Assembly: GCA_008632985.1 (NCBI GenBank)
Contig: QPGO01000077.1
Location: 248,001 to 312,000, forward strand
Reading direction: 5' to 3'
Length of the DNA: 64,000 bases
Source of the DNA: Psammoneis japonica
Taxonomy: Eukaryota
Shown here: in pieces, positions 1 through 64,000 of the stretch
Layout: the number at the start of each line of letters is the position of its first letter
Position numbering within the stretch: the stretch's first letter is position 1
The notes under the pieces: model-generated
The model's database searches: none
What the model was told of the DNA's origin: nothing
What the model saw: only the letters and a program-made list of their open reading frames with translations
Made by a program: the position numbers and the translations under genes

Positions 1-682
1 TCTTCTCTGTGGCAATGGGTTGACTTTGCAAGAGGGCCTTGACCCTTTCCCAATCAACAGCATGGAGACTTTCAGTGTTAGTTGAAGTTAGCAGTGACAA
101 CGCCACTGCTTTACGATTTACCAAATCATGGTTTTCTAGGCAATCGACAAGACTCATTTCTCGACTTTATGAAAAATCAAAGAGCTGAGTTAGTCAACGA
201 AAACTAGTAGGCACATCATGATTTCCTAGAGTTGAGCTATATTCGAGTCGTTGTCGTTGATAAAAAGAGAAGGAGGGGTCTCGATCGATTCGAGGAGTGG
301 CACGTTTCGACTGACGACAAGAACCGACCGAAAAAAATTCTGTGCCGTCGGGACCACCATTCGATTCGTGTCCACGACTGAATTGCATGGCTGGGAACAG
401 AAATGAAGTTCGAAAGCTCAAAAAGGAATCATGGTGCAACGTGCTAGTTGTTCTTTCAAGAAGCTCGTATGACATTCTGTAGAACACATCGTATCGACAA
501 AAGACAGCAGATCACGGATTCCTTCTTTGTCGTTTTCGTCTGTACGTATGCCCTTGTGCTGCGCGATTGGACCTCACCATTATTACCAACTCACTCAAGA
601 TCTCTCAAAAAGATTCGACGTTCGATGTTCGATGTAACAGACCGCCACTTTGCCTTTCAGCATACGATAAAGAATTCCAGAT

Positions 683-1699
683 ATGTTTGCTCGAGTCGCC
701 GTCTTTCGGTTCTGTCAAAGGGCTCCTATCGGTATCCATTCGTATGCAACGCGCGGCTTCCATGCGTCTCTGAAACTGAACGACAAAGTGCGTAATAATG
801 CGGGTTGCTGCTGCTTGTCTTTTCCCCGTTTTCTTGCTCTCAATAAAATTGCTGGCGGTGTTTGCCTCCTTTTTTAGTCAATCAAGGTCCTCCCGACGCA
901 AGTTGTTGTCGCAGCGTTTACAGAGCCGGATGCTGCTGATGAAGCTGCCGCGGCCCTTTGGGATTCAGACGTCGTGTGCTCCAATATTGCCGTAGTTCGC
1001 AAGAACAAAGACAGCAAGGTTAAAATTACGGAATCTGGAAAGATTGGAAAGCTTCACGGAGCTAGTGTCGGATCGTTGCTGGCAGGAGCCTCAGTTCTTT
1101 TGCTGGGACCCACCAGTATTGCTGCCGGTGCAGTTGGAGGAGCCTTGGCGGGTGCCACGACAGCGGGCATGGGTGCCGCCACCGGTGCCGCGATTGGAGC
1201 CTTGGCTGGGGCAGAGGGCACCATGTTGGCGAATGTAATTGCCTCCTTAAGTGGGGGCATTGCCGGGAGCCTCGCTGCCAGCGAGATTGAAACGCTGAGT
1301 CCCGAAAAGATGGACAAGCTGGGAAACATCTTGCAGCCCAGTCAGTCTGCCCTTGTTGCAGTCTTTGATCAAGTCGTTGTTCCCATGGACCAACTGGACG
1401 CGGAGAAGCAAGCTAGACGCGACGAAGTTTTCACAATGCTGGGAACTGACATTGGCAATACACTGCGAAACGGAGAAGATATTGCCATTATGGTTGCTGC
1501 CAGCGACGACGATGAAGAAATGGTGGTGACGCGAATGGCAGTTGGCAGTGAAGCCGCCGACATTTCTCTGCTTGTTATCACGGGAGATGCTGCAGATAGA
1601 GATGATGGTGAACCCGAAGATGAAATCACTTACGAGGTGCAAGACGGACAGGTGCTTTTAGGAGATGGCAAGAAAGGCGAGGTAGAGAACTCTACGTGA
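683..1699 (+). CDS. DUF1269-like glycine-zipper membrane protein with a probable mitochondrial transit peptide (exons 683-787 and 878-1699)
   Basis: Exon 1 MFARVAVFRFCQRAPIGIHSYATRGFHASLKLNDK is Arg-rich with almost no acidic residues. A GTGCGT...TTTTTAG intron (788-877) joins in frame to SIKVLPTQVVVAAFTEPDAADEAA and the 974-1699 ORF. The pattern 'IAVVRKNKDSKVKITE...GAxxGALxG...LQPSQSALVAV' resembles DUF1269. Confidence 0.6.
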
Positions 1700-2131
1700 G
1701 CGGGAAATCGGTCTGCGAAATGATCCCCCAGTTTTCTAGAATTTAAATCGTAATAGATCTCTATCGAGGACATGTAAGTGAGGGCGCCTCACCAACTAAG
1801 ACTTATTTACCCGGCTTTCAGTGTGTGACTCGTATATTACTTTCTCAGAGCAAATTAGCACAGAAGTGATTTTCGTTCAATGCGATGCAATCGACGAGAA
1901 ACAGCCTCTACTAGAAAGGTCTCAAAGCCTGTTGGCGTTATTCCTTGTCTCTCGACGAGCTGCCGCAACCACGACTTGAGAAACAATTCATGCCTAAAAA
2001 TTTACCCGATAAAAATTAAGAGTAGAGCCTGGCAAGAGCGTGGTGCCAGCCCGAGTCGGAGTTGACAAGCGCCATTCCTGGCATCATGCCGCAGATTTGT
2101 GAGACGAATGGTGATCGTTCTCACAAAAGGG
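1650..2131 (+). repeat. Diverged direct repeat, copy 1 (3' end of the DUF1269-like gene plus downstream DNA)
   Basis: Shares long blocks with 5945-6410, e.g. gaggacatgtaagtgagggcgcctcaccaacta and gtgtgtgactcgtatattactttctcagagcaaattag. Confidence 0.85.
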
Positions 2132-3330
2132 GTGCTTGTTCAAGCTGTAAAATGACACTTCTTGTGGATGCCAGCTCAAACGGCATTGGATGTGATCACT
2201 GCCAGTCAAAGTCATGTTGCAAACTTGTTGTGAGTGCATTGCACAAAACGTGTCTGAGAAGCACCCAAAGGCAATGAACAGCAGTCAGAAGGCATGGGGG
2301 GCAAAAAAGTTGGCACCATGGCAGTGGGCTGCAAGGCACCTAAAAGATCTCAGGACTGCACTGGGTGCAAGGGTTGGAAAAATGCCAGGTGAGTTGCTCT
2401 GCTGATGCTTGTTTCTTTGCATCCTTTGTTGCCAACACATGTTGTGCCACACGTTGCACTTGCCACCAAGTGTGCTGGGTGCTGCAAAGAAACCAAAGAT
2501 TCTTGCCAAAAAATGTAAACTCAAACAAAAAAACAAGCAAAATGTGGCAATCCCTGCTGAGTGGGAAGAAGAAAGTCCCAGCCATGGGCCACAAGCTGGC
2601 TGCTGCACTTCAAACTCCATGGTGCCGACTGCAAATGCCTCTTGCGTGGGAAGATGCCAGCTGAGGGTGTCATGCATCACACCAGAAAATGGCATGATTG
2701 AAGCACAGCACTGGCTGGCAAATGGAAAAGGCCACGCTCATGGGTGGACAGCTTTGTCAAAATAAAAACAGGCATCCACAACAGCAAGGGCAGCTCACCA
2801 TTTTTGCTTGGCAGGCTCGCACACACCTCCCACAATCTCATGTTGGTGCTGCACATCTCTGGAGCATGAAGACAGCACTGGCCCTCTGCCCTGACACAAG
2901 CAACAAGTGCCAAATCAGGTCTGGATTGACAGCATCCATGCAATGAAACTTGGCACCAAAGCCCAGTGGCTGCCAGGCATCCTTGGCAGTGGCCCCACGC
3001 AACAGCCCAAGCCCACTGCAAGGTTGAAGCTGGCACCAGATTTTTCACTCAAATCACATGAGCAAATGACAAACTGCTCTGTTGCACAGCATGCAGCTCT
3101 GCCCATGCTGTGTCACTGTGTTGACTCTGTTGTTTGCAAACCCAAATTGGCTGACTGTCATGCACTGACACAGAAATGTTTGGTGGCTCCTGGCCAAAAC
3201 AGAGCAATCATGTGTGTGTGCAACACTCAGCCACAATCAGCAGGCATGGCAGGCACAGAGTGAGGTGTCACAGTCTGTGATGTCATGATGAAGCAAACAC
3301 ATGGTCGGCAACGTCATCTGTTTTCTGAAG
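2130..3330. mobile_element. TpA/CpG-depleted degenerate insertion, probable transposon relic (family not identifiable)
   Basis: Begins where similarity to the 5945-6410 repeat copy ends. Nearly free of TA and CG, with many Cys/His/Trp-rich spurious ORFs. Confidence 0.45.
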
Positions 3331-3597
3331 TGCGCACAAGTTTCTTCCATTTCTTAACAAAATTTTTCACAGTTGTTGCCTGAGAACAATCGTGTCACCC
3401 CAAAGGACAGTTGAAGAACCGAACTGCTGCAGTGACAACAACAGCAACAGCTGTTGCATTTTTGCCCTTCAGGCCGAGACAAAAAAAGAAGACCAAGAAG
3501 AAGCACAAAGCACTCTTGCACTGAAACAAATGCAACAAGCAAGCAAAAGGGAGAGAGAAAAGATCTGTCACAACGCACAAACAAGGTGAAACCAAGA

Positions 3598-4687
3598 ATG
3601 GATGTGCTCATGCAGAGTGGGCTGAACAGGCAGAATTTGCTTTGTTTTTACAATGGCAGACTGCTCAACAATGGCAGACACATTGCAAAAGGCACGCAGA
3701 TGCCAAACGGTGCATGTGCACACAACATTGCAAAAGGCACACAGCTTCCCAATGGAATGGCCAAATGCAAGGGATTGCAGATTGAGAGTTGGAACACCAT
3801 TTTGCAAGCCACACTTTCCTCAAACTTTGTTGAATCTGTTCTTGGCTCAAACTGGATCAATCCAGATCTCCTTGGACCAGCCGGAGTTGGAGACCTGACA
3901 AAAGTCCCAGGAATCAAGAACGCCAAGGGTGGTGACTGTGGACAGGAAGATGATGTCTGCCATCTCGACAATCGCCACATTGGTGCAAATCTCATGACCC
4001 AGCTGTGTGGTGGTGAGAACAACACCAGCAGCAATCAAGGTGCCGAGGCCGCCAACCTTGCGAGGGAGTTCACGGATGCTCTTCTCCATGTTGGATGGCC
4101 CGCCAATGCCGAGCTTTGGCTTTGCTGTGATGGGCCAGCTGGCGCAGACGCAACGGAAGCGTGCTCGGATCCTGACTTTGTTCTTCCGACATTGCCGAGA
4201 GAAGACAAAGACTTTCCCGGAGCAGCGCCACATTTCCTTACCGAAATGTTCGAAGAGCGCCAACAAGAAGCACTGTCCGCTTTTCTGGTGGCCAAGCTGA
4301 ACGTCCATGGTACGAACCTGATGATGGAACTCGCGGGGCGTTTTGACCTTGGCCCTGCCGGAACGTTGTTTCTTCCAAGAGAATATGCGGATGAATACCA
4401 CTACGAGCTTGGGCAGTCCTGGGGTAACATGTTCCTCGATTGTAACGGCGCTGATGCTGGCCATTACTTCTGCGAAGCGTCTCGGGAGGAAGATCGGGTC
4501 TTAGGCCGTAGTCCAATGTATCATTCGTTGCCGCTATTCTCATGCAGCGGCGAGAGCCTTTACCCGACAAAGGAGTCTGGAAAGGCGTGTTACAGCACTG
4601 ACATGGATACCAATATTGCTCATGGCTGTGGCATGGTCGCGTCTGTGGGTGGATGTGACGAGACGTGCATCGCTGGTTTCTGTGGAG
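3598..4687 (+). CDS. Uncharacterised Cys-rich protein, truncated by the gap; 5' half hypermutated; start uncertain
   Basis: Long open frame with protein-like composition running into the N-gap. Contains an internal IAKGTQxPNG duplication. Almost all Tyr codons lie after about 4380. Confidence 0.45.
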
Positions 4688-5586
4688 NNNNNNNNNNNNN
4701 NNNNNNNNNNNNNNNNNNNNNNNNNNNNNNNNNNNNNNNNNNNNNNNNNNNNNNNNNNNNNNNNNNNNNNNNNNNNNNNNNNNNNNNNNNNNNNNNNNNN
4801 NNNNNNNNNNNNNNNNNNNNNNNNNNNNNNNNNNNNNNNNNNNNNNNNNNNNNNNNNNNNNNNNNNNNNNNNNNNNNNNNNNNNNNNNNNNNNNNNNNNN
4901 NNNNNNNNNNNNNNNNNNNNNNNNNNNNNNNNNNNNNNNNNNNNNNNNNNNNNNNNNNNNNNNNNNNNNNNNNNNNNNNNNNNNNNNNNNNNNNNNNNNN
5001 NNNNNNNNNNNNNNNNNNNNNNNNNNNNNNNNNNNNNNNNNNNNNNNNNNNNNNNNNNNNNNNNNNNNNNNNNNNNNNNNNNNNNNNNNNNNNNNNNNNN
5101 NNNNNNNNNNNNNNNNNNNNNNNNNNNNNNNNNNNNNNNNNNNNNNNNNNNNNNNNNNNNNNNNNNNNNNNNNNNNNNNNNNNNNNNNNNNNNNNNNNNN
5201 NNNNNNNNNNNNNNNNNNNNNNNNNNNNNNNNNNNNNNNNNNNNNNNNNNNNNNNNNNNNNNNNNNNNNNNNNNNNNNNNNNNNNNNNNNNNNNNNNNNN
5301 NNNNNNNNNNNNNNNNNNNNNNNNNNNNNNNNNNNNNNNNNNNNNNNNNNNNNNNNNNNNNNNNNNNNNNNNNNNNNNNNNNNNNNNNNNNNNNNNNNNN
5401 NNNNNNNNNNNNNNNNNNNNNNNNNNNNNNNNNNNNNNNNNNNNNNNNNNNNNNNNNNNNNNNNNNNNNNNNNNNNNNNNNNNNNNNNNNNNNNNNNNNN
5501 NNNNNNNNNNNNNNNNNNNNNNNNNNNNNNNNNNNNNNNNNNNNNNNNNNNNNNNNNNNNNNNNNNNNNNNNNNNNNNNNNNNNNN
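4688..5586. other. Assembly gap (N run)
   Basis: Run of n characters. Confidence 1.
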
Positions 5587-5944
5587 CCACTTTCGTTGCA
5601 GTCGCTAATCAAACTTTGATCGATTTTGTCGCAACTCTCATGATGTGTGTTAGAGATGTTGAGATAATTCTTAGAAACTGATGCACCTCAATAGTACGTA
5701 TAAGTATGTTCATATAATAGCATTGTCGTGTGCGGTACTCCGAATTCATTCCAACCCAGAGAGGAAAACGAGCTTGCTTGTTGTATTTTTGGCGTCTTTC
5801 TAATCTAAGTTCCGGCGTATTGGTTTCGTGCAAAGTTCGCCGTTTGATCAAGTCAAAAGACAAACACTTACTATACGACTGCATTGGGCCAATACACAGA
5901 GTGAAACCCGCCTTTTTCTCTTGTCCACAAGGCGTACGGCGGAC

Positions 5945-6410
5945 AGTTACTTTTAGCAGATAGAAAGAAAGGCGAGGGAGAGGACTCTGTATGGAGCGGG
6001 AAATCGCTCTTCAGATTGATCCTCTAGTTTTCTAGAATGTAGATTATTTGCAATAGATCTCCATGTCGAGGACATGTAAGTGAGGGCGCCTCACCAACTA
6101 CGACTCATTTAACCGCCTTTGAGTGTGTGACTCGTATATTACTTTCTCAGAGCAAATTAGTACAGAAGCGATTTTCGTTCAATGCGATGCAATCGACGAG
6201 AAACGCATCCACGACTTGATGCACAAATCATGCCTAAAAATATCCCCGATGAACTTATACGGTACGTCGGCTCTAATAGGACCCTAGCTCTAGAAGAGCC
6301 TATCGAGAGCGTGGCGCCAGCCCGAGTCTCTCGGAGTTGACAAGAGGCATTACCGGCATCAATCCACAGATTTGTGAGATGATCCGTGATCGTTGTCGCA
6401 AAAAAAGGGC
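5945..6410 (+). repeat. Diverged direct repeat, copy 2 (includes a decayed remnant of the DUF1269-like 3' end)
   Basis: ttttagcagatagaaagaaaggcgagggagaggactct resembles ttttaggagatggcaagaaaggcgaggtagagaactct near 1655-1693. Downstream blocks are shared with 1700-2131. Confidence 0.85.
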
Positions 6411-6575
6411 GCGCGATCAAGATTTTTTTTGTGGCGCAGGCGTTGAATTTCGCGCGCAAATTTTGGATACGACTACGATTACCGATTACACCTTACAACT
6501 CAGATCAAAACAGCCTCATTCATCTTCAGTTTCCTGAAGGGGTTGCGGGAAACACAACCAGAACAATCTGCAACA

Positions 6576-7676
6576 ATGATGATTCGAGCGGTCCAATGCC
6601 ATCACTTTGCTGCATTCGACGAGGACAATACGCCACGAAAGGTCCCCAAGCCTTTGCGCAGTTCCTTGTCGCTCAAGGAGCTTCCGTATCCTCGACTCGA
6701 GAGCGACAAACACGTGTTGATTGAAACGCGATACGTTGGAGTCCAGTATCCGGACGCTCTTCAAGCACAGGGCCTCTATCAAGTTCGACCGAAACTCCCG
6801 TATACTCCTTGCATGGATGTGACAGGAATTGTACTCGAGGTGGGTCGTGATGTTTCCAATGTTCGACCCGGCGACCGAGTCATGGCTGTTATGGTACAAG
6901 AGGGTGGAACGGGTGGCCTGGCGGAGGTTGTTTCAACGTCATGTGGCAATGTTTGGAAACTTCCTGACGGTATACACCTTTCGCATTGTGCCAATATCGG
7001 AAGAAACTACTTTGCAGCCTATCACTCGCTCAAGACTATTGGTCAAGTTGGAACCGGCGATTTGGTGCTTGTCGACGGTGCTTCGGGAGGAGTGGGCATG
7101 GCGGCGGTGGAACTAGCAAAAGCCATGGGCGCCAAAGTCATTGCTGCGGTGAGCACAAGTGAAAAATTGAAATACCCCGCTAGTGTTGGTGCGGATGCAG
7201 TGCTTTGCTACGGAAAGGACCGCGCGAGTTATGCTCTATTCAAGAAGGCCGCCAAGAAAACAGCAGCTGAGCTGGGGCACCCTGATGGAGTTGACTTGGT
7301 CGTGGACATGGTACAAGGACAGCTTTTTGAAGCTGCTCTGGTTTCAACAGTGCGACCTCTAGGAAAGATTTGTCTGGTTGGTTTTGCAGCCGGGCAAAAA
7401 CCTATTCGACCGGGAGTGCTGCTTGTAAAGGAAGTTGCAGTGGTTGGAAGTCTCTGGGGGAGATGGGCAGCGAAGAATCCCGAAGCGCATTCCAAGAATG
7501 TACACGAAATACTCTCTTTTCTTGCATCAGGCGCAATCAAACCACGCGCCGAACGAGTCTATCCGTTGTACAAGTTTGTCGAGGCCTTCGAGTTGTTTCA
7601 GCAAAACAAGGGTAGAGGAAACACTGTGGTTTGCATCAAGGAAGATAACGGACAAGTGATCGCTTCGCGACTATAG
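6576..7676 (+). CDS. NADPH:quinone oxidoreductase (zeta-crystallin/MDR family)
   Basis: Motifs [20 protein letters not shown] and [26 protein letters not shown] (Rossmann fold), plus [11 protein letters not shown]. Ends in SRL, a PTS1-like peroxisomal signal. Confidence 0.9.
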
Positions 7677-8124
7677 AGAGTAGTGGAATATTTGCTTGGA
7701 TTTCTCTAGAGGTGAATGCTTCTTGAGATTGATCGATAGATCGAGCGATTTTAATTCGACGAAAACCAGTGCAACAACCTATGAGCGATAGGTGATTTCG
7801 CCGTGAGTTGCCACGTAGCGTTGAATAGTTCGACTAAAAAGACGACATCCGCGAGCCGAGTCGTGCACACTCACCGATGTTTTGCAAGCTAAACTCGAAT
7901 GAAACAAACAAGGCACGAAACGGAACGCATTGGATCGGACGCGCAACCTGACTTTTTATTCCTTCAAGAGCGCGTCAACATACCGTATTGCTTACAGTGG
8001 TAAGACGGGAGTCATCGGGAGTTGAATCGGAGCTCGTGACAGTCCCACAACTGAGTCGTGAGGTTTTACGCTTTCGCTCACCCATTCATGCATTTTGCGG
8101 TATACAAACGACGTGGTAACACCA

Positions 8125-9022
8125 ATGGCTCTTGAACCAGAAGAAACGACGGAGGATTCGCTGTGGGCGACTTTTATGGCGACGAGACCCGGCATATCAC
8201 GGGCTCCAAGCATGGACCAAACGGTCGTTAGTGATAAAGTAGCAGGTGAGAACGATCCTTTTCCGTGGGACGAGCAGTCGCTTGATTTATTCGATGGCGA
8301 GGTGCTCGAAAGTGAAATCGGTAGTATTGATGTAGCGCCATCTGTCAATGGCGGTGACAGTAACTCCAATATGGAAGTGCAATCGGTGATGCTACCCAAT
8401 GAAGAAGCGAACAGTATGGAGGCGGCTGTACCCGACAACAATAAACGAGTGAAGCTACACGTACCGGTACCACCACACGACGTAAGAGGCCGCGGCAAAA
8501 ATCAAGATCCAATAAGAATAGATCCACGACTCTAGAACCTGACATTTTGGAGCGCGTCGATGAGCCAACTCATCTGGATGTGCTGTTGGGCAGGGGTGGT
8601 AAGTAAAAGGTTTATATTGCAAGTTTCTTCGTCTTCCTTTCAGATTGTCGCTCATGGATACCAATCGCTTGCGCTTTTGTACGCAACAACACAGGAAAAA
8701 GCAATCACTGGCAGGGCAACAAGCGTTATCGCAGAGAGGTGAAGAAGCTACAGCCCAGGTACATTCATGCACCTACAAAGGATGCAAAGACGCAAATCAG
8801 CGAGCTCGTCATATCAACTGTGCAGGGTTACGGCGGGCGCTTTTTGAAGAGAATGAATCGTGGTGGGGGGTGGTACGTGGTACCCCATCTTGTTGCCCGG
8901 CGTAAGGCTAGCCAGGTAGGATCGATATGAGATGTTCTTTTTGAATACCTCTTATGCGCATTATCTCTTCACTTAAACTCTTTGTTATTCTTTCTTCGCT
9001 CCAGGCATTGCGAGAGATGTGA
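8125..9022 (+). CDS. DUF6824-domain protein (two introns, about 8599-8693 and 8915-9004; one apparent frameshift near 8440-8460)
   Basis: Spliced reading DVLLGRGG|KSNHWQGNKRYR...GGRFLKR...WYVV...ARRKASQ|ALREM* matches the diatom-expanded DUF6824 pattern. Canonical GTAAGT and GTAGGA donors. Confidence 0.75.
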
Positions 9023-9245
9023 GTCGTGACCACGTTAGAATGCCATGCAGGTATAGTAGGGAAGCGTTCCCTTCGGGGCGTGAGTGCCATTTTATACATG
9101 TTGTAGTGTTAGGTTGTGGTTGGCAGATTCGGTCCTTCCACAAACAAGTTGGTCTTGAGGTCGATAGTACCCTTTGTCCGAACTGACCAAAGCGTATTTC
9201 AATACATACCGTTTCAGATATGTAACTATAGAGAACATTTTAACG

Positions 9246-10643
9246 CTACTCGTCTTTCTTCTTGTTCTCTTCAGGACTGCCTGCTGTGTCTGGTGGTGGC
9301 AAAGCTCTCCTGCTCCGCAGCGCACCTCGAACCAGAAGCATGACTCCAGCCGAAATTCCGCCCGCAAACGCAGAAGACAAAAGAATGCGTCCACCAGGAA
9401 ATCGACTTGACGACGACTGCGTGCCTCTCCAGGGATAGTACGCTCCGTACCAAACACCCACCAAGCCCACACCGGTTGCAATCGAAGTCGTTCCAACGCC
9501 AGCCACAATCAAGGCGGTCGAAAGGTAGTCTGCTGCTGTGGCTCCCACACTTTGCAAGGTCTGTCGTCCATACGAAAGCGTGCTCCTGGAGTAGGACTGT
9601 GCCATGCTCATGAATGCATCCGTAATGATTTGACCTTCCTCCCACCAATCACTTGTTAGATCAGGCTGCTGCTGCGCTTCTTCTTCGGGCGCCGAAGGTT
9701 CTGGCGACTCTGCGGGACTGTCCAGTCCCATGTCACTCGCGCCATCCTCGGAACCTCTTCGTAGAGACGACGTGGGAGAGCTCTTGCAGTAATGGATGGT
9801 ACAGGAGGAGGACTATTCTCGGCTTGTTCGTTTGCATCTTCGTCTGGAACCAATGGCGCTGACCTTGCGCGACGACCGGCGCAACAGCAGCCCTGTCGGT
9901 GGTGGACTGCTGAGGTTCCATCAACATGGGCGCGTTACTAGGTGGCGGTTGATATCGGCTGTCCCCCATCAAGAGTCTCATAAAGTCCTCTCCAAAGACA
10001 TGCCCCAGTCCACGTCGGTGCAAAAGCTCATGTCGTCGGGGTGGCAATCGGTTGATTAGCTCTTCCAGCTGCTCTGTCGTAATACCTGGCATGTAATACA
10101 GCATCAAATGTCGATACTCATTAAAAAACGAGCTGTCCATCATCCATTCATGAAGAGACGTTTCCGCCAATTGAACATAGAGCGACCGTGGCAAATAGTC
10201 TCCAAGGCCCCGTCCGTGCAAAATATTGTTGTACTCTACAATCACCCGCTCATACAAAAAGTAAAATCCCAAGCAATTCGTCATGACAAACATACCCAGA
10301 GCAACAAGAGCCGTCAAGGGGAGATAAAAGTATAGAAAGAAAGCAAACGACACGGCCGAAAGTAAAAACATGACGAGTGCATCTCGAGTTAGCAATCGGC
10401 GTTGCTTTGTCAAGGTCGTAGTAGTAGTAGAGCTTTCCTGATTGATCGGTTTCACAAGAGTCCTTCCATACGGGGAGTCGTCGTTACGATACTTGTCATG
10501 GGTGTGGCTGGTATAGTGGCTGTAGTGGAAGTAGAGCATAAAGAGTGTTGCCTCCTGGTGTTTTCTTCAGATTGTTTGGTGACGACAAAACGTTTGGAAG
10601 CGGAGAGAATCGGCAGCATCTTGAGCTGGCCTTTCATCGTCAT
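9246..10643 (-). CDS. Uncharacterised membrane protein (split over several frames by apparent indels)
   Basis: ORFs 10452-10643, 9733-10539, 9656-9853 and 9246-9731 read as consecutive pieces, with hydrophobic segments near both ends. Confidence 0.55.
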
Positions 10644-10945
10644 CTAGCCCAGTCGTTTTGTAGGGCTTTTTCCTTTTGGAATCTTCATCACTGTCTTTGT
10701 CTCTCTTCTCTTCTTGCTTCATGGTGCTGATTCTTCTCGTTGGTCGTCTAGTAGGTCGTCATTGTCGCGAAAGCGGCCTTTGTCGTCTTCTTTTCAACCA
10801 GCACACGGGCACACGGGACACGCACATGGCCACAGCTAGCACCACGCACGGTGCGTGGCGCGTGGCTTTTTCAGTTTGCGGTCTGCCTGCCAGCCATCCG
10901 CCCTCAGAGCTCTAGCTGCGAGGAGTCTAAACCGTAATACGACGA

Positions 10946-10976
10946 CTCTCTCTCTCTCTCTCTCTCTCCTCTCTCT
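10946..10976. repeat. (CT)n microsatellite
   Basis: ctctctctctctctctctctctcctctctct. Confidence 0.9.
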
Positions 10977-13299
10977 ACTAGCTAGCTAGAGTAGAGAATA
11001 GAGCACGTGAGAGGGGTGTTTCCCGAAGTTCAACGGAACACACGAAACCCAACACGAAGCCACCCTTGCATCTGCCCTCAACGATGCCGGCATCTGCCTC
11101 ATCCTCTTCACCATCGATCACTTCGGAGCTCCCGGCTGCTTTGCACACCGCCTCCTCTTTGGAGTCAATCAACAACACCCCCTGTCCCCACCACCACCAC
11201 CAGCAGCAGCAGCAGCAGCTCCCCCTTGGACCACCGAATCCTCCTCCTTCCAACATCCCGCCGCCCGTGCCGCCCGACGCGTTCCAGCCCCCAGGTGGGA
11301 CTCCGTGTGACATTGGGCCCGTAGAATTCTACGTGCGAGCTCCGTAGTACGAGAATTTAATTAATGGATATATTTATCTTCAACATCAAATAAACGGCCA
11401 AGTTTGTGGTGCAATTATGCCTCTTACCACTCGACGTTTTTGCAAATGCACCTGCCCTACGCGATTCTTAAGACATCATAGAATCGCGCTGTAACAAAAA
11501 ATGTCAAAAGTTTTTGGACGGATCGCTCAATAAGTGCACCGTAAAATGACACAAAATGTCAAAAAAATCACGTAGAAATCTACGTGCGCGACATACGACG
11601 TGATTCAAAAAACTGTCGATGTCACAGTTCAGTAGTGCGAGGTCCCACCTAGACCTGGAACGCGTCGCCCATGCCCTCGCACAACTGCGCCCCCCGTCCA
11701 TCTGCCATCTTCCCCACCACCACCACCACAACTTGAAAAACACATCTCCAGCACATTTTGGCTTGACCCACCACACTTTGACTCCATCACAATGGGGCCT
11801 TCAAAGCCTTGGCTTTGCAACAACCAAATCACTTGCCAACCAACTCACCCGCTGCTCCGCCAAACTGCAGCCCCGCCAGCTCACCAACCCCAAGAACCCC
11901 AATCCCATCCCTTTCCCTGTCCACATGACTCAGCTCCACCCCTCCTCAGCATCTGTTTCTCTCACTGCACCACTGCATGACATTGCACGTGAGCTCCTCA
12001 TGCGTGCACACCAGGTTGCTTCTGCAAACAATGTGGCGTGCATTTTGGTTGACCAAAATGGCTTTTTTTGTTGGTCAGTGCAAATTTGTTGACAAAACAA
12101 AATGGGAAGACATGCACAGAGTTTGTGTTTGAGTTTTGTGTGCTGTTTTTGAATGAAATCTGGCTGTGTCATGAATTTGACCCCTTGGTGGTTTGTGCAC
12201 ATGCCACCATGTTGGCGGCTCAGCTCAAAATGTGTCGAGTTGTCGCAGCCAGTGGTGCTGAGTCACAAAGCATTGAAGCCCACATTCAGAAGGGACTTGG
12301 CACTTGCACAGAAACAGGTGCCAGGCAGTGTCATCTTCCCATTGGGGTCATCTGGCACTGACATGTCTCTGGGAGAGTTGGGTTCTCTCTTGAGCCTTTC
12401 GTGCATCAGCAGAGCTCTCACTCTGACACAATGCCAACTCTTGCATTTTGCAAATCTCTGCACACTTCAGAACCTGGTGGCTTCTGCCATTTTTGTTTGA
12501 GAGATGTGCTGCAATTGTTTGCAAGGTTGCTGGGGCTTTTTTGCCAACCAACCCACTGCATGATGATGCCACGAAAGGCATGAAATGACCGTGCTGGTGC
12601 TCAATTCATGGCTTGAGATGCTTGCATTTGTTCTCGCATTTTTTCTCCTGTTTTCACAACATTCAGGAAACAAATCCATCCATGACATTGCATCTTCAGC
12701 AATGGGCAAATCCATTTCAGGTTGTGCTGAGAAGGAGTGAATCTCCTTCATGAACATCTTAGGAGAGGCAATTGTGTGGAGTTGCTGGATTGCATTCACA
12801 TGCGAAATGCTGGATTTGCACCCCCAGACCCGTGATGAACCATGCACAGGTTTTTCAAAAAGAGTGGGAACAATGGTTGGCACCAATTGCACCCTGATTG
12901 ATTGTTGGCAGTTGGTGACAAGTTGCAGCATTTTTCAGTTATGAGCTCCAGCTGTTTGGCTTCATGTCAAACAAAGCCAAATGCAGCAGCTTGAATTGAC
13001 TTGCAGCTGCAGCTTTGCAAGCCTGTGTGTTCAAAATTGTGCAGCACTGTTGCTTTTGCTGGCATTCACAACACACGCAAAATGACAACACCAACAATGG
13101 ACATGTCAAATGATCTCCACAAGCAAGGTGAAAAAAAGCAAATGAGGGCCAGTTTGGTTGGCTGATCCAGAGACCCATGTGCCTTTCCACAAGTGCAGCA
13201 AAAGCCCTGCCATGCAGACACAGCCTGGATCCCTTGTCATGTGGGTCACTGGCACAATGTGACATGCATGCCAGAGCCTGAGAATGACATGTTTTTAAC

Positions 13300-14330
13300 T
13301 TGCTGCGGTTTTCCCTCATGCATTCATGCATCTCTTTGAGGCAACAAACCACTGGATGAATTGTCAGCATGGAACACATTGGTTGGTTTTTGCCACTCTT
13401 CTTGTCTTGCTGCAATTTCCACACTTTTTTTCCAATCTCAGAGTGGCAGATTTTGAAACATCATGTCATGCCTTGAGTCTCTGGCAGTTGGCGTGGTTTT
13501 CTTTTGTCATCGTTTGGACTGGAGCACAGTTGTGAGCAAGAGCAAGCACCACATCATTGAGGCATTGCAACCAACTTTTTCAATCCACCATGAGCTGGCA
13601 GCTTTCAACCCATCATCACCACATTTGGCAGAAATTTTGTTCGTCATGTTGATTGCCATGATGCAAACTGAGCACCTGGAGAGTTTTTTTGGTGCTTCAC
13701 ATGGTTTGTGGTCCCCCGGACCTGCGCCACTTGTTGTCGAATGTGACCCACCCAACATTTTGTGTTGGCTTGATTGTGGCAACATGAAGTGATGCAGATG
13801 ATCCATGTGCCAGTCAGGGCTTTGCCTCTCTAGAGAGTCCTGTGCTGCCCATGTCAGAAACTCCCATTGTGAAAATTCTGTTCTCCCTGCTGGCACTTCT
13901 GAGCAAGACAGGACCCACCCAACAAACATGTTCAACAAGATGAAATCTTTCACACCCATGTCCGCTTTCTTGCACCATTTTTTGCATTGCGACTCATTTG
14001 CAAACTCACTGCATGCACGCAGAGTGCTGGTCACCTTTGCCAACAGTGTCACAAGTTGCCTGGTGATTTAAGACAGGGTTGGGGCACAACATGGAACAGC
14101 ATTTTTTTCTCTTTTGCAAGAACTTGTCTGATGGAAACCTCTCCAACTTCTGTCATCACAAGCATTGTGCAGCAGTTCACCACTTTGCTGTCACACCACT
14201 GCTGCACCAGCTGCACCTTGTTGGCTTTGTTGCAAGCCTGTTTCAACAAAAAGTGCCATGGATGTCTTTGCTTTCTAAGTTCACCACATTTTTGTCTGAC
14301 CTCTCTCGTTGATTCTTTCAGTCAGACAGT
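13300..14330 (-). mobile_element. piggyBac-like (DDE_Tnp_1_7) transposase relic
   Basis: Remnant motifs QWCDSKVVN (W.D.K.V) and KKWCKKADMGVKDFILLNMFVGW (KKWYKK...D...N...W), followed by a CxxC C-terminal region. Frameshifted and Tyr-free. Confidence 0.65.
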
Positions 14331-14769
14331 TTCCCATGCTGCACATTTTGCATGCATCCTGTGATGTTGCAGCCAGCTCAGAATGCTGATGGCAGTTGTC
14401 CAGTGCAGTGTGTTTCCAGCCACCCATTGCCAAATGGAATGTGAGATCATGACTTGACAATTGAGTTGATGACCACCTTCTGTGTTGTGGAGAAGTTGTG
14501 GCACCTTGCTTCTGTGTCAACAAAGGAGTTGTTTTCATTCTTTCCCTGGTGCATGTCCATGTGTGTGGTGAGTTTGTGTTCTGCCTCAGCTCCTGAAATT
14601 AAAAAAAAGTCAGCTCAGAGCTCATCAGGCTTGTCTTTTTTGCATTGTTGCATGGCACGGGACAAAACCTGGGCTGGCAACCCATGCTCAAATGCTGCAC
14701 AATGACCCAGAACAAATGCCCTCAATGGAAGTCATGTTTGGTTGATTCAAGACTTTCACAGCTGACAAC

Positions 14770-15976
14770 ATTTGTCTCCACCCATCATGGATTCAGTCAT
14801 TTCTTCTGGATGCAACCCGGAAACTGGCTGCTTGTTCACCACTCAACAACAGCTCCAACGCTGCTCCCGAGGTGTCCACATTGGTTTTGCGCCTCACCAA
14901 CCTGAACATCTCATCTTTGCACCCAAGGGCATCAGAACAAAGAATCTGATTGTTGCATGTGACGTCGCATTCAATGAATGTTTCAAATCCTCACTCGCAC
15001 ACGACCACACTCCATTCTCAGGTGCACCCCCAATCTGGAACATGTCCAATGACGCATCTGGCCTTGCCACTCATGACAAGACACCAGCAGACAAGCATGC
15101 AGATGCCATCCAAGATTTCCTCAATGTTGACTCACCTGCTTCCCCCCCTGACCTTGTCGACACAATGTCAGACAGTGATGAGTCCAACTCAGAACCACCT
15201 CCACCCAAACCTGCTCCCACCAGCTTGCGACGCTCCACTTGCTCCAATGTTGGCTTGTGAACATCCGTGTGCTTCACTGATGAACACACCAAACTGTGCA
15301 CTGCATCAGCTCTCCCTCCCATTGACTTGCTCAAGCAAACCCTCTTCGATGGCTCACTTGCCATGGAAGAAGCTCGACTGCAAACATGCACAACTGTCCT
15401 GGTCCATTGCAACAGGCCTTGGAAGCCATCCAAGCCACCACCAACCTCCCCATTGATGACTGCTTGCCCACTCCTTGCACTTTTTGAGCCATCCTCAGAC
15501 AACCACCCACGATTTGTGATGCCTGGCTTCATGCCGTCTGCTCTGAGCTTGAAAACCTCCTCATGGACAATGAAGCTTGTGCTCTCAACAAATGTCCACG
15601 TCCCAACGATGAGATTGTTGGCACCACCCTTGCTCTCCATGCCAAACAGAAGCCAGATGGTTCCCTCAAGAAACTCAAGGCAAGATGCTGTGCACACGGT
15701 GACGTGCAGCACCAGTCCAACGACAACGACAGTTGGCCCCCCAATGCCTCCTCCCGAGCCATCAAGCTGTTCTTGGCTTTTGCCGCGCAAGCCAAACGAC
15801 ATGTCAAACATGGTGATTTCCTTGGTGCTTGCCTTCAGGCTCCCACTCACGGCTGTCTCTTTGTCCATTTTGATCTGACTCTGAAGCAACGTTTTCTGGA
15901 ATGCACAGAATGTTTTGGTGTGCCTCTCAGACTCAAGAAGGGCATGTGCGGGACTCTGTCAATTTGCTTGGGCTGA
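14770..15976 (+). mobile_element. Ty1/Copia pol relic (post-integrase region and RVT_2 N-terminal half)
   Basis: IGFAP...NLIVACDVAFNE resembles the SRDVxFxE motif. KPDGSLKKLKARCCAHGDVQ, AIKLFLAFAA, HGDFLGACLQA and LRLKKGMCG are Copia RT motifs with Y to C changes. Confidence 0.85.
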
Positions 15977-16706
15977 TGCAGCATCACTTGCACTCAGAAG
16001 CAAAATCATAAGAGTCAGGCATGCACCTCTTTCTCATTTGAGTTTGAGGCCAACACATGGCTGCACATTTGCAGTTCACAGTTTCCCTCCCAAGGCATGC
16101 ATCAGTGGCTTCCATGGGAGTTTTGAGTCCTTGAGTGGCAACATGTGGGCACAACCCATGAGGTTTTGTGCACATTTCATTGGGCAAAATGTTTGTCATC
16201 AACAAACAAATCATCGCCTCTGCACAAATGTCGAACTTCCAAACAAGATTTGGGAACTGAGCTGGAGCAGCCAGGTTGACCCAACAGCCCATCTCCTTCA
16301 TTGATGCTGCCATTGTCGCTGTTGCCACTGACACCATAAATGTTTTTTAACACTTAAAGGAGAGTCATTTATTGTGATTCCATTTATCTCTAGGGTCATA
16401 CTTACTTATTGTTATAAGGTCGCTTTGTCACATAGTGAGGGAGGACTTTCTGATCTCAAATTGCCGAGCTCGTACAAACGTACGGTACCGGTGGTACGAC
16501 ACAACTAATAAATGTTCCAAAGCGAACCGCGAACCGAGTCGTCGTCGAAGGACAAAGTTGGGAACAGTAGAATAGAGAGAGTGTAGCTTTTTGGATATTT
16601 TGTTTGACACAAAGAGCGCACTGCTTGCTTGCACATCAGTGGTACGAACCCTCCCCTCTACCTCACTTCTTTTCTTGCGATAGAGCGAAACAACGTTGCT
16701 CCCGAA

Positions 16707-18394
16707 ATGAATTTATCAAGGACTGTTGTTTCACTTCTGTTTTCCTCCCTGGTGCTGTCGTCCTTCATGACGACCACGGCAGTTCTGGGGCAAAACACCG
16801 ACGTTCTTCTTTGCACGTTCATTTTAAGGCTTGAGGGAGTTCTCAATGCAATTTCAGTGTCGGATGAGAGTCTTACTCAAGAAGAGATACGTGTAAACGT
16901 GAAGAGCCAAAATCTGATTATCCAAGCCATCAACAAGTCGAAGCAGGGCGACCTTTACAAATCCCTCAAGTTTGTCAAGAAATTCGTGCAAGCGAGGGGT
17001 GGAATTTACTTCTACGATGTTTCTGCGCTCTCAAAGCAAGCCAGTACACATGCTCGCTGGATTGCCCAAAAGATTTCCCGGTTGAGTGGCATTCCTGAAT
17101 TTGCGGCCAAGCAAGCCAGGATGTATGTCAAGCAAGGTATAGCCCGCGCAAATGATGAAGCGTACACGGAGAGTGTTATTGACTTTCGAGCAGCGGTTCG
17201 CATTATCCTTGTTAACTCTGACTCCAAGTTCTTAGTCAAGCCCAATTGTTCAAAGCCAACTGGTCAGCTACCATTGTCTAAGAACGGTCAATGGAAAATA
17301 CTTGGTCAAAACGACTTGTTCGGAGACAACAAGGAAGATTCTGGTCTCTTCGTGTCATTGTCAAAAACAGGAAATGTCATGGCTGTTGCAACGGTGAATA
17401 ACAAGGTCCTTGTCTATCGCTTGCGTTCTTCGCCATCCAAAAAATGGGTACAAATGGGCCAGGAATTGGTGACCGATCAGGATGTGTACTTTAGTCCTGT
17501 GTCTATCAACGGCTCCGGGGACATCTTGGCGGTTATAAATGATGGCCGTGGCTACGTGTACAAATATGACATGGCATCTGAGCTCTGGGTTCAATATGGC
17601 AAAGAAATTGTTGGTGACGATTGGGATGGGGCAGAGATGAACGAAGCAGGCGATGTTGTCGCCTTAGGAAACAGCAATTTCAGTTTTGAAGGAGGGGCAC
17701 ATGCCGCTGGATCCGTTTCGGCCTTTCGATTAAACCCAGACTCTTTACAGTGGGAAATGTTAGAAGGCCTCTTTATGGAACAGCAAACTATGAAACTCTT
17801 GGAGCAGTCATTTCGCTAAGCAGCTCGGGAATGATTATGGCTCTAGGTACTGGGCTTGATTTTGCTGAGGTGTACAAATATGATTCTACCTCAGCCAAAT
17901 GGGTCCGCATGGGTGAACGAATTGGAGACGATGGCACTGGAAACCCATTTGACACCAGTCTTGTTTATGTTTCACTTGATAGTACAGGCGAAATCGTGGC
18001 ACTCGGAGCATCAGTTGGAACCCGAGCAGGGTTTGCCTATGTATACGCTTATGACAAAGCCACCGACTCTTGGTACCAACGCGGTCGACGTATTTCTAGC
18101 GGCCGCCGAAAATACTGGATTGATCGTTTCGGATATTCTATCTCACTATGCGGCGATGGAAATGTTTTGGCGGTAGGGGCACGACGATATGCAAGGATAT
18201 ATCAATATGACGAGTTTAACACATCACAATGGATTCAAGTAGGTAAGACTCTTGTTGCGAGAGATGAAGAGGATTATGGGAGCAATCTAGTGTCTTTGTC
18301 AGGAAATGGAACGGTGGTTGCCGTAAGAGGGCCGCTTGCTCATCTTAATAGGAAATCAAAGCACGTGAGAACCTATGAGTTCGTCACCAACTGA
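16707..18394 (+). CDS. Secreted FG-GAP-like beta-propeller repeat protein (apparent frameshift near 17760)
   Basis: Signal peptide MNLSRTVVSLLFSSLVL. Repeated 'W.Q.G..I.G....FG.SISL..DG..LAVGA..VY.Y' units across ORFs 16629-17819 and 17750-18394. Confidence 0.75.
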
Positions 18395-18634
18395 AAAAGG
18401 TTTGTGCAAGCGTACCAGTGGGGAACAAAGCGACACACTCCATTTTTTGACGTTGGCCGCTCCCGTTGGGGTGGGTGAACTAGCTAGGTAGTAGTCTATT
18501 GCGAGGTATAAAGTCTCCAAGTTACTTTCACACACCTGACCGCACTAGTTGATTTGCTACGGTGTTCCTGGTGATCGACACATTCAGAAGAAACACTGAC
18601 ACATGCGACTATCGTTCTTTTCGTATTTCTACCA

Positions 18635-20151
18635 TTATGATTCCTTGCCAAGAATCTTATTTCCGGCCGCAATTCTCTCTGCCTTGCTATCACCCTTTCT
18701 TCGTGTAACTTTGCGCGATCTCTTGTCTAGTTCAGCCACCGCATCATCAATACTCACTCCCGCCTTGGCGGCACGAACCATGGCAAAGTAAAGAACATCT
18801 GCAAGTTCCTCTGCCACATGCTGGGGAGTATCCGCCTCGGACAATTCTTGCGCTTCCTCCACCAACTTGTCACGCAGCAATTCCGAGTCATCAAACAAAC
18901 GTTTCGTGTACGATCCTTCGGGTGCGGATTTGAGCCTTTCCTTGAGCGTTCCCTCCAAATGACGAATGCCACGTGGCTCACCCCAGCATGTCAGTGTGTT
19001 CAAGTGGCAAAACGCTGCAACGTCGTCTCCTCGCTGAGTCACAGTAAAGCGCAAGGCGTCACCATCGCAGTCCACGTCTAGACGGTGCAACGTTTGGTAG
19101 TGCCCCGACGTTTCTCCCTTTCGCCAAAGTCCATGACGAGATCGAGAGTAGTATACTCCCCGACCACACTCCAACGCAGCGACAACTGACTCCTACGGGG
19201 CAGTACGATACCACAAAGTATTGGTGGAGACTGTGAGATGGCAATCCAGATCATGTTATAAGAAGCGGGAGACTACGAACTCACCTTGGACGAATACACC
19301 AGTCCTAAAGCTTCGCCATTACGTGTACAGACAACGGTGGAATATAACTTATCCTCTCGGTCCGTTCTCATGCATGCTGCAAAGCTTAGACCAAGTTGAT
19401 TGGTCGTTGGATCGGAGATCGTTACTCCGCCCCTTCCATTCTTGCATGCCTTTGAGATTTGTCCAATACGATCCGCCAAATCGTCGTCGCTCACTTTTGT
19501 GCATGCTTCCGAGTGAAACTGTAAAACTACTTGTACATCAAGTTCCTTTGGGGGTAGTTGCAACATTTTGGTCGCATCGTCTACCGAGGGAATGTCATCA
19601 CCGGGCAACCCCATTCTCATGACACTCGCCAGTGGAGCAGCCGCTTCAAAGGCGCTCATCATTTCCGCATCTGATTTTAACGATGCACGCTTAAACTGAG
19701 CGACCAGTCGTTCACGAGGAATTTTCGCAACATCCATGGCGGCCGTGTTGGTTCCATCCGTAACGATTGCATCGCACCCGGCATCCAAAAGACACGCGGC
19801 AAGACACCCATCGGAATCCATCAAATCCTTGGCGCTCACCACGACTTGCACATTTACAATGCTCACGTCCAGTTCGAGTGTTTCCATCAAGTACTTTTGA
19901 GCCATGGCAACTCCCTGTTTCATGTATTTTTTCTTGAGTTTCTTGTTTTTGTCTTTTTCTTGTGCATTATTTTCGACATTCGTGTCAACGTTGGACTGTT
20001 CAATGCATTTGGAAACAATCGCACGATACTCGTCCGTGTCGGCGGTGCAGGTTTCTGGGTAAATACAACATTTTCCCACTGCAGATAGGGCGAGACGACC
20101 TTCACCAACCGGTTGTTGATAGACAAAGGAGGGGTACGGCACCGATGTCAT
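18635..20151 (-). CDS. hisIE: Bifunctional phosphoribosyl-AMP cyclohydrolase / phosphoribosyl-ATP pyrophosphatase with N-terminal extension (intron 19193-19284)
   Basis: Motifs ALGLVYSSK|ESV..., YYSRSRHGLWRKGETSG, DCDGDAL, FCH..TLTCW, SYTKRLF, KLVEEAQEL and ELADVLYF. In-frame GT-AG intron. Confidence 0.92.
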
Positions 20152-20880
20152 GGTTGGAGGGAGTTTATCAGAAAAAAAAGTGAAGGGTCGGTCGGTCGCA
20201 CTTCAACAAGCGCGCGCGTTCGTCATCCGCGTGAGATGAAGATGGATGACGGCAAGACGGCAATTCACGCGAACCGTCCGCCCGCCCGCCCGTGTGGTCC
20301 TCTGGATACTGTGGATGATGATTCCAACGGCTTATTTGGTTTAGAACAACGATCTTATCGTGCTTGGTTTACTATGAGTAATATTAGGACGATATGCAAC
20401 TTGCAAGAGCTAGGCTTGAAACTTTACTCTAACTCTGTTACGCCTCTAGTAGAACTATTTCAAGTCGGTGGGTAGTTCCGATTCCAGCTTCAACACCTTG
20501 CAGTTTAGCAGTACATACGGTTGGCGCTACATCGTTGCCTCTCTACTTAAGTAATGAACCTTGAAGACAAAGACGAGTAAACATACCTAACAATGGTTGC
20601 CAAACCTGCCTGTTGCGAAGCTCTGCACACAAATAGGAGCTCGTGCATGGTTTCGTACTGCACCTCGTCCGTGTGCTAACATGGCTCGGGTGTAGATGGT
20701 GGCACATCTTCTGCTCTCCGCATGAAACGGAAAGTGTCAATAACTCTATTAGAAACAACACATAATCAGCAGAGTTCGAACGTAACAGCTACAAGGCGAA
20801 AGCCCAGCCATCTCAACCTACGGTATGTTGCGAGTAAAGTTTCATTTTTATTATTATCATTGCAGTGCTCTACCAAAAAT

Positions 20881-21419
20881 CTACGCAAGCTCCGCCATCT
20901 TCTTGGCAATAATGGCACTCTTCTGCTTCTTTGCAACCATAACCTTGAAACGATCAAAGTCGGAAAGTGCGGCTCTCTTTTTCTTGGCCGACAGCTTTTT
21001 GGCCCACGAGCTCGATTCCCATTTGGCAAGCGTGTCTGCTTCTGTCCATGCCTTTTTCAACGTCCTTTGCCTCGCATTGCGCTGAACCTTGACGGTCAAA
21101 TCCGTCAGGGCGATACGCGTGAAGGGAATGACTTGCCGAGAAACACCGGTAATGTCGGCGGGGCCGTCCACCAAACACTTGTTTTGATCTACAATATCAA
21201 TGATTGTGGCCAGCTTGCCGGCTTCGGGACCGTAGTTGATGAGGACGACGCGCCCGACTTCCACGAATCGTGTGAAAACCTGAATAAGAAATAAGAAATG
21301 AAGAAACGAGTGTTAAAAATGGTTTCATGGCGATGCAAAATCAGTAATCGGGGATGAAAGATGATGAGAGCTCCGATCCACTCAGTTCGAGTGCAAAGTG
21401 CTTGATTCAAACATACCAT
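20881..21419 (-). CDS. RPL14: 60S ribosomal protein L14 (eL14); exon 1 is the ATG only, intron 21280-21416
   Basis: M|VFTRFVEVGRVVLINYGPEAGKLATIIDIVDQNKCLVDGP...LSDFDRFKVM. Confidence 0.96.
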
Positions 21420-22101
21420 TTTATATTATCTGTTTTTTTTCAATCACGAGGCAACGTAAAAAAGAAGATGAGGAGAACAATAGAGGTGAGCAAGTGATTT
21501 GGTATTGCAATTTCTCGTGCTTATCGCAAGTCTTTTACATCAAAGCAAGGTTGCAGACAGGATATGGGCACATGACGAAAAATGGCGTCGTGCATCGTCC
21601 CCTTTCGAACACGCCCGCAGATTTCCGACGCAAATTTCCACCACACCATGGTCACCGATACAAGCCCGCACGTCATATTCTGCAAAAATCAAACAGCGCA
21701 TCCTCAGATTGTCAACAATTAGATCGCCATGGTCGCACCTTGAAAACACAGCACTCGCAATACCGGTACGACGACAACCCTGCGGCTCTTGCGCGTGCAG
21801 AGTGCGGGCAGCTCGAGCTACGTAGCACTGGTATACATCACACGTGGCCGGATTGAGTAATGCGGTAACTCATATAAGGAATCTGAAATTCACTAATCTC
21901 TCAGAAGCGGCTTCCACGTCATGACTACATTTTTGATTGTTCGAAAGTTGAAGTTCCTCCAAAATTCCCGCCAAGGGCGGCTTTGCACAACGTCATCTGC
22001 GTTTTTTTTTTACCAAGCCTCACTTCTTTTTTATTTGGTTGTTGTTGTTGGATTACGTGACGGTTGTTTCATTTTCATCTGTGAGACAAAACACGGCAAC
22101 G

Positions 22102-23689
22102 ATGAGTGCAACGCTTGTTCAATTGGTGCTTTTTGTATGCGCTTGTTTGCATACCACTCATGGTTGGAGTTCATCACCGACGCCTTTTCGCCGCGCATCT
22201 TGTACACTCCGGGCTTCTTCATCCAAGGATGCTTCTTCCTCCAACGAAATCAATGTTGTGTTGCGTCCGTCAGAAGACCCAGAAGCCTTTGATTCGGCCA
22301 AGATTGGTAGTGCTCGTGTTCATCGTTACGTCAAGGAAGGATCCAATAATGATGGCGAAACGGAATACGTCATGTGGTATCACGGCCGGTCCCAAAATTT
22401 TGAACAAGAGTCGAGTCTCCCCCCACTCAGCACGGGCAGAATAGGACGTGCCACAAGTCGGAATGGATTGCATTGGGAAAAAACACTCGAGGGGAGCTTG
22501 TCCGAAGATGTGCCCGACGTGAGTCTTGGACTCAACAAGGAATCGTGGTGGGGCTTTGATACGGCTCATGTCGGACTCGGACAAGTCTTGTTGCCCATGA
22601 ACACGCCGGCCGTCATGTCGGAGGGTGGAGTGTATCTCATGTATTATATGGGTGGTAGTTATGATGAATCGTCCATTGCGGATTATATGGAAAATGCACC
22701 GGACGCGAAAATCAAGGGAATGAAATTCAAAGTTGGAGTGGCTCTGTCGCAGGATGGACGTTCGTGGGGGCGTGTGGAGGGTGACGACGCTAGTGGTGTA
22801 AGTGTTATACCCCGAGTACAAGGGATGTGGAGTTGGAAAGATCTGCAGTTCCAAGCTTGTTTGCTAATGATATTGTGTTTGTGTTTTGCCATTACTTTTG
22901 TCAATTGAATAGGCATGCATGGCACCCTACGACAAGAAGGATCCAAACATGAACTTTGTAGCCACCATGAGGGATGACGATGATTCCTTGCTCAAGATTG
23001 AAGAAGAGCTATACTGCGGATGGCCGAGGTTGTGGTAAATATCATTGACGAGGAAAAGCAGGCTGCCTTGCTGAAAAAGAAATGGCCGTTCTTGATGTAT
23101 TACAGCACCATGACCAAACAGGGCAAACAAAAGTCAATCGCTTGCGCCGTGTCACAAGACGGCTTTCGCTGGCTCAAGCGGGGCGTGTGTGTCCGACCAG
23201 ATGAGACTGGACTCGATGCCGGAGGGTGTGCGCGTTGTAATGTGGTTCGCAATGCAGCCTTCAATGAGGAGACAAAGGAGTGGACGGACGCTGATGGCTT
23301 TACAATGTTTTACGAGGGCGTTTCCAAGGAAGACGGGAAACATCGAATCATGATGGCTGAAAGTGACGACGGTCGGGAATGGAAGAAACTGGGTGTTTTA
23401 ATTGATGTCGGTGAGGATGGTGCTTGGGATTGCGGCGGAGTCGGATCACCGCACGTACTCAGGTAGGATTGTTTGACTTGAACAAGATCTGTGCAACTGG
23501 TGATTGAAGATTGGCTAACTAATCTGCATTGTAATTTTGTGCTCTTATAGAATGGACGACGGAACAATGCGAATGTACTACACGGGACAAGGAGCTGATG
23601 GCAGTACAGCGATTGGTGTTGTAAGATCGAAATCAAGTGAAATGACGAGTCAATGGACAAAAGAACAAGCTGAATTCACGTTCGCCTAA
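22102..23689 (+). CDS. Probably plastid-targeted five-bladed beta-propeller glycosidase-like protein (arabinanase/levansucrase/invertase fold); introns about 22798-22912 and 23463-23550
   Basis: Signal peptide ending THG-W followed by a Ser/Arg-rich transit region. Repeated MWYHG / IGRATSRNGLHW, VALSQDGRSW, AVSQDGFRW, AESDDGREW and AWDCGGVGSPHV blades. Apparent 1-nt deletion near 23022. Confidence 0.75.
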
Positions 23690-23927
23690 AGGTTTGACTA
23701 CCGCCTTTTCGCCATGCGTGTCAATGTTTCATTTTTGAATACTGCCTCAAACGATGGGGCAGTGTCCCTTTTCAAGATCGTGTTGTCGTACCTAGAGAAT
23801 AGATCCACTTCATACATTAAGGAGTTGGAGACTAGATGGAGTTTACCGCGAATTTTCGCTACTATAGATAAACTTCGCACGTCATTTTTAAGTCCCATAA
23901 CACTGCCTCAGGGGCGTGTCGTTCTCT

Positions 23928-25828
23928 TCACTCATCATTTGACGGTGGCACAACTATAATGTCATCATTTGAAGGGGCCACGACAATGTTCGACACAATA
24001 GGAGTCCCTTCACCGTCGCCTCCTACATCATTGCTGGGAGGCCCATCTGAAGTGTCGTTGCTGGGAGGCCCGTCCACAGGAGATTTGTCGTCAGCAACAG
24101 AATCGGTAGGTGGTGCGGTCGGAGAGGATGAAGGCATGTCAGATTCAGTTGGTTGAGCCGTTGGAGAGGATGAAGGCATATCCGACTCGGTAGGAGCTGC
24201 CGTAGGCGATGAAGAAGGCATATCCGACTCGGTGGGTTGAACGCTTGGAGAGGATGAAGGCATATCACTCTCAGTGGGCTCCGTTGTACGAGAAGAAGGC
24301 ATCGCAGACTCCGTGGGCACCAACGTCGGAGAGGATGAAGGGATGTTAGACTCAGAGAGTGCCAACGTCGGAGATGAAGTAGTAGGCTGCTTTGTAGGAT
24401 TCCCAGAAGGTGGACCGGTGAGAGGCGCCGTCGGTTCCATGGTGGGATTCCGAGATGGCTGTGATGTTGGAGATGCGGTAGGCTTCCCTGAGGGAATCTG
24501 CGTGGGTTCGGCCGTGGGGTGTGGCGAAGGTTGAGAGGTCGGAGACGGAGTAGGATTCATCGTTGGATTTGATTTGGGTGGCGTGGGCGCGGGTGGGCTG
24601 CCACCCTTTCCTTTCCCTCCTTTACCCTTTCCAGAAGTGCGAGCATAATCGTCTGAACTCAATCTTCTACCGTGTCGAACATTTTCTCCTTTGCCGTTTT
24701 CCATGGGTGGATACTGCAAAACAACGCAAAGAGAGTGTGAGAGAGAATCGTGCGTTGCAGTTGCTTGGATACCAAATATACTTACATTGCTAGGAAGTCG
24801 TCTGTTGCGCCTGTCGCCCTTTCCCTTTCCCTTGCTGCGCGTCGGTTTAGCTGTCGGAGCAAACGTTGGGGCTGGTGTAGGTGCTGGAGTCGGAGCTGGT
24901 GTAGGCGCAAGTGATGGCTGAGGAGTTGGAGCTGGAGAAGGTGCCGGTGTGGGTCCAGGAGTTAGATCCCGAGTTGGCGCTGGTGTCGGTTCAAGAGTTG
25001 GAGTTGGTGTAGGCGCTGGCGTTGGAGGATAAGTCGAACCCTTACCCTTGGACCGACTGCCTTGTCCATTTGAAGGCTGCGCAAGAGAAAACTTAGCATC
25101 CGCATCCATTGGATAGCAAGAGCACTGGAATTCTTGTCCCTTCTCAATCTGCTAGGTGAAAACGATGTGGAAGGTGAGAGAAGTCTCAAGGGGAAAAGCT
25201 CACCCTTGACACGAAGTGCTTACCTGGCCAGCATAGTATAGTTTTCTACCAGTTCTTCTCAAGTGTCGGTTGTATCCTTTACCGCCTTTTCCTTTGCCCT
25301 GACTTGGTGCTGTTGGTGAAAGAGTAGGTGTGGTCGTTGGTTGAGGAGTCGGATAAGGGGTTGGGTTCGGTGTAGGCGCTAGTGTAGGCCCTGGAGTTGG
25401 CGCAGGTGTAGGCCCTGGAGTGGGTGACGGCGTAGGTGCTGTTGTAGTCGGGTCAGAAGCAGCCTTTCCACTGGTGATGTCGCATTGACAAGAAAACTTT
25501 TCTCCTCCAGTGGCTTCTAGATATCCAGAAAAGTGATCTTCGAGCTCAGACGGTGATGGATCCGTGAGACTAGGAAGAGACGGAGATTTCACGCCAAACG
25601 GAAACAGATCATAGTCGTCACCAGTCATGGCTTTATATTGCCTGGAGCGGTCGATCTATTGTGGAAGGCGCCAGTTGGTGAGGACGCAGTCCTTCGTAAA
25701 GAAAGCATACAAATCGACATCTATCCTTACCATTCGATAGGGCCCTTCTTGGGTTCGTCTCAAATGATCAGCGCGACCTTCGCGAAACGAACATTCGCAG
25801 AGAATCACGGTGGCGAGAATAGCTTCAT
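23928..25828 (-). CDS. Secreted Pro/Thr-rich (PT-repeat) extracellular protein with KGKGGKG motifs and RXL sites; multi-exon
   Basis: Probable signal peptide near 25828. PTPAPT tracts, PTESDMPSSSPT repeats, four K/G clusters, and RHL/RKL/RRL motifs. GT donors near 25730, 25222 and 24784. Confidence 0.65.
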
Positions 25829-26238
25829 TAGGAAGCACAACACGGAGAGCTTGCTATCAAAAAGTGTTGTTGCTTTTCGCAATTTTGTGCTTCCCCTGGA
25901 GTTATGCAGCGGCGGGTCTGAGCGATTCATGGTGCATCTGCCTTCTCTCAAAACAAATGCGGTTGTAGAAATAACGCAAGTGTCCAGTTCGTTCCTTTAT
26001 TCTTATCCCAATCACGACTGAACGACGTAAGGGTGTTGATCCAGTGTTTGATAATCGAAGCACATGAAAGGAACAGTTGAATGTCTTGGTACAGGAATTT
26101 TCATCCCACATGGACGAATCCCACCTTAGAGAATAGATAGCACGAACACTCTTACTTGCCTAAACAACGCGAAACTGTCTTGATTCCCACGAAATAATGC
26201 AGCCATTAGTACGTTGAATCCGGCTCTCTATTCTTATT

Positions 26239-29200
26239 CTACGTTGAGAGCTCACATTCAATGGCAGAAAACTGCTCCTTTGTAGCCGCATCTTCCTTCT
26301 TGGAGATTATGTATCGAAGGACGTTCTTGAGGTGCGCCTTTGCATTCGCAACTGCGGGGCCACAGTCGCTCCAATGTTGTTCAAATGCTCTTTAATCAGA
26401 GCAATCAGGCCAGAGATGTACCTATCCTGAATCGCAGGAATCCCTCTCTCAAAAAGTAAAGGTATGCTCGAGAAGATCGACAAAAAGCTCCACGTTTGAA
26501 GGAGACGCCATTGTGGAAGTGTCGGCAAGCTTGAGACCTCGTTGCAAACACTCCAGCACACGCTGTGGGTTCCGATACGGATTCGCGCTCTACAGTCACA
26601 AAGTAAAAAGAGCAATGTCAGTGAAGAAAGGAGACATGTACCATAGCGCAGCCACACTACTCACCTCCGCTTCGAATCGGTAGAACAAATGCGAACAAAG
26701 CGAAACCATTCGACACTGCTCCGGCTTCTTCAGCATCTTTGCTGCGTACTGAGCCATTTTCGTAATGAGGCTCTCATAGTCGTCGTTGCTTATCGACTTA
26801 CAGGCCAACAATGCACCAACCATGGACACAATGCATCGTTGCTGTGCCTTTGAATCACTTATTTCGTCCTCGTGCAAAATGAACGCTTGCGTGACGAGTT
26901 CATATGTAATGGCTCCAAACTCGGCATGTCGTGCTTCGCCATTGTCATCTACACGTGCAAAGCCATCAGCAGCCACGGCAATCTGAAGATAAAGCTTGAG
27001 AGCGACCTCGGCATTGGACCTTGCCAACATGGACACTGTCTTTTGAAGAAATACAAAGATCTTCCGACAACTGAAGCGAGGAACGTTGAGAAAATGTGAG
27101 AGATAAGGATCACGAATCGCGCAAGACGCACGATCGGGAGATCTCCAACTTACCTGATGGATTTGTTAAACGAAGGAGCTGGCGAAGGAACCGGCGCAGC
27201 AACTTCCAACAACGGGTTTGGATCACTTGCTACAGACTCGTTCGTTACCTCTGGCTTTTCTTTGTTTTCGGCTTCTTTGTCCCCATTGCTGTCTTCTAGC
27301 GTAACCTGCTCAATCGGCTTTGCGGCTTCCCGTCTACTCTGGTTTTTCTTCAGGCGCTTCCTCCGTCTTGGCATCGTCCGCGGTTGCTCCTACTTCTGAT
27401 CCGTTTGCTCCTCCGTCCCTTCCGCTTCTACCTTTTCCTCCCCACAGCATCGACAGCGGGTGCAGCTGGTGTCTCGTCCTTATCCCCTGTCTTGTTCTCT
27501 TCCGCGGGTTCTTGTGGAGTGTCTTGGGCTCTTCTTGTGCAGTGTTTTGTGACGACGCAAATTCGAGATCATAGACTCGCGTTACGAGACGCAGTGCCGA
27601 AAAGACAACGGGAACCAAGGTTTGACCGACACGCTTCGTCCCTCCCGTGGCCAAGTGCTTTCGTGCCACGTTCAACATTTCAAACGCAACATCGGTGTCG
27701 TCCGAGTCCATCAAGTGCACCAATTTCGATACCAAGGCGTTTTCCTTTTGCATTGTGGCCGTCGTGTCGGCCGATTCATGAAAGGAAGCACCAAACGACT
27801 GTGGTCCAGAGTTATCGACACCCAAGCCGGCCAACAGATTCGTAGTTCGTTCCACACTGCTAGAATTGTTTGTCGCAGCGGGCGCCGGAGTTGCCTCGTC
27901 TCGAATAATGGGAGCAATGATATTAAACAATTGTTCCATTTGCGCCACATTACTGGGAGTCGTGTTGGATGCGTCAATTGCTTGCACCATGACCATGGCA
28001 ACCTCACGCCGGTTTTCCCACGGCAAGAATGTGAGCAATTCTGAATAACAATCCAATTCCAAAACTTGGAGTGCAAGCGAATCGAGCGGAATGCTCAAAA
28101 GCTTCCCAGCTCCTTGACGGAAACTTCGTCCAGTTCCTTCTTTGTCGTTTCGGTAGTGCTTTCCGGTGCGACACCAAATTCTCCACCGACTTGAGCAAGA
28201 CGTTCCGAGCATGTCTTGAGACTGGCATTGACTTGTTCCATATTTCCGGGATAGCACTTGAGCGAAAAGTTCAAGAGCGCCGTTTGGAGTCGAATCACCT
28301 CCTTGGAATTCAAATGCGGTCCCCGTGCATTGTACACTTGATCGACGCAATCCGAAAAGAGTTTATAGGAATCCAACGCCATGGTCATCTTGACTTGATT
28401 GGTATCCGTCTCGTCCAAGAGCTGCTCGTCGGCATAATAATTGGCGAGCCGGTCCATGAGACTTTGAAGAATGGTACGAATGTTGACCTTTTCACGGAGT
28501 TTGGGACAAACGCCCAAGAGAATGGGGAGCGTTTCAATGTGATACTCGTCGGGAAAGACCTGAATGATGCAATCCATCAAGTACGCTTGTGCGAGCGGAT
28601 CCTTGCACTCGACAATTTGATCGAGAATGGTGGGGAGAATTTTCTCACCATAGATTGTAGAAGTCACATTTTCGAGCTGCGAAAGACGCACCAGATTGGT
28701 CCCCACGAGAATGCGTAACTCGTTGCGTTCCTTTTCGCGCTTTTTCCGCTGTTGCTTGGTCTTTGGATCGCCCGGCAAGTGCTGAATTCGTACCCAAAGT
28801 TTGTTCATTTCTAGAAAATTGGCAAGCACAAAGTCAACCGAGTCCTTGACTGTACCCTGCTGTTGCATTTCATCATCCGTAGTGCTTCCTTCTTCTACAG
28901 TCGTTGTATCGGGCAACTTGTCACGCAGCGCTTGAAGGAGATAATGTCGCAAAAACAATCCGCGCAACGGGCACTGCACACACTTTACGCATTCAATCAA
29001 GTCTTGCAAGATCCACTTGGTTCCCACCTCTTTGGATCGAATCACGGCCGATGCGGCACAAATTTGCAAATAGAGCCTCGACAGTGCACGCGGACAATAC
29101 TGAGAAGCATCGTAAATTTGCTTCATGGTAAAGAGTTGTTGCTGAAAGAAGAAGGAGCATCTTGAGAAGTGAGATTCAAGAGATACTCTTCGAGACTGGG

Positions 29201-29872
29201 CAATTCATCCAACACACGCATATGCAGTTCGTAATAATTCTTTGGATCCAAATTCGACGCATCACTCGTGTCTTGAGAATGATGCGGACTGTACGGATTA
29301 TGGGGGTGATGATGAGCGTGTCGGTGTTCTCCGAGCTGTCCCAGCATGCGCGAGGCCCGGTCCAACACCACGGGCAAGTCGTTGCGATCCATGCCCTGTC
29401 TCATATAATACGCGTGTTCTTGAACTTTGCGTGTCGCATCCGTTAAAATACGAGTTTGCTGTGCCTGCATGGCTGCGGTATGATCGACTGCAGGAGCAGC
29501 ATGAATGACAGAAGAGGGCACGTTTTGCATGGGAGGCATGGGCGCCAGAGCAGCAGCCGCAGATGGTGGTGGTTGCAGGTGCGACGCACCGGAGGCTGCA
29601 TAAGCCTGAGCGGAGCGTTCTGCATATGACTGTGGCTGTTGCTGCGGTGCTGGTGCTGGCTGTGGCGCAGGCTGTGGTGCTGCCGCCATGGCTTGCGTCG
29701 CATACTGCGTAATACTGCCGGCTCCGGGCTGCTGTGCTACTGGCGGATTCGTGCTGTTGTTGTTGTTGGGTGGAGGTGCGACGGGAGGTGGATCCGTCGG
29801 CATGGCCGTTGTCGCTCCATGCTGAGCCGTGGTAAAGCCGTCTCCGGGGAGACCTCCCATGTACCCAGACAT
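26239..29872 (-). CDS. VPS35: Retromer subunit VPS35 (introns plus several apparent indels)
   Basis: Motifs LDPKNYYELHM, PLRGLFLRHYL, LRILVGTNLVRLSQLE, LAQAYLMDCIIQVFPDEYH, LKKPEQCR and RVLECLQRGLKLAD. Confidence 0.93.
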
Positions 29873-30139
29873 GATTGTGCTCTTGTTGTTGTCGTATGCC
29901 GCTTCAGATGATCTATCCTGTTGTCTCTGTTGTTTCTCAGGTAGGTCGTGCCCAAGGATTTATAAGTCTGTCAGGATGTACAAGCTCCGGTACAAATCTA
30001 CGCACGAGCCTGTTGCCATGCGTGGTACGAACACCGTTAAAATTTGTACTTCGTTTTACGGCAGTCTACGTAGGGCTTCTGACGGGACGAACTTATCATT
30101 TATAAATATGCATGCACAAATATCATAGATACCTCGAAG

Positions 30140-30222
30140 ACGAAACGTGATGGAGGGGAGAAAACAGACGGCACACGAAACGTGATGGAGGGGGGATAAC
30201 AGACGGCACGAAATGTGATGGT
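30140..30222 (+). repeat. About 35-bp tandem repeat (about 2.4 copies)
   Basis: acgaaacgtgatggagggg...aacagacggcac twice, plus a partial third copy acgaaatgtgatgg. Confidence 0.85.
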
Positions 30223-32420
30223 ATGGTATGGGGCTACGACTAGCATAAAATGCAATATGATATAACAATTGACATATAAAAAAACATTGATATGATTTAT
30301 TAATGACGTATATACAAGAATGTTGAATGACTGCATATGACTTTTTGTGTAAGATTTGTACTGTTCTACGCACTTAACGAACAAAATACTGAGGCAATAC
30401 ATAGAATGACTCTTCTTAAGTACGAATTCAAATGAAGGTCATGCCCACGCCCGCCACGCCATTTAATCAAACATTCGAGCATAGATGAAGTATTATTCAA
30501 AGACGGAGTTGACAAAACGGAGTATCGACGGTTGAATGTGTAACATCTACAAAAACATCTAAATAGTTGAAAAGTATAGACTTTTGTGAGACATTTGTTT
30601 ATGTAACACATGCAAAACCTGCTATTTGTTTTGGCAAGAACCGTTATCGTTAAATAAAGGGGTACATAAAATCAAATACAAAATGTCTGACCGGTATAAC
30701 AGGTACGTTTATGCTAGTCGTAGCCTCATACGGTAGGTGCGTGGCGTGGATGAAGACAGAGACACGAAATGGAATTTCAAAAATCATAGCTCTAAAATCT
30801 GCCGCCGATTGCCAATCAACCCAATGACTGATTGATTGTTGTAACAATGAGTGATGATGTATGCTGCTGTATTTCGCCAAATTGTCATGTGTTTCGACAA
30901 GCGCTGATTCACGCTAATGATCCACTTTGGGGTCGCCCGCTGGCAAGGATACGCGTGACGCAAAACACACGATGCAAGCGTCTCGTCCAAAGCATTGTCC
31001 ATTACTTGAAGCCCGAGAGAAGCACTAAAATTTTATGCATTGCCCCTCATCACTGGCCAAGAATCAAAAATAAGACACCACCTAGATGGGAAAGATAGAG
31101 ATGGAGAATGATATTGTTAGTTTGTTTGTCATGCCGGTACTGTAAATGCATGATGCATCAATACTGCTTTAAATGTAAACATACCTTATTGTACACATCC
31201 TTCAGAAGTAAACTGCACGAGATTCCAGCCCGCTCGCTCGCATTCCAATCGCAGAGTCTCCACGCCACCAAGATTTACCCCAGTTTTCGGTCCCCGAACC
31301 CCGAACGAGGGAGTACTACTAACCGGCACTCGGCAAGGTCATGGACGTCAATATCCAACCCATTGCACATTATAATTGTCATTATTCGTGAAAGTATCAA
31401 CTGTAGCTTGCTTGGTTCAGTCCAAAAGAGAGCGTAGGACACACCACAGCCCCGTTCCGATATAAGGAAGAACATGAGTTGAAAAGAAATGGTGTCGACA
31501 CCGACACGAAACTATGAGATATTGTTCGTCCGTAGGGGTGATACGTTGCTCAACAGCTTCTCTATATGAGTTATAAAGACGAACATGTCAAACAAAATGA
31601 GTGAGATGCCGAAACAAAAGCACAATATAATTCGATTGCGACAGAGAGCGATAATGAGTCTCGAACCGTGGTGTCAATACAAAATCCTTTTTTCACCTTA
31701 CAATTGGCCGCTTACCTTCGAAAAAGCAACATAAGCTGTTTCTATATGGAGATAAAGACTAGCAGATAGCGTTGGTACTGTTGAAAGGATCGTCAATAGT
31801 CTAATAAGCGGCGCTCCGATTATCATGGTGTGTGGTGCTTTGATGAAAATGATGCGCGATCCCCTTGAAAAAATGAGGATATACAAAATATACATAAATT
31901 AATATATTTTAACGGCGGAGTTCGCACCGTCAAGATTACTTAGAGGCTGGTGACCACGCATGGCAACACGCGTTCTACGCAGCTTGTACATCCTGACAGA
32001 CTTATAAATCCTTGGTCGTGCCGAACCTTTTGCTTTGTGCACTTCCTCAGAACCCATACTATGTATTTTCAGAAAAGCGAGCTCGAAAGGATTGCGTTGC
32101 TTGTAGTATACTTCTTGCTATTTTTGAGCGAACTGGGCATCTTTCTCTTAAAGCGATAACACTTCTACTGATGACTACGTAGGTCTACACACTGTACTCT
32201 TCACGTACACTTGTACGTGGCGAACGCGCAAACGCCGATGCGCAAATCTTTGCATCGCGTCGCCAACAAAGACCATGTTGAGAGCCGCTACAGCGTCCGT
32301 TGCCAAGAGGGCAGTCCTCCACTCATCACGGGGGTGCGTATTCCATATTATTGTTGTAGATTATTTGTGATTGATGTCGAGTGTCATTTCGAAAGAAGAA
32401 CAAAGCCGACGTATCGGTCC

Positions 32421-33440
32421 ATGGCAAGCATGTGCGGACGACGGTTCGCGTTGATTTCTACGTGGTAGTCTGGCTGGCGTCGGTCGTCGCGGTACAACCT
32501 GCGTGAATTCAAAAATGGTTTCCCGCACTTCATTGCAGCAACTCCTTGCTTTTCCGATACTTACGTCTCTTTATTCCTCTTCCATACTACACAGAGCTCC
32601 CTCTTGTGCGGTTCCTCATTTCTTCCACGCTTCTGCCAAGCGACAAGACGAGACTGCCGAAAAGGCTGCAGTCAAGGAGTCAAAAGGTGGACTCTTTGGA
32701 ACGGGTCTCTCGGAATGGTTTGCTCTTCCAATTGGTATTACGTTCGCCATTCCTGTTATCCAGTACGAGTGGTATGTGATTAACGAGGAGACCCAACTCA
32801 TGGCGGTCTTTATTGCCTTTTGCGTCACTCTCTACACCCAAGCCGGTGATGCCATTTACCAGAGTCTCGACGCCAAGGCTCAAGAGCTGTTGAAGGAACA
32901 CCGCGATGTCGAAGACAAGGTGATTGAAGCCTTGGAGCAGAAGCTCGACTCGCTCAAGGCCAACCAAACCATGGTGCAAGACTTTGAAGCCATTAACGAA
33001 ATGCGTGCTGACGCATACGCCAATCTCAATGCCGCCGGTGCCATCAAGCCCAAGCACGACTTTAAGGCTCAAGTTGAAAAGGTTTGGCCATGATTGCCGC
33101 CGAGGAAGCCAGTGTGAAGGAAAAGAAAAAGGTGGCGCTCATGGAGGAAGCCACGGAGAGCGTGACAAAGCTGTTTGCGTCCGACAAGGCTCTCAAGAAA
33201 AAGGCGCTCGACTCGGCCATTGCGAGCATCAAGGGCGCTGCGGCTGGAGGCGGCGATCCCGTGCAAGCGGCCTTTGTTCAGTTTTTCAAAGACAAGGCGG
33301 CTGCTGCGAAAAAGGCGGACGATGGCAGTGAGGAAAAGGCCCAACGAGAAGCCATGATTGCCAAGATCAATGGCGTGGCCAAGAGCGAAGGATTCTTTTT
33401 CCAATTTGATGAGAGCGGCAAGCCGAAAATGACTGTCTAA
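32421..33440 (+). CDS. Mitochondrial ATP synthase F0 subunit b-like (5' exon uncertain; apparent 1-nt deletion near 33083)
   Basis: Transit-like FFHASAKRQ, then WFALPIGITFAIPVIQYEWYVINEETQL plus a second TM segment and a long coiled coil continuing in ORF 33084-33440. Confidence 0.75.
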
Positions 33441-33495
33441 GAGTAGAAACCAATTTTACTGTAGAACAGTAAAAGAGTATAATGTAAATTATTTT

Positions 33496-34501
33496 TTACA
33501 ACTGCGCAACAAAAGACGGCTTGACTGCAAGCGACCCCTCGTTTTCAATCACTTGATCAATCAGTCCATACTCGACCGCTTCTTTTGGCTGCAAGTACTT
33601 GACACGCGCACAGTCCTCCATCACGGTCGACACTGGCTTTCCACACGCCGACGCAATGAGCTCACAGGTTGTTTTTCGATTGTGCGCCACTTCCCGTGCC
33701 TTGATGGCAATGTCGGACGCTTGTCCCCGTGCCATGCTGCGTGGTTGATTTAACAGAATCGTGGCATTGGGAAGAGCAAATCGCTGTCCGCGTTTGCCCT
33801 GCGACAAGAGCATGGCAGCCGCACCAAAGGCTTGTCCGAGTGCCACCGTATGAACCGGGGGTCGTACGTACTTCATGACATCGGCAATGGCAAAGGCTTC
33901 TGTTTCAAACCCAACGCTCTTGCCATCGGCCGTCGTGGTGCCACTGGAATTGATATACATGGTGATGGGGTCCGTGGTGGATTCGTAATTTAAATACAGC
34001 AATTCAGCAATGACTAATTCCGTTACGGCGGGTACGAGGGGCATGCCAATGTAGACAATACGATTGTGTAACAACAGTGAAGGAAGATCTGGTGGAGGTC
34101 CGATGCGGACGCCTGAAACAAGTGAGCGAAAAGTGAATCATGTGAGAAAAAGTGAGAGAAACAGTTTCACAAGAACACAAGCTGGACAATAGGGCGACTA
34201 CAAGTCAAAACAATAAACTTAAGTCGGTTCAAACGGAATCTCGTTTCGCCCACACGCTAAAAGTTCCCCGAGACCTGAGCAAGAACGAAAAAAATGAGGC
34301 CACGTAGAAATTACGTACCCTCGTAGTACTCTTCCCGTAGGCTTTCTCGGCACCTCCGGCAACCATATTCATGGGCGGTCTCCAAATCCCCTTGCCCGAT
34401 TCTTGCTGCAATTGTTTGGGTACAAAGGCTTTAGGAGAAAAGGCATTTGCGGACATTACTGTCGCCGCCAAACACAGCGCCGCGGCTTTCAAATTGACCA
34501 T
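33496..34501 (-). CDS. clpR: Plastid ClpR (non-catalytic ClpP-like subunit); intron about 34113-34318
   Basis: Bipartite targeting (signal ending ANA-FSP). Motifs PPDLPSLLLHNRIVYIGMPL and MYINSSG. Catalytic Ser and His are replaced (GQAFGAAA; LLNQP). Confidence 0.88.
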
Positions 34502-34799
34502 GGTGATGAGAAGAGATGGCAGTCAAAATTAAATCAGTGAGACAGATTTCGAACCGGCGGAATCACTAAAATATTTATTGAATCTTAGAGCGCGACTATG
34601 GATAACGAAAACCTTTTCATGTTCGCGCTCTTCGAAACCATAAGTCAATACGGAGTCCCATGAAGAATTCCACGTGGCGAGACCGGCTGGATGGATTTCG
34701 GATCGATGACGTCAACAATTCTGTGAGCTAAAAATGGCGGAAAGCCACAATTTGTTAGCGTGCGAGTTCCGAAGAGCGAGGAGTCTAGACTTGCTGCCA

Positions 34800-36470
34800 A
34801 GTGCACCCCAACATTGACCATGTTCATAGAGCTGCTTCATGGTTCCAACAAAGACACTTCTCTCCAGTGTCTTGGGTCATCAGGAGCTTCCCCGCCAAAG
34901 ACAACAGATTTTGTTTTTTGTGGGAGGGGCGGGAGTTGGGCCAGCAACCCCTGCTCAGACAATTCACGCAACCAGGGTTGGCGCCATTGCAATTTGTGGC
35001 TGCATGTTTGCTGCACATTCTTCAGATGCTTCTAAAATCAAATTGACTTGTCTGTTTCTGGGGTGAAGCAGACACGACATGGTCCAGGCCCAGTGCTCCT
35101 CGGGGCTGTGGGGTGGCTGTGCAGTGTGGCTGCTCTCACTCTCAGCCCTGTTGAGATGTGCATGCGGCCTTGGGAGTCATGCCAACATGGCTCCTTTTTG
35201 GCATTGTCATTTGTCACAATGTCAGCCGGGAGTCTCTTGAGACTTCACAGAGGCCCGGTGTTGATGGCAGCAGCTTCTGTTTGTGCTCAGCAGCGCCGCT
35301 TGCGATGACCAGGTCCAACAAAATGCAAATGTGAAGATCTGTGCTTGGTGCAAGTCAGCAGTTGAAGGGCTTGTCACTCAGGAGCCACTCATGCTGTCCC
35401 ATGCATCCAGCGCTGGGAAGGAGAAAAGCGAAGGAGCTTTCACATTGTCTCTGGCACCAAAAAACTTTGTTCTGTCTCAGAGCATGATTGCGCCACATCG
35501 ACGGCCATGTCTTCCTTTTTCCCTTGTCGACCCAGCTTCAAACACAATCTCAATCAGGAGTTGTTGAAGATGCAGCAATCAATCTCAATGGTGTGGCATG
35601 CCTGCACCTCATTTCCTTTTTGTCATCATCACAAAAGCGAAACACCCTCATGTCTGCTGTTGAGAAATGTGCCAAGAGATGGGAACATGACAGAGAACTT
35701 AAAAATGTTGTTGCTTTGCTGTGGGAGAAACATCTCAAAAGCTGATTCAATGTCAAGCCCCTTTCTGGATGCAGCAGTTGCTGTGGCAATGTGAGTGACA
35801 GAGCAGCCAGCAGCCCTGTTGTTTTCCTTGACCAGAAGTGACTGTCCTCAAGAGTCTGCTGTGGCAGCACAAAATGGTTTGTCAACATGGTGCTCACATT
35901 GAGCATCTCAACACCATTTTCTTTTTCACACAGGGCCCACTTGCATGGCTGCAGCTGGTGTGGCAAAATGGTGAAATTGCAAGGACTTGCTGCCGTGCAA
36001 ATGCTTTGCCACAGGTTTTTGATTCACACTTCATCTTTGATGTCAATGACTGCATCAAACAACCAATCAGTCGTTGCTGGTGCAGTCCTTCTGTCTCACC
36101 CACACTTCATTGCTCATGATGGTGGTTGTTGTTGTTGCAGTGCTGGGATGTCTTCACACTGTGACTTTTCACAGACTCGTTCTGCACTCCCATCCCAATT
36201 GTTGGGCTCACAGAACAAATGTCAAGGTTGGCGGTTCTAGACAATTTGGCAGGTCTTACTTGGGGTGGAAATCAAGTTGTTTCTTGCACTGCAGTGATGG
36301 TGGTGATCAGACAGGCCCTGGTGGGAATCAAGATCTTCCTCCGATGATGATTGCACGCTCTCTCTCTCTCTGTCTTGAGACAGGAAAAGAAAAGAAGACG
36401 CTTGCCCTTTTTGGCATCTGGCAGTTTGCTTTTCCCCTGTCACCGACATTCAACTATTTCGCCGATGACA
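34800..36470. mobile_element. TpA-depleted degenerate insertion, probable transposon relic
   Basis: Same composition signature as the identified TE relics. No convincing domain readable. Confidence 0.45.
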
Positions 36471-36818
36471 CAACTGCTCCAACGGCACGGCTTGCTTAAA
36501 ACAACAGACAACTCGTTCGGCTTCTTTTTCCTTCGTCTTGTTGCCATTTCCTTTCTAGCACCTGTTTGGTCCGCTTGCCAAAATTAAGTTGACGCAGCAA
36601 AGCAGACATTTACGTGTTCTCGCGATTGACGAAAACCAGAACGAAGCAAGAATTACAGATGCGTGAGATCATGGCGAGAGCAACTATACTCTCTAGGGGT
36701 ACAGAGAGAATGATTTATGACAGTTGATAGTCCTCGAGACAACAAGTACTACCATGCTCTATCATATAAACAAGTATTATAGAGTAGTTCAATCCCCCTA
36801 TGAGACAATGAAAACGTA

Positions 36819-37561
36819 TCAAAGCTTTTGATAAAACACCAGGTTGGAGACCATCACGTCCGGGCAATCTTCGTTGATGTGCTGTTGAAGGTGGATACCC
36901 ATATACATTCCAAAAGTCGTGCTCGAAGTGGTACTCGAAGTCGTGGCATGCCCTCCGCCTGCGTCCCCGTCGTCTGGGTTGCATGTGGTTCCACAATCTG
37001 CATCTCCAACCAAGTCTGTCGCCCAATTTCGGCGTCTCTTTTTCCTTCGCAAGGACCGGGCATTAAAATTATCACCCGTCCCCGTCGCCATGATTTCGGT
37101 GCCTCCTTGAGTTGTGGGATACGAAGAAGTTGTAAGCGCCGTTTCGAAGGTTCCTTGAGTTTCGCCGAAAGAAAATACCTTAATCACGGCAGTCTCTGAG
37201 TTATTCTTCACGTACAGCACAATTTTATTGTCACTGTCAATGTGATGAGTGAGCTTTTTGATTTTCCACGGGTCGACAATGTCATCGCGGTTCAATTCCT
37301 CGACCGTGTACTTCTGGACAAGTTGATCCATGTGCGTTGCCATGGACAACTCCATGCACATAATGACGTCGTTTCTGGACCAACGTCGGTGTCTTGAGGG
37401 CTGCCTTCTTCCACATCCTGTTCGACCACCATGTCAATCTTGTACTTTGCGTTGGGCGAAGTCAGCGGTATTCCTGTTTTGGGAGTCAAAAGCGCTACAT
37501 CAAAAGCATGACTTCCAGCTGCAAACAGTGAAGCGAACAAGACAGTAAGAGGGCGAAACAT
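36819..37561 (-). CDS. Secreted protein, paralog 1 (apparent frameshift near 37375)
   Basis: Signal peptide MFRPLTVLFASLFAAGSHAF. KYKIDMVVEQDVEEGSPQDTDVGP...RSLRRKKRRRNWATDLVGDADCGTTCNPDDGD is shared with paralog 2. Confidence 0.75.
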
Positions 37562-38552
37562 TGTTGCGATTGATGCTGATCGATTGATCGATCGACGATA
37601 CGGTAGATATGTGATAGCCTAGAAAGGATGACGGTTTTCTCAACACGGGATTGTGATTCTAGACTATGGTAGTTGTTGGTCATTAAGGTCAGTGCGTGAA
37701 TGAAACAATCGGGGCTTAAAAATGAAGGGCAATGGAGCCAAAAAGTTTGTGCCATGACTCGACATTTTCCAAAGATCAGGGCTTAATTGTAGAATGTCTT
37801 GCAGATGCTGATTCTATCAGTCATTCCCTGAACTTCCATCAGTATTGTCGATTATGTACCTTCGACATCGTTTGGAAATATTAGCAGAGAGGTAAAGGCT
37901 TATCATAGGGCACATGAGACGATTGTTTTGTGACTCACTCGTCATTGTGCTAGCTTCAAGCTGAAGGGCGTGTCCAGGAGTCGTCAACTCGCACCGGAAC
38001 CTTCGGTACGGTGCTCGCTCTCTATCGGTAGAGCCCTACTTAGTCTACTCTACTACTAGTAGAGAGAGGAAGCCGTGCTACTAGAGACCTCTATAGGCTA
38101 GCTAGAGATAAGGATCCTTTGAATGAACCAGTATCTGCTATCTTTTGCTGCATCTTTCTTTTAGGTATTATTGGCGATCGCTAGGGGGACAAATCTAACC
38201 TTATCTGTCTTTGCGCTCTTTGGAGAGGTAGAGGTGCTCTCTGTATAGCTAGCGTGGCAAACGACACGATACTACTAGTAGTAGAATGAAGAGACTGGAG
38301 AGAATTCAAATCATGCTAAGAGTAACAGCATGAAACAGACACGGAGACCAAGCAATCTATCGTTGATCTTACACTCGCTCACTAGCATAGAGACTAACGA
38401 CACGCCGACAGTCTCTACCTACATAGAGTTTAGAACGGAAGAAATGTGGGAAACATTGCTTTTCTTTCAAGTTACGATATTCGTATATATTTTAGTCCCC
38501 ATTGAAAGTCTTCTGTACATGGAAGTGTGCTATAACAGGCACAAGTAAAGAA

Positions 38553-39463
38553 TCAAAACTTCTGATAGAACGTCGTGTTTGAGACCGTCACGTTCCAGTC
38601 CGCGCAGTCTTTCGTGATGAATGTTTCGAGGTTGGTACCCATGTACGTTTCAAAGGACGTAGTGGCTCCAAGAGCACGAAGGGCTCGTCGTCCTCCATCG
38701 CCATCGTCTGGGTTACACGTAGTTCCACAGTCTGCATCTCCCACCAAGTCAGTGGCCCACTGTCGATTCCTCCTCCTCCTCAAGGACCGAACATTTGTGG
38801 TCGCGTTTCTGTCTCCGCCCGACGTCGTCGTGGCAAATGGAGAGGTCAGTAATGGCGTTTCAGTAGTCTCTTGGATTGAGCCCTGAGAAAACACCTTAAC
38901 GACGGCCTTCTTCGTGGCATTTTTGCGTCGTCTTTCACGTACAACACAATTTTCTTGTCACTATCGATATGATGCGTGAGCTTTTGAAGTTCCCATGGGT
39001 CCACGATGTCCTGACGTTTCTTTTTGTCCACAGCATATTTCTTGACCATGTCATCCATATGTGTTGCCATGGACAACTCAATACACATAATGACGTCTTT
39101 GTCCGGACCAACATCCGTGTCTTGAGGACTTCCTTCTTCCACCTCCTGGTCGACCACCATTTCTATCTTGTACTGTGCGGTGGGCGACGCGGCCGTCGGT
39201 GGGTCTGTTTTGTACGCTACACCTGCAGTAGACGATGCCGTAGGCTCGGTGGTCAAGTCGGCTGTGGGACTATCGGTGACCGGCGATGGCGTCAGAGCTA
39301 CTGGGCTGTAGGTGACCTGAGCTACAGGTGCTGTTGTTGGAACCGCTACAGGACTGTAGGTGACCTGAGCTGCAGGTGCTGATGTTGGAAACGCCTCACC
39401 AAAAGGATGGTATCCAGCAATCATCAGTGAAACCAAAATCAAATCAACTGGACGAAACACCAT
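38553..39463 (-). CDS. Secreted protein, paralog 2 with PT-rich linker (apparent frameshift near 38905)
   Basis: Signal peptide and a TAPVAQVTYSPVA repeat. Near-identical core to 36819-37561. Confidence 0.75.
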
Positions 39464-40055
39464 GGTGATTGCTTATCGATCGATAAAGAGATGAATATAA
39501 TGGCCTCAATAGTCCAAATTGTGAGGTCTACGAGTGTGTTTAGTGCGACAAATTTTGGGTTTTGAGTGAGTACTACGCACCACGTTTCCTACGATGTAGT
39601 CTAGCAAAGACAATTCGTGCACGGTCACGACTTTTGTGACCGTTTTCGCCTGTCGCGGGGGCTTATTTGACGCGACTATGCCTACGAGTAATCCAAGGGC
39701 TTATGTGTTTCGAAAATGACTTAGGCGCAAATCCACCGGACTGACGCGGTTTCGTCACACTACTCTACTAAGGCAGGACCTACACCAGCCAGTAGAGAGA
39801 AGTTGGTCTCTATTCTCTACTAGTCGTAGCTAAGCAGAGGTAGCAAAAGGGTTTTCCTAGCTCTAGAGAGACTACAGCTTGAGATGAAATCACATCCACC
39901 CTTTTTAATAGGAACACAAGCTAGCAAGACACGCACAGAGTAAAGAGGAGATTATCTCAAGGCACATCGTGCGCAGCGGGGCTTGCTCGCCGAGTTCTAT
40001 TTACTTCTACTACTACCATACACTACTTTTCAATTTGCCAATTACCACCCCTACT

Positions 40056-42571
40056 CTACACTCTAGGAGCAAAACATAAATTCGCCTTCTCCACCCTAAC
40101 CATTCTTGCACAATTCTGGCTTCCCACAATGCGCTCTAAGGCATGAGAATCGTATTTTGTAAAGAGAGCAAGGCAACTCGTCGGTTGCTCGTAGTCTGTA
40201 GATTGTAACCCTTCATTTAGCATGTTGATCATGCCAGCATAATGCTCGGAGTGCTCCGGAACACCAAAGAATATTAAATGCCGTGCACCCTTGATGGCGT
40301 GTCGACTGAAAAAGTGGCATCGGCCAGTGTGCAGCATGATTGGCTTTCGGCCTGGAGGAATCGAGCACGGCCTCGACTCACCTCGGTGACGCGAGAGTAT
40401 TCAGAGACGCTGACGAACTCAGCCTCCTTTGTCAATAGCAAATTGCGTACCGAGACAAAGTCAAAATAAGAAGGAATAAATATAAGCGTGTGCTTCTGCT
40501 TGAGTCGCAAGATTTGAGGCAGCACGCGGTCTTCGAAATATTTGAGTCTGTCCTTTCCTTGCATAGTATAGGACGTGCATGGGACGCGTTGAAAGACCTG
40601 CTTGACCTTGACGAGAACGTCACAGAGTCCCGCTTCATCGGCAGGAACGGTCCGCTTGAGTTTGAAGCGACCGGCAATGCTCTTGGAGTGACGCTTAAAG
40701 GTGGAGAGAATGTAGGGATCGCTAATGCAAGAGTTCACAATGAGTTGTCTCCAATGGGCGGCTTGCCCCGCCAACAGGTAGTTGCGTACGCGCGAAAAGT
40801 CCGTGTCGTTGTTCTTCTTTGGTTGACGATTGAGGAAACCAAGCGTCTCATTGACGTGATCCCAATTCTGCATGAGCAAGACGTTTGCATGATCGACTAG
40901 GCAAATTTCAATGCTGGACAAAAAATCAACATCTTCCTCTTCTTCTTCCTCCTTGGGAGCAACAGCCATTTTCAGTCCAAGCGGGGAAGCAATGATAATG
41001 TCGCTGCGGTAGAAATCAGAAAAGAGTTTTACAGATACTCCACCTCCGCTGCCCTCTTTCTTTTTGGATGCAACGGCTGCGTTTGGAGTGATTGCGACAC
41101 CGAGTTTAAAGTCATCGTCCGTATTCACATCATCGCCAAAGAGTTCTTTCCACTCTTGTCCTTTCGACTCCAAGATTAGCTTGCGTCTTTGACGAGCAGC
41201 ATCGTCCTCGTCTTCTTCTTCTTCAGGCGGTGCGCCATATTCTTCGTTGAATCGTTCCAAACCATCAAAGTGAGCCGATTCACCAAGCAGTGCGGTTATT
41301 CTCTCGACCAACGCTAGACACGTTCCCTTGGTGGGTAAGAGAATCAACACTTTTGGTCGAGTGTACCCCTGATCACGAAATATCTCATTGTCATCTGGCT
41401 GGGCATCCTTTTCCCTGCTTGCTCCTTTAATTTTCGATTGTGGCGCTGAACGCGACTACGAGACGTCAGGACGTGATTTAAAATGTGCAATACAAACAAA
41501 TTGCCAACCGCGTTCCTGTTCTGTAGTGTGTAGGGAGGTAACAAGGCAGAAGTGAGTCAACCTAAATTCCTTAGTCCATATCATGGTATAACGCAATAGG
41601 CAAAGTTTACGCACCTCTCGCGTCTCTGACGTAATGAGCACGTCTTCGTAGGATGCTAGTGATGGATAGATTGTTTTTTGGAGGTCCGAGAATGCGTTCT
41701 TGCATGGCGAGTCTTGTGCACTGTCAATGTTTTTTCTCCTTGCCGATCCGTTAAATTTCTTCCAGCCTTGTCGAAGGATTTTTCGATTCCATTTAAACGA
41801 TTCGTCCGTCATGTTGAGCCACTTTTTGTGGACAGACGACAAGGCAATGTTGCGCTCGGGCTCGAGCAAAAAGCCGCTCGACCCGAGTTGTTCAAAGGTG
41901 CGTCCTGGCGAGAGCAACAACTCCAACGCGGGATCTAAATGACGGCTTGGTATCTTTCTGAATTCTGCTAGCGGCTTTAGGGCTTCTGCCAGTTTAGCAG
42001 GATCCTCGGGCAGCGGTTCTTTGTTGAAATGAAACGCAAAGGGGTCGACAGATCCTGAATTAGATTCATCGATCATTAAGTCATCGTCGTCTTTATCACT
42101 TTCAACGTCTTGAATTTCCACCTCGGACTCGTCACTTTCACCACCACTTTCTGATACAGATGGTTCTTCTTGCATGTATTCATCGTCGTCGTCATCTCTC
42201 TCGACGACTGTTCGCTTTGACGACTTTGATTCTTTGCGAATACTTTGCAACAGCTGACCAAGCGCGTTTTCGCTCCCCAAAGTTTCCTCTGCTTCCGAGT
42301 CACTCTCATCTGACGAGCTTTCTTCTTCTTCTTTTGAAATACGAGGATACGTCTCTTCCTCGGTCGTTGCCTCCTTTGACGCGTCAAGCACCCGCGATGA
42401 TGATTCTCTTGTTGTTCTCGAGCTAGTCAAGCGACTCTTTCCGCGTCGAATACGATTCTGTTGAACGAGATTTTCATCTACTTGTTCTCCCCATTGACGA
42501 TCCAGCTTGGCCTTGGCACGAGCCTTTTTGCCCTTGGGGCCCTTTTTCTTTTTCTCCGCTCTTTTCGCCAT
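40056..42571 (-). CDS. UTP25: U3 snoRNA-associated protein 25 / DIEXF (intron 41521-41614; apparent indels)
   Basis: Motifs DDFKLG, LFSDFYRSDIIIASPLGL, DFLSSIEI, MQNWDHV, DFSRVR, IFIPSYFDFVSVRN and SRGRARF. Confidence 0.92.
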
Positions 42572-42732
42572 GTTGTTACACTGTTGTGATCAACTTCTTG
42601 TGATTTCGATTTTCGCTCGCTCGGATGGAGATCAAACACCGCGTCTGGACGGCATCCGTTAAGATCGCGCGCTGCCGACGCGCGTCGGCCGCTGTCAAAT
42701 ATTTTCAAAAGAACGAATCACAAAACATCACC

Positions 42733-43641
42733 ATGACGACGGAACTGACTGCATTCTACCTCAAAAGGCTTGGTCTCGCTGACGCCGAGCTGGACGAGGA
42801 CGCTACCGTTTCCAAGCTTTCAACCGTTGTGGAAGCTCATTTAAATAAAATACCCTTTGAAAATCTGGCACAACACGGTGCTGTAGGTGGACCGGTCGTG
42901 TTGGATGTTCCCACCATAAAAGACAAGATTCTTGTGCGGAAACGGGGAGGTTTTTGTCTCGAGCTGAATGGACTCTTTGCAGAGCTCTTGATAGAATGGG
43001 GCTATGAGGTCAAGAGAATTCCTGCTCACGTCTTTGTCAATGGCTGCTTTTCGGACGACCAACCAGCGAGTCACGTCGTGTTGCTTGTGGATGTGCCTGA
43101 ATCCAAATCCGAATCGGAAAGCTCAACGTGGTTTGTCGATGTTGGCTTTGGAGAACCATCCATTCAACCACTCTTTTACGAGGTTGGTGGAATGGAACAA
43201 GAAACGCCGGAAGGAATGATTTCTCGGTTTGTTCACGACGGACCGTTCGTTGTGCTCGAGTGGTTTGTACACGCTCAAGAGACTTGGAAACCGCGTCTCC
43301 GGTGGGAGGCAGACATGGTGGAGAAAGGAGGAGTTGATCCACAGTACTTCCAAAAAGCGCTTGACCATGTCTATCAAGATGAGAGTGCTTTTTCGCAAAA
43401 GATAATTGTGTGTCGCTTGACACGAACGGAGAAGCTATCCTTGGCGGGCTGCAGTCTCAAGCGAACGGGCCCGCCGCGGTTTGGTAAGGACCCGCCCCCA
43501 ACCACAATCACGACGCTTGATTCCATTACACAAGTGAAGACTGTGTTCTGGGAGGAGTTTGGAATGCCAATAGAAGAAACGGAGGGACTCGACTTGACCA
43601 AATCCTTGCAAGCGCCGTCAGCGCTTTGGACACAGATGTAG
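42733..43641 (+). CDS. Arylamine N-acetyltransferase family protein
   Basis: IPFENL, RKRGGFCLELN (Cys), SHVVLLV (His) and FVDVGFG (Asp) give the catalytic triad. Confidence 0.92.
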   Translation: MTTELTAFYLKRLGLADAELDEDATVSKLSTVVEAHLNKIPFENLAQHGAVGGPVVLDVPTIKDKILVRKRGGFCLELNGLFAELLIEWGYEVKRIPAHVFVNGCFSDDQPASHVVLLVDVPESKSESESSTWFVDVGFGEPSIQPLFYEVGGMEQETPEGMISRFVHDGPFVVLEWFVHAQETWKPRLRWEADMVEKGGVDPQYFQKALDHVYQDESAFSQKIIVCRLTRTEKLSLAGCSLKRTGPPRFGKDPPPTTITTLDSITQVKTVFWEEFGMPIEETEGLDLTKSLQAPSALWTQM

Positions 43642-43808
43642 CTCGCCGGAGAGGAAACAAAGGAGGAAGCATGTCACTCGCCTTTCGCCAACAATGCAAA
43701 GATACCAACCTTTATGCTACATTTGACGGGTGGGAGAAAAAGTATACAAAACCATGGAAAATGTGTAACTTCCAGCCTACAAAGCTGCCTACTAATCAAA
43801 AATCTGAT

Positions 43809-44885
43809 TCATGGTTCGTCGTCATCAGTGTCACTACTCTCGCTGTAACCGGGTTGGTATGGATTACAAAGAGGGCATGAAATGCTCTCGTCATCGTCTG
43901 CTTCTACATCATAATCAACAATTCTGGGATCACAGTCTTGGCAAAAAACGTGGCGCTCGTCTGCGCCACACTGGTACCAACACAATTCGCTGTCCTCTTT
44001 GCAGTTGTTGCATTGGATATTTTCACACAGCTCATGATTCGTACATGTTTGAAAGCAACATCCATTATAATAATCATGATCATACGTGAGCTCGCATGCC
44101 CTGCATCCACACGTCGCACAGGTGTAGTATTCGTACACGACGTTATTCGAATATCGGCATTCATGACACTGATGCTTTTCACACACGTGACAAATCATGC
44201 CCTCCGCACAACACTCGCAGTATCGTGCTTTGTGACGATCCGGTCTGGCGCAAATCGCATGGTATTCCTCCTCTGAACCTGCCGCAAAACGGCATTCCAC
44301 GCAGCTTGGATATTCTCCGCACTCTGTGCAAATTTTCACTTGAGCTTCCACCAAAGGATCAGTGCGGAGTATATCAGCTATTTCATACCGTTCATGGATC
44401 AACGCCTTATCCAAAAGACCCTTGACAGTTGCATCGTCGTGCTTGTTCTGATCAAGCAGTCGCCGCATCATGAATTCATCTTTGTACTCGATTGCAAACA
44501 AGAAGAACTCTTTAAGCAAAAGACCCTCCAGAGTAGGATTTTCCAACAGATTATTTGAGAATTGCTCTCGATCGACTTGCTTATAGAGCCGCTCAATGTT
44601 CTCGGAAATCTGCACGTGGTGGTAAACTCCAAATAATTCCCTAGTAAGGATGCAGTTTCGAACTAGAAACTGCCAGTCTATCTCACGGCAAAAGTACCGA
44701 CAGGTTAGTTGGAGAGACGTAATTCTCTCGTTTGCTTCTAGGAAGCTATAAACATGCACGAGAATATCTTTGGTTAAAGTCATGGCTGGAGGCATGTCAT
44801 CATCCGTTTTGAACCGAAAACTACGAGAAGGAGCTTCCGACGGATCATCCTCATCAGTGGCCTTTCTCTTCTTCGCCGAAGACAT
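43809..44885 (-). CDS. F-box protein with Cys-rich (CxxC) C-terminus, copy A
   Basis: LTKDILVHVYSFL...LQLTCRYF F-box pattern and many CxxC pairs. Paralog at 59137-60393. Confidence 0.7.
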   Translation of the reverse strand: MSSAKKRKATDEDDPSEAPSRSFRFKTDDDMPPAMTLTKDILVHVYSFLEANERITSLQLTCRYFCREIDWQFLVRNCILTRELFGVYHHVQISENIERLYKQVDREQFSNNLLENPTLEGLLLKEFFLFAIEYKDEFMMRRLLDQNKHDDATVKGLLDKALIHERYEIADILRTDPLVEAQVKICTECGEYPSCVECRFAAGSEEEYHAICARPDRHKARYCECCAEGMICHVCEKHQCHECRYSNNVVYEYYTCATCGCRACELTYDHDYYNGCCFQTCTNHELCENIQCNNCKEDSELCWYQCGADERHVFCQDCDPRIVDYDVEADDDESISCPLCNPYQPGYSESSDTDDDEP

Positions 44886-44963
44886 TTTCGTTTTTATATC
44901 AAAAGGGAAATCCCGGTAGTAAATCGTTATTATCTTCTTCGAGACAAACTATTTGTCACTATA

Positions 44964-47900
44964 CAATGGCTATCCAGCAGTTCCTCACATCCAGCCACGG
45001 TTACATAATAAGTAGGATTTGTACAGTAGAATTCGTTGAAACATACTGTACGACGTCAGCAAGAACATGTGTCTGGTATGCATCCTACATAATATATACA
45101 GTACATACTACCGTAGGGCTATTGTCAGTACATGCATTACGAGACGACATGATTCACAAGTGGGATGAAAGGAACGTGCCGATCATGAGGATACACTGCA
45201 ACAACACACATCTGTTACACTTGGCAGTAGATCGAGATATGAGGCGTCATAGTCGTACAAACGTCGTATAGTCGTAGTGGGTAGAACCGACTTCAACTAC
45301 GAGATACATCATCGCACATTGAACTTCCACAAGACATCGTTCCCGCTGACGTTCACAACCTCACCGGTGTGATGCCGCTGCTGTTAGCAGCACATCCCAA
45401 TGTAGAGCGCACGAGCGAACGATGACGTGTCAAGCAAATCGAGACGAGCGATCTACAACGTGTCGGGTCCGTCAATCATGCACGGAAGTTTGCTTCAACC
45501 CTCATTTTTCATGAGATCTGAACTTTTGCAAAGGAAGACTCTCCAGCCATCTCGACACAAAGCATCGCCAGTTGCAGCTGAGACAACATCTGCGGGGACC
45601 AGAACACACTGGTCGCAGAGTCTGCAGAGACCGGGAAACACCGGTTGCAGATTTGTCATGTCGCATTCATTGTCATTCATTGCACTCTTGACACACTGAA
45701 GATTCACTGCACACACTCGTCTGCTGAGTCCAGAAAACACTGGAAGTGGACCCTGCAGTGACTGGGAACACCAGTTGCAGGTCGGATTGTCTGCCATCCA
45801 TTGATCACATTGACTTTACTCAGATTGTTCTCATTGCAAGTCTCATGGGTCGTTGTGTCATCTGGTGTGCACCCATTGCTGCGTTGTTGGCTCAACTCAT
45901 CTTTGCGCAGTGTGAGCCTGCCGTTGCAAGCTGTCTCATGGATGACAGCAACACCAGGCACCGAGACAACACAAACAGACGTTTTGAGAAGCTTCATTGC
46001 AGGAATGGAAACGAGTGCGTCCCTTGGGTTTGTTTGGTGTGTGACAGATTGTCAAAACTGTCTCAGACCACTCGACTTTCTGTCAACAAATTGAAAGAAG
46101 CCAGACACCTGTTAACTCCATCTGAATGGAACCAAGTGTCGGAAGACCTGCACGATTGTTGTTGCATCGATGACGACCACATTCCACGGGATTGCCGATG
46201 GATTTCCGACCTGTTGCTTTCGCCAAGAGCTCGACATGTTGTTCCGAACGACAACAGAAGGTCTGAAGGATTCACTTGTTGCAGGCCTTGTAAAAGGAGT
46301 CTCTGCACTGCTTCCATGCCTCCACATGCAACAGCAAACAATTGCTGTTTTGGAACACCACCACCTGAATTATCGTGTCTTGCCGAAGCAGAACCAGCTT
46401 CATTGACACCTGTGAAAACATGTGGCTGCTGCTTCAGTTTTGTCAGTGGCAAACAGAAGAAACCACAAGGCAGTCTTTCCCATTGCAAGATAAACATGAA
46501 GAGCATCGCCCGCACCATTGTGCACTTTGACGTGTTGAACCTTCATCAAAATGTGGTTGTGTTGGCATCCGGCAAAATGACACCAGAGCAAAGGCGAACG
46601 GCCAGACAAAAGAACAAAATCAGGACTCACTGTGTAATGAGAGCACTGGAATGGCTTGTCCATCACCACGAGAATTGGATGAATCAAGACATCGATCTAG
46701 AGGAAGTGCGAAGCAATTTACAGAATCCAGTTTTAGTGGACAACAGCAGCCCAGACGAAAGCGAAAATGCAAACATTGAAACCACGGAGTCCCACAGTGT
46801 TTGTTTCCCCGATGGTGCCGTTTCTTCAACAACTGGTGGACAACGTAATTTAGACAGCTTCAAAGACTTGGTGCACGATGCAGCTGCAAGCGGTTTTGAC
46901 ATTGAATTCAAAGCTGATCTTTTGAAAGAATCAGTCAGTGACTTTAAGGATGACAACCTGGCAAATGCTTGCTTGCTGCAATTTCCTTGTGGGCGTGGCG
47001 GCATTGATGAAACAAGAATGAAAGAAGACGGGAGTCTCGCCGACTGTGCAAATCTAGCACATTGCGCAGATCACTTGGCCCGCATTTCTCAGCCCCATTT
47101 CCACAAGCAACTCTTTGTTCTGACCCTGTGCAATCTGACTGTGAAGCAACGAATGGTGCACAGTGCTGGATGGAAAGCAAGAGACAAAAATCAAGCCAGA
47201 CAATTCTCAAATGAACTGACACAAGACGACGTCGACCGTGCCACATGTGACAGACAGACTGGTGAACGCAGGAATTACGCATTGGGACATCGTTTCTTAA
47301 GTGCAGTGGATGTGGTGTCGGCATCTATTCCATGTGCAAATGAAGCAGCAAAAAAAATGAGAAGAAATGCTGAAACCTGCCAACACCACTTTGGACAACC
47401 TGGAGTGTTTTTGACGACAAGCCCCGATGATGCCAACTCCTTTTTAGTTCAAATTTGTGCGGACATGCTCATCGACAAAGGCAGAGATGTGACAGAAATG
47501 TCGGATGAAGAATTGGCAGAAAAGGCTAAGGCAAGAAACGAGCTTCGTGTGGAGCACCCAGGTGTCACGGCTTTTGCACTCGAAATGTCATTGGAAATCG
47601 TCATAGAAGAAGTGACAGGATGGGACTTAAAAAGGAATTCACCCAGAGAAGATTTTGAATTCTACGTGGGGAGACCCTCCGCTTTCATAGCTGCAATGGA
47701 AGAACAAGGTAGACTCTCGGCACACGGTCACATTCAGGCATGGTTTGAAGACACAAACACAGCAAGAGACAATCTGCATTCTGACAACAGAGATTTTAGG
47801 CGTGATGGTAAAAGAACACTGTCCAAACTGACCAGTCGGATCTGCACAACTGGGTTGACATGCAGCGAGGATTGCACTCGACTGTCCATCATAGAGACTT

Positions 47901-49324
47901 TTGATCATGATTGCACTGTTAATCTTGCCTGTTGCACTGTGCCTAAAACAGTCAGTAATCAGCAGCTTCGATGCCCAAGGCACAAGCACGGTCAGAAATC
48001 AAAAAACGGCATGTTCGCGCATTGCCCTCATTGTGCTAAATGCTGGACAAACCCAGAGTTTGTGGCATGTCATTTGTTGAGTAACAACCGCGTCCCTGGT
48101 CTGACTGCTTGTCCAGACAACACAACAAAGAGACTTAAAGCCATGTGTGTTCAGTGTCAACAATCCGATGAGAATGGGACAATCGAACCATGTGTTCCAG
48201 ATGCTGCATGCAGCCATCACATGCATGCTAACATCGCTTGTTTTTCTAAGCTGAAACAATTTCCAAAAAACAGAAAAAATTCCGAGAATGAAATGACCAC
48301 TGGCAGAAGCGCGCGCAAGCGTAAATTGCACGAGATGCAAAATGCCGATTGCCGTTTCAATCTCCCCGCCGCACACAGTAAAACAAAAGCATCGATCCAC
48401 CCACCTTTTCGCTCAAGCCTGAGTCTTCCACTTTCAAAGCCTGTCCAAAGGACCCAACCCAACAGATGACAGCTGAAAAAAAAGAGAAACACATGCTCAG
48501 ACTGAAAGTGACCCAATTGCCATTCATGACAAACAATGCGACTGCAGGACACAAGCTTCAAGGAAGCGGTGTCGACAATGTGTTTGTACATGGCTGGAGC
48601 TGTGCACAAAACTGGGCATGTGTCATGCTCTCCAGGGTTAAGACCAGAAATGGTCTGTGTCTTCGGCAACCGCTGAAGAGAGATTTAAGTCTACACAGAC
48701 TGCCGGATGGGCACAACGCCCTGCTCCGGTTGATGGAAGGAAAAAGTGTCACACACTTCACCAACGAACAGTGTGATGACATTTTGCAGTCCAATTAACA
48801 CATGGAACATTTTGATGCTGCATGTGGGAATTGTTTCTACATTTTGGAAAATGTTCCAAGCTTTGCACGCGGGCTTGCAGGTGTGCCCGGCAACAACCGA
48901 TAGAAAACAAAGGGTCCAATCTAACAAATCGATGTTAGCACATTGTTGCAATGACAGACACACTCAGCAACCAGTGATGCACAACGTCAGGACAGTTCTC
49001 TTGTCATCTGCTATAGAACGATCGCACCAGAATTGTCAAAAAGGGGAAACCCACGTCTCTTCTTACAATGCATCCACACACGAATGCAAGAATTAAATCG
49101 CCATTTTTTGACACAATGTTAAAACATAAACATGGAATTACGTCGCACATTAACCAATTGCGAACCCATCATTTAAGCGTGAGAATTTTTTAAAAAAATG
49201 ATTGGTGGCAAGCAAAGATCAAAGCTCTAAAATTTGATGCTCGCGCGCATGGCAATCCAAACCAGCCCGGGTTCCACACCTCCTCACTTCGTGTCCAGAG
49301 TTCCTGCCACAAAGGAGGAACCAA
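44964..49324 (+). mobile_element. Internally deleted Helitron-like element
   Basis: Absent from the duplicate copy (empty site cactaTAgcaact near 60470). Encodes a Rep/helicase relic. Has a 3' hairpin gttcct-N10-aggaac just before the end. Confidence 0.85.
45746..48798 (+). pseudogene. Helitron RepHel relic (DUF6570-like region, HUH Rep and PIF1 C-terminus; helicase core deleted)
   Basis: Motifs LQFPCGRGG, FGQPGVFLTTSPDD (motif 1), EEQGRLSAHGHIQAW (HUH), CRFNLP, and QLPF...ATAGHKLQG...ACVMLSRVKT (PIF1 motifs V/VI). Confidence 0.85.
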
Positions 49325-49790
49325 TGGCAACTTCCGTGGCGATGGGACGCAGGAAGCTTGCTTGTGACAGACACCAGCAGTGGGAGTGTTGCGAGTTTTG
49401 TTGGTTGCACAGCAGTTGCGAATGGCAGCACGAAACCCGGAAAATGTTGCACGGATTCCATCATTGCGACTGTGATTCTGCTCTAATCTGAAATCTAGCT
49501 CTGGCTGGTCTCTAGAGTTGCGCTTGGAGCCCAGTCAAGAAGGAACAAAATGACTCGTCGCTGGGACCCACCCAAAATAGAAGTGTGTGATGAGCCATTT
49601 GAATGGCTGAAACTGATTCAAAGAAATGCTTGTGTTTGGCCAAAGAAAGTCAACTGATCGACAATGAACTCTAACTGCATGTAACGCGCCGTGTTTGTCA
49701 CATCCACCATGCCTGCACACACGGAACAATCACCTTCATTGTCAATCACAAGGTGTCTGTCCCATCACACGCATGCTCTTGAGCTCGATG

Positions 49791-50306
49791 TTACATCATG
49801 ATGAAGAAGGATCCAAAACCCAAAAGGACAGCAGCTGGCACATGGTGAGTGCGGACAGCGCCAACTCCGGAAGCATCCAAGCATGAGTGGGAAACTCCAG
49901 ATCCAGGACCACAAACATCCGGACGGGAACACCAGGCACCACACTGCTGAGCACAACGAATGGGGTTTGGAGGGGTCACGCTCAGATTAGGGCAACTGGG
50001 ACATTTGCACGAGGAAGCGTCATCGCAGATCTGATCCAATGTCGGAAGCGTTGTTGGAGGAGTGCAACAATCGAATTGCGAGCCCGCACTGTTCCCGCAA
50101 TTTTCGACGCAATGCGCATTGCATTCGACACTGTTATCACTGTCAGTGAATGGCTCGACAACTTTCGTCACATCGCAGACCTCTTCTGAACTGTCAGAAG
50201 AACAGAAACATGTTGTGGCAAATCCACTTCCATTGTCGGAACAGTTCTGTCCCTTGACATCGACAAAGAATGCAGAGAGCAACGACAAAGCAACAACGAT
50301 CTTCAT
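49791..50306 (-). CDS. Small Cys-rich secreted, possibly GPI-anchored protein, copy A (hypermutated, Tyr-free)
   Basis: Signal peptide and hydrophobic C-terminus. Close paralog of 60936-61454 with all four Tyr changed to His or Cys. Confidence 0.7.
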   Translation of the reverse strand: MKIVVALSLLSAFFVDVKGQNCSDNGSGFATTCFCSSDSSEEVCDVTKVVEPFTDSDNSVECNAHCVENCGNSAGSQFDCCTPPTTLPTLDQICDDASSCKCPSCPNLSVTPPNPIRCAQQCGAWCSRPDVCGPGSGVSHSCLDASGVGAVRTHHVPAAVLLGFGSFFIMM

Positions 50307-50631
50307 GGTCAACTTCTTTGGATGCTGCCGAAGTAACAGGTGTCAAGTAAACAGCTCAGAACTGCCAAGTCAGAAAAAGTGTATGTCTTTGATGAGCAAC
50401 TTTGAGATGGTGAGCGCGATCTTTTCACTCGCGCGAGAGATCAAGATGGCGGGAAATATTCACAGGGCAATACATATATTCAATTATGGGGTTGTTGTTA
50501 TAAAGAACGTCACAAGTTGAAGTTGTCAACGACAAGGCAATTTGAGTTTTCGAAAAATTCGATCTTGCTTCATGCAAAGGTTTTCTATGTAAGGTTCACT
50601 TTTGCGGTTCGCCCTCGCCACAACAACAACA

Positions 50632-53313
50632 ATGGGCAACTCCGAATCCACGCGTCCGTTAGAACAGTGGACCAAAGACGATGTGGCTAATTCTGTCGCG
50701 TCGTTGGGTGGACCAAAGTACAAGGAATACGCGTCTTCAATTCGCGATTCCGGAATTGACGGCGGTCTCTTGACCTCCCTGGAGGACAAGAGCGAACTGG
50801 AAGACATGATGGACGAGTTGGAGATTTCGTCCAAGATTCATCGAAGAGTGATTGCGCGAGCACTGGAGTCGTCACTTGAGGATCATCAAGAAGAAACTGA
50901 CAAGGATACAGCAGCTATCACTGCTGTCGAGACGACGTCCAAGCAAGTCGTGCCGGATTTTTTGGCTGCAGAAGAGTACGGCTTGACCGCCTTTACGCCT
51001 GTTTCCGAGATGCATGAGTTGGATGGACTCTCCCAACAACTCTTGCGATCCAATTCCAACACGAGTTATGCCGGCGTCCACTTATGTCGAACTGACGGGA
51101 TGCACGTATTGTGTGGAAACCTGCGTGGACCGAATGGACAAGTCACGCCTATGGATCGAGGGAAAATTATGGACCATGGACAAAGTTTTTGTTCTCAATT
51201 GGTGCTGGACAAGTCGAAAGATTTTGTCATTCGTGAGGCAACGCTTGAAGCATATCGTTCCATTGGATCCACCTATGTGGGCCACGTTCTCAAAAACGAA
51301 AACGGGTCAAGGCTGGGTGTGCTGTGTCAATTTACGACAGACTCGTTTCACGAGAGCCAACGATACGCAGAGTCCCTGCGACTCGTGTCTGCCGAGATTG
51401 CAGCGATGATGGAACAGCAACTCCGGCTGCGAAAACAATTACTCGATCGAAACAAGTCTCTTTCAGAACAAATTGAGACATCCAAAAAGGAATACATGGA
51501 CATGGTGAGAAATCAAGAGCAGGTTCAACGACAAGAAGACATAGCTAAGAGCGAATCACGTTCAGTTGAAGACCCATGTACGAACTCGAACTTGTTGCCG
51601 TTTGTCGCAAAGTCCCATCTGGCGTCCGAGTTGGAACGGGAGCACATTCCTGTCTCGGTTGACAAAGAGGCGTTTCTTCTCGGCATGCCAAAGCCACCAA
51701 TTGGAAAAGACGATATGGCTCGCGTAGCCAGGGTGGAGGCCTTGGGGTTGCACAATATCGATCCAAACTCGGCTATGGCCAAGCAGCTCAAAGGATTGAT
51801 TGCCCGGACGTGTTCCTTGTTTGGATTTCCGATCGTGACTATTACGATTCACAACCACATGCATCAATTTTGCTTAGGCATGATTGACAGTGGCCTTGGC
51901 ATCATCGACGTCATGGACGTAGTCAACCGTGATGTTGAAGGAACACCGTTTTGTTTGGCATATACACGGGGCGTCTCCGCCTGCAACTACACAATTCTCA
52001 AACGACGCACTTTTATGGTACCCGACATGAGCAAGGACGAAACGTTCAAAAATTACGGCGCCACGACAACCAGTCCATTGCGTGCCTATGTTGGTACCCC
52101 AATAATCTCTTTTGACGGATACGTTGTGGCTGTGCTTTGCATGCTGGACTCGGTTCCTAGATACGATTTCACAAAATCTCACGAATTGGAAATTGAACGA
52201 ATGGCTCTCCTCGTCACACAGAGTATTGAGAATTGGGAGCATCGTCGCCTGATGGATCAACTCCTAGAAGAACGTAAGCTTCTTGAACAGCTCAAAAGCT
52301 CCATGGCGATGCAGGCAAGCAAAAAGCGCGAAGCGCCATCTGGCGAGGTCACAATCGTACTAACGGATATTCAGGGCTCGACAGCGTTGTGGGAGGCTGA
52401 CGCTGAAGCCATGAAGGAAGCACTGATCCTTCACGATCAAATCATCCGAAAATGCGTCTCTCAACACAGTGGCTACGAGATCAAGACTGAAGGTGACGCA
52501 TTCCATTTGGCATTTCATGATCCCTTGGACGCCATTGGCTTTGCCCTTCAGGCTCAGATTGACTTGTACAAGGCGAATTGGTCCGACAATATTCTTGCCT
52601 TGCCCGATGCAGACGTCGATGGAGACGGCTGTTTTCGTGGCCTTCGTGTTCGGATGGGTATACACCATGGCAGCGCCACGCCACAGATCAACGAAGTCAG
52701 TGGGCGTGCATTATATTCTGGGAAAACGTTTCGGGTAGCCAAGAGTGTGGAGGCTCTGTGTTTTGGTGGACAGATACTCGCAACGGCCGAAACTTGGCGG
52801 GTTGTTTCTGAACTGAGCGAACAGTTGGGAACTCCTCAGGTAGTCGATTACGGAGAGTACATACTCATGACGGGTGAATTCATTGACGAAGGTATCATTG
52901 CAAAGGGGGTGGTACAGTTGGTTCCAAACGAGTTGGCGTATGATTACTTTAGTTTGACCGGGAGCACTGGTAGTAGCCAAGAGGCGCTAGGGTCATCAGC
53001 AGCAAGAGGACGGAGATTTCCGCAGGTCAAATCGACTCGTAGACTTACTTCATTGTTCCTGGATGCGCCCAACAACAATGGAGCAGTTACCATGCTGTTT
53101 GTTTATCCATCGGGGACCGATGACTTTCCTGATGACTTGGCGGACCGGACGCTTTCGATACTGACAAAAGTCGTCCGATTGCCAAGCAGGAGCAACTCCA
53201 TGCAAAGGATGTGCCACTCCCTGCCATCACATGCCATGGTCCCAGACATCATGATGCAGAGGGCATCATGCACCCTCATGCACTGGCACTCTGAGCATGA
53301 GTTTTGCCAATGA
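50632..53313 (+). CDS. Myristoylated SAM-GAF-GAF class III adenylate/guanylate cyclase, copy A; truncated near 53175 by an insertion
   Basis: MGNSES; SAM (WTKDDVANSV...IDGGLL); GAF (CNYTI...FMVPD...YVGTPI...VLCMLD); cyclase (VTIVLTDIQGSTALWE, KTEGDAF, VRMGIHHG). The last about 45 aa are TpA-free foreign sequence. Confidence 0.88.
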   Translation: MGNSESTRPLEQWTKDDVANSVASLGGPKYKEYASSIRDSGIDGGLLTSLEDKSELEDMMDELEISSKIHRRVIARALESSLEDHQEETDKDTAAITAVETTSKQVVPDFLAAEEYGLTAFTPVSEMHELDGLSQQLLRSNSNTSYAGVHLCRTDGMHVLCGNLRGPNGQVTPMDRGKIMDHGQSFCSQLVLDKSKDFVIREATLEAYRSIGSTYVGHVLKNENGSRLGVLCQFTTDSFHESQRYAESLRLVSAEIAAMMEQQLRLRKQLLDRNKSLSEQIETSKKEYMDMVRNQEQVQRQEDIAKSESRSVEDPCTNSNLLPFVAKSHLASELEREHIPVSVDKEAFLLGMPKPPIGKDDMARVARVEALGLHNIDPNSAMAKQLKGLIARTCSLFGFPIVTITIHNHMHQFCLGMIDSGLGIIDVMDVVNRDVEGTPFCLAYTRGVSACNYTILKRRTFMVPDMSKDETFKNYGATTTSPLRAYVGTPIISFDGYVVAVLCMLDSVPRYDFTKSHELEIERMALLVTQSIENWEHRRLMDQLLEERKLLEQLKSSMAMQASKKREAPSGEVTIVLTDIQGSTALWEADAEAMKEALILHDQIIRKCVSQHSGYEIKTEGDAFHLAFHDPLDAIGFALQAQIDLYKANWSDNILALPDADVDGDGCFRGLRVRMGIHHGSATPQINEVSGRALYSGKTFRVAKSVEALCFGGQILATAETWRVVSELSEQLGTPQVVDYGEYILMTGEFIDEGIIAKGVVQLVPNELAYDYFSLTGSTGSSQEALGSSAARGRRFPQVKSTRRLTSLFLDAPNNNGAVTMLFVYPSGTDDFPDDLADRTLSILTKVVRLPSRSNSMQRMCHSLPSHAMVPDIMMQRASCTLMHWHSEHEFCQ

Positions 53314-56300
53314 AGACTGGCAAGAAATGTGCCCACCAAGAGGTGAAGAACTTGATGGGAGTGCATTTGGGCAGGCTTGCACAAGCCCAACTGCTCAACA
53401 GTGATGATCAAGGTTCTGCACAATCAGTTCTCCCTGTGAGCCCATCTGCCATGTCACTTGCTGGACCAGAACTCCAGACCTGCTGATGAACCCAACAACA
53501 GTGCCAATCAAGGTGGCAGCCAGTGCTTGGTGGAGCTGGCAGCAGAGATCAGCATCATGAGCTGGGAGCTGCTTTCCCACCATGCATTGTTTTGCACCTT
53601 GAGCCACTCATGTGCCAGCAAAGCCACTCACAAGATTTGCCTTTTTGCATCATCCAAAAGGCATGTGCTTTGAGAATCATGAATGTTGTGGAGCCCATTG
53701 TAACCTGGCATTGGGCTGTCAATTTGCTGGATGACTTGCCTGGCTGCAGCCCTCACCTGCTGACTTTGTGTGACCCACACATCAGCAGTGCCCACAGAGC
53801 TCAGCAAATTGGGCAACCCAGCAGATGAGAAGGTGTGAAACTTTTGCACTCTTTGGGCTGAATCCAGTTGGCAAAACACCTGCACAGGGAACCCCACCTG
53901 GCAGGGAATGTGAGCAAGCTGTGACATCCAGCCACTGGGCTGTTGAACAGCCTGTGCACTGATGGAGCCCAAGCCCTGTTTGCTGCTGAAGACTGAGCCA
54001 CCATCAACCAAGACTCTGGAGGCTGTTGATTGCAGCAGCCATCTCTCCACTGACAACCACTTGCAGTTCCTGGAGGCAGACATGGCAGATTTGATCTAAA
54101 AATGCTGCTGGGTCATCCCATCTCACTGCATTGCCAAGATTCCTCCACATCTGTGGACTGCGGATGTTGCCCGAGTGGGTGTGGTGCCTCCTCAACAAGA
54201 CCAGCAACCATGCACCACAGTTGACTGCAGCTTTTGTGGCCTCAATGATGAGACTGAGATTTGCCCCCCCCCCCCCCCCACACACACACACACAGGAGGC
54301 CCTGCAATTTGGCCATGCACAGGACAAAGATGTTTGCCAAACTGGGGGGGCCAGACCCATGGCGAACACTGCATGGCACACCACAGATCTTCAACTTGCC
54401 TCTGACTCCACTGCATGCACTGGAACAACAACCCATCTTCCAATCATGTCAAGCCACTGCCCATCCAAATTGTGTGCCAGGCACAAGCCTTGGTCTGCAC
54501 CTCTCCCAGCGACACCATGTGCCATTGTCAACCCAGCCTGGGTCAGCCTCTTGCACTTGCTGCACCCCAGCAAAGACTCCAATGGCAAGGACAACACCCC
54601 CTGGTTTTTGCAGATGCATGAAACCTCTCATTGGATGGTCAATGTGTGACCTTGACTGCCTTTTCTTTGCAACACACAGCAGTCTGACCTTCAAAACACA
54701 AAAGTGCAGAGAGAGCACTCTTGAGATGGTTGGCCACAGCCAGAGCTCCCATCCCAATGCACCATGCCCAGTTTTGTGGCACTGGCATGTCAGGTCCACT
54801 GCTTTTGTTTGCTGGGTTTGAGCTCACACATGCAATGCATGGCCAGCTTTGGCGCTGTTGACACCACCAAAACCCATCCCCAGCCAATGGCAGGACACAC
54901 CCCTGAGCAGCGTGGGTGGCAATCAGCAGCTGCAGCAGAGAAGGACCAGATGTGCAACCCCAACCACAGCCTTGAATGGAATGGATCGCTGTGGCAGCTG
55001 CAATTTTGACCCACTGCTCCTGCCCTGTTTTGCTGGAGGTGGCTCTGACTCCAAGAAGCTTTGCCAACCCTGGCAAAAGAAGCTGCTGGCAGTGTGCCAC
55101 CCCCCAACACAGTGGGGCCCACTGCCAAGCAGGGTGGGTGGGCAGTTGGCTTTGTTGGGTTGCAAGCCAGTGGCATGAAACTTGCAAGCAGTGTTTGAAA
55201 TCCTCTCAGCCAACATGCATGTGTGGCAGCAGTGTGCACCAATTTGCAGCATGTGGTCTTCTTGCAAGGTGCTCAGTCCTGCCTTTGTCAAATGCTTCTC
55301 AGGACTCAGCAAGGCTTTGTGGTTTGTGCCACAGCAAAAACTGCAGACCAATGCAATGATGGCACGCCAACACCAACAACTTTTTCTGGCTGCCATGCAC
55401 ATGTTTGTTGCATCCAATTGGCAATTGCACTTTATCCACATGCAGGCAGCCTAACTTGTGCATGCTGGATGCAGCCAATTTGATGAAATGGTGCCAAAAT
55501 AAATCAAAACATGAACAAAGCATTTGAAAATTCAACAAAGCAATTGAGTGTGTCATCTCTTGCAGGGCACTGGGCCAGTGCTTTCCATTTGGTCATTGAG
55601 TTGAAGCTCCAGTCAGTTTGCAAAAACAAAGATCTCTTGGTGACACAGATGGACAGCAAGTTGAAACAGCGTGAGCATGCATCCCTGACAGACCTTGTCA
55701 AAAATGTCTTGGGCAGCTCAAGAACTCACAAAAAACTGATTGTCAAGTGTGAACCTGCCAAGAACAACAAAAAGAATGGAGTCACTTGACTGGCAGGGCA
55801 GCCAATGAGTGGACAATGAGACACGGGGCCATGGCACCACAGCTGTTGGCTCTCTGCACAAAACACCAACTGTTGCAACAGCCAGAGAGTGAGCCCACTG
55901 CAGTCAACACCAACAATCTTAAATTGCAATGCCTGGGGCAGATGCACTTGTGAAAAATGTGTGCGCTTCTCTTTTGAGCATTGAACAATCTGTTTTCTGA
56001 CCTGTGGCAAGAGTTGCTTGCCACACTCTGCATTGACACAGCTCACTTGTTGCCAGCTGATTTGAGAAGCAGAGAGCAGAGCAGTGTGCATTTGATGCCA
56101 AGTCTCAACAGAATTTTGTGCATTGAAACATGGCCTGTTTCCCATTGAAAATTTCCATTGTGGACCAAGGAAATTTTTTGAGTGACCAAAACAAGATTGC
56201 AAAGAATCATGTGGCTTTTTGACAAACCAAGCATCTTTCTCACATTTTCTTTGACAGCAAGACTTGCTTCTTTGTGTCAATTGCTCTTCTTTTTCTTCTT

Positions 56301-58480
56301 TTCTTCATGCTCCACATCTTCTTGAGCAGTGTGCACTTCTTCTTGTTTGTCATCATCAGCCAATTGTTTCGTGCTTTGAGAGGTCAAGCCACCACCCACC
56401 AATTTGTCCATGTCTCTCCACTCTCCACCACAAGGCTGATGGCATGCAAATGAACAACTGACAACTTGTTCCAAGTTGTGCAGTTTCTTGGCTGCTTTCA
56501 AAAAAGGCCACTTGCCATGAAAAAGACAACAAAGACACACAAGCCATTGTCGGTGCAATTGCTGGTGTGATTTCTGGGGGATGCAGGTGCACTTCAGCAC
56601 TGCCATGCTGTGATGAACACAAACCCCAACTGCAGCAGAACAGGACAGAAACGTGGACAGGAAACTGTCAGCAGTTTTTGGTTCTCAGGGGTGCTGCCTT
56701 GCTCAAAGCCCTCTCCATGTGAGTGACAAAGATGAGCAGAACAATGAAACAGAAGAGCAGCATGACTCAACTCCAACACAGAGCAAAAGCAGGGATTGGG
56801 AGGTTTGCAAAGCACAAACTTTGTTCACAACCATCAAAGCCACCACCATTTGCTTTCAATCAAATGACACAATGAAATTCTCCATCGTGGCAAAGACTGA
56901 CAAAAATTGCCGGTGCTGCTAAAAGGATCCAGAACAGTGTGCAATGGCTGCTCATGGTTTTTCATGTTGATGTCTGCTGATGAATTGCAAGAATGCATGC
57001 CTGAATGAGTGTCTTGCACAAATTCATGGCTGATGGTGCATGCTGTGCAAAAAGCTCCTGTCTGTGCAGCACCTCACATTGATGTGCTTTGGGGGCAGAT
57101 GACAGCTTCTGTCTTCAATTGGTGGGGGCACTTTTTAAAAAAAATGATTGTTTTAAATTTGAGGGGCAAGCTCTGAATTTGATTTGATTGTCATCTTGAA
57201 ACACAAAATCAGTTGTCACTTGCACTGTCATGGGTCTCACCAGTTTGTTTGCTCTTGTTGTCAGACATGCTTGTCACATCTCACACTCCTCAAATCAAGG
57301 TGCTGGTCTCAGCCAGCAGTGGTGCACCATGTCAGCATCCTCCTTTTGCACTTGTGCTGGTCCTTGGCTTTGTTGCTGGAACAAATGTCACACATCAACC
57401 AGAAAGCTGTGCACACTTGGTTGAGAGATTTGCTGCCAAAAAGAGAGAGTGCAGCATTTTCAATTTTCCTGGAAAAATGCAGCATGCCTGTGCAACACCA
57501 ACTCATTGCCAGAGTGGCACTTGCACATGAAGAGAGAATGAAGCATTGCAGCAGTGTCACTTGCATGGCATGATTGAAAGCCAGTCAACAACACTCCATG
57601 GTCTGATTGAGAACCAGTCAACAACACTTGCCCTGATGTTTCTGGTTGCTGAAATCATTGCTGCCAGACAGCTCAACACATGCCACCCAAATCAGCTGCA
57701 TGATTGAGAGATCAAGCAAGTGGGTTCATGCCCATTTGCACACTTCACTGTCCATTTGCACAATGCTGGCACCATGGGACAGCTGACAAACCATGCTTTC
57801 ATCATGGAGCAGGGCATTGTGATCACCTGCTGGCATTTGTGGCATGTGATCTAAAGTTGATGTTTGGTCAAACACCTCAACCAAAATGGGCTCAACTGTG
57901 AACACCTGTGACAAAAAAATGTGGTGACAAAAAGTCTGTTTTGTCAATGTTTTGTGCAAGCCAATGCCCTCATCTGCAAGTCTGACCAAGTTCTCACATG
58001 CATGCATCACCTCAAAAACAAAACAGGTGCAGGTGTTTGAGCAAGCGGGGCACTTGGTTTGAAACAATGAAGTGGACAAGACTGCACCACCTGACCACAC
58101 CAAGTTTGTCTGTGAGCAGTTTCTTCTTGGCCACTCTGCCTTTGTTTGGATGAAAGCTTTTCCTCTGCTCCTGGCAAGTTGCGTGGAAGCATGATTGCAG
58201 TTGGGCTGCATCCTGACAGATGCTTCTGCATCATGTCATTTGTGACCACTGCAGCAGCGTTTTTGTGTCATCAGCTGCAAGGATGAGAATCTTCTCTGTC
58301 AATGCTGCCAGGACACCTTGTTCGAGGAGACTTTGTCTTGTGTGTGTCTTCCACTTCCATGTGAAAGAAGGAGCAACAACAGTTTGGAAATGACCCGTTG
58401 GCTGTTGGTGATGCTTTGAGTTGCATGGGGTCGTGGGCACCACAGGTGACAGCAGGCGCAGGGTCTAGAGTCCTCAGTCG
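53176..58480. mobile_element. About 5.3-kb heavily TpA- and CpG-depleted insertion (degenerate TE or nested TEs)
   Basis: Abrupt composition switch inside the cyclase ORF. Only a few TA remain, mostly YTAA. No domain confidently readable. Confidence 0.6.
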
Positions 58481-58659
58481 GAGCCATGATGATGTGGTGT
58501 TGGGTTACAGAATGTAATGGCGAGATGGCGGGAAATGTGAATACAAACATTTAGTCATGCGGCAACGATTTTAGTCATTCGAAGTTGTCAACTGTCAACG
58601 ACAAGGCGAATTGATTTCGAAAAAAATGATGGTGAGGATCTTGCGTCTCTGTTCAGCCA

Positions 58660-59000
58660 GTGGTTTGTTCACGGCTAAAGACGTTTGGAAACCGTGTCTC
58701 CGGTGGGAGGCAGACATGTATGGTGGAGAATGGTGGAGTTGATCTACAGTACTTTCAAAAAGCGCTTGACCAAGTCCATCAAGATGAGAGTGCTTTTTCG
58801 CAAAAGATAATTGTGTGTCTCTTGACATGAACGGAGAAGCTATCCTTGGCGGGTTGCAGTCTAAAGCGTGGCCCGCCGCGGTTTGGTAAGGACCCCCCAA
58901 CCGCGAAAGGAGTTTGGAATGCCAATGGAAGAAACCGAGGGACTCCACTTGACAAAATCGTTGCAAGCTTGGAAAAAACGTAGAGCGCCGAAGAGAAAAC
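58660..59000 (+). pseudogene. Decayed 3' fragment of arylamine N-acetyltransferase
   Basis: tggaaaccgtgtctccggtgggaggcagacatg...atcaagatgagagtgctttttcgcaaaagataattgtgtgtc matches 43259-43640 with frameshifting indels. Confidence 0.88.
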
Positions 59001-59136
59001 AGAGGAGGACGCATTTCAGTCGTCTTTAGCCAACAATAGGAAGTTACCAACCTTTGTGCTGCATTGACGGATGGGAGAAAAAGTATACGAAAACATGGAA
59101 AATGAGTAACTTCCAGCCTACAAAGCTGCCCACTAA

Positions 59137-60393
59137 TCAAAAATCTGGTTCTTCTTCTTGGCATGCCCGGCATGGTCTTTCGTCATAAGCGTCACGGCAT
59201 GGTTCTTCGTTATCGGTGTCACTCTCGCTGTAATCGGTTGGGCAACAAAAACTGCAGATAATATGTTCAGGATTGATTGGGCATTTGTACCAGTCCAAAG
59301 GTCCATCCCGCGTATTGAGAGTTGTTGCGCCGCATCGGAATGCATAATAGCATTCACGCAAGCACCTCCCACGACAAGCAGGGCATGCAATGCTCTCGTC
59401 GTCGTCTGCCTCTACATCATAGTCAACAATTCTGGGATAGCATTCTTGGCAAAAAACGTGTCTATCATCTGTGCCACACTGGTACCAACACAATTCGCTG
59501 TTCTCTTTGCAGTTGTTGCATTGGATATTATTACACAGCTCATGATTCGTACATGTTTGGAAGCAATATCCATGATAAGAATCGTCATCATACATGAACT
59601 CGCATGCCTCATTTCCACACGTCGCACAGGTGTGGTATTCGTACACGAATTCATGAGAATCTCGGCATGCCTCACACTGATGATTTTCACACACGTGACA
59701 AATCATGCCCTCCGCACAACACTCGCAGTATCGTGCTTTGTGACCATCCGGTCTGGCGCAAATCGCATAGTATTCCTCCTCTGAACCTGCCGCAAAACGG
59801 CATTCCACGCAGCTTGGATATTCTCCACACTCTGTGCAAATTTTCACTTGAGCTTCCACCAAAGGATCAGTGCGGAGTATATCAGCTATTTCATACCGTT
59901 CATGGATCAACGCCTTATCCAAAAGACCCTTGACAGTTGCATCGTCGTGCTTGTTCTGATCAAGCAGTCGCCGCATCATGAATTCATCTTTGTACTCGAT
60001 TGCAAACAAGAAGAACTCTCGAAGTAATAGATCCTCCAGAGTAGGATTTTCCAACGGATTATTTGAGAATTGCTCTCGATCGACTTGCTTATAGAGCCGC
60101 TCAATGTTCTCGGAAATCTGCACGTGGTGGTACTTTCCAAAAAACTCCCGAGCAAGGATGCAGTTTCGAATCAAAAACTGCCAGTCTCTCTCACGGCAAA
60201 AGTACCGACAGCTTAGTCGGAAAGACGTTATTCTCTCGTTCGCGGATAGGAAGCTATAAACATGCACGAGAATATCTTTGGTTAAAGCCATGGCTGGAGG
60301 CATGTCATCATCCGTTTTGAGCCGAAAAGTGCGAGAAGAAGCTTCCGACGGATCATCCTCATCAGTGGCCTTTCTCTTCTTCGCCGAAGACAT
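59137..60393 (-). CDS. F-box protein with Cys-rich C-terminus, copy B (longer C-terminus)
   Basis: Paralog of 43809-44885 with about 60 extra C-terminal residues. Confidence 0.72.
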   Translation of the reverse strand: MSSAKKRKATDEDDPSEASSRTFRLKTDDDMPPAMALTKDILVHVYSFLSANERITSFRLSCRYFCRERDWQFLIRNCILAREFFGKYHHVQISENIERLYKQVDREQFSNNPLENPTLEDLLLREFFLFAIEYKDEFMMRRLLDQNKHDDATVKGLLDKALIHERYEIADILRTDPLVEAQVKICTECGEYPSCVECRFAAGSEEEYYAICARPDGHKARYCECCAEGMICHVCENHQCEACRDSHEFVYEYHTCATCGNEACEFMYDDDSYHGYCFQTCTNHELCNNIQCNNCKENSELCWYQCGTDDRHVFCQECYPRIVDYDVEADDDESIACPACRGRCLRECYYAFRCGATTLNTRDGPLDWYKCPINPEHIICSFCCPTDYSESDTDNEEPCRDAYDERPCRACQEEEPDF

Positions 60394-60935
60394 TTTCGTT
60401 TTTATATCAAAAGGGAAATCCCGGTAGTAAATCGTTATTATCTTCTTCGAGACAAACTATTTGTCACTATAGCAACTTCCGTGGCGATGGGACGCAGGAA
60501 GCTTGCTTGTGACAGACACCAGTAGTGGGAGTGTTGCGAGTTTTATTGGTTACACAGTAGTTGCGAATGGCAGTATGAAACCCGGAAAATGTTGCACGGA
60601 TTCTATCATTGCGACTATTCTACTCTAATCTGAAATCTACCTCTAGCTAGTCTCTAGAGAGTTGCGCTTGGAGCCTAATCAAGAAGGAATAAAATGACTC
60701 GTCGCTGGGACCCACCCAAAATAGAAGTGTGTGATGAGCCATTTGAATGGCTGAAACTGATTCAAAGAAATGCTTGTGTTTGCTCTAAAGAAAGTTAACT
60801 AATCGACAAGGAACTCTAACTGCATGTAACGTGCCGTAAGCATCACATCCATCATACCACACACACGGAACAATCACCTTCATTATTAAATCATAAGGTA
60901 TCTGCCCCATCACACGCATGCTCTTGAGCTCAGTA

Positions 60936-61454
60936 CTACATCATGACGAAGAAGGATCCAACACCCAAAACGACAGCAGCTAGCACATGGTGAAAGCGGA
61001 CAGCGCCAACTCCGGAAGTACTATCCAAGCATGAGTAGGCAACTCCAGATCCAGGACCACAGACATCCGGACGGGAACACCAGGCACCACACTGCTGAGC
61101 GTAGCGAATGGGGTTCGGCGGGGTCACGTTCAGGTCAGGGCAACCGGGACATTTGCACTCGGAAGCGTCATTGCAGATTTGATTTAATTCCGGACGCGGT
61201 CCTGGAGGAGCGTAACAATCAAATTGCGAGCCCGTACTGTTGCCGCAATTTTCGACGCAATACGCGCTGCATTCGGCACCGTTGTCACTGTCAGTGAATG
61301 GCTCGACAACTTTCGTCACATCGCAGACCTCTTCTGAACTGTCAGAAGAACAGAAACATGTCGTGGTAAATCCACTTCCATTGTCGGAACAGTTCTGTCC
61401 CTTGACAACGAGAAAGAATGCAGAGAGCAGCGAAAAAGCAACAACAAACTTCAT
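60936..61454 (-). CDS. Small Cys-rich secreted, possibly GPI-anchored protein, copy B (unmutated)
   Basis: Signal peptide MKFVVAFSLLSAFFLVVKG, Cys-rich core, and a hydrophobic tail after SGVG. Confidence 0.75.
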   Translation of the reverse strand: MKFVVAFSLLSAFFLVVKGQNCSDNGSGFTTTCFCSSDSSEEVCDVTKVVEPFTDSDNGAECSAYCVENCGNSTGSQFDCYAPPGPRPELNQICNDASECKCPGCPDLNVTPPNPIRYAQQCGAWCSRPDVCGPGSGVAYSCLDSTSGVGAVRFHHVLAAVVLGVGSFFVMM

Positions 61455-61838
61455 GGTCGACTTGTTTGGATATGATACTGCCGAAGTAACAGGTATCTGG
61501 TAAACAACTCAGAACTGCCAAGTCAGAAAAAGTATCTTTGAGATAGTGAGCGCGATCTTTTCACTCTCTGGCTTCTCTGTCTTCTTCCGTACCACTTACA
61601 GACCTCCCAGTTGGGAGTGCTCTCTGGCTGGCACGAGATCAAGATGGCGGGAAATAATCACAGGGCAATATATATATTAAATCATGAAGTTGTTGTTTTA
61701 AAGAACGTCACAAGTTGAAGTTGTCAACTGCAAGGCAATTTGAGTTTTCGAAAAATTCGATCTTGCCGCACTCCGTCTTATTAATACACTACTTACTGTA
61801 CTTGCAGAGGTTCACTTTTGCGGTTCGCCACAACAACA

Positions 61839-64000
61839 ATGGGCAACTCCGAATCCACGCGTCCGTTAGAACAGTGGAACAAGGACGATGTGGCGAATTC
61901 TGTCGCGTCGTTGGGTGGACCAAAGTACAAGGAATACGCGTCTTCGATTCGCGATTCCGGAATTGACGGCGGTCTCTTGACCTCCCTGGAGGACAAGAGC
62001 GAACTGCAAGACATGATGGACGAGTTGGAGATTTCGTCCAAGATTCATCGAAGAGTGATTGCGCGAGCACTGGAGTCGTCACTTGAGGATCATCAGGAAA
62101 AAGAAGACAAGACTACTGCAGCTATCATTGCTGTCGAGACGACGTCCAAACAAGTCGTGCCGGATTTTTTGGCTGCAGAAGAGTACGGCTTGACCGCCTT
62201 TACGCCTGTTTCCGAGATGCATGAGTTGGATGGACTCTCCCAACAACTCTTGCGATCCAATTCCAACACGAGTTATGCCGGCGTCCACTTATGTCGAACT
62301 GACGGGATGCACGTATTGTGTGGAAACCTGCGTGGACCGAATGGACAAGTCACGCCTATGGATCGAGGGAAAATTATGGACCATGGACAAAGTTTTTGTT
62401 CTCAATTGGTGCTGGACAAGTCGAAAGATTTTGTCATTCGTGAGGCGACGCTTGAGGCATACCGTTCCATTGGATCCACCTATGTGGGCCACGTTCTCAA
62501 AAACGAGCACGGGGCAAGGCTGGGTGTGGTGTGTCAATTTACGACAGACTCGTTTCACGAAAGTCAACGAGACGCAGAGTCCCTTCGACTCGTGTCTGCC
62601 GAGATTGCAGCCATGATGGAACAACAACTCCGGCTACGAAAACAATTACTCGATCGAAACAAGTCTCTTTCAGAACAAGTTGAGACCTCCAAAAAGGAAT
62701 ACATGGACATGGTGAGAAATCAAGAGCAGGTACAACGACAAGAAGACATAGCGAAGAGCGAATCACGTTCAGTTGAAGACCCATGTACGAACTCGACCTT
62801 GTTGCCGTTTGTCGCAAAGTCATATCTGGCGTCCGAGCTGGAAAGGGAGCACATTCCTGCCTCGGTTGACAAAGAGGCGTTTCTTCTCGGCATGCCAAAG
62901 CCACCAATTGGAAAAGACGACATGGCTCGCGTAGCCAGGGTGGAAGCCTTGGGGTTGCACAATATCGATCCAAACTCGCCTATGGCCAAGCAGCTCAAGG
63001 GATTAATCGCCCGGACTTGTTCCTTGTTTGGATTTCCGATCGTGACTATTACGATTCACAACCACATGCATCAATTTTGCTTAGGCATGATTGACAGTGG
63101 CCTTGGCATCATCGACGTCATGGACGTAGTCAACCGTGATGTGGAAGGAACGCCGTTTTGTTTGTCATATACACGAGGCGTCTCCGCCTGCAACTACACA
63201 ATTCTCAAACGACGCACTTTTATGGTACCCGACATGAGCAAGGACGAAACGTTCAAAAATTACGGCGCCACGACAAACAGTCCATTGCGTGCCTATGTTG
63301 GGACCCCAATAATCTCTTCGGACGGATACGTTGTGGCTGTGCTTTGCATGCTGGACTCGGTTCCTAGATACGATTTCACAAAATCTCACGAATTGGAAAT
63401 TGAACGAATGGCTCTCCTCGTCACACAGAGTATTGAGAATTGGGAGCATCGTCGCCTGATGGATCAACTCCTAGAAGAACGTAAGCTTCTTGAACAGCTC
63501 AAAAGCTCCATGGCGATGCAGGCAAGCAAAAAGCGCGAAGCGCCATCTGGTGAGGTCACAATCGTACTAACGGATATTCAGGGCTCAACAGCGTCGTGGG
63601 AGGCTGACGCTGAAGCCATGAAGGAAGCACTGATCCTTCACGATCAAATAATCCGAAAATGCGTCTCTCATCACAGTGGCTACGAGATCAAGACTGAAGG
63701 TGACGCATTCCATTTGGCATTTCATGATCCCTTGGACGCCATTGGCTTTGCCCTTCAGGCTCAGATTGACTTGTACAAGGCGAATTGGTCCGACAATATT
63801 CTTGCCTTGCCCGATGCAGGCGTCGATGGAGACGGCTGTTTTCGTGGCCTTCGTGTTCGGATGGGTATCCACCATGGCAGCGCTACGCCACAGATCAACG
63901 AAGTCAGTGGGCGTGCATTATATTCTGGGAAAACGTTTCGGGTAGCAAAGAGTGTGGAGGCTCTGTGTTTTGGTGGACAGATACTCGCAACGGCCGAAAC
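61839..64000 (+). CDS. Myristoylated SAM-GAF-GAF class III cyclase, copy B (runs off the window end)
   Basis: Near-identical to about 50632-52795. Missing from the ORF track, presumably because no stop lies in the window. Confidence 0.88.
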   Translation, partial: MGNSESTRPLEQWNKDDVANSVASLGGPKYKEYASSIRDSGIDGGLLTSLEDKSELQDMMDELEISSKIHRRVIARALESSLEDHQEKEDKTTAAIIAVETTSKQVVPDFLAAEEYGLTAFTPVSEMHELDGLSQQLLRSNSNTSYAGVHLCRTDGMHVLCGNLRGPNGQVTPMDRGKIMDHGQSFCSQLVLDKSKDFVIREATLEAYRSIGSTYVGHVLKNEHGARLGVVCQFTTDSFHESQRDAESLRLVSAEIAAMMEQQLRLRKQLLDRNKSLSEQVETSKKEYMDMVRNQEQVQRQEDIAKSESRSVEDPCTNSTLLPFVAKSYLASELEREHIPASVDKEAFLLGMPKPPIGKDDMARVARVEALGLHNIDPNSPMAKQLKGLIARTCSLFGFPIVTITIHNHMHQFCLGMIDSGLGIIDVMDVVNRDVEGTPFCLSYTRGVSACNYTILKRRTFMVPDMSKDETFKNYGATTNSPLRAYVGTPIISSDGYVVAVLCMLDSVPRYDFTKSHELEIERMALLVTQSIENWEHRRLMDQLLEERKLLEQLKSSMAMQASKKREAPSGEVTIVLTDIQGSTASWEADAEAMKEALILHDQIIRKCVSHHSGYEIKTEGDAFHLAFHDPLDAIGFALQAQIDLYKANWSDNILALPDAGVDGDGCFRGLRVRMGIHHGSATPQINEVSGRALYSGKTFRVAKSVEALCFGGQILATAE

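Follow-up and report, generated by a model that had tools for sequence, protein, structure and literature searches.

In the diatom Psammoneis japonica, particular inserted or repeated tracts are probably subjected to a domain-limited mutation of TpA to TpG or CpA, with CpG decay on top. We put the probability of this reading at roughly 0.8, a figure that applies to the process and not to the enzyme. The analysis covers one window, the whole 64-kb stretch of DNA under study, and the link with repeats is one seen within this window. Summed over five sharp-edged zones (Table 1), 95 TpA dinucleotides were observed versus about 746 expected, and 341 CpG versus about 1126, the expected counts for each zone being taken from the remainder of the window.

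Table 1. Depleted tracts, their contents, and the segments used for comparison; counts are observed versus expected
Feature	Coordinates	Strand	Evidence or partner
Zone 1, depleted tract	2149..4238		TpA 5 vs 83; CpG 36 vs 126
Zone 2, depleted tract with Copia-type remnant	11651..16336		TpA 8 vs 187; CpG 67 vs 282
Copia-type reverse transcriptase (RVT_2) remnant, in zone 2	15464..15937	+	Pfam RVT_2, E 1e-4, under the curated cut-off
Zone 3, depleted tract	34828..36454		TpA 4 vs 65; CpG 27 vs 98
Control, left flank of duplicate A	43259..44963		Partner 58659-60471
Block in duplicate A, missing at the equivalent site of duplicate B; carries the Helitron	44964..49327	+	Junctions read; self-comparison
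Zone 4, Helitron and adjoining duplicated segment	45455..50430		TpA 68 vs 199; CpG 186 vs 300
Helitron Rep frame, open, 913 codons, heavy missense load	45728..48466	+	Helitron_like_N and DUF6570
Copy A of the duplicated segment, mutated, in zone 4	49327..50430		Compared with copy B
Control, GAF/cyclase gene of duplicate A, beside zone 4	50437..52793	+	Partner 61635-64000; domain search
Zone 5, most depleted tract	53160..58465		TpA 10 vs 212; CpG 25 vs 320
Copy B of the duplicated segment, unmutated, TpA ordinary	60472..61566		Self-comparison; composition scan

A scan of observed/expected TpA, TpG, CpA, and CpG in 400-base windows gave TpA ratios of 0 to about 0.1 inside the zones, with zone 4, the least depleted of the five and clearly behind the others, at 0.04 to 0.41, and TpG and CpA ratios of 1.3 to 2.5. 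Most windows of the flanks have TpA at 0.3 to 0.9 (range, 0.26 to 1.33), and CpG is close to 1 there. The G+C content of the zones (about 0.47 to 0.53) is unchanged. Pooled TpA stands at 0.13 of background, and the other 12 dinucleotides, including AA, AT, TT, AC, and GT, lie between 0.84 and 1.22. The longest runs without TpA measure 1409 (in zone 2), 1336, 1110, and 1000 bases. The five TA-poor, TG/CA-rich zones of the preliminary description are thus real and stronger than it had stated, with edges within about 60 bases of those that it gave, and the neighboring genes do use TA and tyrosine normally, as it had held, with 1.2 to 5.5% Tyr in host open reading frames (ORFs) of the window.

When the deficit of TpA plus CpG is set against the excess of TpG plus CpA, the values for zones 1 to 5 are 168/180, 395/409, 132/119, 245/264, and 497/524, so that loss and gain balance in each of the five. 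Because CpG was lost on the same tracts, lost CpG contributes over half of the excess in TpG and CpA, and a large part of the saturation with these two steps is explained by decay of the 5-methylcytosine (5mC) type. 5mC deamination had earlier been set aside as a cause; this holds insofar as it cannot remove TpA, but the accompanying loss of CpG had been overlooked.

At the tract boundaries the depletion ends within tens of bases, and in zones 2 to 5 the TpA edge and the CpG edge coincide within about 20 to 80 bases. The left edge of zone 1 is the end of homology between 2021-2128 and 6292-6403, and a contig built from the reads of run X2, placed on 50592-53179, turns unlike the window beyond 53179, at the left edge of zone 5. 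Comparison of the five zones with each other by tblastx found no similarity at an E value of 1e-3, in agreement with the earlier view that unrelated sequences are affected. A search for terminal repeats with exact 28-mers in purine/pyrimidine coding, a weak negative, found none in any zone.

One segment is present in the window in two copies, one mutated and the other not, and this pair provides an internal assay. At the 41 TpA sites of copy B, copy A has TpG at 17, CpA at 15, TpA at 8, and TpC at 1; in the reverse direction, 2 TpA sites of copy A are TpG or CpA in copy B (32 versus 2; binomial P = 7e-8). Transitions account for 32 of the 33 changed sites. The proposed conversion of TpA to TpG/CpA on both strands, with a polarized excess of such changes, is borne out by these counts, and the near equality of the two products (17 and 15) indicates that both strands were affected alike. 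In the Cys-rich ORF of the duplicated segment, all four Tyr residues are His or Cys in copy A. The GAF/cyclase control (about 2.4 kb) keeps TpA at 58 of 68 sites and shows TpG or CpA at 6, with 2 in reverse, and the left-flank controls gave 4 versus 5 and 2 versus 5 in the two directions, so that the three control pairs stand at 6:2, 4:5, and 2:5 (forward:reverse). The TpA conversion came after the duplication, in place.

The alternative that the zones are natively poor in TpA and CpG, either as a trait of the elements or as DNA from a source of such composition, would suit the discreteness of each zone and the three edges that are homology breaks. It is contradicted by the postduplication change in copy A, as well as by the loss of conserved Tyr residues and the ordinary TpA content of 28 of 29 related Helitron loci described below, and five unrelated sequences would have to share the same trait; we give it hardly any credence.

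The Helitron in zone 4 documents the change at the protein level. The Rep frame has 14 protein relatives at 34 to 49% identity, of which 11 contain 2.2 to 4.0% Tyr; the frame itself contains 0.2% Tyr, 5.9% Cys, and 4.5% His. In 17 columns, half or more of the relatives carry Tyr; the window shows Cys at 9 of these, His at 4, another residue at 4, and Tyr at none. Ile is shared by 70% or more of the relatives in 8 columns, 4 of which are Thr in the window. Searched against the window by tblastn, these relatives match zone 4 alone, and tblastx matches of metagenome loci cluster at 45750-48900, with scattered singles elsewhere. TpA observed/expected is 0.32 to 0.87 in 28 of the 29 metagenome Helitron loci. 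The polarity of the copy A/B pair, the Tyr loss of the Helitron, and its TpA-normal relatives together indicate a change in place and not an element trait, as the preliminary description had maintained, and its proviso that active copies might be TpA-free by nature is contradicted outright. The first 490 or so bases of the Helitron-bearing block (44964-45454) are not depleted, with 33 TpA within 45002-45305.

Many related pieces of the read-built contigs map onto the Helitron. The summed depth is 735 to 2488 over the Helitron and 972 over 61010-61676, and mostly 30 to 140 otherwise, which hints at many copies, depth not being a copy number. Versions of the Helitron differ by transitions at 71 to 89 places each and by each type of transversion at 7 to 17. 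Among the 24 best-supported differences listed on 45567-49182, 12 make up six adjacent TG/CA swaps, 5 are TpA versus TpG/CpA, and 4 are CpG versus TpG/CpA, a pattern that fits a single ancestral site having been converted independently in separate copies.

The remaining zones gave less to recognize. The Copia-type remnant of zone 2 has one database relative, P0135, which carries PF07727 (E value, 2.1e-6) and matches the remnant by tblastn at an E value of 2e-13. The Pfam search was run on ORF pieces and on read-through frames with stops read as X. It found no domain in zone 1 (six read-through frames), no credible domain in zone 3 (read-through frames), none in zone 5 (ORF pieces and read-through frames), and nothing credible in 48300-50430 or 60400-61640. 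Weak matches to Exonuc_V_gamma, DUF6876, WH_Egal, and DUF4734 were all far under the cut-offs and were rejected. Of the three transposon classes named earlier, Helitron and a Copia-type reverse transcriptase remnant were recovered, and the search for piggyBac domains came up empty in all five zones; the association with repeats likewise holds for two zones of this one window, the other three being without a domain. With three zones lacking a Pfam match and a fourth below threshold, the transposon content of diatoms is probably underestimated, and plain TpA/CpG scans would reveal such relics. Some repeat-like sequences escape, namely, copy B of the duplicated segment and an untouched 2.1-kb element with 51-nt inverted repeats at its ends (29939-32028).

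It might be supposed that transcripts of the elements underwent A-to-I hyperediting as RNA and that the changes were fixed through reverse transcription and reinsertion. ADAR-type editing favors a 5' U and leaves its changes on either strand of double-stranded RNA, and zone 2 is a retroelement. Helitrons, however, move as DNA, and the best-documented zone is one of them; the duplicated segment beside it was altered in place, the near-complete saturation is atypical, and ADARs are not known to occur outside animals. The chances of this explanation seem negligible.

The letters of zone 5 are also present in sequencing reads. Contigs were built with 31-mers from runs X1, X2, and X3, which come from one sample, perhaps the assembly's own, and are therefore not independent of it. 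Two contigs of run X1 (1193 and 4024 letters; word depth, 32 to 37) cover 53095-54254 and 54301-58288 in zone 5 with 0 other letters, which places the zone's letters in the reads, and a 509-letter contig of run X2 covers 60954-61462 of copy B with 1 other letter. No contig of run X3 was placed on the window. Zone 5 has no excess depth, a measure that is not a copy number. The earlier expectation that the changes would be seen in raw reads is borne out in part, for zone 5 and within a single sample that may be that of the assembly. Modified bases give systematic miscalls in some long-read chemistries, and a sequencing or polishing artefact, in which modified bases of silenced DNA were miscalled as transitions, was considered. 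It is very improbable: the exact match of the X1 contigs to zone 5 needs accurate reads, and the zone 4 frame is open over its 913 codons with a coherent replacement of Tyr by Cys or His.

The TpA and CpG losses have common edges, yet they are able to run separately. The CpG arm of the copy A/B comparison is unpolarized (9/55 versus 6/50); in the copy A segment, TpA loss proceeded without clear CpG loss. Conversely, CpG observed/expected is below 0.7 in 22 of the 29 matched regions of the metagenome Helitron loci, and TpA is ordinary in all of these 22 except one (L008), so that the two processes are separable. This bears on a single-cause explanation in which 5mC deamination yields T:G mismatches and error-prone patch repair of the Pol eta type mutates nearby A:T pairs. 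Such an origin would account for depletions that end at the same edges and for a ratio of log losses of about 2.2 in four zones. Pol eta has its hot spot at WA and also makes transversions; ApA, however, is undepleted at 1.09 of background, the changes at TpA are transitions in 32 of 33 cases, and the copy A segment lost TpA without net CpG loss, and we regard the explanation as improbable.

The surviving TpA sites point to a preferred context. In the zones, 51 of the 95 leftover TpA sites stand in YTAR, versus 287 of 1774 outside, and 2 of 95 stand in RTAY, versus 547 of 1774 outside (P = 8e-20). The survival of YTAR indicates a preference for 5'-TAY-3' targets, whichever strand carries them. 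The copy A/B pair agrees in trend, with RTAY converted at 8 of 8 sites and YTAR at 8 of 11, numbers too small for a test. The consequence for coding is the loss of Tyr codons (to Cys or His), of ATA codons, and of TAA and TAG. Since the TpA arm alone creates no in-frame stop, frames may remain open while the proteins are ruined.

In the mechanism that we propose, a tract would be marked by the host silencing machinery, and CpG methylation of the tract followed by 5mC deamination would lose CpG to TpG and CpA. TpA would be the substrate of a further activity, brought to the domain as well, which would produce A:T-to-G:C transitions on either strand, confined to the tract. Our preferred but tentative candidate for this activity is an adenine deaminase similar to TadA or ADAT2 that works on DNA and whose product inosine would be read as G; the substrate of TadA is U33-A34-C35, which the preferred 5'-T-A-Y-3' site recalls. 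The same process and targeting could instead operate by thymine chemistry, with a dioxygenase of the TET/JBP type oxidizing T in TpA to 5-hydroxymethyluracil (5hmU) or 5-formyl-U, which would mispair with G and give T-to-C changes. Sequence cannot separate A to G from T to C on the opposite strand, T-A-Y being equivalent to R-T-A. Dinoflagellate 5hmU prefers TpA, and 5-formyl-U mispairs. A TET/JBP homologue of dinoflagellates makes 5hmU that is enriched in repeats and that the title of the report links to transposon silencing (PMC11572971). Against this, 5hmU pairs normally with A, the available passages of that report give no mutational consequence and its text does not contain the word "diatom," and no such base was found for diatoms in the literature examined. 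We consider thymine oxidation unlikely, and the adenine deaminase stays our preferred candidate.

Were the process established, it would bring mutational genome defense, reported until now for one rhizarian alga, to diatoms and to ordinary transposons. Diatoms are dominant primary producers of the ocean, and such an extension would speak for a system of wide occurrence rather than an isolated case. It also points to natural A:T editing of chromosomal DNA with a three-base site, which is of interest for the enzymology of base editing. A broader and more speculative proposal, less likely than not, is that of an old, SAR-wide defense common to diatoms and chlorarachniophytes, in which a TAY-specific DNA adenine deaminase or thymine oxidase, recruited to the domains that also receive CpG methylation, would permanently rewrite invaders, ruining their proteins by Tyr loss but with no stops, and would leave algal genomes with many unrecognizable transposon relics.

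Such a defense would be the mirror image of fungal repeat-induced point mutation (RIP). RIP consists of C-to-T changes, which in Neurospora turn CpA into TpA; it generates TpA, reduces the G+C content, and introduces stops, and it requires a protein of the RID/DNMT4 type and a premeiotic stage. Like RIP, the process seen here consists of irreversible, dinucleotide-specific transitions on both strands, lies in sharp tracts of probably repeated or mobile DNA, and leaves relics beyond recognition by homology search. Unlike RIP, it destroys TpA, with G+C unchanged at 0.47 to 0.53 and no in-frame stops from the TpA arm, and one copy of the duplicated segment escaped. As to dependence on duplication, many Helitron-related contig pieces exist, yet copy B is untouched, and zone 5 is without excess depth (depth is not a copy number). 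APOBEC3 and ADAR1 of animals similarly use base deamination, with a neighbor-base preference, to hypermutate viral or mobile nucleic acids. They act while the parasite replicates, on single-stranded cDNA or on RNA, and not on both strands of resident chromosomal DNA, and APOBEC gives C to T.

Decay of 5mC accounts for the CpG loss and TpG/CpA gain of the zones, where CpG is at 8 to 62% of expectation, and fits the low CpG of the 22 Helitron loci; it is unable to remove TpA, and the copy A/B comparison is not decisive for it. According to the available passages of the sources, DNMT4 is present in many diatoms (PMC9998398), and diatom transposons are CpG methylated via DNMT5a (PMC9998398; PMC2806351). 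The 5hmU of dinoflagellates, also a SAR lineage, shares with the present case an enzymatic change of the A:T pair in repeats and a tie to transposon silencing, and it differs in being an epigenetic mark without a mutational footprint in the passages available (PMC11572971) and in not being known from diatoms.

No report of TpA depletion or hypermutation in diatoms was found in the literature examined; the term "TpA" is absent from Maumus 2009, and the "hypermutation" of the SPLASH paper is that of antibodies and unrelated. The earlier statement that no such system had been described is nevertheless superseded. A 2026 preprint on Bigelowiella natans, as far as its available text goes, describes A/T-to-G/C hypermutation restricted to TpA in integrated viral DNA, measured in mutation accumulation lines, as well as TpA-depleted reverse transcriptase and DDE endonuclease sequences, and likewise proposes an ADAT2-like deaminase (Mettrop et al., bioRxiv 10.64898/2026.01.13.699255). 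In both organisms TpA is changed to TpG/CpA, nearly always by transition, on both strands and locally, and long-term TpA depletion is accompanied by a gain of CpA and TpG; in B. natans the change is aimed at foreign DNA. The window matches the B. natans pattern in that transitions are almost exclusive and TpA alone among the A/T steps is affected; as to confinement, the edges are sharp, with Helitron or Copia-type domains in two zones and no identified domain in three, in a single window. B. natans differs in being a chlorarachniophyte (Rhizaria) whose measured targets are giant-virus and virophage inserts, in the mildness of its depletion (Rho TpA of 0.45 in the giant-virus region, versus 0 to 0.1 here), and in that mutation rates were measured there, the evidence here being a sequence footprint. 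The text of the preprint lacks the words "CpG," "diatom," and "context" and therefore does not cover the joint loss of CpG, the T-A-Y rule, or diatoms. Given the same signature in B. natans, the present case represents a new lineage and a new class of target, not a wholly new kind of system.

All dinucleotides were profiled in 400-base windows, and five tracts were found to have TpA at 0 to 0.1 of expectation (0.04 to 0.41 in zone 4) and TpG and CpA each at 1.3 to 2.5, while most flanking windows have TpA at 0.3 to 0.9 (range, 0.26 to 1.33) and CpG at about 1. Zone edges were set by locating each TpA and CpG individually, with the rest of this window as background for the expected counts. The longest TpA-free runs are 1409, 1336, 1110, and 1000 bases, and G+C is unchanged across the zones. 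Because the combined TpA and CpG deficit equals the TpG and CpA excess (168/180, 395/409, 132/119, 245/264, and 497/524 for zones 1 to 5) and the remaining twelve dinucleotides stay at 0.84 to 1.22 of background, the composition is that predicted by conversion of TpA and CpG into TpG/CpA. The preliminary description had placed five TpA-poor, TG/CA-rich zones to within about 60 bases of the measured edges; it was right about the TpA deficit and the TG/CA saturation but missed the CpG deficit over the same tracts. TpA and CpG edges coincide to within about 20 to 80 bases in zones 2 to 5. On a log scale, and relative to this window alone, zones 1 to 4 have lost about 2.2 times as much TpA as CpG and zone 5 has lost 1.2 times as much, which would fit two parallel processes acting while a tract is silenced, with TpA reaching a floor.

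Coordinates and counts for the TpA-depleted zones, the Copia-type remnant, and the duplicated block
Feature	Position	TpA	CpG	Remarks
Zone 1	2149-4238	5 vs 83 expected	36 vs 126 expected	
Zone 2	11651-16336	8 vs 187 expected	67 vs 282 expected	
Zone 3	34828-36454	4 vs 65 expected	27 vs 98 expected	
Zone 4	45455-50430	68 vs 199 expected	186 vs 300 expected	
Zone 5	53160-58465	10 vs 212 expected	25 vs 320 expected	
Copia-type reverse transcriptase remnant	15464-15937 (zone 2)			Pfam RVT_2, E 1e-4, under curated cut-off
Duplicate A	43259-44963, extra block 44964-49327, 49327-50430, 50437-52793			Self-comparison, junctions read
Duplicate B	58659-60471, 60472-61566, 61635-64000			Self-comparison, junctions read
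Segment inside zone 4	49327-50430	41 in B; in A, 17 TpG, 15 CpA, 8 kept, 1 TpC		Reverse, 2
Next 2.4 kb	50437-52793	68 in B; in A, 3 TpG, 3 CpA, 58 kept, 4 other		Reverse, 2

Conversion in place can be followed in a segmental duplication (43259-52793 and 58659-64000; 88 to 95% identity in self-comparison), each copy of which ends in a GAF and adenylate/guanylate-cyclase gene (50602-53313 in the left copy, A; 61818 onwards in the right copy, B). Copy A has gained the extra 4.4-kb block that carries the Helitron, and zone 5 sits between the copies. The last segment of zone 4 in copy A has a partner of ordinary composition in B. Here the TpA-to-TpG/CpA excess proposed in the preliminary description is evident, with 32 of 41 TpA converted versus 2 in reverse (binomial p 7e-8). 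The last converted TpA is at 50408 and the next one, kept in both copies, at 50457 (about 50 to 57 bases on); beyond it conversions are scattered (6/68). Three control pairs gave forward:reverse counts of 6:2, 4:5, and 2:5, and divergence of the segment outside TpA sites, about 6%, is comparable to that of the flanks (3 to 10%). The segment's Cys-rich ORF has four Tyr in B, and each of these positions is His or Cys in A. No marked asymmetry is seen for CpG (9/55 vs 6/50), and in the duplicated segment TpA loss proceeded largely without CpG loss. In copy B, the stretch 60954-61619 codes for a protein rich in Cys that begins like a signal peptide and has a hydrophobic tail (ORF 60936-61454, minus strand). 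This stretch is matched, with one mismatch, by a 509-letter contig of word depth 1046; it is not TpA depleted and may be a young multicopy element or gene family.

From the paralog pair alone, a change of CpA/TpG to TpA in copy B, the direction of RIP, would be possible; three results exclude it. The abnormal composition belongs to A, not B. At 17 columns where 50% or more of the Helitron relatives have Tyr, the window has Cys at 9, His at 4, another residue at 4, and Tyr at none, the zone 4 protein containing 0.2% Tyr versus 2.2 to 4.0% in 11 of 14 relatives. Finally, 4 of 8 columns with Ile in at least 70% of relatives carry Thr in the window. Such replacements are what TAY to TGY/CAY and ATA to ACA changes produce. 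By the genetic code, TpA conversion turns Tyr codons into those for Cys or His and TAA/TAG into CAA, CAG, TGA, or TGG, so loss of TpA cannot create a new in-frame stop; this fits the open yet ruined 913-codon frame of zone 4, which contains Helitron_like_N and DUF6570 domains and has 14 relatives at 34 to 49% identity.

That the elements are natively TpA poor is disfavored, since TpA is at 0.32 to 0.87 of expectation over the matched region in 28 of 29 environmental Helitron-related loci, in agreement with the preliminary view that the signature is not an element trait. Over the same regions, CpG is below 0.7 in 22 of the 29, all with ordinary TpA except locus L008; CpG decay without TpA loss is thus common, which suggests that these elements are often CpG methylated and that such methylation can be separated from the loss of TpA. 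L008 (7761 bases) has TpA at 0.01 to 0.03, CpG at 0.28 to 0.31, TpG at 1.83, and CpA at 1.64, with 13 TpA in total, 4 of them within the final 70 bases. Two protein relatives are Tyr poor (P0125, 0%; P0126, 1.0%), and as P0125 is not encoded by L008, the signature occurs in at least two more sequences.

The window contains ordinary eukaryotic genes (Vps35, Utp25, arylamine N-acetyltransferase, zinc alcohol dehydrogenase, and a pair of GAF/cyclase genes). For the Vps35 piece, every one of the best named relatives is from a diatom, mostly raphid pennates, at 57 to 68% identity (Epithemia, Nitzschia, Seminavis, Fragilariopsis, Fistulifera, and Amphora), which places the host among the diatoms. 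Three transposon classes had been named for the zones: the Helitron of zone 4 and a Copia-type element in zone 2 (PF07727 at E 2.1e-6 in one relative; tblastn E 2e-13) were recovered, but piggyBac was absent from domain searches. No credible domain was found in six read-through frames of zones 1, 3, and 5, nor any similarity among the five zones by tblastx at E 1e-3. A diverged local duplication (36818-37459 and 38552-39187; 69% identity) and a short tandem repeat at 24100-24355, within an ORF with PT-type repeats, are without TpA depletion.

Three zone edges fall on homology breaks. The match 2021-2128/6292-6403 stops at the left edge of zone 1, a contig of sequencing run X2 on 50592-53179 continues with unlike sequence at the left edge of zone 5, and the A/B match stops at the right edge of zone 4 (50430/61566). 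At the zone 4 break, contigs of copy B also end loosely, at 61572 and 61619, and these loose ends agree poorly with each other. Zone 1 and an 899-base N run (4688-5586) are flanked by a repeat (1632-2128 and 5927-6403; 80 to 85% identical) that may reflect a true duplication or else two versions of a single locus, one carrying the insert and one lacking it, assembled in tandem.

Simple targeting of every repeat is argued against by three stretches. One is copy B of the duplicated segment, which has escaped conversion. Between 51-nt inverted repeats (86% complementary), the 2.1 kb at 29939-32028 has ordinary TpA, low G+C (0.38 to 0.46), and no long ORF, and is a candidate nonautonomous DNA transposon spared by mutation. 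The first 490 or so bases of the extra block (44964-45454) are TpA and CpG rich and keep 33 TpA, depletion beginning at about 45455, some 270 bases ahead of the Helitron frame; they may represent a distinct fragment or a 5' region that is protected.

The analysis covers one window and the reads of one sample; the stretch was found in three runs of that sample only, which may be the sample used for the assembly. Two contigs of run X1 (1193 and 4024 letters), built from 31-letter words at word depth 32 to 37, match 53095-54254 and 54301-58288 without mismatch, so that the letters of these parts of zone 5 are present in the reads, though not from an independent strain. Long contigs of this kind need accurate reads, which makes miscalling of modified bases unlikely as the source of the signature.

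Other versions of the Helitron are also present. With likeness set at 80%, 995 pieces of X1 contigs were placed on 43001-63000, with summed word depth highest over 45002-49670; differences from the window are A>G 89, T>C 85, G>A 75, C>T 71, and 7 to 17 for each transversion. Among the best-supported 24 differences on 45567-49182 (418 more lie beyond these), 12 make up six adjacent TG/CA swaps, 4 are CpA/TpG in the window versus TpA and 1 the reverse, 4 are CpG versus TpG/CpA, and 3 are other. Ordinary mutation needs two changes per swap, whereas one ancestral TpA or CpG converted on different strands in each copy yields it; the swaps would be the natural outcome if single ancestral sites were converted independently in separate copies.

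The 95 TpA left in the zones are biased in context, with a 3' A in 59% versus 20% outside and a 5' T in 43% versus 22%. YTAR accounts for 51/95 versus 287/1774 outside (p 8e-20) and RTAY for 2/95 versus 547/1774. One strand-symmetric rule explains these biases, with the A of 5'-T-A-Y-3' (equivalently, the T of R-T-A) converted fastest and the 3' base ordered T > C > G > A. The paralog pair follows the trend, in small numbers (RTAY, 8/8 converted).

The conversion occurred in place and is domain limited, strand symmetric, specific for TpA with a preference for T-A-Y, and made up almost only of transitions. For the TpA changes, our favored, though tentative, candidate is a TadA/ADAT2-type adenine deaminase that acts on DNA (probability, about 0.4); the native site of TadA, U-A-C, resembles T-A-Y. 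Such an enzyme would act in what are probably the host's silenced domains, where CpG methylation of transposons would account for the CpG loss; diatom transposons are CpG methylated via DNMT5a, according to the available text of two studies (PMC9998398; PMC2806351). The main rival, in which thymine oxidation by a TET/JBP enzyme makes the TpA change, has a precedent in dinoflagellate repeats in the portion available of PMC11572971. Pol eta-type repair as the source of the TpA changes and RNA editing as the source of the signature are both disfavored.

The process resembles a mirror image of fungal RIP, yet fails its defining chemistry. Literature searches found no report of such hypermutation in diatoms, as the preliminary description had supposed, but a system of this kind has been described in an unrelated alga. 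In Bigelowiella natans, TpA hypermutation of integrated giant-virus and virophage DNA was described in 2026, and the available text reports the same signature as in our zones, TpA depletion also of sequences that carry reverse-transcriptase and DDE-endonuclease domains, and a proposed ADAT2-like adenine deaminase (bioRxiv 10.64898/2026.01.13.699255). That text is silent on CpG, diatoms, and extended context. The kind of system is therefore already known, though very recently described, and the present case adds a new supergroup lineage. Beyond B. natans, it adds the targeting of ordinary transposons, near-saturation, edges that coincide with those of CpG decay, a site rule spanning three bases, and clean proof, within the window itself, that conversion occurred in place.

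Follow-up and report, generated by a model that had tools for sequence, protein, structure and literature searches.

TA depletion continuous from a Helitron-like insertion into adjoining host DNA points to TpA-directed hypermutation in one copy of a duplicated locus

Targeted hypermutation of TpA to TpG/CpA in DNA is described, within the literature that we searched, in a single 2026 preprint on one alga. In that mutation-accumulation study of Bigelowiella natans, two integrated viral regions acquired 231 mutations, of which 230 were A-to-G or T-to-C changes, all of these at TpA, and in some of the culture lines they arose de novo at approximately 1e-7 to 1e-6 per site and generation (bioRxiv 10.64898/2026.01.13.699255). 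The main text of the preprint further describes a low-TpA subgroup of coding sequences (CDS) with a mean TpA frequency of 0.0018, reports that depleted CDS are enriched in transposon-related Pfam families, and discusses deamination directed against selfish elements (Mettrop et al., bioRxiv 10.64898/2026.01.13.699255). Fungal repeat-induced point mutation (RIP) likewise acts as a mutational defense that introduces one context-specific transition into transposons and can saturate, as outlined in the parts of the literature cited here (PMC7296669, PMC2621366). However, RIP makes TpA from CpA/TpG, whereas at the locus described below TpA is destroyed, giving CpA/TpG; RIP also needs duplicated DNA and affects both copies, whereas here the duplicated flanks were left unaltered and the changes are confined to one copy. 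The hosts of RIP are fungi with a methyltransferase of the RID or DIM-2 type, and in Neurospora and Leptosphaeria RIP leaks into adjacent single-copy genes, an overrun into unique genes like the one found here.

We analyzed a stretch of 64,000 nucleotides (the window) that contains two copies, A and B, of a duplicated region, with a Helitron-like insertion in copy A (Table 1). Self-BLAST showed that the duplication is longer than a previous reading of the same DNA (the sequence-only reading) had it, since copy A occupies positions 43259-44963 and 49324-52793 and copy B positions 58659-64000. Local and global alignments of copy A 49324-50430 with copy B 60469-61566 comprised 1086 ungapped positions with 91.1% identity. 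TA in B was matched by TG (17 sites) or CA (15 sites) in A at 32 sites, and the opposite direction was found at only 2 (binomial p = 6.9e-8). The sequence-only reading had noted more than 20 such sites with few reciprocal ones and had named symmetric TA changes as evidence against itself; all 12 of its quoted examples were visible in the alignment, the formal test gave a stronger asymmetry than it had stated, and the changes in the pair were far from symmetric. The 41 aligned TA dinucleotides of B had become CA/TG in A in 32 cases, were kept in 8 and had another fate in 1, while 8 of the 10 TA dinucleotides in the A segment were common to B. The balance between TG and CA outcomes (p = 0.86) indicates that both strands were affected. 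The same reading had specified A-to-G change on both strands, of which the two-strand part stood; A-to-G and T-to-C acting on both strands cannot be separated from the sequence, because TA is its own reverse complement. CpG-type differences were approximately symmetric (9 versus 6), and most CpGs were common to both copies, as claimed before (42 shared; 55 in total in B and 49 in A). Non-TA transitions were symmetric as well (9 versus 13), and transversions numbered 26. The TA loss was as strong in the 467 non-coding base pairs of the segment (20 TA-type sites, none in reverse) as in its coding part, and the GC content of the segment was 0.49 in A versus 0.47 in B.

Table 1. Positions in the window of the duplicated copies, the insertion and the genes
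Feature	Positions	Strand	Remarks
TA-depleted tract of copy A	45500-50430		Begins some 540 bp into the insertion; ends in an intergenic region, upstream of the minus-strand gene
Copy A, TA-depleted segment	49324-50430		Unique host DNA; 32/41 TA to TG/CA; single-copy-like depth
Copy B, counterpart segment	60469-61566		Without insertion; normal TA; taken as near-ancestral at TA sites
Helitron-like insertion	44964-49323	+	4360 bp; copy A only; 3'-truncated, multi-copy
First ~540 bp of the insertion	44964-45500		Multi-copy; normal TA and CG; spared
Open frame, Rep half of a Helitron RepHel protein	45845-48466	+	874 aa; PF14214, PF20209
Copy A, left duplicated segment	43259-44963		Matches B 58659-60471; directly abuts the insertion; not TA-depleted
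Copy A, right duplicated segment	50431-52793		Carries the start of the cyclase gene; not TA-depleted
Copy B, left duplicated segment	58659-60471		Found by self-BLAST
Copy B, right duplicated segment	61567-64000		Runs past the end of the window
Copy A gene, small Cys-rich protein	49791-50306	-	171 aa; predicted signal peptide; no Tyr; intact frame
Copy B gene, Cys-rich protein	60936-61454	-	172 aa; 4 Tyr, 16 Cys
GAF-adenylate/guanylate cyclase gene	50632-53313	+	Start in the right segment; PF00211, PF01590

TA-type differences in the three other duplicated segments were symmetric (3:5, 4:5 and 5:2, summing to 12 versus 12), and 12 of 132 TA dinucleotides were converted there, compared to 32 of 41 in the depleted segment (Fisher p = 4.5e-17). 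The left duplicated segments (3:5 and 4:5) had a TA O/E of 0.61 in A and 0.57 in B; the 1.1-kb left segment was 93.6% identical between the copies and displayed no TA asymmetry, and the 2.4-kb right segment (5:2) was 96.7% identical. The asymmetry ended sharply near position 50430. Divergence outside TA-type sites amounted to 5.8% (63/1086) in the depleted segment versus 6.4% in the adjoining left segment. Because segments of this high identity were untouched and only one copy was affected, duplication itself is no trigger. Independence from repetition of the target was also evident from read depth: contigs built from the sequencing runs, which derive from the assembly's own sample and are hence non-independent, matched copy A over 49609-50166 with 0 other letters and at a depth of 36-42, like the single-copy flanks. 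No allelic form was seen in these contigs, in which all 19 other letters listed outside the insert were those of copy B. A second duplicate in the window (1632-2144 and 5927-6421) provides no further internal control, as it ends at the start of the first TA-poor block. The A/B pair demonstrates the TA versus TG/CA signature, its confinement to one segment, its symmetry between the two strands and its independence from mere duplication.

The insertion was missing from copy B in self-BLAST, and the empty-site joint (44963 to 49327) was found in a contig carrying the letters of B, that is, in copy B itself. Word depth was 660-2600 in the insertion versus about 50-90 in the flanks. Its open frame matched PF14214 (Helitron_like_N, Rep/HUH) at E = 1.5e-9 along with PF20209, and its identity to 16 full-length homologues, which measure 1610-2012 aa and also carry PF05970, was 31-45%; the closest homologues reached 44-45% identity over 88-93% of the frame. 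No PIF1-type helicase fused to Rep was found in the frame, the insert ends 857 bp after it, and the Helitron copy is judged to be truncated because this part is present in the longer homologues. A search of solved structures gave no match to the frame. The hallmarks of Helitrons are 5'-TC...CTRR-3' ends and insertion between A and T without target duplication. The insert displayed neither these ends nor this insertion site; its first letters are CAATGG and its last are AACCA, with ATG directly after them, its 3' terminus is not that of the element itself, and it may be flanked by a 3-bp repeat, ATA (44961-44963) and ATG (49324-49326).

TA density was 14.6/kb in the Helitron part of the tract and 10.8/kb in the host part, compared to 40-42/kb in normal DNA, and a 500-bp profile showed that the TA-poor Helitron part is continuous with the TA-poor host segment of copy A. 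The tract covers the insert and 1.1 kb of host DNA and leaves out the first 540 bp of the insert, which contain 36 TA per 500 bp (O/E of 0.99) at a depth of 792-2040. Being multi-copy and yet unaffected, this stretch also speaks against repetition as the trigger. These spared 540 bp and the unaffected left flank are not predicted by simple symmetric spreading from a transposon.

Read in the opposite direction, the pair would consist of an ancestral copy A and a copy B that underwent RIP-like C-to-T change at CpA (TpG on the other strand), creating TA. The 32 sites fit a CA/TG-to-TA change equally well when only the two sequences are compared, the segment is duplicated, as RIP requires, and C-to-T deamination is the commoner chemistry. 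However, the ancestor would then have had the composition of the A segment (10.8 TA/kb and 194.2 CA+TG/kb), either value of which was reached by none of 163 normal windows of 1.1 kb, and copy B would have become normal by coincidence. The B segment, with 42.8 TA/kb (z = +0.26 against the same windows; TA O/E of 0.62) and 156.6 CA+TG/kb, is normal in this respect, the average of normal regions being 39.4 TA/kb. RIP would also have acted on one copy only and on one of four duplicated segments of comparable or higher identity. The window has no AT-rich, TA-enriched region of the RIP type, its one low-GC bin being a run of N; instead of the TpA gain and AT enrichment that mark RIP, the affected copy shows a loss of TA and a gain of CA/TG.

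The tract of copy A is, moreover, continuous with a transposon that, judged against outgroups, has lost TA, with Tyr changed to Cys or His. At the 16 columns in which Tyr is the majority residue among 16 outgroup homologues, the Helitron open frame carries 11 Cys, 2 His, 2 Phe, 1 Ile and no Tyr, whereas retention of its other conserved residues is 50-100%, and for most of them 79% or above (the least kept being Lys and Ser at 50%, Thr at 62%, Val at 64% and Ile at 67%). Only 2 of its 874 residues are Tyr, with Cys at 5.9% and His at 4.6%. Further differences from the homologues, namely, three Leu-to-Pro, two Val-to-Ala and one Ile-to-Thr, are likewise consistent with a TA-to-CA change. Cys replacements of Tyr outnumbered His replacements (11 versus 2; p = 0.02), and no consistent strand bias was found, as CA slightly exceeds TG over the whole tract (skew of -0.08) and an ENA-derived protein (P0010) has 11 Cys versus 16 His. 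Related metagenome Helitron loci have 29-61 TA/kb in 23 of 25 cases; therefore, the TA-poor state is the derived one. Among the 21 rows listed inside the insert, other Helitron copies carried TA where the window copy has CA/TG at 4 sites and differed from it in both adjacent letters, TG versus CA, at 5 dinucleotides, a pattern that RIP cannot produce. Judged by these outgroups and copies, TA is the ancestral and TG/CA the derived state within the Helitron part of the tract. For the 32 sites in the host flank we infer the same direction from composition, contiguity and analogy.

Composition, contiguity, the Helitron outgroups and the TG/CA double differences all agreed with the earlier claim that TA was ancestral and lost in A. 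The RIP-like change in copy B was rejected on these four indirect lines of evidence, which make A the mutated copy, and we consider it very unlikely. A search for a homologue of the Cys-rich protein that could serve as an outgroup for the pair found none among proteins of 94-300 aa (threshold E <= 0.001), and a search for sequencing runs of other samples with this DNA returned three runs, all from one sample. Many contigs share the TA-poor words of the Helitron at high depth, and its TA loss may largely predate the insertion at this position; the Helitron evidence consequently shows the process in the lineage rather than its action at the locus.

A similarly low probability is assigned to ectopic gene conversion, by which the A segment would have been overwritten from a TA-depleted paralogue elsewhere, such as a copy captured by a Helitron. 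Helitrons do capture host fragments, and the tract of A/B asymmetry begins exactly at the insertion junction. However, the depth of the A segment is that of its single-copy flanks and not that of the element, and its divergence outside TA-type sites, close to that of the left segment, fits collinear descent. Fainter still is the possibility of a technical artifact, in which base-calling or polishing errors would have occurred at modified bases (methylated CpG, modified A in TA) of silenced regions. The two steps lost by the TA-poor blocks of the window are indeed precisely the self-complementary Y-R steps able to carry symmetric modifications, and the runs found are those of the assembly's own sample, with no library type on record. 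Nevertheless, the read-built contigs agree with the window across the A segment, the same signature was found in an unrelated metagenome contig and in the ENA-derived protein, and errors at symmetric sites would not give clean calls of either TG or CA; the B. natans mutations, according to the main text of the preprint, come from an experiment with calling based on Illumina data (bioRxiv 10.64898/2026.01.13.699255). Selection against UpA in transcripts, or GC-biased gene conversion at a recombination hotspot, is scarcely credible as the cause of TA loss from A: UpA is under-represented in most transcriptomes, as stated in the part of the literature cited (PMC3829696), and the window-wide TA O/E is 0.44, but non-coding DNA is as strongly affected as coding DNA, non-TA changes from A/T to G/C are not in excess (9 versus 13), and the edges are sharp, with a 78% loss between copies whose divergence is otherwise about 6%.

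The explanation that we favor, and regard as very probable, is that a TA-targeted process turned TA to TG/CA across approximately 45500-50430 after a Helitron-like element had inserted into copy A, with copy B representing the ancestral state. A local segmental duplication would have come first, and a truncated Helitron-like element would then have inserted into copy A. A region-targeted process would have converted A:T pairs of 5'-TA-3' to G:C on either strand, from within the element into 1.1 kb of unique host DNA that includes the secreted-protein gene; it would have halted in the intergenic region between that gene and the next, while copy B kept the ancestral TA. The chemistry may be deamination of adenine in DNA by a putative ADAT2/TadA-like enzyme, and attack on the T of TA would be formally equivalent to attack on the A. 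The natural substrate of ADAT2/TadA is A34 after U33. ADAR hyper-editing, ADAT2/TadA and APOBEC-type deaminases resemble the proposed process in A-to-I(G) chemistry and in a U/T before the edited A; however, in the present case the changes have become fixed in genomic DNA, in a DNA transposon as well as in unique host sequence, and on both strands, and the enzyme is only putative. Targeting probably follows a chromatin or transcription domain extending from the 5' region of the element, and not sequence repetition.

Compared to B. natans, as portrayed in the main text of the preprint, the locus shares transitions confined to TpA that yield TpG or CpA depending on the strand, an A/T-to-G/C direction and a sharply local action; in both, targets may be single copy, and the long-term footprint consists of TpA-poor, CpA+TpG-rich clusters. 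The target is integrated viral DNA in the preprint and a Helitron-like transposon here, and here a spill of 1.1 kb enters a unique host gene, with a paralogue as control. The mutations of B. natans were caught de novo, whereas the present footprint is known from sequence comparison alone. CpG co-depletion, sparing of TAA/TTA and spill-over into flanks are not described in the main text of the B. natans preprint. The host appears to be an organism other than B. natans, since three protein searches gave no near-identical entry, with best matches of 33% and 45% identity. A faint hint as to its affinity is that the nearest ADH cluster is predominantly diatom. The locus thus constitutes an independent, sequence-based confirmation of TpA hypermutation in apparently another organism. 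It adds several points relevant to the mechanism, namely, that duplication is no trigger, that TAA/TTA contexts are spared, that CpG is also lost in the oldest blocks, and that the tract, which begins within the element, extends on one side only, through unique host DNA as far as a promoter region. If the DNA-level "anti-RIP" proposed below is real, the paralogue pair would be the first natural control for the reach (about 1.1 kb), the edge (promoter region) and the motif (T-A-not-A) of the process. Comparison of paralogues in this way also lends itself to genome-wide measurement of reach and specificity.

The host cost, or opportunity, is visible in the adjoining gene for a secreted protein, for which no Pfam family was found. 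The A and B proteins differ by 31 amino acids, 8 of them of the TA type, and all four Tyr of the B protein are changed in A, to His, Cys, Cys and His, so that two Cys were gained. The frame is unbroken because this type of mutation cannot create stop codons. The A/B asymmetry stops short of the cyclase gene, whose best database match is the one with 33% identity.

Four further blocks in the window have 2-3 TA/kb, and none of 15 open frames in the TA/CG-null blocks matched a Pfam family. In the block at 53190-58500, CA+TG is raised by about 100/kb, approximately the amount of TA plus CG lost (about 93/kb versus normal regions). CG falls from about 59/kb in normal regions to 4.5-16/kb in the older blocks, and CA+TG is raised by a corresponding amount, as would be expected of CpG decay in cytosine-methylated transposons; however, such decay leaves the TA loss unexplained, and CpG-type changes in the A/B pair are symmetric. 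Since these changes are so balanced in the pair, the link between CpG loss and TA loss is unproven, even with the older blocks being CpG-depleted. The TA-poor tract reaches past the CG-poor one, by about 200-630 bp, at 5 of the 8 block edges. The unrelated metagenome contig mentioned above (L007) carries the signature with 1.7 TA/kb over 7.8 kb, and of 35 conserved Tyr P0010 keeps 4 and has Cys or His at 27. A metagenome Helitron locus (L018) was rejected as a carrier, as its low TA is accompanied by no gain of CA+TG and it is merely GC-rich. A eukaryotic "anti-RIP" at the DNA level, a defense that would turn TA to TG/CA throughout a chromatin or transcription domain, be seeded by a mobile element instead of by repetition, extend beyond chlorarachniophytes, be common enough to show in environmental Helitron contigs and overrun host genes, is a tentative proposal that we find plausible but stop just short of favoring. 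If true, it would be a directed source of Tyr-to-Cys/His change, free of new stops, in fast-evolving secreted proteins.

A self-comparison of the window revealed a local segmental duplication that is longer than the two stretches aligned in the sequence-only reading, with 4360 bp (44964-49323) separating the two parts of copy A and absent from copy B. Formal alignment of the segment right of this insert (A, 49324-50430) with its counterpart (B, 60469-61566) gave 91.1% identity over 1086 aligned positions. At 32 sites, a TA in B was TG (17) or CA (15) in A, while the reverse was found at 2 sites (binomial p = 6.9e-8); of B's 41 aligned TA steps, 32 were converted in A, 8 were kept, and 1 had another fate. 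Non-TA transitions (9 versus 13) and CpG-type differences (9 versus 6) displayed no skew, and the segment also contained 26 transversions and 42 CpGs common to both copies. These counts confirm what had been noticed by eye, namely, over 20 such changes (all twelve quoted examples were found in the alignment), rare reciprocal changes, mostly shared CpGs, and outcomes affecting both strands; the binomial test was the check then proposed, and the reading of the pattern as A-to-G change on both strands is supported.

Features of the duplicated region and of the TA-poor parts of the window
Feature	Coordinates	Strand	Description
Copy A	43259-44963 and 49324-52793		self-comparison of window
Copy B	58659-64000		self-comparison of window; continues past window end
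Open frame of the insert	45845-48466	+	874 aa; Helitron_like_N and DUF6570 domains
Cys-rich protein gene	A, 49791-50306; B, 60936-61454	-	171 aa (A), 172 aa (B); predicted signal-peptide-like start
GAF-cyclase gene	50632-53313	+	open frame right of the aligned segment; Pfam domains
TA/CG-null blocks	~2100-4000, 11600-16000, 35000-36450, 53190-58500		sharply bounded
Overreaching block edges	near 2024/2250, 3921/4239, 15703/16337, 34830/35170, 58258/58466		TA-poor tract longer than CG-poor tract

TA-type counts in the three other duplicated segments were symmetric (3:5, 4:5, and 5:2), and there 12/132 TA steps of B were CA or TG in A, compared to 32/41 in the segment beside the insert (p = 4.5e-17). 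Binned along copy A, conversion amounted to 8/10, 8/11, 7/9, 4/4, 2/2, and 3/5 up to position 50430 and to 1/10, 0/6, 1/11, 2/15, and 1/24 past it. Thus, the effect constitutes a sharply bounded tract and is not a property of the duplication. Its right end falls in the ~300-bp region between the divergent Cys-rich protein and GAF-cyclase genes. What the locus shows is an A:T-to-G:C process that is local, specific for TA, active on both strands, and independent of repetition.

The insert was identified as a 3′-truncated Helitron-like element, since its open frame shares 31 to 45% identity with 16 full-length RepHel proteins (1610 to 2012 aa) that continue into a PIF1 helicase. Reading of the junction letters showed no canonical Helitron ends. 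In the contigs of the one sample containing this DNA, word depth was 660 to 2600 for the insert versus ~50 to 90 for the flanks. ATA stands left of the insert (44961-44963) and ATG right of it (49324-49326); B has ATA at the empty site. Were these triplets a 3-bp duplication of the target, the one on the right would represent one directly polarized TA-to-TG change after insertion; chance identity is possible, and canonical Helitrons make no target duplication.

Searches for protein homologues and a sequencing-run search yielded no outgroup for the A/B pair, and variants listed in sample contigs aligned to copy A outside the insert carried only copy B's letters. Copy A was taken as the mutated copy on four indirect lines (composition, contiguity, outgroups in the Helitron part, and differences between Helitron copies), which polarize the 32 host sites by inference and agree with the direction originally claimed. 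With regard to composition, the B segment is ordinary (42.8 TA/kb; z = +0.26), whereas the A segment falls outside the range of the 163 overlapping normal 1.1-kb windows in TA as well as in CA+TG. The host tract of copy A runs on without a break from the TA-poor stretch of the insert: at 14.6 TA/kb, 34.8 CG/kb, and 198 CA+TG/kb, the Helitron tract (45500-49323) falls between the TA/CG-null blocks and normal DNA, and the A segment prolongs it (10.8, 44.3, and 194, respectively). TA and CG contents are normal across the insert's first 540 bp, though these are equally multicopy. At the 16 majority-Tyr columns of 16 homologues, the Helitron frame retains no Tyr but has 11 Cys, 2 His, 2 Phe, and 1 Ile, where Cys and His are the products expected of TAY changing to TGY or CAY; its Tyr content is 0.2%, versus 2.7 to 3.8% in 15 homologues. 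Other conserved residues were kept at 50 to 100%, most at ≥79%; the least kept were Lys (50%), Ser (50%), Thr (62%), Val (64%), and Ile (67%), and losses at conserved Leu, Val, and Ile columns led to Pro, Ala, and Thr. Related metagenome Helitron loci had 29 to 61 TA/kb in 23 of 25 cases. Finally, other Helitron copies in the sample's contigs showed CA and TG swapped at the same dinucleotide (47047-8, 47333-4, 47406-7, 48658-9, and 45605-6). The 21 variant entries listed inside the insert include 5 adjacent pairs at which one copy reads TG and another CA, plus 4 sites with TA in other copies but CA or TG here. The swaps resemble the outcome of one ancestral TA or CG having been resolved independently in different copies.

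A technical origin of the pattern is unlikely. The read contigs of the sample match the window, although they come from the same sample and hence are not independent, and the footprint recurs in unrelated data. L007 (1-7761), a related Helitron contig belonging to an environmental assembly, held 13 TA in 7.8 kb (1.7 TA/kb), with 18 CG/kb and 212 CA+TG/kb, and an ENA-derived RepHel protein (P0010) kept 4/35 conserved Tyr, 27/35 being Cys or His. Selection on transcripts was rejected because the 467 noncoding bp contain 20 TA-type sites without a single reverse one, and GC-biased conversion was rejected because non-TA sites are symmetric. Repeat-induced point mutation fails in its direction, in the mutation of one copy only, in the untouched duplicated flanks at 93.6 to 96.7% identity, and in its inability to yield the TG-versus-CA pairs between Helitron copies, which independent changes of one ancestral TA (or CG) do yield.

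Surviving TA steps lay almost exclusively in TAA/TTA contexts. These contexts accounted for 25/27 in the four blocks, compared to 544/1470 in normal DNA (p = 3e-9), for 50/68 in the tract 45500-50430, and for 11/13 in L007, compared to 827/1909 across eight Helitron loci with normal TA content (p = 0.004). In the A/B pair, 4/21 candidate adenines before A were converted, versus 27/59 others (p = 0.04). TTAA, which reads T-A-A on both strands, was the most refractory context. This sparing gives a motif of approximately T-A-(not A), or (not T)-T-A if thymine is attacked.

A profile in 500-bp bins with dinucleotide counts showed ~40 TA/kb, ~59 CG/kb, and 138 to 146 CA+TG/kb in normal parts of the window, versus 2 to 3, 4.5 to 16, and 220 to 243, respectively, in the four TA/CG-null blocks. 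Against normal regions, the CA+TG gain of the block starting near 53190 (~+100/kb) roughly equals its TA+CG loss (~93/kb). None of 15 open frames taken from the blocks matched a Pfam family. Presumably, the blocks are long-standing targets that the same process has saturated and that CpG decay has affected as well. The TA-poor tract overreaches the CG-poor one by ~200 to 630 bp at 5/8 block edges, and the edges agree within ~50 bp at the other 3. From this overreach, spreading into flanks would seem to be general, with CpG loss (presumably 5mC decay) following from silencing separately and more slowly.

Chemically, adenine in DNA may be deaminated enzymatically. The natural substrate of ADAT/TadA enzymes is A34 after U33, which would explain the T preceding A if such an enzyme were responsible. 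An ADAT2-like enzyme has been proposed for TpA hypermutation (bioRxiv 10.64898/2026.01.13.699255). The tract runs from ~540 bp into the element via the truncated open reading frame and over the 3′ junction to a promoter region, sparing the left flank as well as the 5′ end of the element. This one-sided shape would fit targeting of a domain starting at the element's own promoter, either through a read-through transcript that is antisense to the secreted-protein gene and could form double-stranded RNA or through a silent-chromatin domain bounded by active promoters.

Full-text literature searches returned only one description of such a process, a 2026 preprint on Bigelowiella natans, which records A-to-G or T-to-C changes, every one at TpA, for 230/231 mutations from two integrated viral regions and describes TpA-poor, CpA+TpG-rich clusters across the genome (bioRxiv 10.64898/2026.01.13.699255). 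As far as tested, our locus resembles that system by the system's own criteria. It adds a transposon target, spillover into a host gene quantified by comparison with a paralogue, independence from duplication, TAA/TTA sparing, and CpG codepletion; in the preprint's main text, the terms CpG, Helitron, flank, context, and trinucleotide do not appear. We count the locus as a further case of this only very recently described process, one that brings several new properties.

For the Cys-rich protein, a protein search found no homologue and no Pfam family was assigned. The A and B proteins differ at 31/171 aligned residues, with only 12 synonymous codon differences; judged from their sequences, the genes are fast-evolving or relaxed. 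All 4 Tyr of the B protein are replaced in A (by His, Cys, Cys, and His), and Cys rises by 2, from 16 to 18. The last ~120 nt of the GAF-cyclase frame (53190-53313) lie within a TA/CG-null block, so that either an old insertion cut off its 3′ end or that end was mutated; copy B leaves the window before that point. Two further local duplications were observed (1632-2144 versus 5927-6421, ~85% identical, and 36818-37459 versus 38552-39187, ~69%), the former flanking an N run (4688-5586) and ending where the first block starts. Three protein searches of an NCBI- and JGI-derived collection gave no near-identical entries, the best matches being 33% and 45% identical. Genes in the window are long single open reading frames, whereas B. 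natans genes are intron-rich, so that the window probably does not come from the published B. natans genome. The Vps35 gene (27337-29872, minus strand) is spread across three adjoining frames, which suggests introns or frame changes. Nearby genes for Utp25, ClpP, and mitochondrial ATP synthase b indicate an ordinary eukaryotic nuclear region.

Follow-up and report, generated by a model that had tools for sequence, protein, structure and literature searches.

TpA-directed hypermutation has probably acted on one copy of a tandem duplication after a Helitron-like element had inserted there, and has overrun the element into a neighbouring host gene. Both duplicates, copies A and B, lie in the stretch of DNA analysed here, which at its full length of 64,000 nucleotides is referred to as the window. 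According to this model, a tandem duplication would have given rise to copies A and B, a multi-copy Helitron-like element would then have inserted into copy A, and A:T to G:C transitions on either strand would subsequently have turned TpA into CpA or TpG over a tract of ~5.1 kb at ~45306-50411. This tract is not co-extensive with the element: the first 340 bp of the element are spared, and its 3′ end is overrun by 1.09 kb, through a gene for a Cys-rich protein and up to the upstream region that this gene shares with a cyclase gene. The kind of hypermutation itself was described very recently; what is new here is a clean and internally controlled overrun, together with tract edges that are sharp and offset from the element.

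Results

A Helitron-like element interrupts one copy of a tandem duplication

The window consists of eukaryotic nuclear DNA with a GC content of ~48% and carries ordinary genes, e.g. for Vps35, UTP25, ClpP and a zinc-dependent alcohol dehydrogenase. It also contains a gene for a low-complexity repeat protein, a 407-aa minus-strand frame with 12-nt and 42-nt tandem periodicities (24853-25457 and 24100-24390) and a weak PT-repeat match. Comparison of the window with itself by BLAST revealed a tandem segmental duplication. Copy A comprises positions 43259-44963 and 49324-52793, interrupted by an insert, while copy B comprises positions 58659-60471 and 60469-64000, where it runs off the window. 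The spacing between the matching positions of A and B falls from ~15.4 kb to ~11.15 kb across the insert, and reading of the junctions placed an exact empty site in copy B at 60471/60472 (TATA|GCAAC), with colinear flanks on both sides. The background divergence of the two copies is 4-7%, and outside the tract described below the rest of the 9-kb duplication is unmutated. The left arm of copy A (43259-44963, matching 58659-60471) is not hypermutated: transversions make up 68 of its 142 substitutions, and its TpA changes, 6 A-derived versus 12 B-derived, show no significant bias. Seven of these 12 B-derived TpA losses are within ~800 bp of another depleted block (53180-58453), as compared to two A-derived losses there, which was likewise not significant.

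The insert (44964-49326, plus strand) is present in copy A only and measures 4360-4363 bp, as a 3-bp ATA/ATG overlap with copy B leaves its right end ambiguous between 49323 and 49326. Helitrons are defined by the absence of a target-site duplication, by 5′-TC...CTRR-3′ ends and by an A|T target. At the insert, there is no clear target-site duplication, although the 3-bp overlap exists; its ends read CAATGG...CCAATG and its target reads TATA|GCAAC. The ends of the insert may themselves be mutated. One Helitron characteristic, a protein with a Rep (HUH) domain, is encoded by a 913-aa open frame (45728-48469, plus strand), in which Pfam identified DUF6570 (E 1.2e-10) and Helitron_like_N, the Rep domain (E 1.5e-9), both above the curated cut-offs. 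Helitrons can be recognised in addition by a Pif1-type helicase fused to Rep, and Pfam detected no helicase family in the 913-aa frame or in a 138-aa frame downstream of it. This Helitron copy is probably truncated.

In the contigs of run X1, the summed word depth amounted to 700-2600 over the insert versus ~80-140 over both flanks, and to ~100 from the bin at 49401-49700 onwards. Such depth serves as a hint and not as a copy number, and the contigs may be of the window's own sample; what it hints at is a multi-copy element beside a flank that is not multi-copy. One X1 contig joined 44963 to 49327, with a shorter side of only 30 letters, and was not counted as bridging. At 45605/6, 46401/2, 47047/8, 47333/4, 47613/4 and 47616/7, the run contigs also include copies of the element with TG in place of the CA found in the window, or the reverse. 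These differences imply that one and the same ancestral TpA was struck in separate, independent events, which affected opposite strands in the different copies.

The tract of TpA loss has sharp edges that do not match the ends of the element

The TpA-depleted tract (45306-50411, ~5.1 kb) starts ~340 bp inside the insert and ends ~1.09 kb outside it, as judged from a hidden Markov model (HMM), the TpA positions and a change-point analysis. The three-state HMM, applied to YR dinucleotides, returned one continuous depleted block at 45473-50411 that spans the end of the insert; the depletion in this block is partial, with 68 TpA and 181 CpG left. By contrast, the TA-rich 5′ part of the insert (44964-45305) escaped TpA loss, as ~35 TpA are present in these 340 bp and only 3 between 45306 and 45816. 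The spared first ~340 bp and the overrun of the 3′ end together show that the tract is shifted relative to the insert. Furthermore, the overrun is one-sided, since the left flank of the insert shows none. The 5′ 340 bp have a high summed word depth in run X1, and other contigs of this run carry deletion variants of them (45076/45080 to 45205). This segment might be a later insertion, in which case the left edge of the tract would simply be the end of the element.

Copy A was aligned with copy B, and every aligned dinucleotide was scored. Between 49324 and 50420, 34 of the 42 TpA of copy B were CA or TG in copy A, whereas the reverse, TpA of copy A being CA or TG in copy B, applied to 2 of 10; this directionality (34 versus 2) was highly significant (binomial p 1.9e-8). 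In the unique host flank of copy A (49327-50411), 34 of 42 ancestral TpA were thus converted to CpA or TpG, a count that includes site 49325 inside the ambiguous 3-bp junction and becomes 33 of 41 without it. Over the next part of the duplication (50421-52793), the corresponding figures were 5 of 65 and 2 of 66. Maximum likelihood placed the change point between 50408 and 50457 (34/42 before, 5/65 after; LR 64), in the divergent intergenic region that separates the Cys-rich gene from the cyclase gene. An earlier note on this DNA had placed the end of the element at about 49324 and had TA loss continuing past it to about 50420, which is well matched by an insert end at 49323 or 49326 and loss to 50408. 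It had also proposed a chromatin-like spreading that decays with distance. However, the conversion per bin was 12/14, 9/12, 5/6, 4/4 and 4/6, then 1/8 and 0/12, and within the tract itself no trend was detected (Spearman rho -0.03, p 0.85). This profile, a plateau at ~80% followed by a cliff, contradicts a decay. When an asymmetry of the A/B type was sought in three other paralogue pairs beside other depleted blocks, none was found (13 versus 11, 16 versus 10 and 6 versus 9).

On the far side of the right edge lies copy A of a gene for a protein with SAM, GAF and adenylate/guanylate cyclase domains (50632-53313, plus strand; Pfam). Over the 720 codons for which copy B allows a comparison, this gene shows no hypermutation, and TpA conversion in the cyclase region was 0-3 per bin. 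The word-based protein search returned one match for the cyclase (P0001, 33% identity). Homology to P0001 ends at ~53124, ~55 bp before the depleted block at 53180-58453, and the C-terminal second cyclase-like domain of P0001 has no counterpart in copy A of the gene, the 3′ end of which was either cut by the element or mutated beyond recognition. The last ~45 residues of the cyclase ORF, which ends at 53313, come from depleted sequence. The run contigs also contain a third and more diverged paralogue of the cyclase region (50653-52815), about 82-86% identical on the compared pieces; it would be a natural outgroup for the A/B comparison.

The right edge of the tract is ~25 bp away from a 62-bp indel at 50431/50432, which copy B has and copy A lacks, and which could instead be a recombination junction. 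Two alternatives make use of this coincidence. Firstly, the 1.09-kb flank could be part of a longer mobile unit, in which a Helitron ran past its terminator and took host DNA with it, so that the flank was mutated as a repeat and 50411 is a de novo 3′ end. Capture by 3′ read-through is known for Helitrons, and a sharp right end, a uniform conversion and an indel at the edge would all suit such a unit. We nevertheless regard it as improbable, since copy B has the same 1.09 kb in a colinear arrangement without the element, at an exact empty site. Moreover, the summed word depth, taken as a hint only, drops from ~1100-2600 to ~100 at 49401 and stays at the level of the flank, and only two versions of the ORF were found in run X1, the A-type and that of one other contig. 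The same empty site, colinear copy B and (as a hint) fall in depth speak against the objection, anticipated in the earlier note, that the segment belongs to the Helitron.

Secondly, ectopic gene conversion or recombination could have pasted an already hypermutated tract from another paralogous locus into copy A. Both edges are sharp, the right one adjoins the 62-bp indel, and a third, more diverged paralogue is present in the run contigs. However, a donor would need to carry this element next to this flank, and the overrun would then have had to occur at the donor locus. The third paralogue is only about 83-86% identical on the cyclase, and outside the TpA sites the divergence of the A flank from B is ordinary. 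Such a transfer is therefore, in our view, very improbable, and we retain the reading that the tract arose by hypermutation of copy A itself.

Both strands are struck, and TpA loss is separable from CpG loss

The converted TpA in the flank comprise 19 TA>TG and 15 TA>CA changes, interspersed in 15 runs (~17.8 expected; the runs were counted by hand). Since the two types of change alternate along the tract, both strands must have been struck, in many independent events. Between 49324 and 49790, changes from TA in B to CA or TG in A accounted for 22 of the 37 substitutions; there were 3 more CA/TG double changes and only 5 transversions. The observed/expected ratios (o/e) in the A flank were 0.17 for TA, 1.50 for CA and 1.65 for TG, with a GC content of 0.492 versus 0.473 in B. 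Twelve TpA are left in the A flank, as compared to 46 in its counterpart in B. CpG showed no directional loss in the flank (9/55 versus 6/49, not significant), which makes the loss of TpA separable from that of CpG.

A wider sequence context was not required for conversion, but TTA and TAA were struck less often. Surviving TpA are in TTA or TAA in 26 of 29 cases in the fully depleted blocks of the window and in 43 of 59 cases in the Helitron body (45306-49326), whereas in normal sequence these contexts account for 655 of 1718 (Fisher p 1.6e-8 and 1.8e-7, respectively). This suggests that the process prefers V-TA-B. The TAA stop codon of the Cys-rich ORF in copy A is among the surviving TpA.

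Two other causes were considered and rejected. Selection or codon usage would not account for the tract, because 21 of the 34 conversions are outside the ORF, and a single, kataegis-like event of single-strand exposure is incompatible with the interspersion of TG and CA changes.

The Cys-rich gene of copy A is recoded

The gene that is overrun encodes a Cys-rich protein on the minus strand (49791-50306; 171 aa, 18 Cys, 0 Tyr), with a signal-like N-terminus and a hydrophobic C-terminal tail. Its paralogue in copy B (60936-61454, minus strand; 172 aa, 16 Cys, 4 Tyr) is close to the ancestral state. The two proteins are identical at 140 of 172 positions, and their codons differ by 31 non-synonymous and 11 synonymous changes and one deletion. 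Nine TA-loss events are located in the ORF, eight of which are non-synonymous: T30A, Y65H, T74A, Y81C, Y118C, Y140H, S145A and L158P. TpA loss thus explains 8 of the 32 amino-acid differences, including the loss of all four Tyr and the gain of two Cys (16 to 18), and L158P puts a Pro into the C-terminal hydrophobic tail. This was in full agreement with two claims of the earlier note, namely that hypermutation leaves the mobile element and recodes a Cys-rich host gene, and that all four Tyr of copy B are changed in A, each in the residue context that it had described. The dN/dS ratio of the Cys-rich pair was 0.69, as compared to 0.17 for the adjacent cyclase pair. In the flank, which is otherwise 9% different, 92 nt at 49547-49638 are identical between A and B; this stretch is located ~150-240 nt downstream of the stop codon of the Cys-rich ORF and may be a constrained 3′-UTR element, or due to chance.

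Run X1 contained, at the ORF, the A-type sequence plus only one contig with other letters, at a depth of 49.7 out of 86.1. In run X2 (of the kind 'DNA?', with very uneven contig depth), there were no contigs over the element, the depth was 1046 B-type at the ORF and 153 B-type at the cyclase, and no A-type contig was present there; a gap in the cover of such a run is no evidence in itself. An exact 35-nt pattern from the ORF had no match in metagenome contigs.

Pfam returned no family for the Cys-rich protein, an atlas search gave no lead, and a word-based protein search found no close homologues. An exhaustive HMMER search yielded 14 distant homologues with 34-45% identity. Across 13 sequences, 13 Cys columns are invariant and 2 nearly so, and copy A keeps all of them. 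From these sequence features, the protein appears to fit a secreted or GPI-anchored Cys-rich family, as yet unnamed.

Eleven of the 14 homologues were aligned with A and B, and at seven of the eight recoded sites they share or resemble the residue of B. Specifically, position Y65 is Y or F in 9 of the 11, Y118 is F in all 11, and Y140 is Y or F in 10, while Y81 is Y in 4 and never C; at T30, S145 and L158 the homologues also favour B. T74A points the opposite way, with Ala in 10 of 11. When all 32 A/B differences were considered, the state of B was the commoner one among the homologues at 15 sites and that of A at 4. The polarity of non-coding sites rests on composition. The TA o/e of the A flank (0.17) is below the minimum (0.28) of 352 overlapping normal windows of 1085 bp, the median of which is 0.56, whereas that of the B counterpart is 0.62; in addition, the A flank directly adjoins the TA-poor element. 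Judged by flank composition and homologue residues, copy A is the derived copy.

Pairwise comparison alone is symmetric, and the Ala that 10 of the 11 homologues share with A at position 74 would suit the opposite polarity, with copy A ancestral and RIP-like C-to-T changes giving copy B its TpA from CpA or TpG. We consider this highly unlikely. The TA o/e of B is typical and that of A is below all 352 normal windows; 81% of the TpA of B would have to be new, yet only ~1/6 of the CpA and TpG would have been struck; B shows no RIP-like AT enrichment (GC 0.473 versus 0.492); and the recoded residues favour B as ancestral at seven of eight sites. Furthermore, the depleted blocks in the window and the data reported for Bigelowiella natans (10.64898/2026.01.13.699255) reveal a process that removes TpA rather than making it.

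An artefact of assembly or base calling, with modified bases in silenced DNA being read as transitions at TpA and CpG, can hardly be credited. Some long-read base callers do make systematic transition errors at modified motifs, and no library type is recorded for the runs. However, in run X1 (longest contig 315 kb, word depth ~36-50 per copy) the contigs repeat the A-type sequence at the ORF positions, and a systematic miscall would not give element copies with CA versus TG at one site. In addition, the de novo TpA mutations in B. natans were, according to the preprint, called from Illumina data (10.64898/2026.01.13.699255).

The loss of conserved residues suggests that hypermutation was harmful to copy A. 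The lost Tyr are aromatic in the homologues, and none of these has a Cys at the two positions of Tyr-to-Cys change; on the strength of these alignments, the changes at aromatic positions are likelier to be damaging, and damage is a likelier outcome than innovation. The route to rapid paralogue divergence envisaged in the earlier note is thus unproven, given that the Tyr lost at positions 65, 118 and 140 are aromatic in 9-11 of the 11 homologues and that Cys is absent from both Tyr-to-Cys positions. As that note had observed, the ORF of copy A is open, at 171 aa. However, of the 90 single signature mutations (TA- or CG-type) that are possible in the ORF of B, not one gives rise to a stop codon, and this ORF is free of CGA codons. 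The open frame of copy A therefore says nothing about selection.

Other depleted blocks in the window have also lost CpG

Five blocks with TpA loss were detected in the window, with CpA plus TpG nearly doubled and GC unchanged, and four of them have lost almost all TpA and also almost all CpG. Besides the tract described above, the HMM delimited blocks at 2122-4041, 11699-16335, 34792-36329 and, between copies A and B, 53180-58453; the last one has 10 TpA and 22 CpG left in 5.3 kb. The o/e values of the blocks were 0.0-0.1 for TA, ~1.8-2.1 for CA+TG and 0.0-0.45 for CG. A Pfam search with 36 frames from the four other blocks returned only a sub-threshold match to RVT_2 (Copia-type) at 15488-15973 (27.5 bits, below the cut-off of 31.6). 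At 4688-5586, 899 consecutive N, an assembly gap or masked stretch, adjoin the block at 2122-4041.

TAA and TAG together are about ten times rarer per kb in the depleted blocks, where 47 were counted in 13.4 kb versus 1475 in 43.5 kb of normal sequence (both strands). Owing to this scarcity, heavy mutation has left long open frames in existence, the 913-aa Rep frame among them, and spurious genes may be called by gene finders in depleted blocks.

Discussion

Together, the plateau, the cliff, the spared 340 bp, the unmutated remainder of the duplication and the CA-versus-TG states of the element copies point to an action in place on a bounded domain. The same five observations argue against a simple action that is limited by homology or decays with distance. 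Targeting may thus depend on a domain, and repeat homology alone would not direct it. Such a domain could be a block of silent chromatin with promoters as its boundaries, or a unit of read-through transcription with its start within the element. A read-through transcription unit could feed an RNA guide, and it fits as well as a silent-chromatin block. Sharp edges that do not match the ends of the element bear on this question, as they favour a domain or a transcript over homology. The chemistry may be adenine deamination in TpA of DNA, as proposed for B. natans (10.64898/2026.01.13.699255), with thymine oxidation as an alternative. The loss of CpG in the older blocks is presumably a separate, slower process.

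We infer that copy A of the Cys-rich gene is a casualty rather than an innovation, and that its frame survives by default, because the spectrum cannot create stop codons. The TpA spectrum recodes Tyr to His or Cys, and Ile to Thr or Met. It is a tentative idea, and one that we put forward with some reserve, that hypermutation is aimed at a chromatin or transcription domain, overruns to the next promoter and acts as a frame-preserving recoder that could occasionally give rise to fast-diverged paralogues of surface proteins. The locus represents a natural experiment, in which a paralogue with an exact empty site reveals changes that arise in place: hypermutation also strikes a DNA transposon, and it is able to pass beyond the element and recode a host gene next to it. 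It further illustrates a collateral cost of genome defence, since conserved aromatic residues are replaced in a host surface protein while the frame stays open. Gene predictors and dN/dS scans would misread such copies, in which aromatic residues are lost and the reading frame is open.

Several known systems share some of these properties. Methyl-CpG deamination accompanies the decay of silenced repeats. It explains the loss of CpG to TpG or CpA in the four fully depleted blocks; however, it cannot produce TpA loss, and CpG in the flank shows no directional loss. ADAR prefers a 5′ U, i.e. a UA context, and edits many contexts. Like ADAR hyper-editing of double-stranded RNA and the action of APOBEC3 on retroelements, the process seen here leaves clusters of deaminase-type transitions in foreign or repeated nucleic acid. 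Unlike them, it is fixed in genomic DNA (a unique flank and a DNA transposon), confined to TpA and found on both strands, with no strand-coordinated runs.

RIP is a fungal process that is tied to the sexual cycle. It changes C to T, mainly in CpA, and thereby makes TpA and stop codons and lowers GC, whereas here TpA is removed, no stops are possible and GC is slightly up. Fungal RIP was excluded, since the mutations run in the opposite direction and the composition shifts the opposite way (GC 0.492 in A versus 0.473 in B); the duplication is also unmutated outside the tract. A parallel does exist at the level of the genes affected. In Leptosphaeria maculans, 'leakage' of RIP from degenerated transposons into single-copy effector genes was reported, and the closer a gene lay to these transposons, the higher, in proportion, was its degree of RIP (Van de Wouw et al. 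2010, PMC2973834). In both cases, transposon-directed hypermutation enters neighbouring genes for small, secreted Cys-rich proteins and alters their products, but the profile here is flat with a cliff, unlike the proportionality to proximity described there.

The closest match is the system described in Bigelowiella natans (Mettrop et al., bioRxiv 10.64898/2026.01.13.699255). In mutation-accumulation lines of this organism, two integrated viral regions were reported to mutate ~1000x faster than the rest of the genome. Of the 231 mutations in these regions, 230 were A>G or T>C, all of them turning TpA into TpG or CpA, and an ADAT2-like adenine deaminase was proposed as the enzyme. The genome of B. 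natans moreover contains 124 clusters that are poor in TpA, rich in CpA plus TpG, and enriched in reverse-transcriptase and DDE domains (10.64898/2026.01.13.699255). Our literature search for TpA-to-CpA/TpG hypermutation returned no report beyond this preprint, so that TpA-specific hypermutation of DNA has so far been presented in one preprint and for one organism, as a defence against integrated viruses.

The signature in the window is the same TpA-only signature as reported for B. natans. It consists almost only of A>G and T>C transitions, is confined to TpA, and depletes TpA with enrichment of CpA and TpG. As in B. natans, the transitions occur only at TpA on either strand, leave a footprint of TpA depletion with CpA plus TpG enrichment, and also affect transposon-type sequences (with RT and DDE domains in the preprint). 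The effect in B. natans is regional, on integrated foreign or mobile DNA; here, the tract covers most of the insert plus 1.09 kb of host DNA and spares the first 340 bp of the insert. Using figures from the preprint (6e-7 per site per generation, TpA being 3.3% of dinucleotides), ~80% conversion would correspond to ~1e5 generations. This would be far less than the 4-7% background divergence between A and B represents, and if the rate of B. natans applies, the tract may be recent or the process still active.

Four features set the present locus apart from the B. natans report (10.64898/2026.01.13.699255). The target is a Helitron-like element instead of integrated giant-virus and virophage DNA; the tract overruns by 1.09 kb into unique host DNA and recodes a host gene whose paralogue has an empty site; the edges of the tract are sharp and offset from the element; and the older blocks have also lost CpG, with the residual TpA being mostly in TTA or TAA. 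The terms CpG, Helitron, flank, spread and host gene have no occurrences in the main text of the preprint. If our reading is true and the organism is not Bigelowiella natans, TpA hypermutation would be a wider eukaryotic genome defence than this single report suggests.

Follow-up and report, generated by a model that had tools for sequence, protein, structure and literature searches.

Kilobase-scale blocks of mobile DNA in the window (the whole stretch of 64,000 nucleotides that was analyzed) are regionally hypermutated from TpA to TpG or CpA, as demonstrated by their dinucleotide content and by comparison with an unmutated paralogue. The ranking of target sites supported by the analyses below is TAT ≈ TAC > TAG > TAA, and the highest resistance is seen at TAAA. 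The initial annotation had proposed a strand-wise order of TAY > TAG > TAA from a few residual sites, and this order is upheld by a dose fit, by the mutation products, and by tyrosine codons.

Hypermutated blocks and the mutated flank of a Helitron

Five blocks were delimited (Table 1), the limits of 53160–58505 being placed according to where TA and CG occur. The background outside the blocks has 1772 TA per 44,223 bp, and it represents mostly host genes rather than the unmutated ancestors of the blocks. The four saturated blocks together retain 29 TA in 13,874 bp, an observed/expected ratio of 0.03 compared with 0.60 in the background, while the partial block spans 5,002 bp and is the younger. 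Two of the five blocks are less than 3 kb long. For the block 53160–58505, the background density predicts ~214 TA, as against the 11 that were counted.

Table 1. Blocks, Helitron, and flanking segments in the window, with the basis of each assignment.
Feature	Position	Strand	Basis and remarks
Saturated block, purged of TA and CG	53160..58505	.	11 TA, ~24 CG left in 5.3 kb
Saturated block	11651..16336	.	TA/CG counts; 8 TA left
Saturated block	2024..4238	.	TA/CG counts; 6 TA left; absent from the reasoning of the initial annotation
Saturated block	34828..36454	.	TA/CG counts; 4 TA left; absent from the reasoning of the initial annotation
Partly mutated block	45455..50456	.	Spans most of the Helitron plus 1.1 kb of flanking host DNA; 68 TA (obs/exp 0.20), 190 CG (obs/exp 0.68)
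Helitron insertion	44964..49323	+	Missing from the paralogous copy at 60469–60471; self-BLAST, junction sequences
Helitron ORF, 913 codons, open but ruined	45728..48469	+	Pfam Helitron_like_N and DUF6570
Host flank adjoining the Helitron, mutated in place	49324..50430	.	Paralogue comparison
Unmutated flank paralogue, proxy of the ancestral state	60469..61566	.	Self-BLAST, alignment

The dinucleotides expected as products are in excess, with TG and CA at 1.93 and 1.82 times expectation in the saturated blocks and at 1.68 and 1.49 in the partial block. Per kilobase of saturated block, a TGN gain of 89.5 stands against a TA loss of 38 plus a CG loss of 48.6. Some blocks gained TG and CA to different extents (CA +173 vs. 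TG +89 in the partial block); the direction of this inequality is independent of ORF orientation, and no transcription coupling is claimed.

The content of the saturated blocks was scanned with Pfam using 64 ORFs (≥90 aa), a length that is expected by chance in these blocks because TAA and TAG are gone there. The scan yielded one chance-level DUF and one sub-threshold RVT_2 match at 15488–15973 on the + strand (E=2.8e-6, 27.5 bits vs. a cut-off of 31.6), and the block 11651–16336 that carries the latter is probably a decayed Copia-type retrotransposon. The ORFs of the block 53160–58505 gave no Pfam match above threshold, and a search around 53–58.5 kb found no terminal repeats. An Rfam search gave no match, and self-BLAST of the window detected no similarity between blocks. 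Two low-depth contigs of run X1 match the block 53160–58505 with 0 differences, and no diverged copies of a saturated block were found in this one run; its contigs may come from the window's own sample and are thus not independent, so they serve as illustration and not for rates.

The Helitron and its flank allow the changes to be read against unmutated sequences. One contig joins 44963 to 49327, in agreement with an insertion, many diverged contigs of the Helitron family exist, and the first ~490 bp of the element (to 45454) have a normal TA density. Nine conserved Tyr columns of the Helitron ORF are occupied by six Cys, two His, and one Phe; relative to the intact homologue P0121, the Tyr positions have become Cys (9) or His (5) with no Tyr left, whereas five control loci keep 19–23 Tyr. 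Among the 40 differences listed out of 518, 24 lie in 45567–49182, 12 of which form six adjacent CA<->TG doubles and 5 of which are single TA vs. TG/CA differences. In the host flank, the 47 TA of the unmutated paralogue are read as 17 TG, 15 CA, 10 TA, and 5 other or gapped, i.e., 32/47 have changed to TG/CA, compared with only 2/12 when the TA of the mutated flank are read in the paralogue. Transitions at TA make up 34/97 substitutions in this flank, as against 9/74 and 7/82 in neighboring duplicated segments, the latter count belonging to an untouched 2.35-kb host duplicate with 95% identity. The paralogue comparison demonstrates that the hypermutation affects chromosomal DNA in situ and can spread ~1 kb into the host flank, and, judged by the duplicated segments, it is not triggered by duplication.

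Surviving TpA sites and the edited adenine

The 16 NTAN tetramers were tallied for the 1772 TA of the background, the 68 of the partial block, and the 29 of the saturated blocks, and survival was non-uniform against the background frequencies. RTAY accounts for 547/1772 background sites but for 2/68 in the partial block (Fisher p=1.6e-8) and 0/29 in the saturated blocks (p=4e-5); the initial annotation had noted the near-absence of RTAY in the Helitron ORF. Conversely, YTAR rises from 286/1772 to 33/68 (p=1.4e-9) and 19/29 (p=5e-9), respectively. With the tetramers grouped into ten strand-symmetric classes, the observed X2 was reached in 0 of 200,000 Monte Carlo draws for the partial and saturated sets alike. 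The blocks 2024–4238 and 34828–36454 taken alone give RTAY 0/10 (p=0.025) and YTAR 5/10 (p=0.013), and TAAA constitutes 20/34 of the surviving TAA compared with 241/745 in the background (p=0.002).

The individual survivors of the most saturated zone agree with the earlier reading that most of them are YTAA. In 53160–58505, all seven sites quoted previously are present (CTAA at 54097, 55452, 56920, and 57852; TTAA at 55920, 57136, and 57154) and form 7/11 of the total; in the 11.6–16.3 kb zone, the five quoted sites are five of the eight found. Four further survivors in 53160–58505 had not been listed: GTAA at 53701, TTAT at 55433, ATAA at 55500, and CTAG at 58466.

A competing-risk Poisson fit assigns cumulative doses according to the base 3′ of A, which are A 0, G 0.25, C 1.03, and T 1.57 in the partial block and A 0.41, G 1.27, C 2.78, and T 2.77 in the saturated blocks; equal rates are rejected by the likelihood ratio (p=4e-13 and 3e-11, respectively). 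These doses bear on ADAR-like editing of element dsRNA that is then copied back into DNA, a route whose signature would also be clustered A-to-G with a preferred 5′ U (according to a review table, PMC10661471). A UAG hot spot would be expected of it, which is already contradicted by the several-fold lower dose of TAG than of TAY in the partial block. In addition, the changes are all but confined to TpA, and the 1.1 kb host flank was edited in place. Helitrons, moreover, move as DNA, and we consider this route highly improbable.

Survivors alone cannot separate an effect of the 3′ neighbor from an effect of the −2 base, a distinction that product counts allow. In the partial block, the gains per kilobase are 24.2 for TGT and 18.3 for TGC vs. 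5.8 for TGA and 4.1 for TGG. TGY/RCA products are in excess in the blocks, and the increase of YTGY+RCAR is far above that of YCAY+RTGR (Fisher p=7e-4 and 6e-5). Among conserved Tyr codons, those that follow a pyrimidine have changed to Cys (TGY) in 16 cases and to His (CAY) in 3 (p=0.004), and those that follow a purine have changed to Cys in 7 and to His in 4; the two Tyr classes do not differ significantly from each other (Fisher p=0.37). These tests, which are independent of the survivors, show, together with the contig L006 described below, that editing falls on the A with a 3′ pyrimidine. The flank pair gives hits per A by +1 base of C 13/25, G 10/24, T 5/16, and A 4/19, a small sample that is not significant alone; by class, RTAY 8/9, RTAR 11/15, YTAY 5/8, and YTAR 8/10 sites are mutated, YTAR being without protection in this small sample.

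A-to-G on one strand is, however, indistinguishable in sequence alone from T-to-C on the other. The primary lesion could lie on thymine, where a modified or wrongly repaired T in 5′-R-T-A-3′ would give T-to-C and A-to-G would arise as its complement; every result is symmetric in this respect, "A with a 3′ pyrimidine" being equivalent to "T with a 5′ purine". Against this, known enzyme families can deaminate adenine in a single step, and no enzymatic conversion of T to C in DNA is known to us; a thymine lesion is regarded as unlikely.

A replicate is provided by an unrelated metagenome contig, L006, whose Helitron is 47% identical in protein to that of the window. Its TA observed/expected ratio is 0.02, RTAY accounts for 0/9 survivors, and its Tyr positions are occupied by Cys (20), His (5), and Tyr (1), with a borderline product asymmetry (p=0.052). 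By these sequence measures, L006 carries the TpA signature of the window.

It might also be argued that no context-dependent mutation took place, the NTAN spectrum reflecting what the elements contained from the start, or the residual TAs being new. The background is indeed host DNA, and TTAA is found 14 times in the partial block where 8.6 are predicted from the background density. Nevertheless, the same bias recurs in five unrelated blocks and in L006, the NCGN tetramers used as a null control are uniform (see below), and the product and Tyr-codon tests do not depend on survivors. For new TAs, the saturated-block tetramers one transition away number 738 for YTAR and 785 for RTAY; since these are nearly equal, new TAs would split about evenly and not 19 to 0. 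We attach very little probability to either version.

CpG loss and comparison with known systems

CpG is lost in the same blocks, the CG observed/expected ratio being 0.20 in the saturated blocks and 1.04 outside. The surviving NCGN tetramers are uniform for the same blocks and background (chi2 p=0.42 and 0.18), and CG survival by the −1 base ranges from 0.16 to 0.25, with no excess loss at TCG. In the young block 45455–50456, CG loss lags far behind TA loss (0.68 vs. 0.20), and CpG change is symmetric between the copies of the flank pair (9 vs. 6). As the CpG loss lacks a flanking bias, it is a process separate from TpA loss. Its confinement to the blocks and its lack of flanking bias match what methylated-CpG decay would leave in silenced DNA, which is the probable origin of the change to TpG/CpA.

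A single dual-specificity ADAT2-like deaminase, acting on both A and C in DNA, would account for TA and CG vanishing together, up to common block borders, and BjADAT2 does edit TCG and GAA in DNA (PMC10354150). The flat CpG context, the lag of CG in the young block, and the symmetric CpG changes of the flank pair speak against it, as do the hypermutable regions of Bigelowiella natans, which gained nearly only AT>GC (10.64898/2026.01.13.699255); we judge one enzyme for both changes to be quite improbable.

The closest known system is that of B. natans, in which integrated viral DNA undergoes TpA-specific hypermutation (Mettrop et al. 2026, bioRxiv 10.64898/2026.01.13.699255) and whose lines acquired de novo A:T>G:C mutations at TpA only, with a list of 231; according to the same preprint, the depleted genes show an enrichment of transposon domains, and an adenine deaminase was proposed. 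The window shares the change of A:T to G:C at TpA to give TpG/CpA, seen in the ancestral-proxy TA and in Tyr to Cys/His, as well as the TA depletion, the TG/CA excess, and the mobile elements (Helitron, RVT_2 remnant). The two differ in that a raised de novo rate is known for B. natans from mutation-accumulation lines, whereas the window's process is read from one sample. The words "CpG", "context", "flanking", and "trinucleotide" are absent from the main text of the preprint; therefore, the TAY>TAG>TAA rule and the CpG loss are not described in that main text. A full-text literature search for TpA>TpG/CpA hypermutation returned only this preprint, the other matches being fungal RIP. The host of the window is probably not B. 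natans. The best database matches to three window proteins have 67–74%, 49%, and 49% identity, which speaks against an annotated B. natans; the best named matches are diatoms for an N-acetyltransferase (47%) and brown algae and a raphidophyte for a Vps35 piece (44–47%), from which no taxon is deduced.

RIP in ascomycete fungi is similar in its regional, transition-only, dinucleotide-biased ruin of chromosomal mobile DNA that leaks into flanks. However, RIP turns CpA into TpA (C-to-T), so that TpA rises, whereas TpA is at 0.03 and CpA at 1.82 in the window; furthermore, RIP needs duplication, and TA transitions make up only 9/74 and 7/82 substitutions in the duplicated host segments of the window. 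ADAR hyper-editing and APOBEC3 resemble the window in the clustered deaminase damage to selfish elements, but the former has dsRNA as its substrate and UAG as its hot spot, the latter makes C-to-T changes in TC/CC, and neither would leave a DNA transposon and the adjoining flank with strict TpA>TpG.

The TadA site lies after U33, and early adenine base editors prefer YAC, a preference for which our literature search found no supporting paper. In TadA/ADAT2, the deaminated A follows U/T, as does the edited A of the window after T. The TadA/ADAT2 site is given in a review table as 5′ACG and that of ADARs as 5′UAG (PMC10661471); compared with 5′ACG, the window favors C over G and A at +1, with T equal or higher. 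The natural substrate of TadA/ADAT2 is an RNA loop, and BjADAT2, the only ADAT2 for which DNA editing has been demonstrated, has the adenine context GAA (PMC10354150), not TAY. The TadA likeness drawn in the initial annotation is thus only partial: it covers the T before the edited A and the favored C at +1, and does not cover T at +1, which is hit at least as often. Its suggestion of an enzymatic deaminase fits in direction and context, and is retained as a suggestion.

Proposed mechanism and significance

For the TpA process, we lean slightly towards enzymatic deamination by a DNA adenine deaminase, whatever its family, and consider an enzyme of the TadA/ADAT2 type less likely than not. Such a deaminase would be directed to foreign DNA that is silenced, where it would read 5′-T-A-Y-3′ and convert adenine to hypoxanthine, to be read out as A-to-G on either strand. 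Each TpA is a one-shot race between two adenines, since a single hit destroys TpA on both strands, and the winner is the A with a 3′ pyrimidine; because this adenine wins, RTAY vanishes first and YTAR, especially YTAA, is left at saturation. The CpG decay to TpG/CpA occurs later and separately, without flanking preference. It is conceivable, though doubtful, that a chromatin-targeted, TAY-reading deaminase is a natural adenine base editor derived from a U-A-C tRNA enzyme, forming a RIP-like defence beyond one chlorarachniophyte, here and in the organism of L006, which ruins Helitrons and retrotransposons in place and spreads as far as the edge of the neighboring gene.

The 2026 preprint is so far the single report of foreign DNA being hypermutated at TpA only. 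The three-base rule, together with the assignment to the strand with the 3′ pyrimidine, constitutes a biochemical fingerprint against which candidate deaminases can be scored with oligonucleotides, and the 231 de novo mutations of B. natans can be checked against it. The rule accounts for the few YTAA sites left in the saturated blocks and makes the age order of blocks readable, TAY being lost first, TAG next, and then TAA, with CpG decay later. That a probably different host and an environmental contig both carry the signature suggests that this defence extends beyond one alga.

TA-depleted blocks in the window

In 500-bp bins across the window, ordinary parts have a TA obs/exp of ~0.4–0.9 and a CG obs/exp of ~1.0, whereas five stretches show a collapse of both TA and CG together with an approximate doubling of TG and CA. 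Borders were placed by mapping each TA and CG, giving four saturated blocks and one partly mutated block. Per kb, the saturated blocks have gained 89.5 TGN (both strands) and lost 38 TA and 48.6 CG (arithmetic on counts); the gain matches the losses, and thus both palindromic dinucleotides have been converted to TG/CA. The sole recognizable domain in any saturated block is a sub-threshold RVT_2 remnant (Copia-type reverse transcriptase, E=2.8e-6). Separately, one intergenic segment between two direct repeats of 640 bp (69% alike) has the opposite composition (TA obs/exp 1.27, TG and CA each 0.70) and is rich in CTAG/ACTAG words.

Features of the window and their coordinates
Feature	Coordinates	Remark
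Saturated block	2024-4238
Saturated block	11651-16336
Saturated block	34828-36454
Saturated block	53160-58505
Partly mutated block	45455-50456
Duplication, copy 1	43259-52793
Duplication, copy 2	58659-64000	empty site
Helitron insertion	44964-49323	4.36 kb, in copy 1
Start of Helitron insertion	44964-45454	normal TA and CG density
Helitron flank	49324-50456
Paralogous flank	60469-61566	without Helitron
Long ORF	50593-53313	GAF-cyclase protein
RVT_2 remnant	15488-15973 (+)
TA-rich intergenic segment	38001-38500
Direct repeats	36818-37459; 38552-39187
C-run, then (CA)n microsatellite	54266-54296	contigs break here
Assembly gap	4688-5586	899 N

Dinucleotide counts, with obs/exp in brackets or alone
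Region	Length	TA	CG	TG	CA
Saturated blocks	13,874 bp	29 (0.03)	163 (0.20)	1.93	1.82
Partly mutated block	5,002 bp	68 (0.20)	190 (0.68)	1.68	1.49
Remainder	44,223 bp	1772 (0.60)	2666 (1.04)	1.14	1.16

Flanking context and the edited strand

All 16 NTAN tetramers were counted in the background, the partly mutated block and the saturated blocks. RTAY, which constitutes 547/1772 of the background, is reduced to 2/68 in the partly mutated block and 0/29 in the saturated blocks, while YTAR rises from 286/1772 to 33/68 and 19/29, respectively (Fisher p from 4e-5 to 1.4e-9); on the ten strand-symmetric classes, the observed X2 was reached by 0/200,000 Monte Carlo draws. Among saturated-block survivors, 26/29 carry TAA on one strand and the remaining three are CTAG. 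The blocks at 2024-4238 and 34828-36454, which lay outside the initial annotation, are concordant (RTAY 0/10, YTAR 5/10).

Per adenine, arithmetic on the counts gives a retention of 76% (TAA), 40% (TAG), 21% (TAC) and 12% (TAT) in the partly mutated block and of 15%, 7%, 2% and 2% in the saturated blocks. A competing-risk fit assigns the 3′ bases A, G, C and T doses of 0, 0.25, 1.03 and 1.57 in the former (LRT p 4e-13) and 0.41, 1.27, 2.78 and 2.77 in the latter (LRT p 3e-11). One more A protects further, as TAAA makes up 20/34 of surviving TAA vs 241/745 in the background (p=0.002).

Survivors do not separate a +1 from a −2 effect, since, for either adenine of a TpA, the base at −2 is the complement of the base 3′ of the other adenine; the two effects are distinguishable from the products. 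In the partly mutated block, the gains per kb are 24.2 TGT, 18.3 TGC, 5.8 TGA and 4.1 TGG, and by rough arithmetic that charges half of each CGN loss to TGN, the TA-derived gain is almost wholly TGY. From background through partly mutated to saturated blocks, YTGY+RCAR rises from 40.8 to 63.4 to 72.6 per kb, compared with 36.5, 40.8 and 51.0 for YCAY+RTGR (p=7e-4 and 6e-5). Tyr codons, which are always TAY, were read in mutated copies wherever at least 3/5 intact homologues have Tyr. Those preceded by a pyrimidine became Cys in 16 cases and His in 3 (p=0.004), and those preceded by a purine, in which both adenines have a 3′ pyrimidine, became Cys in 7 and His in 4; compared directly, the two classes do not differ significantly (p=0.37).

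The survivor pattern and the strand-wise order TAY > TAG > TAA are real: as the initial annotation had claimed, TA survival depends on context and RTAY is nearly absent from the Helitron ORF, and survivors, dose fit and products support the order.

Helitron insertion, its flank and a metagenomic relative

The last saturated block sits between the copies of a tandem-like segmental duplication (pieces 79-95% identical), whose host segment contains a GAF-adenylate/guanylate cyclase gene. Copy 1 alone carries the insertion with the Helitron ORF (Pfam Helitron_like_N + DUF6570). The partly mutated block is offset from this insertion, beginning ~490 bp inside it with an abrupt switch at ~45455, reaching 1.1 kb past it into flanking host DNA and ending ~140 bp short of the next long ORF, at whose end the last saturated block begins.

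The paralogous flank is untouched. Its 47 TA are read in the block copy as 17 TG, 15 CA, 10 TA and 5 other or gapped; conversely, of the block copy's 12 TA, 9 are shared and just 2 are TG/CA in the paralogue. Transitions at TA account for 34/97 substitutions in the Helitron flank vs 9/74 and 7/82 in two neighbouring duplicated segments. These counts establish the direction TA>TG/CA and action within the chromosome, spreading from the element, with duplication as such no trigger. Hits per adenine by 3′ base (C 13/25, G 10/24, T 5/16, A 4/19) agree with the context rule for A alone in this small sample, from which YTAR protection is absent (8/10 mutated).

Of the nine alignment columns in which 70% or more of eleven homologues have Tyr, the window's Helitron ORF reads Cys in six, His in two and Phe in one. 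Contigs from one sample, possibly the window's own, were compared over three runs (897 matching contigs from X1, 8 from X2, 0 from X3); summed depth, which is not a copy number, is 1025-2572 over the Helitron vs 32-65 over 53-58.5 kb, and the start of the insertion is as repeated as the rest (1458). Differences from the window are mainly transitions (94-101 places per kind vs 12-21 per transversion). Among the 24 Helitron differences listed (478 further), 12 belong to six neighbouring CA<->TG pairs, each bearing the mark of an ancestral TA that was resolved differently between copies.

A search of metagenome contigs using the Helitron alignment yielded 15 loci. One of these, L006 (Ga0210318_1000018, 7,389 bp), carries a distant relative and along its whole length has TA obs/exp 0.02, CG 0.30 and TG/CA 1.7. 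Its 9 remaining TA include no RTAY (0/9, p=0.04), its product asymmetry runs in the same direction as the window's at borderline p=0.052, and where an intact homologue has Tyr it reads Cys 20, His 5 and Tyr 1, whereas five other loci keep 19-23 Tyr. Since a single weak 151-bp match links it to the window's DNA, L006 is a distinct element, probably in a distinct host. Loci L007 and L008 (GC 0.49) have TA obs/exp 0.31 and 0.42 and retain Tyr.

CpG loss, mechanism and relation to earlier work

CpG drops alongside TpA in the saturated blocks and also ends as TpG/CpA. Surviving NCGN, analyzed by the same procedure, lack flanking bias (p=0.42 and 0.18), which serves as a control for the NTAN test and separates the two processes. 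CpG loss trails TA loss in the young Helitron block, is independent of context and, in the flank pair, is symmetric (9 vs 6). We infer that it probably represents the decay of methylated CpG within silenced DNA.

For TpA, the pattern as read from sequence demands a targeted agent, given the strict requirement for a 5′ T, a preference graded by the 3′ base, the mutation of either strand, borders that fall sharply at gene edges and independence of duplication. A thymine-directed route (R-T-A to R-C-A) is compatible with the sequence alone, and we consider it improbable. Enzymatic deamination of adenine in DNA at TpA would be the simplest fit. The TadA likeness proposed initially stands in part: the U-A-C preference is partly matched, but T is as good as C at +1 here. 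The fingerprint fits neither ADARs, with their reported UAG context (PMC10661471), nor amphioxus ADAT2, whose DNA activity is reported at GAA (PMC10354150).

A full-text literature search for TpA>TpG/CpA hypermutation yielded a single report, a 2026 preprint on Bigelowiella natans (10.64898/2026.01.13.699255), so that the phenomenon is of a kind reported once, very recently. The preprint documents 231 de novo mutations in an integrated giant virus and a virophage; nearly all are A>G or T>C, and every such change lies at TpA. It further lists 124 clusters poor in TA and rich in CA+TG and puts forward an ADAT2-like deaminase, whereas CpG, context, flanking bases and trinucleotides go unmentioned in its main text. 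An annotated B. natans is an unlikely host for the window, since in a database containing NCBI, JGI and MMETSP proteins no match to three of the window's proteins exceeds 49-74% identity. To the preprint's description the present analysis adds the rule for flanking bases, the assignment of the strand, the contrast with CpG and the in-place spread, along with a probable second host and a third, that of L006, which is probably separate.
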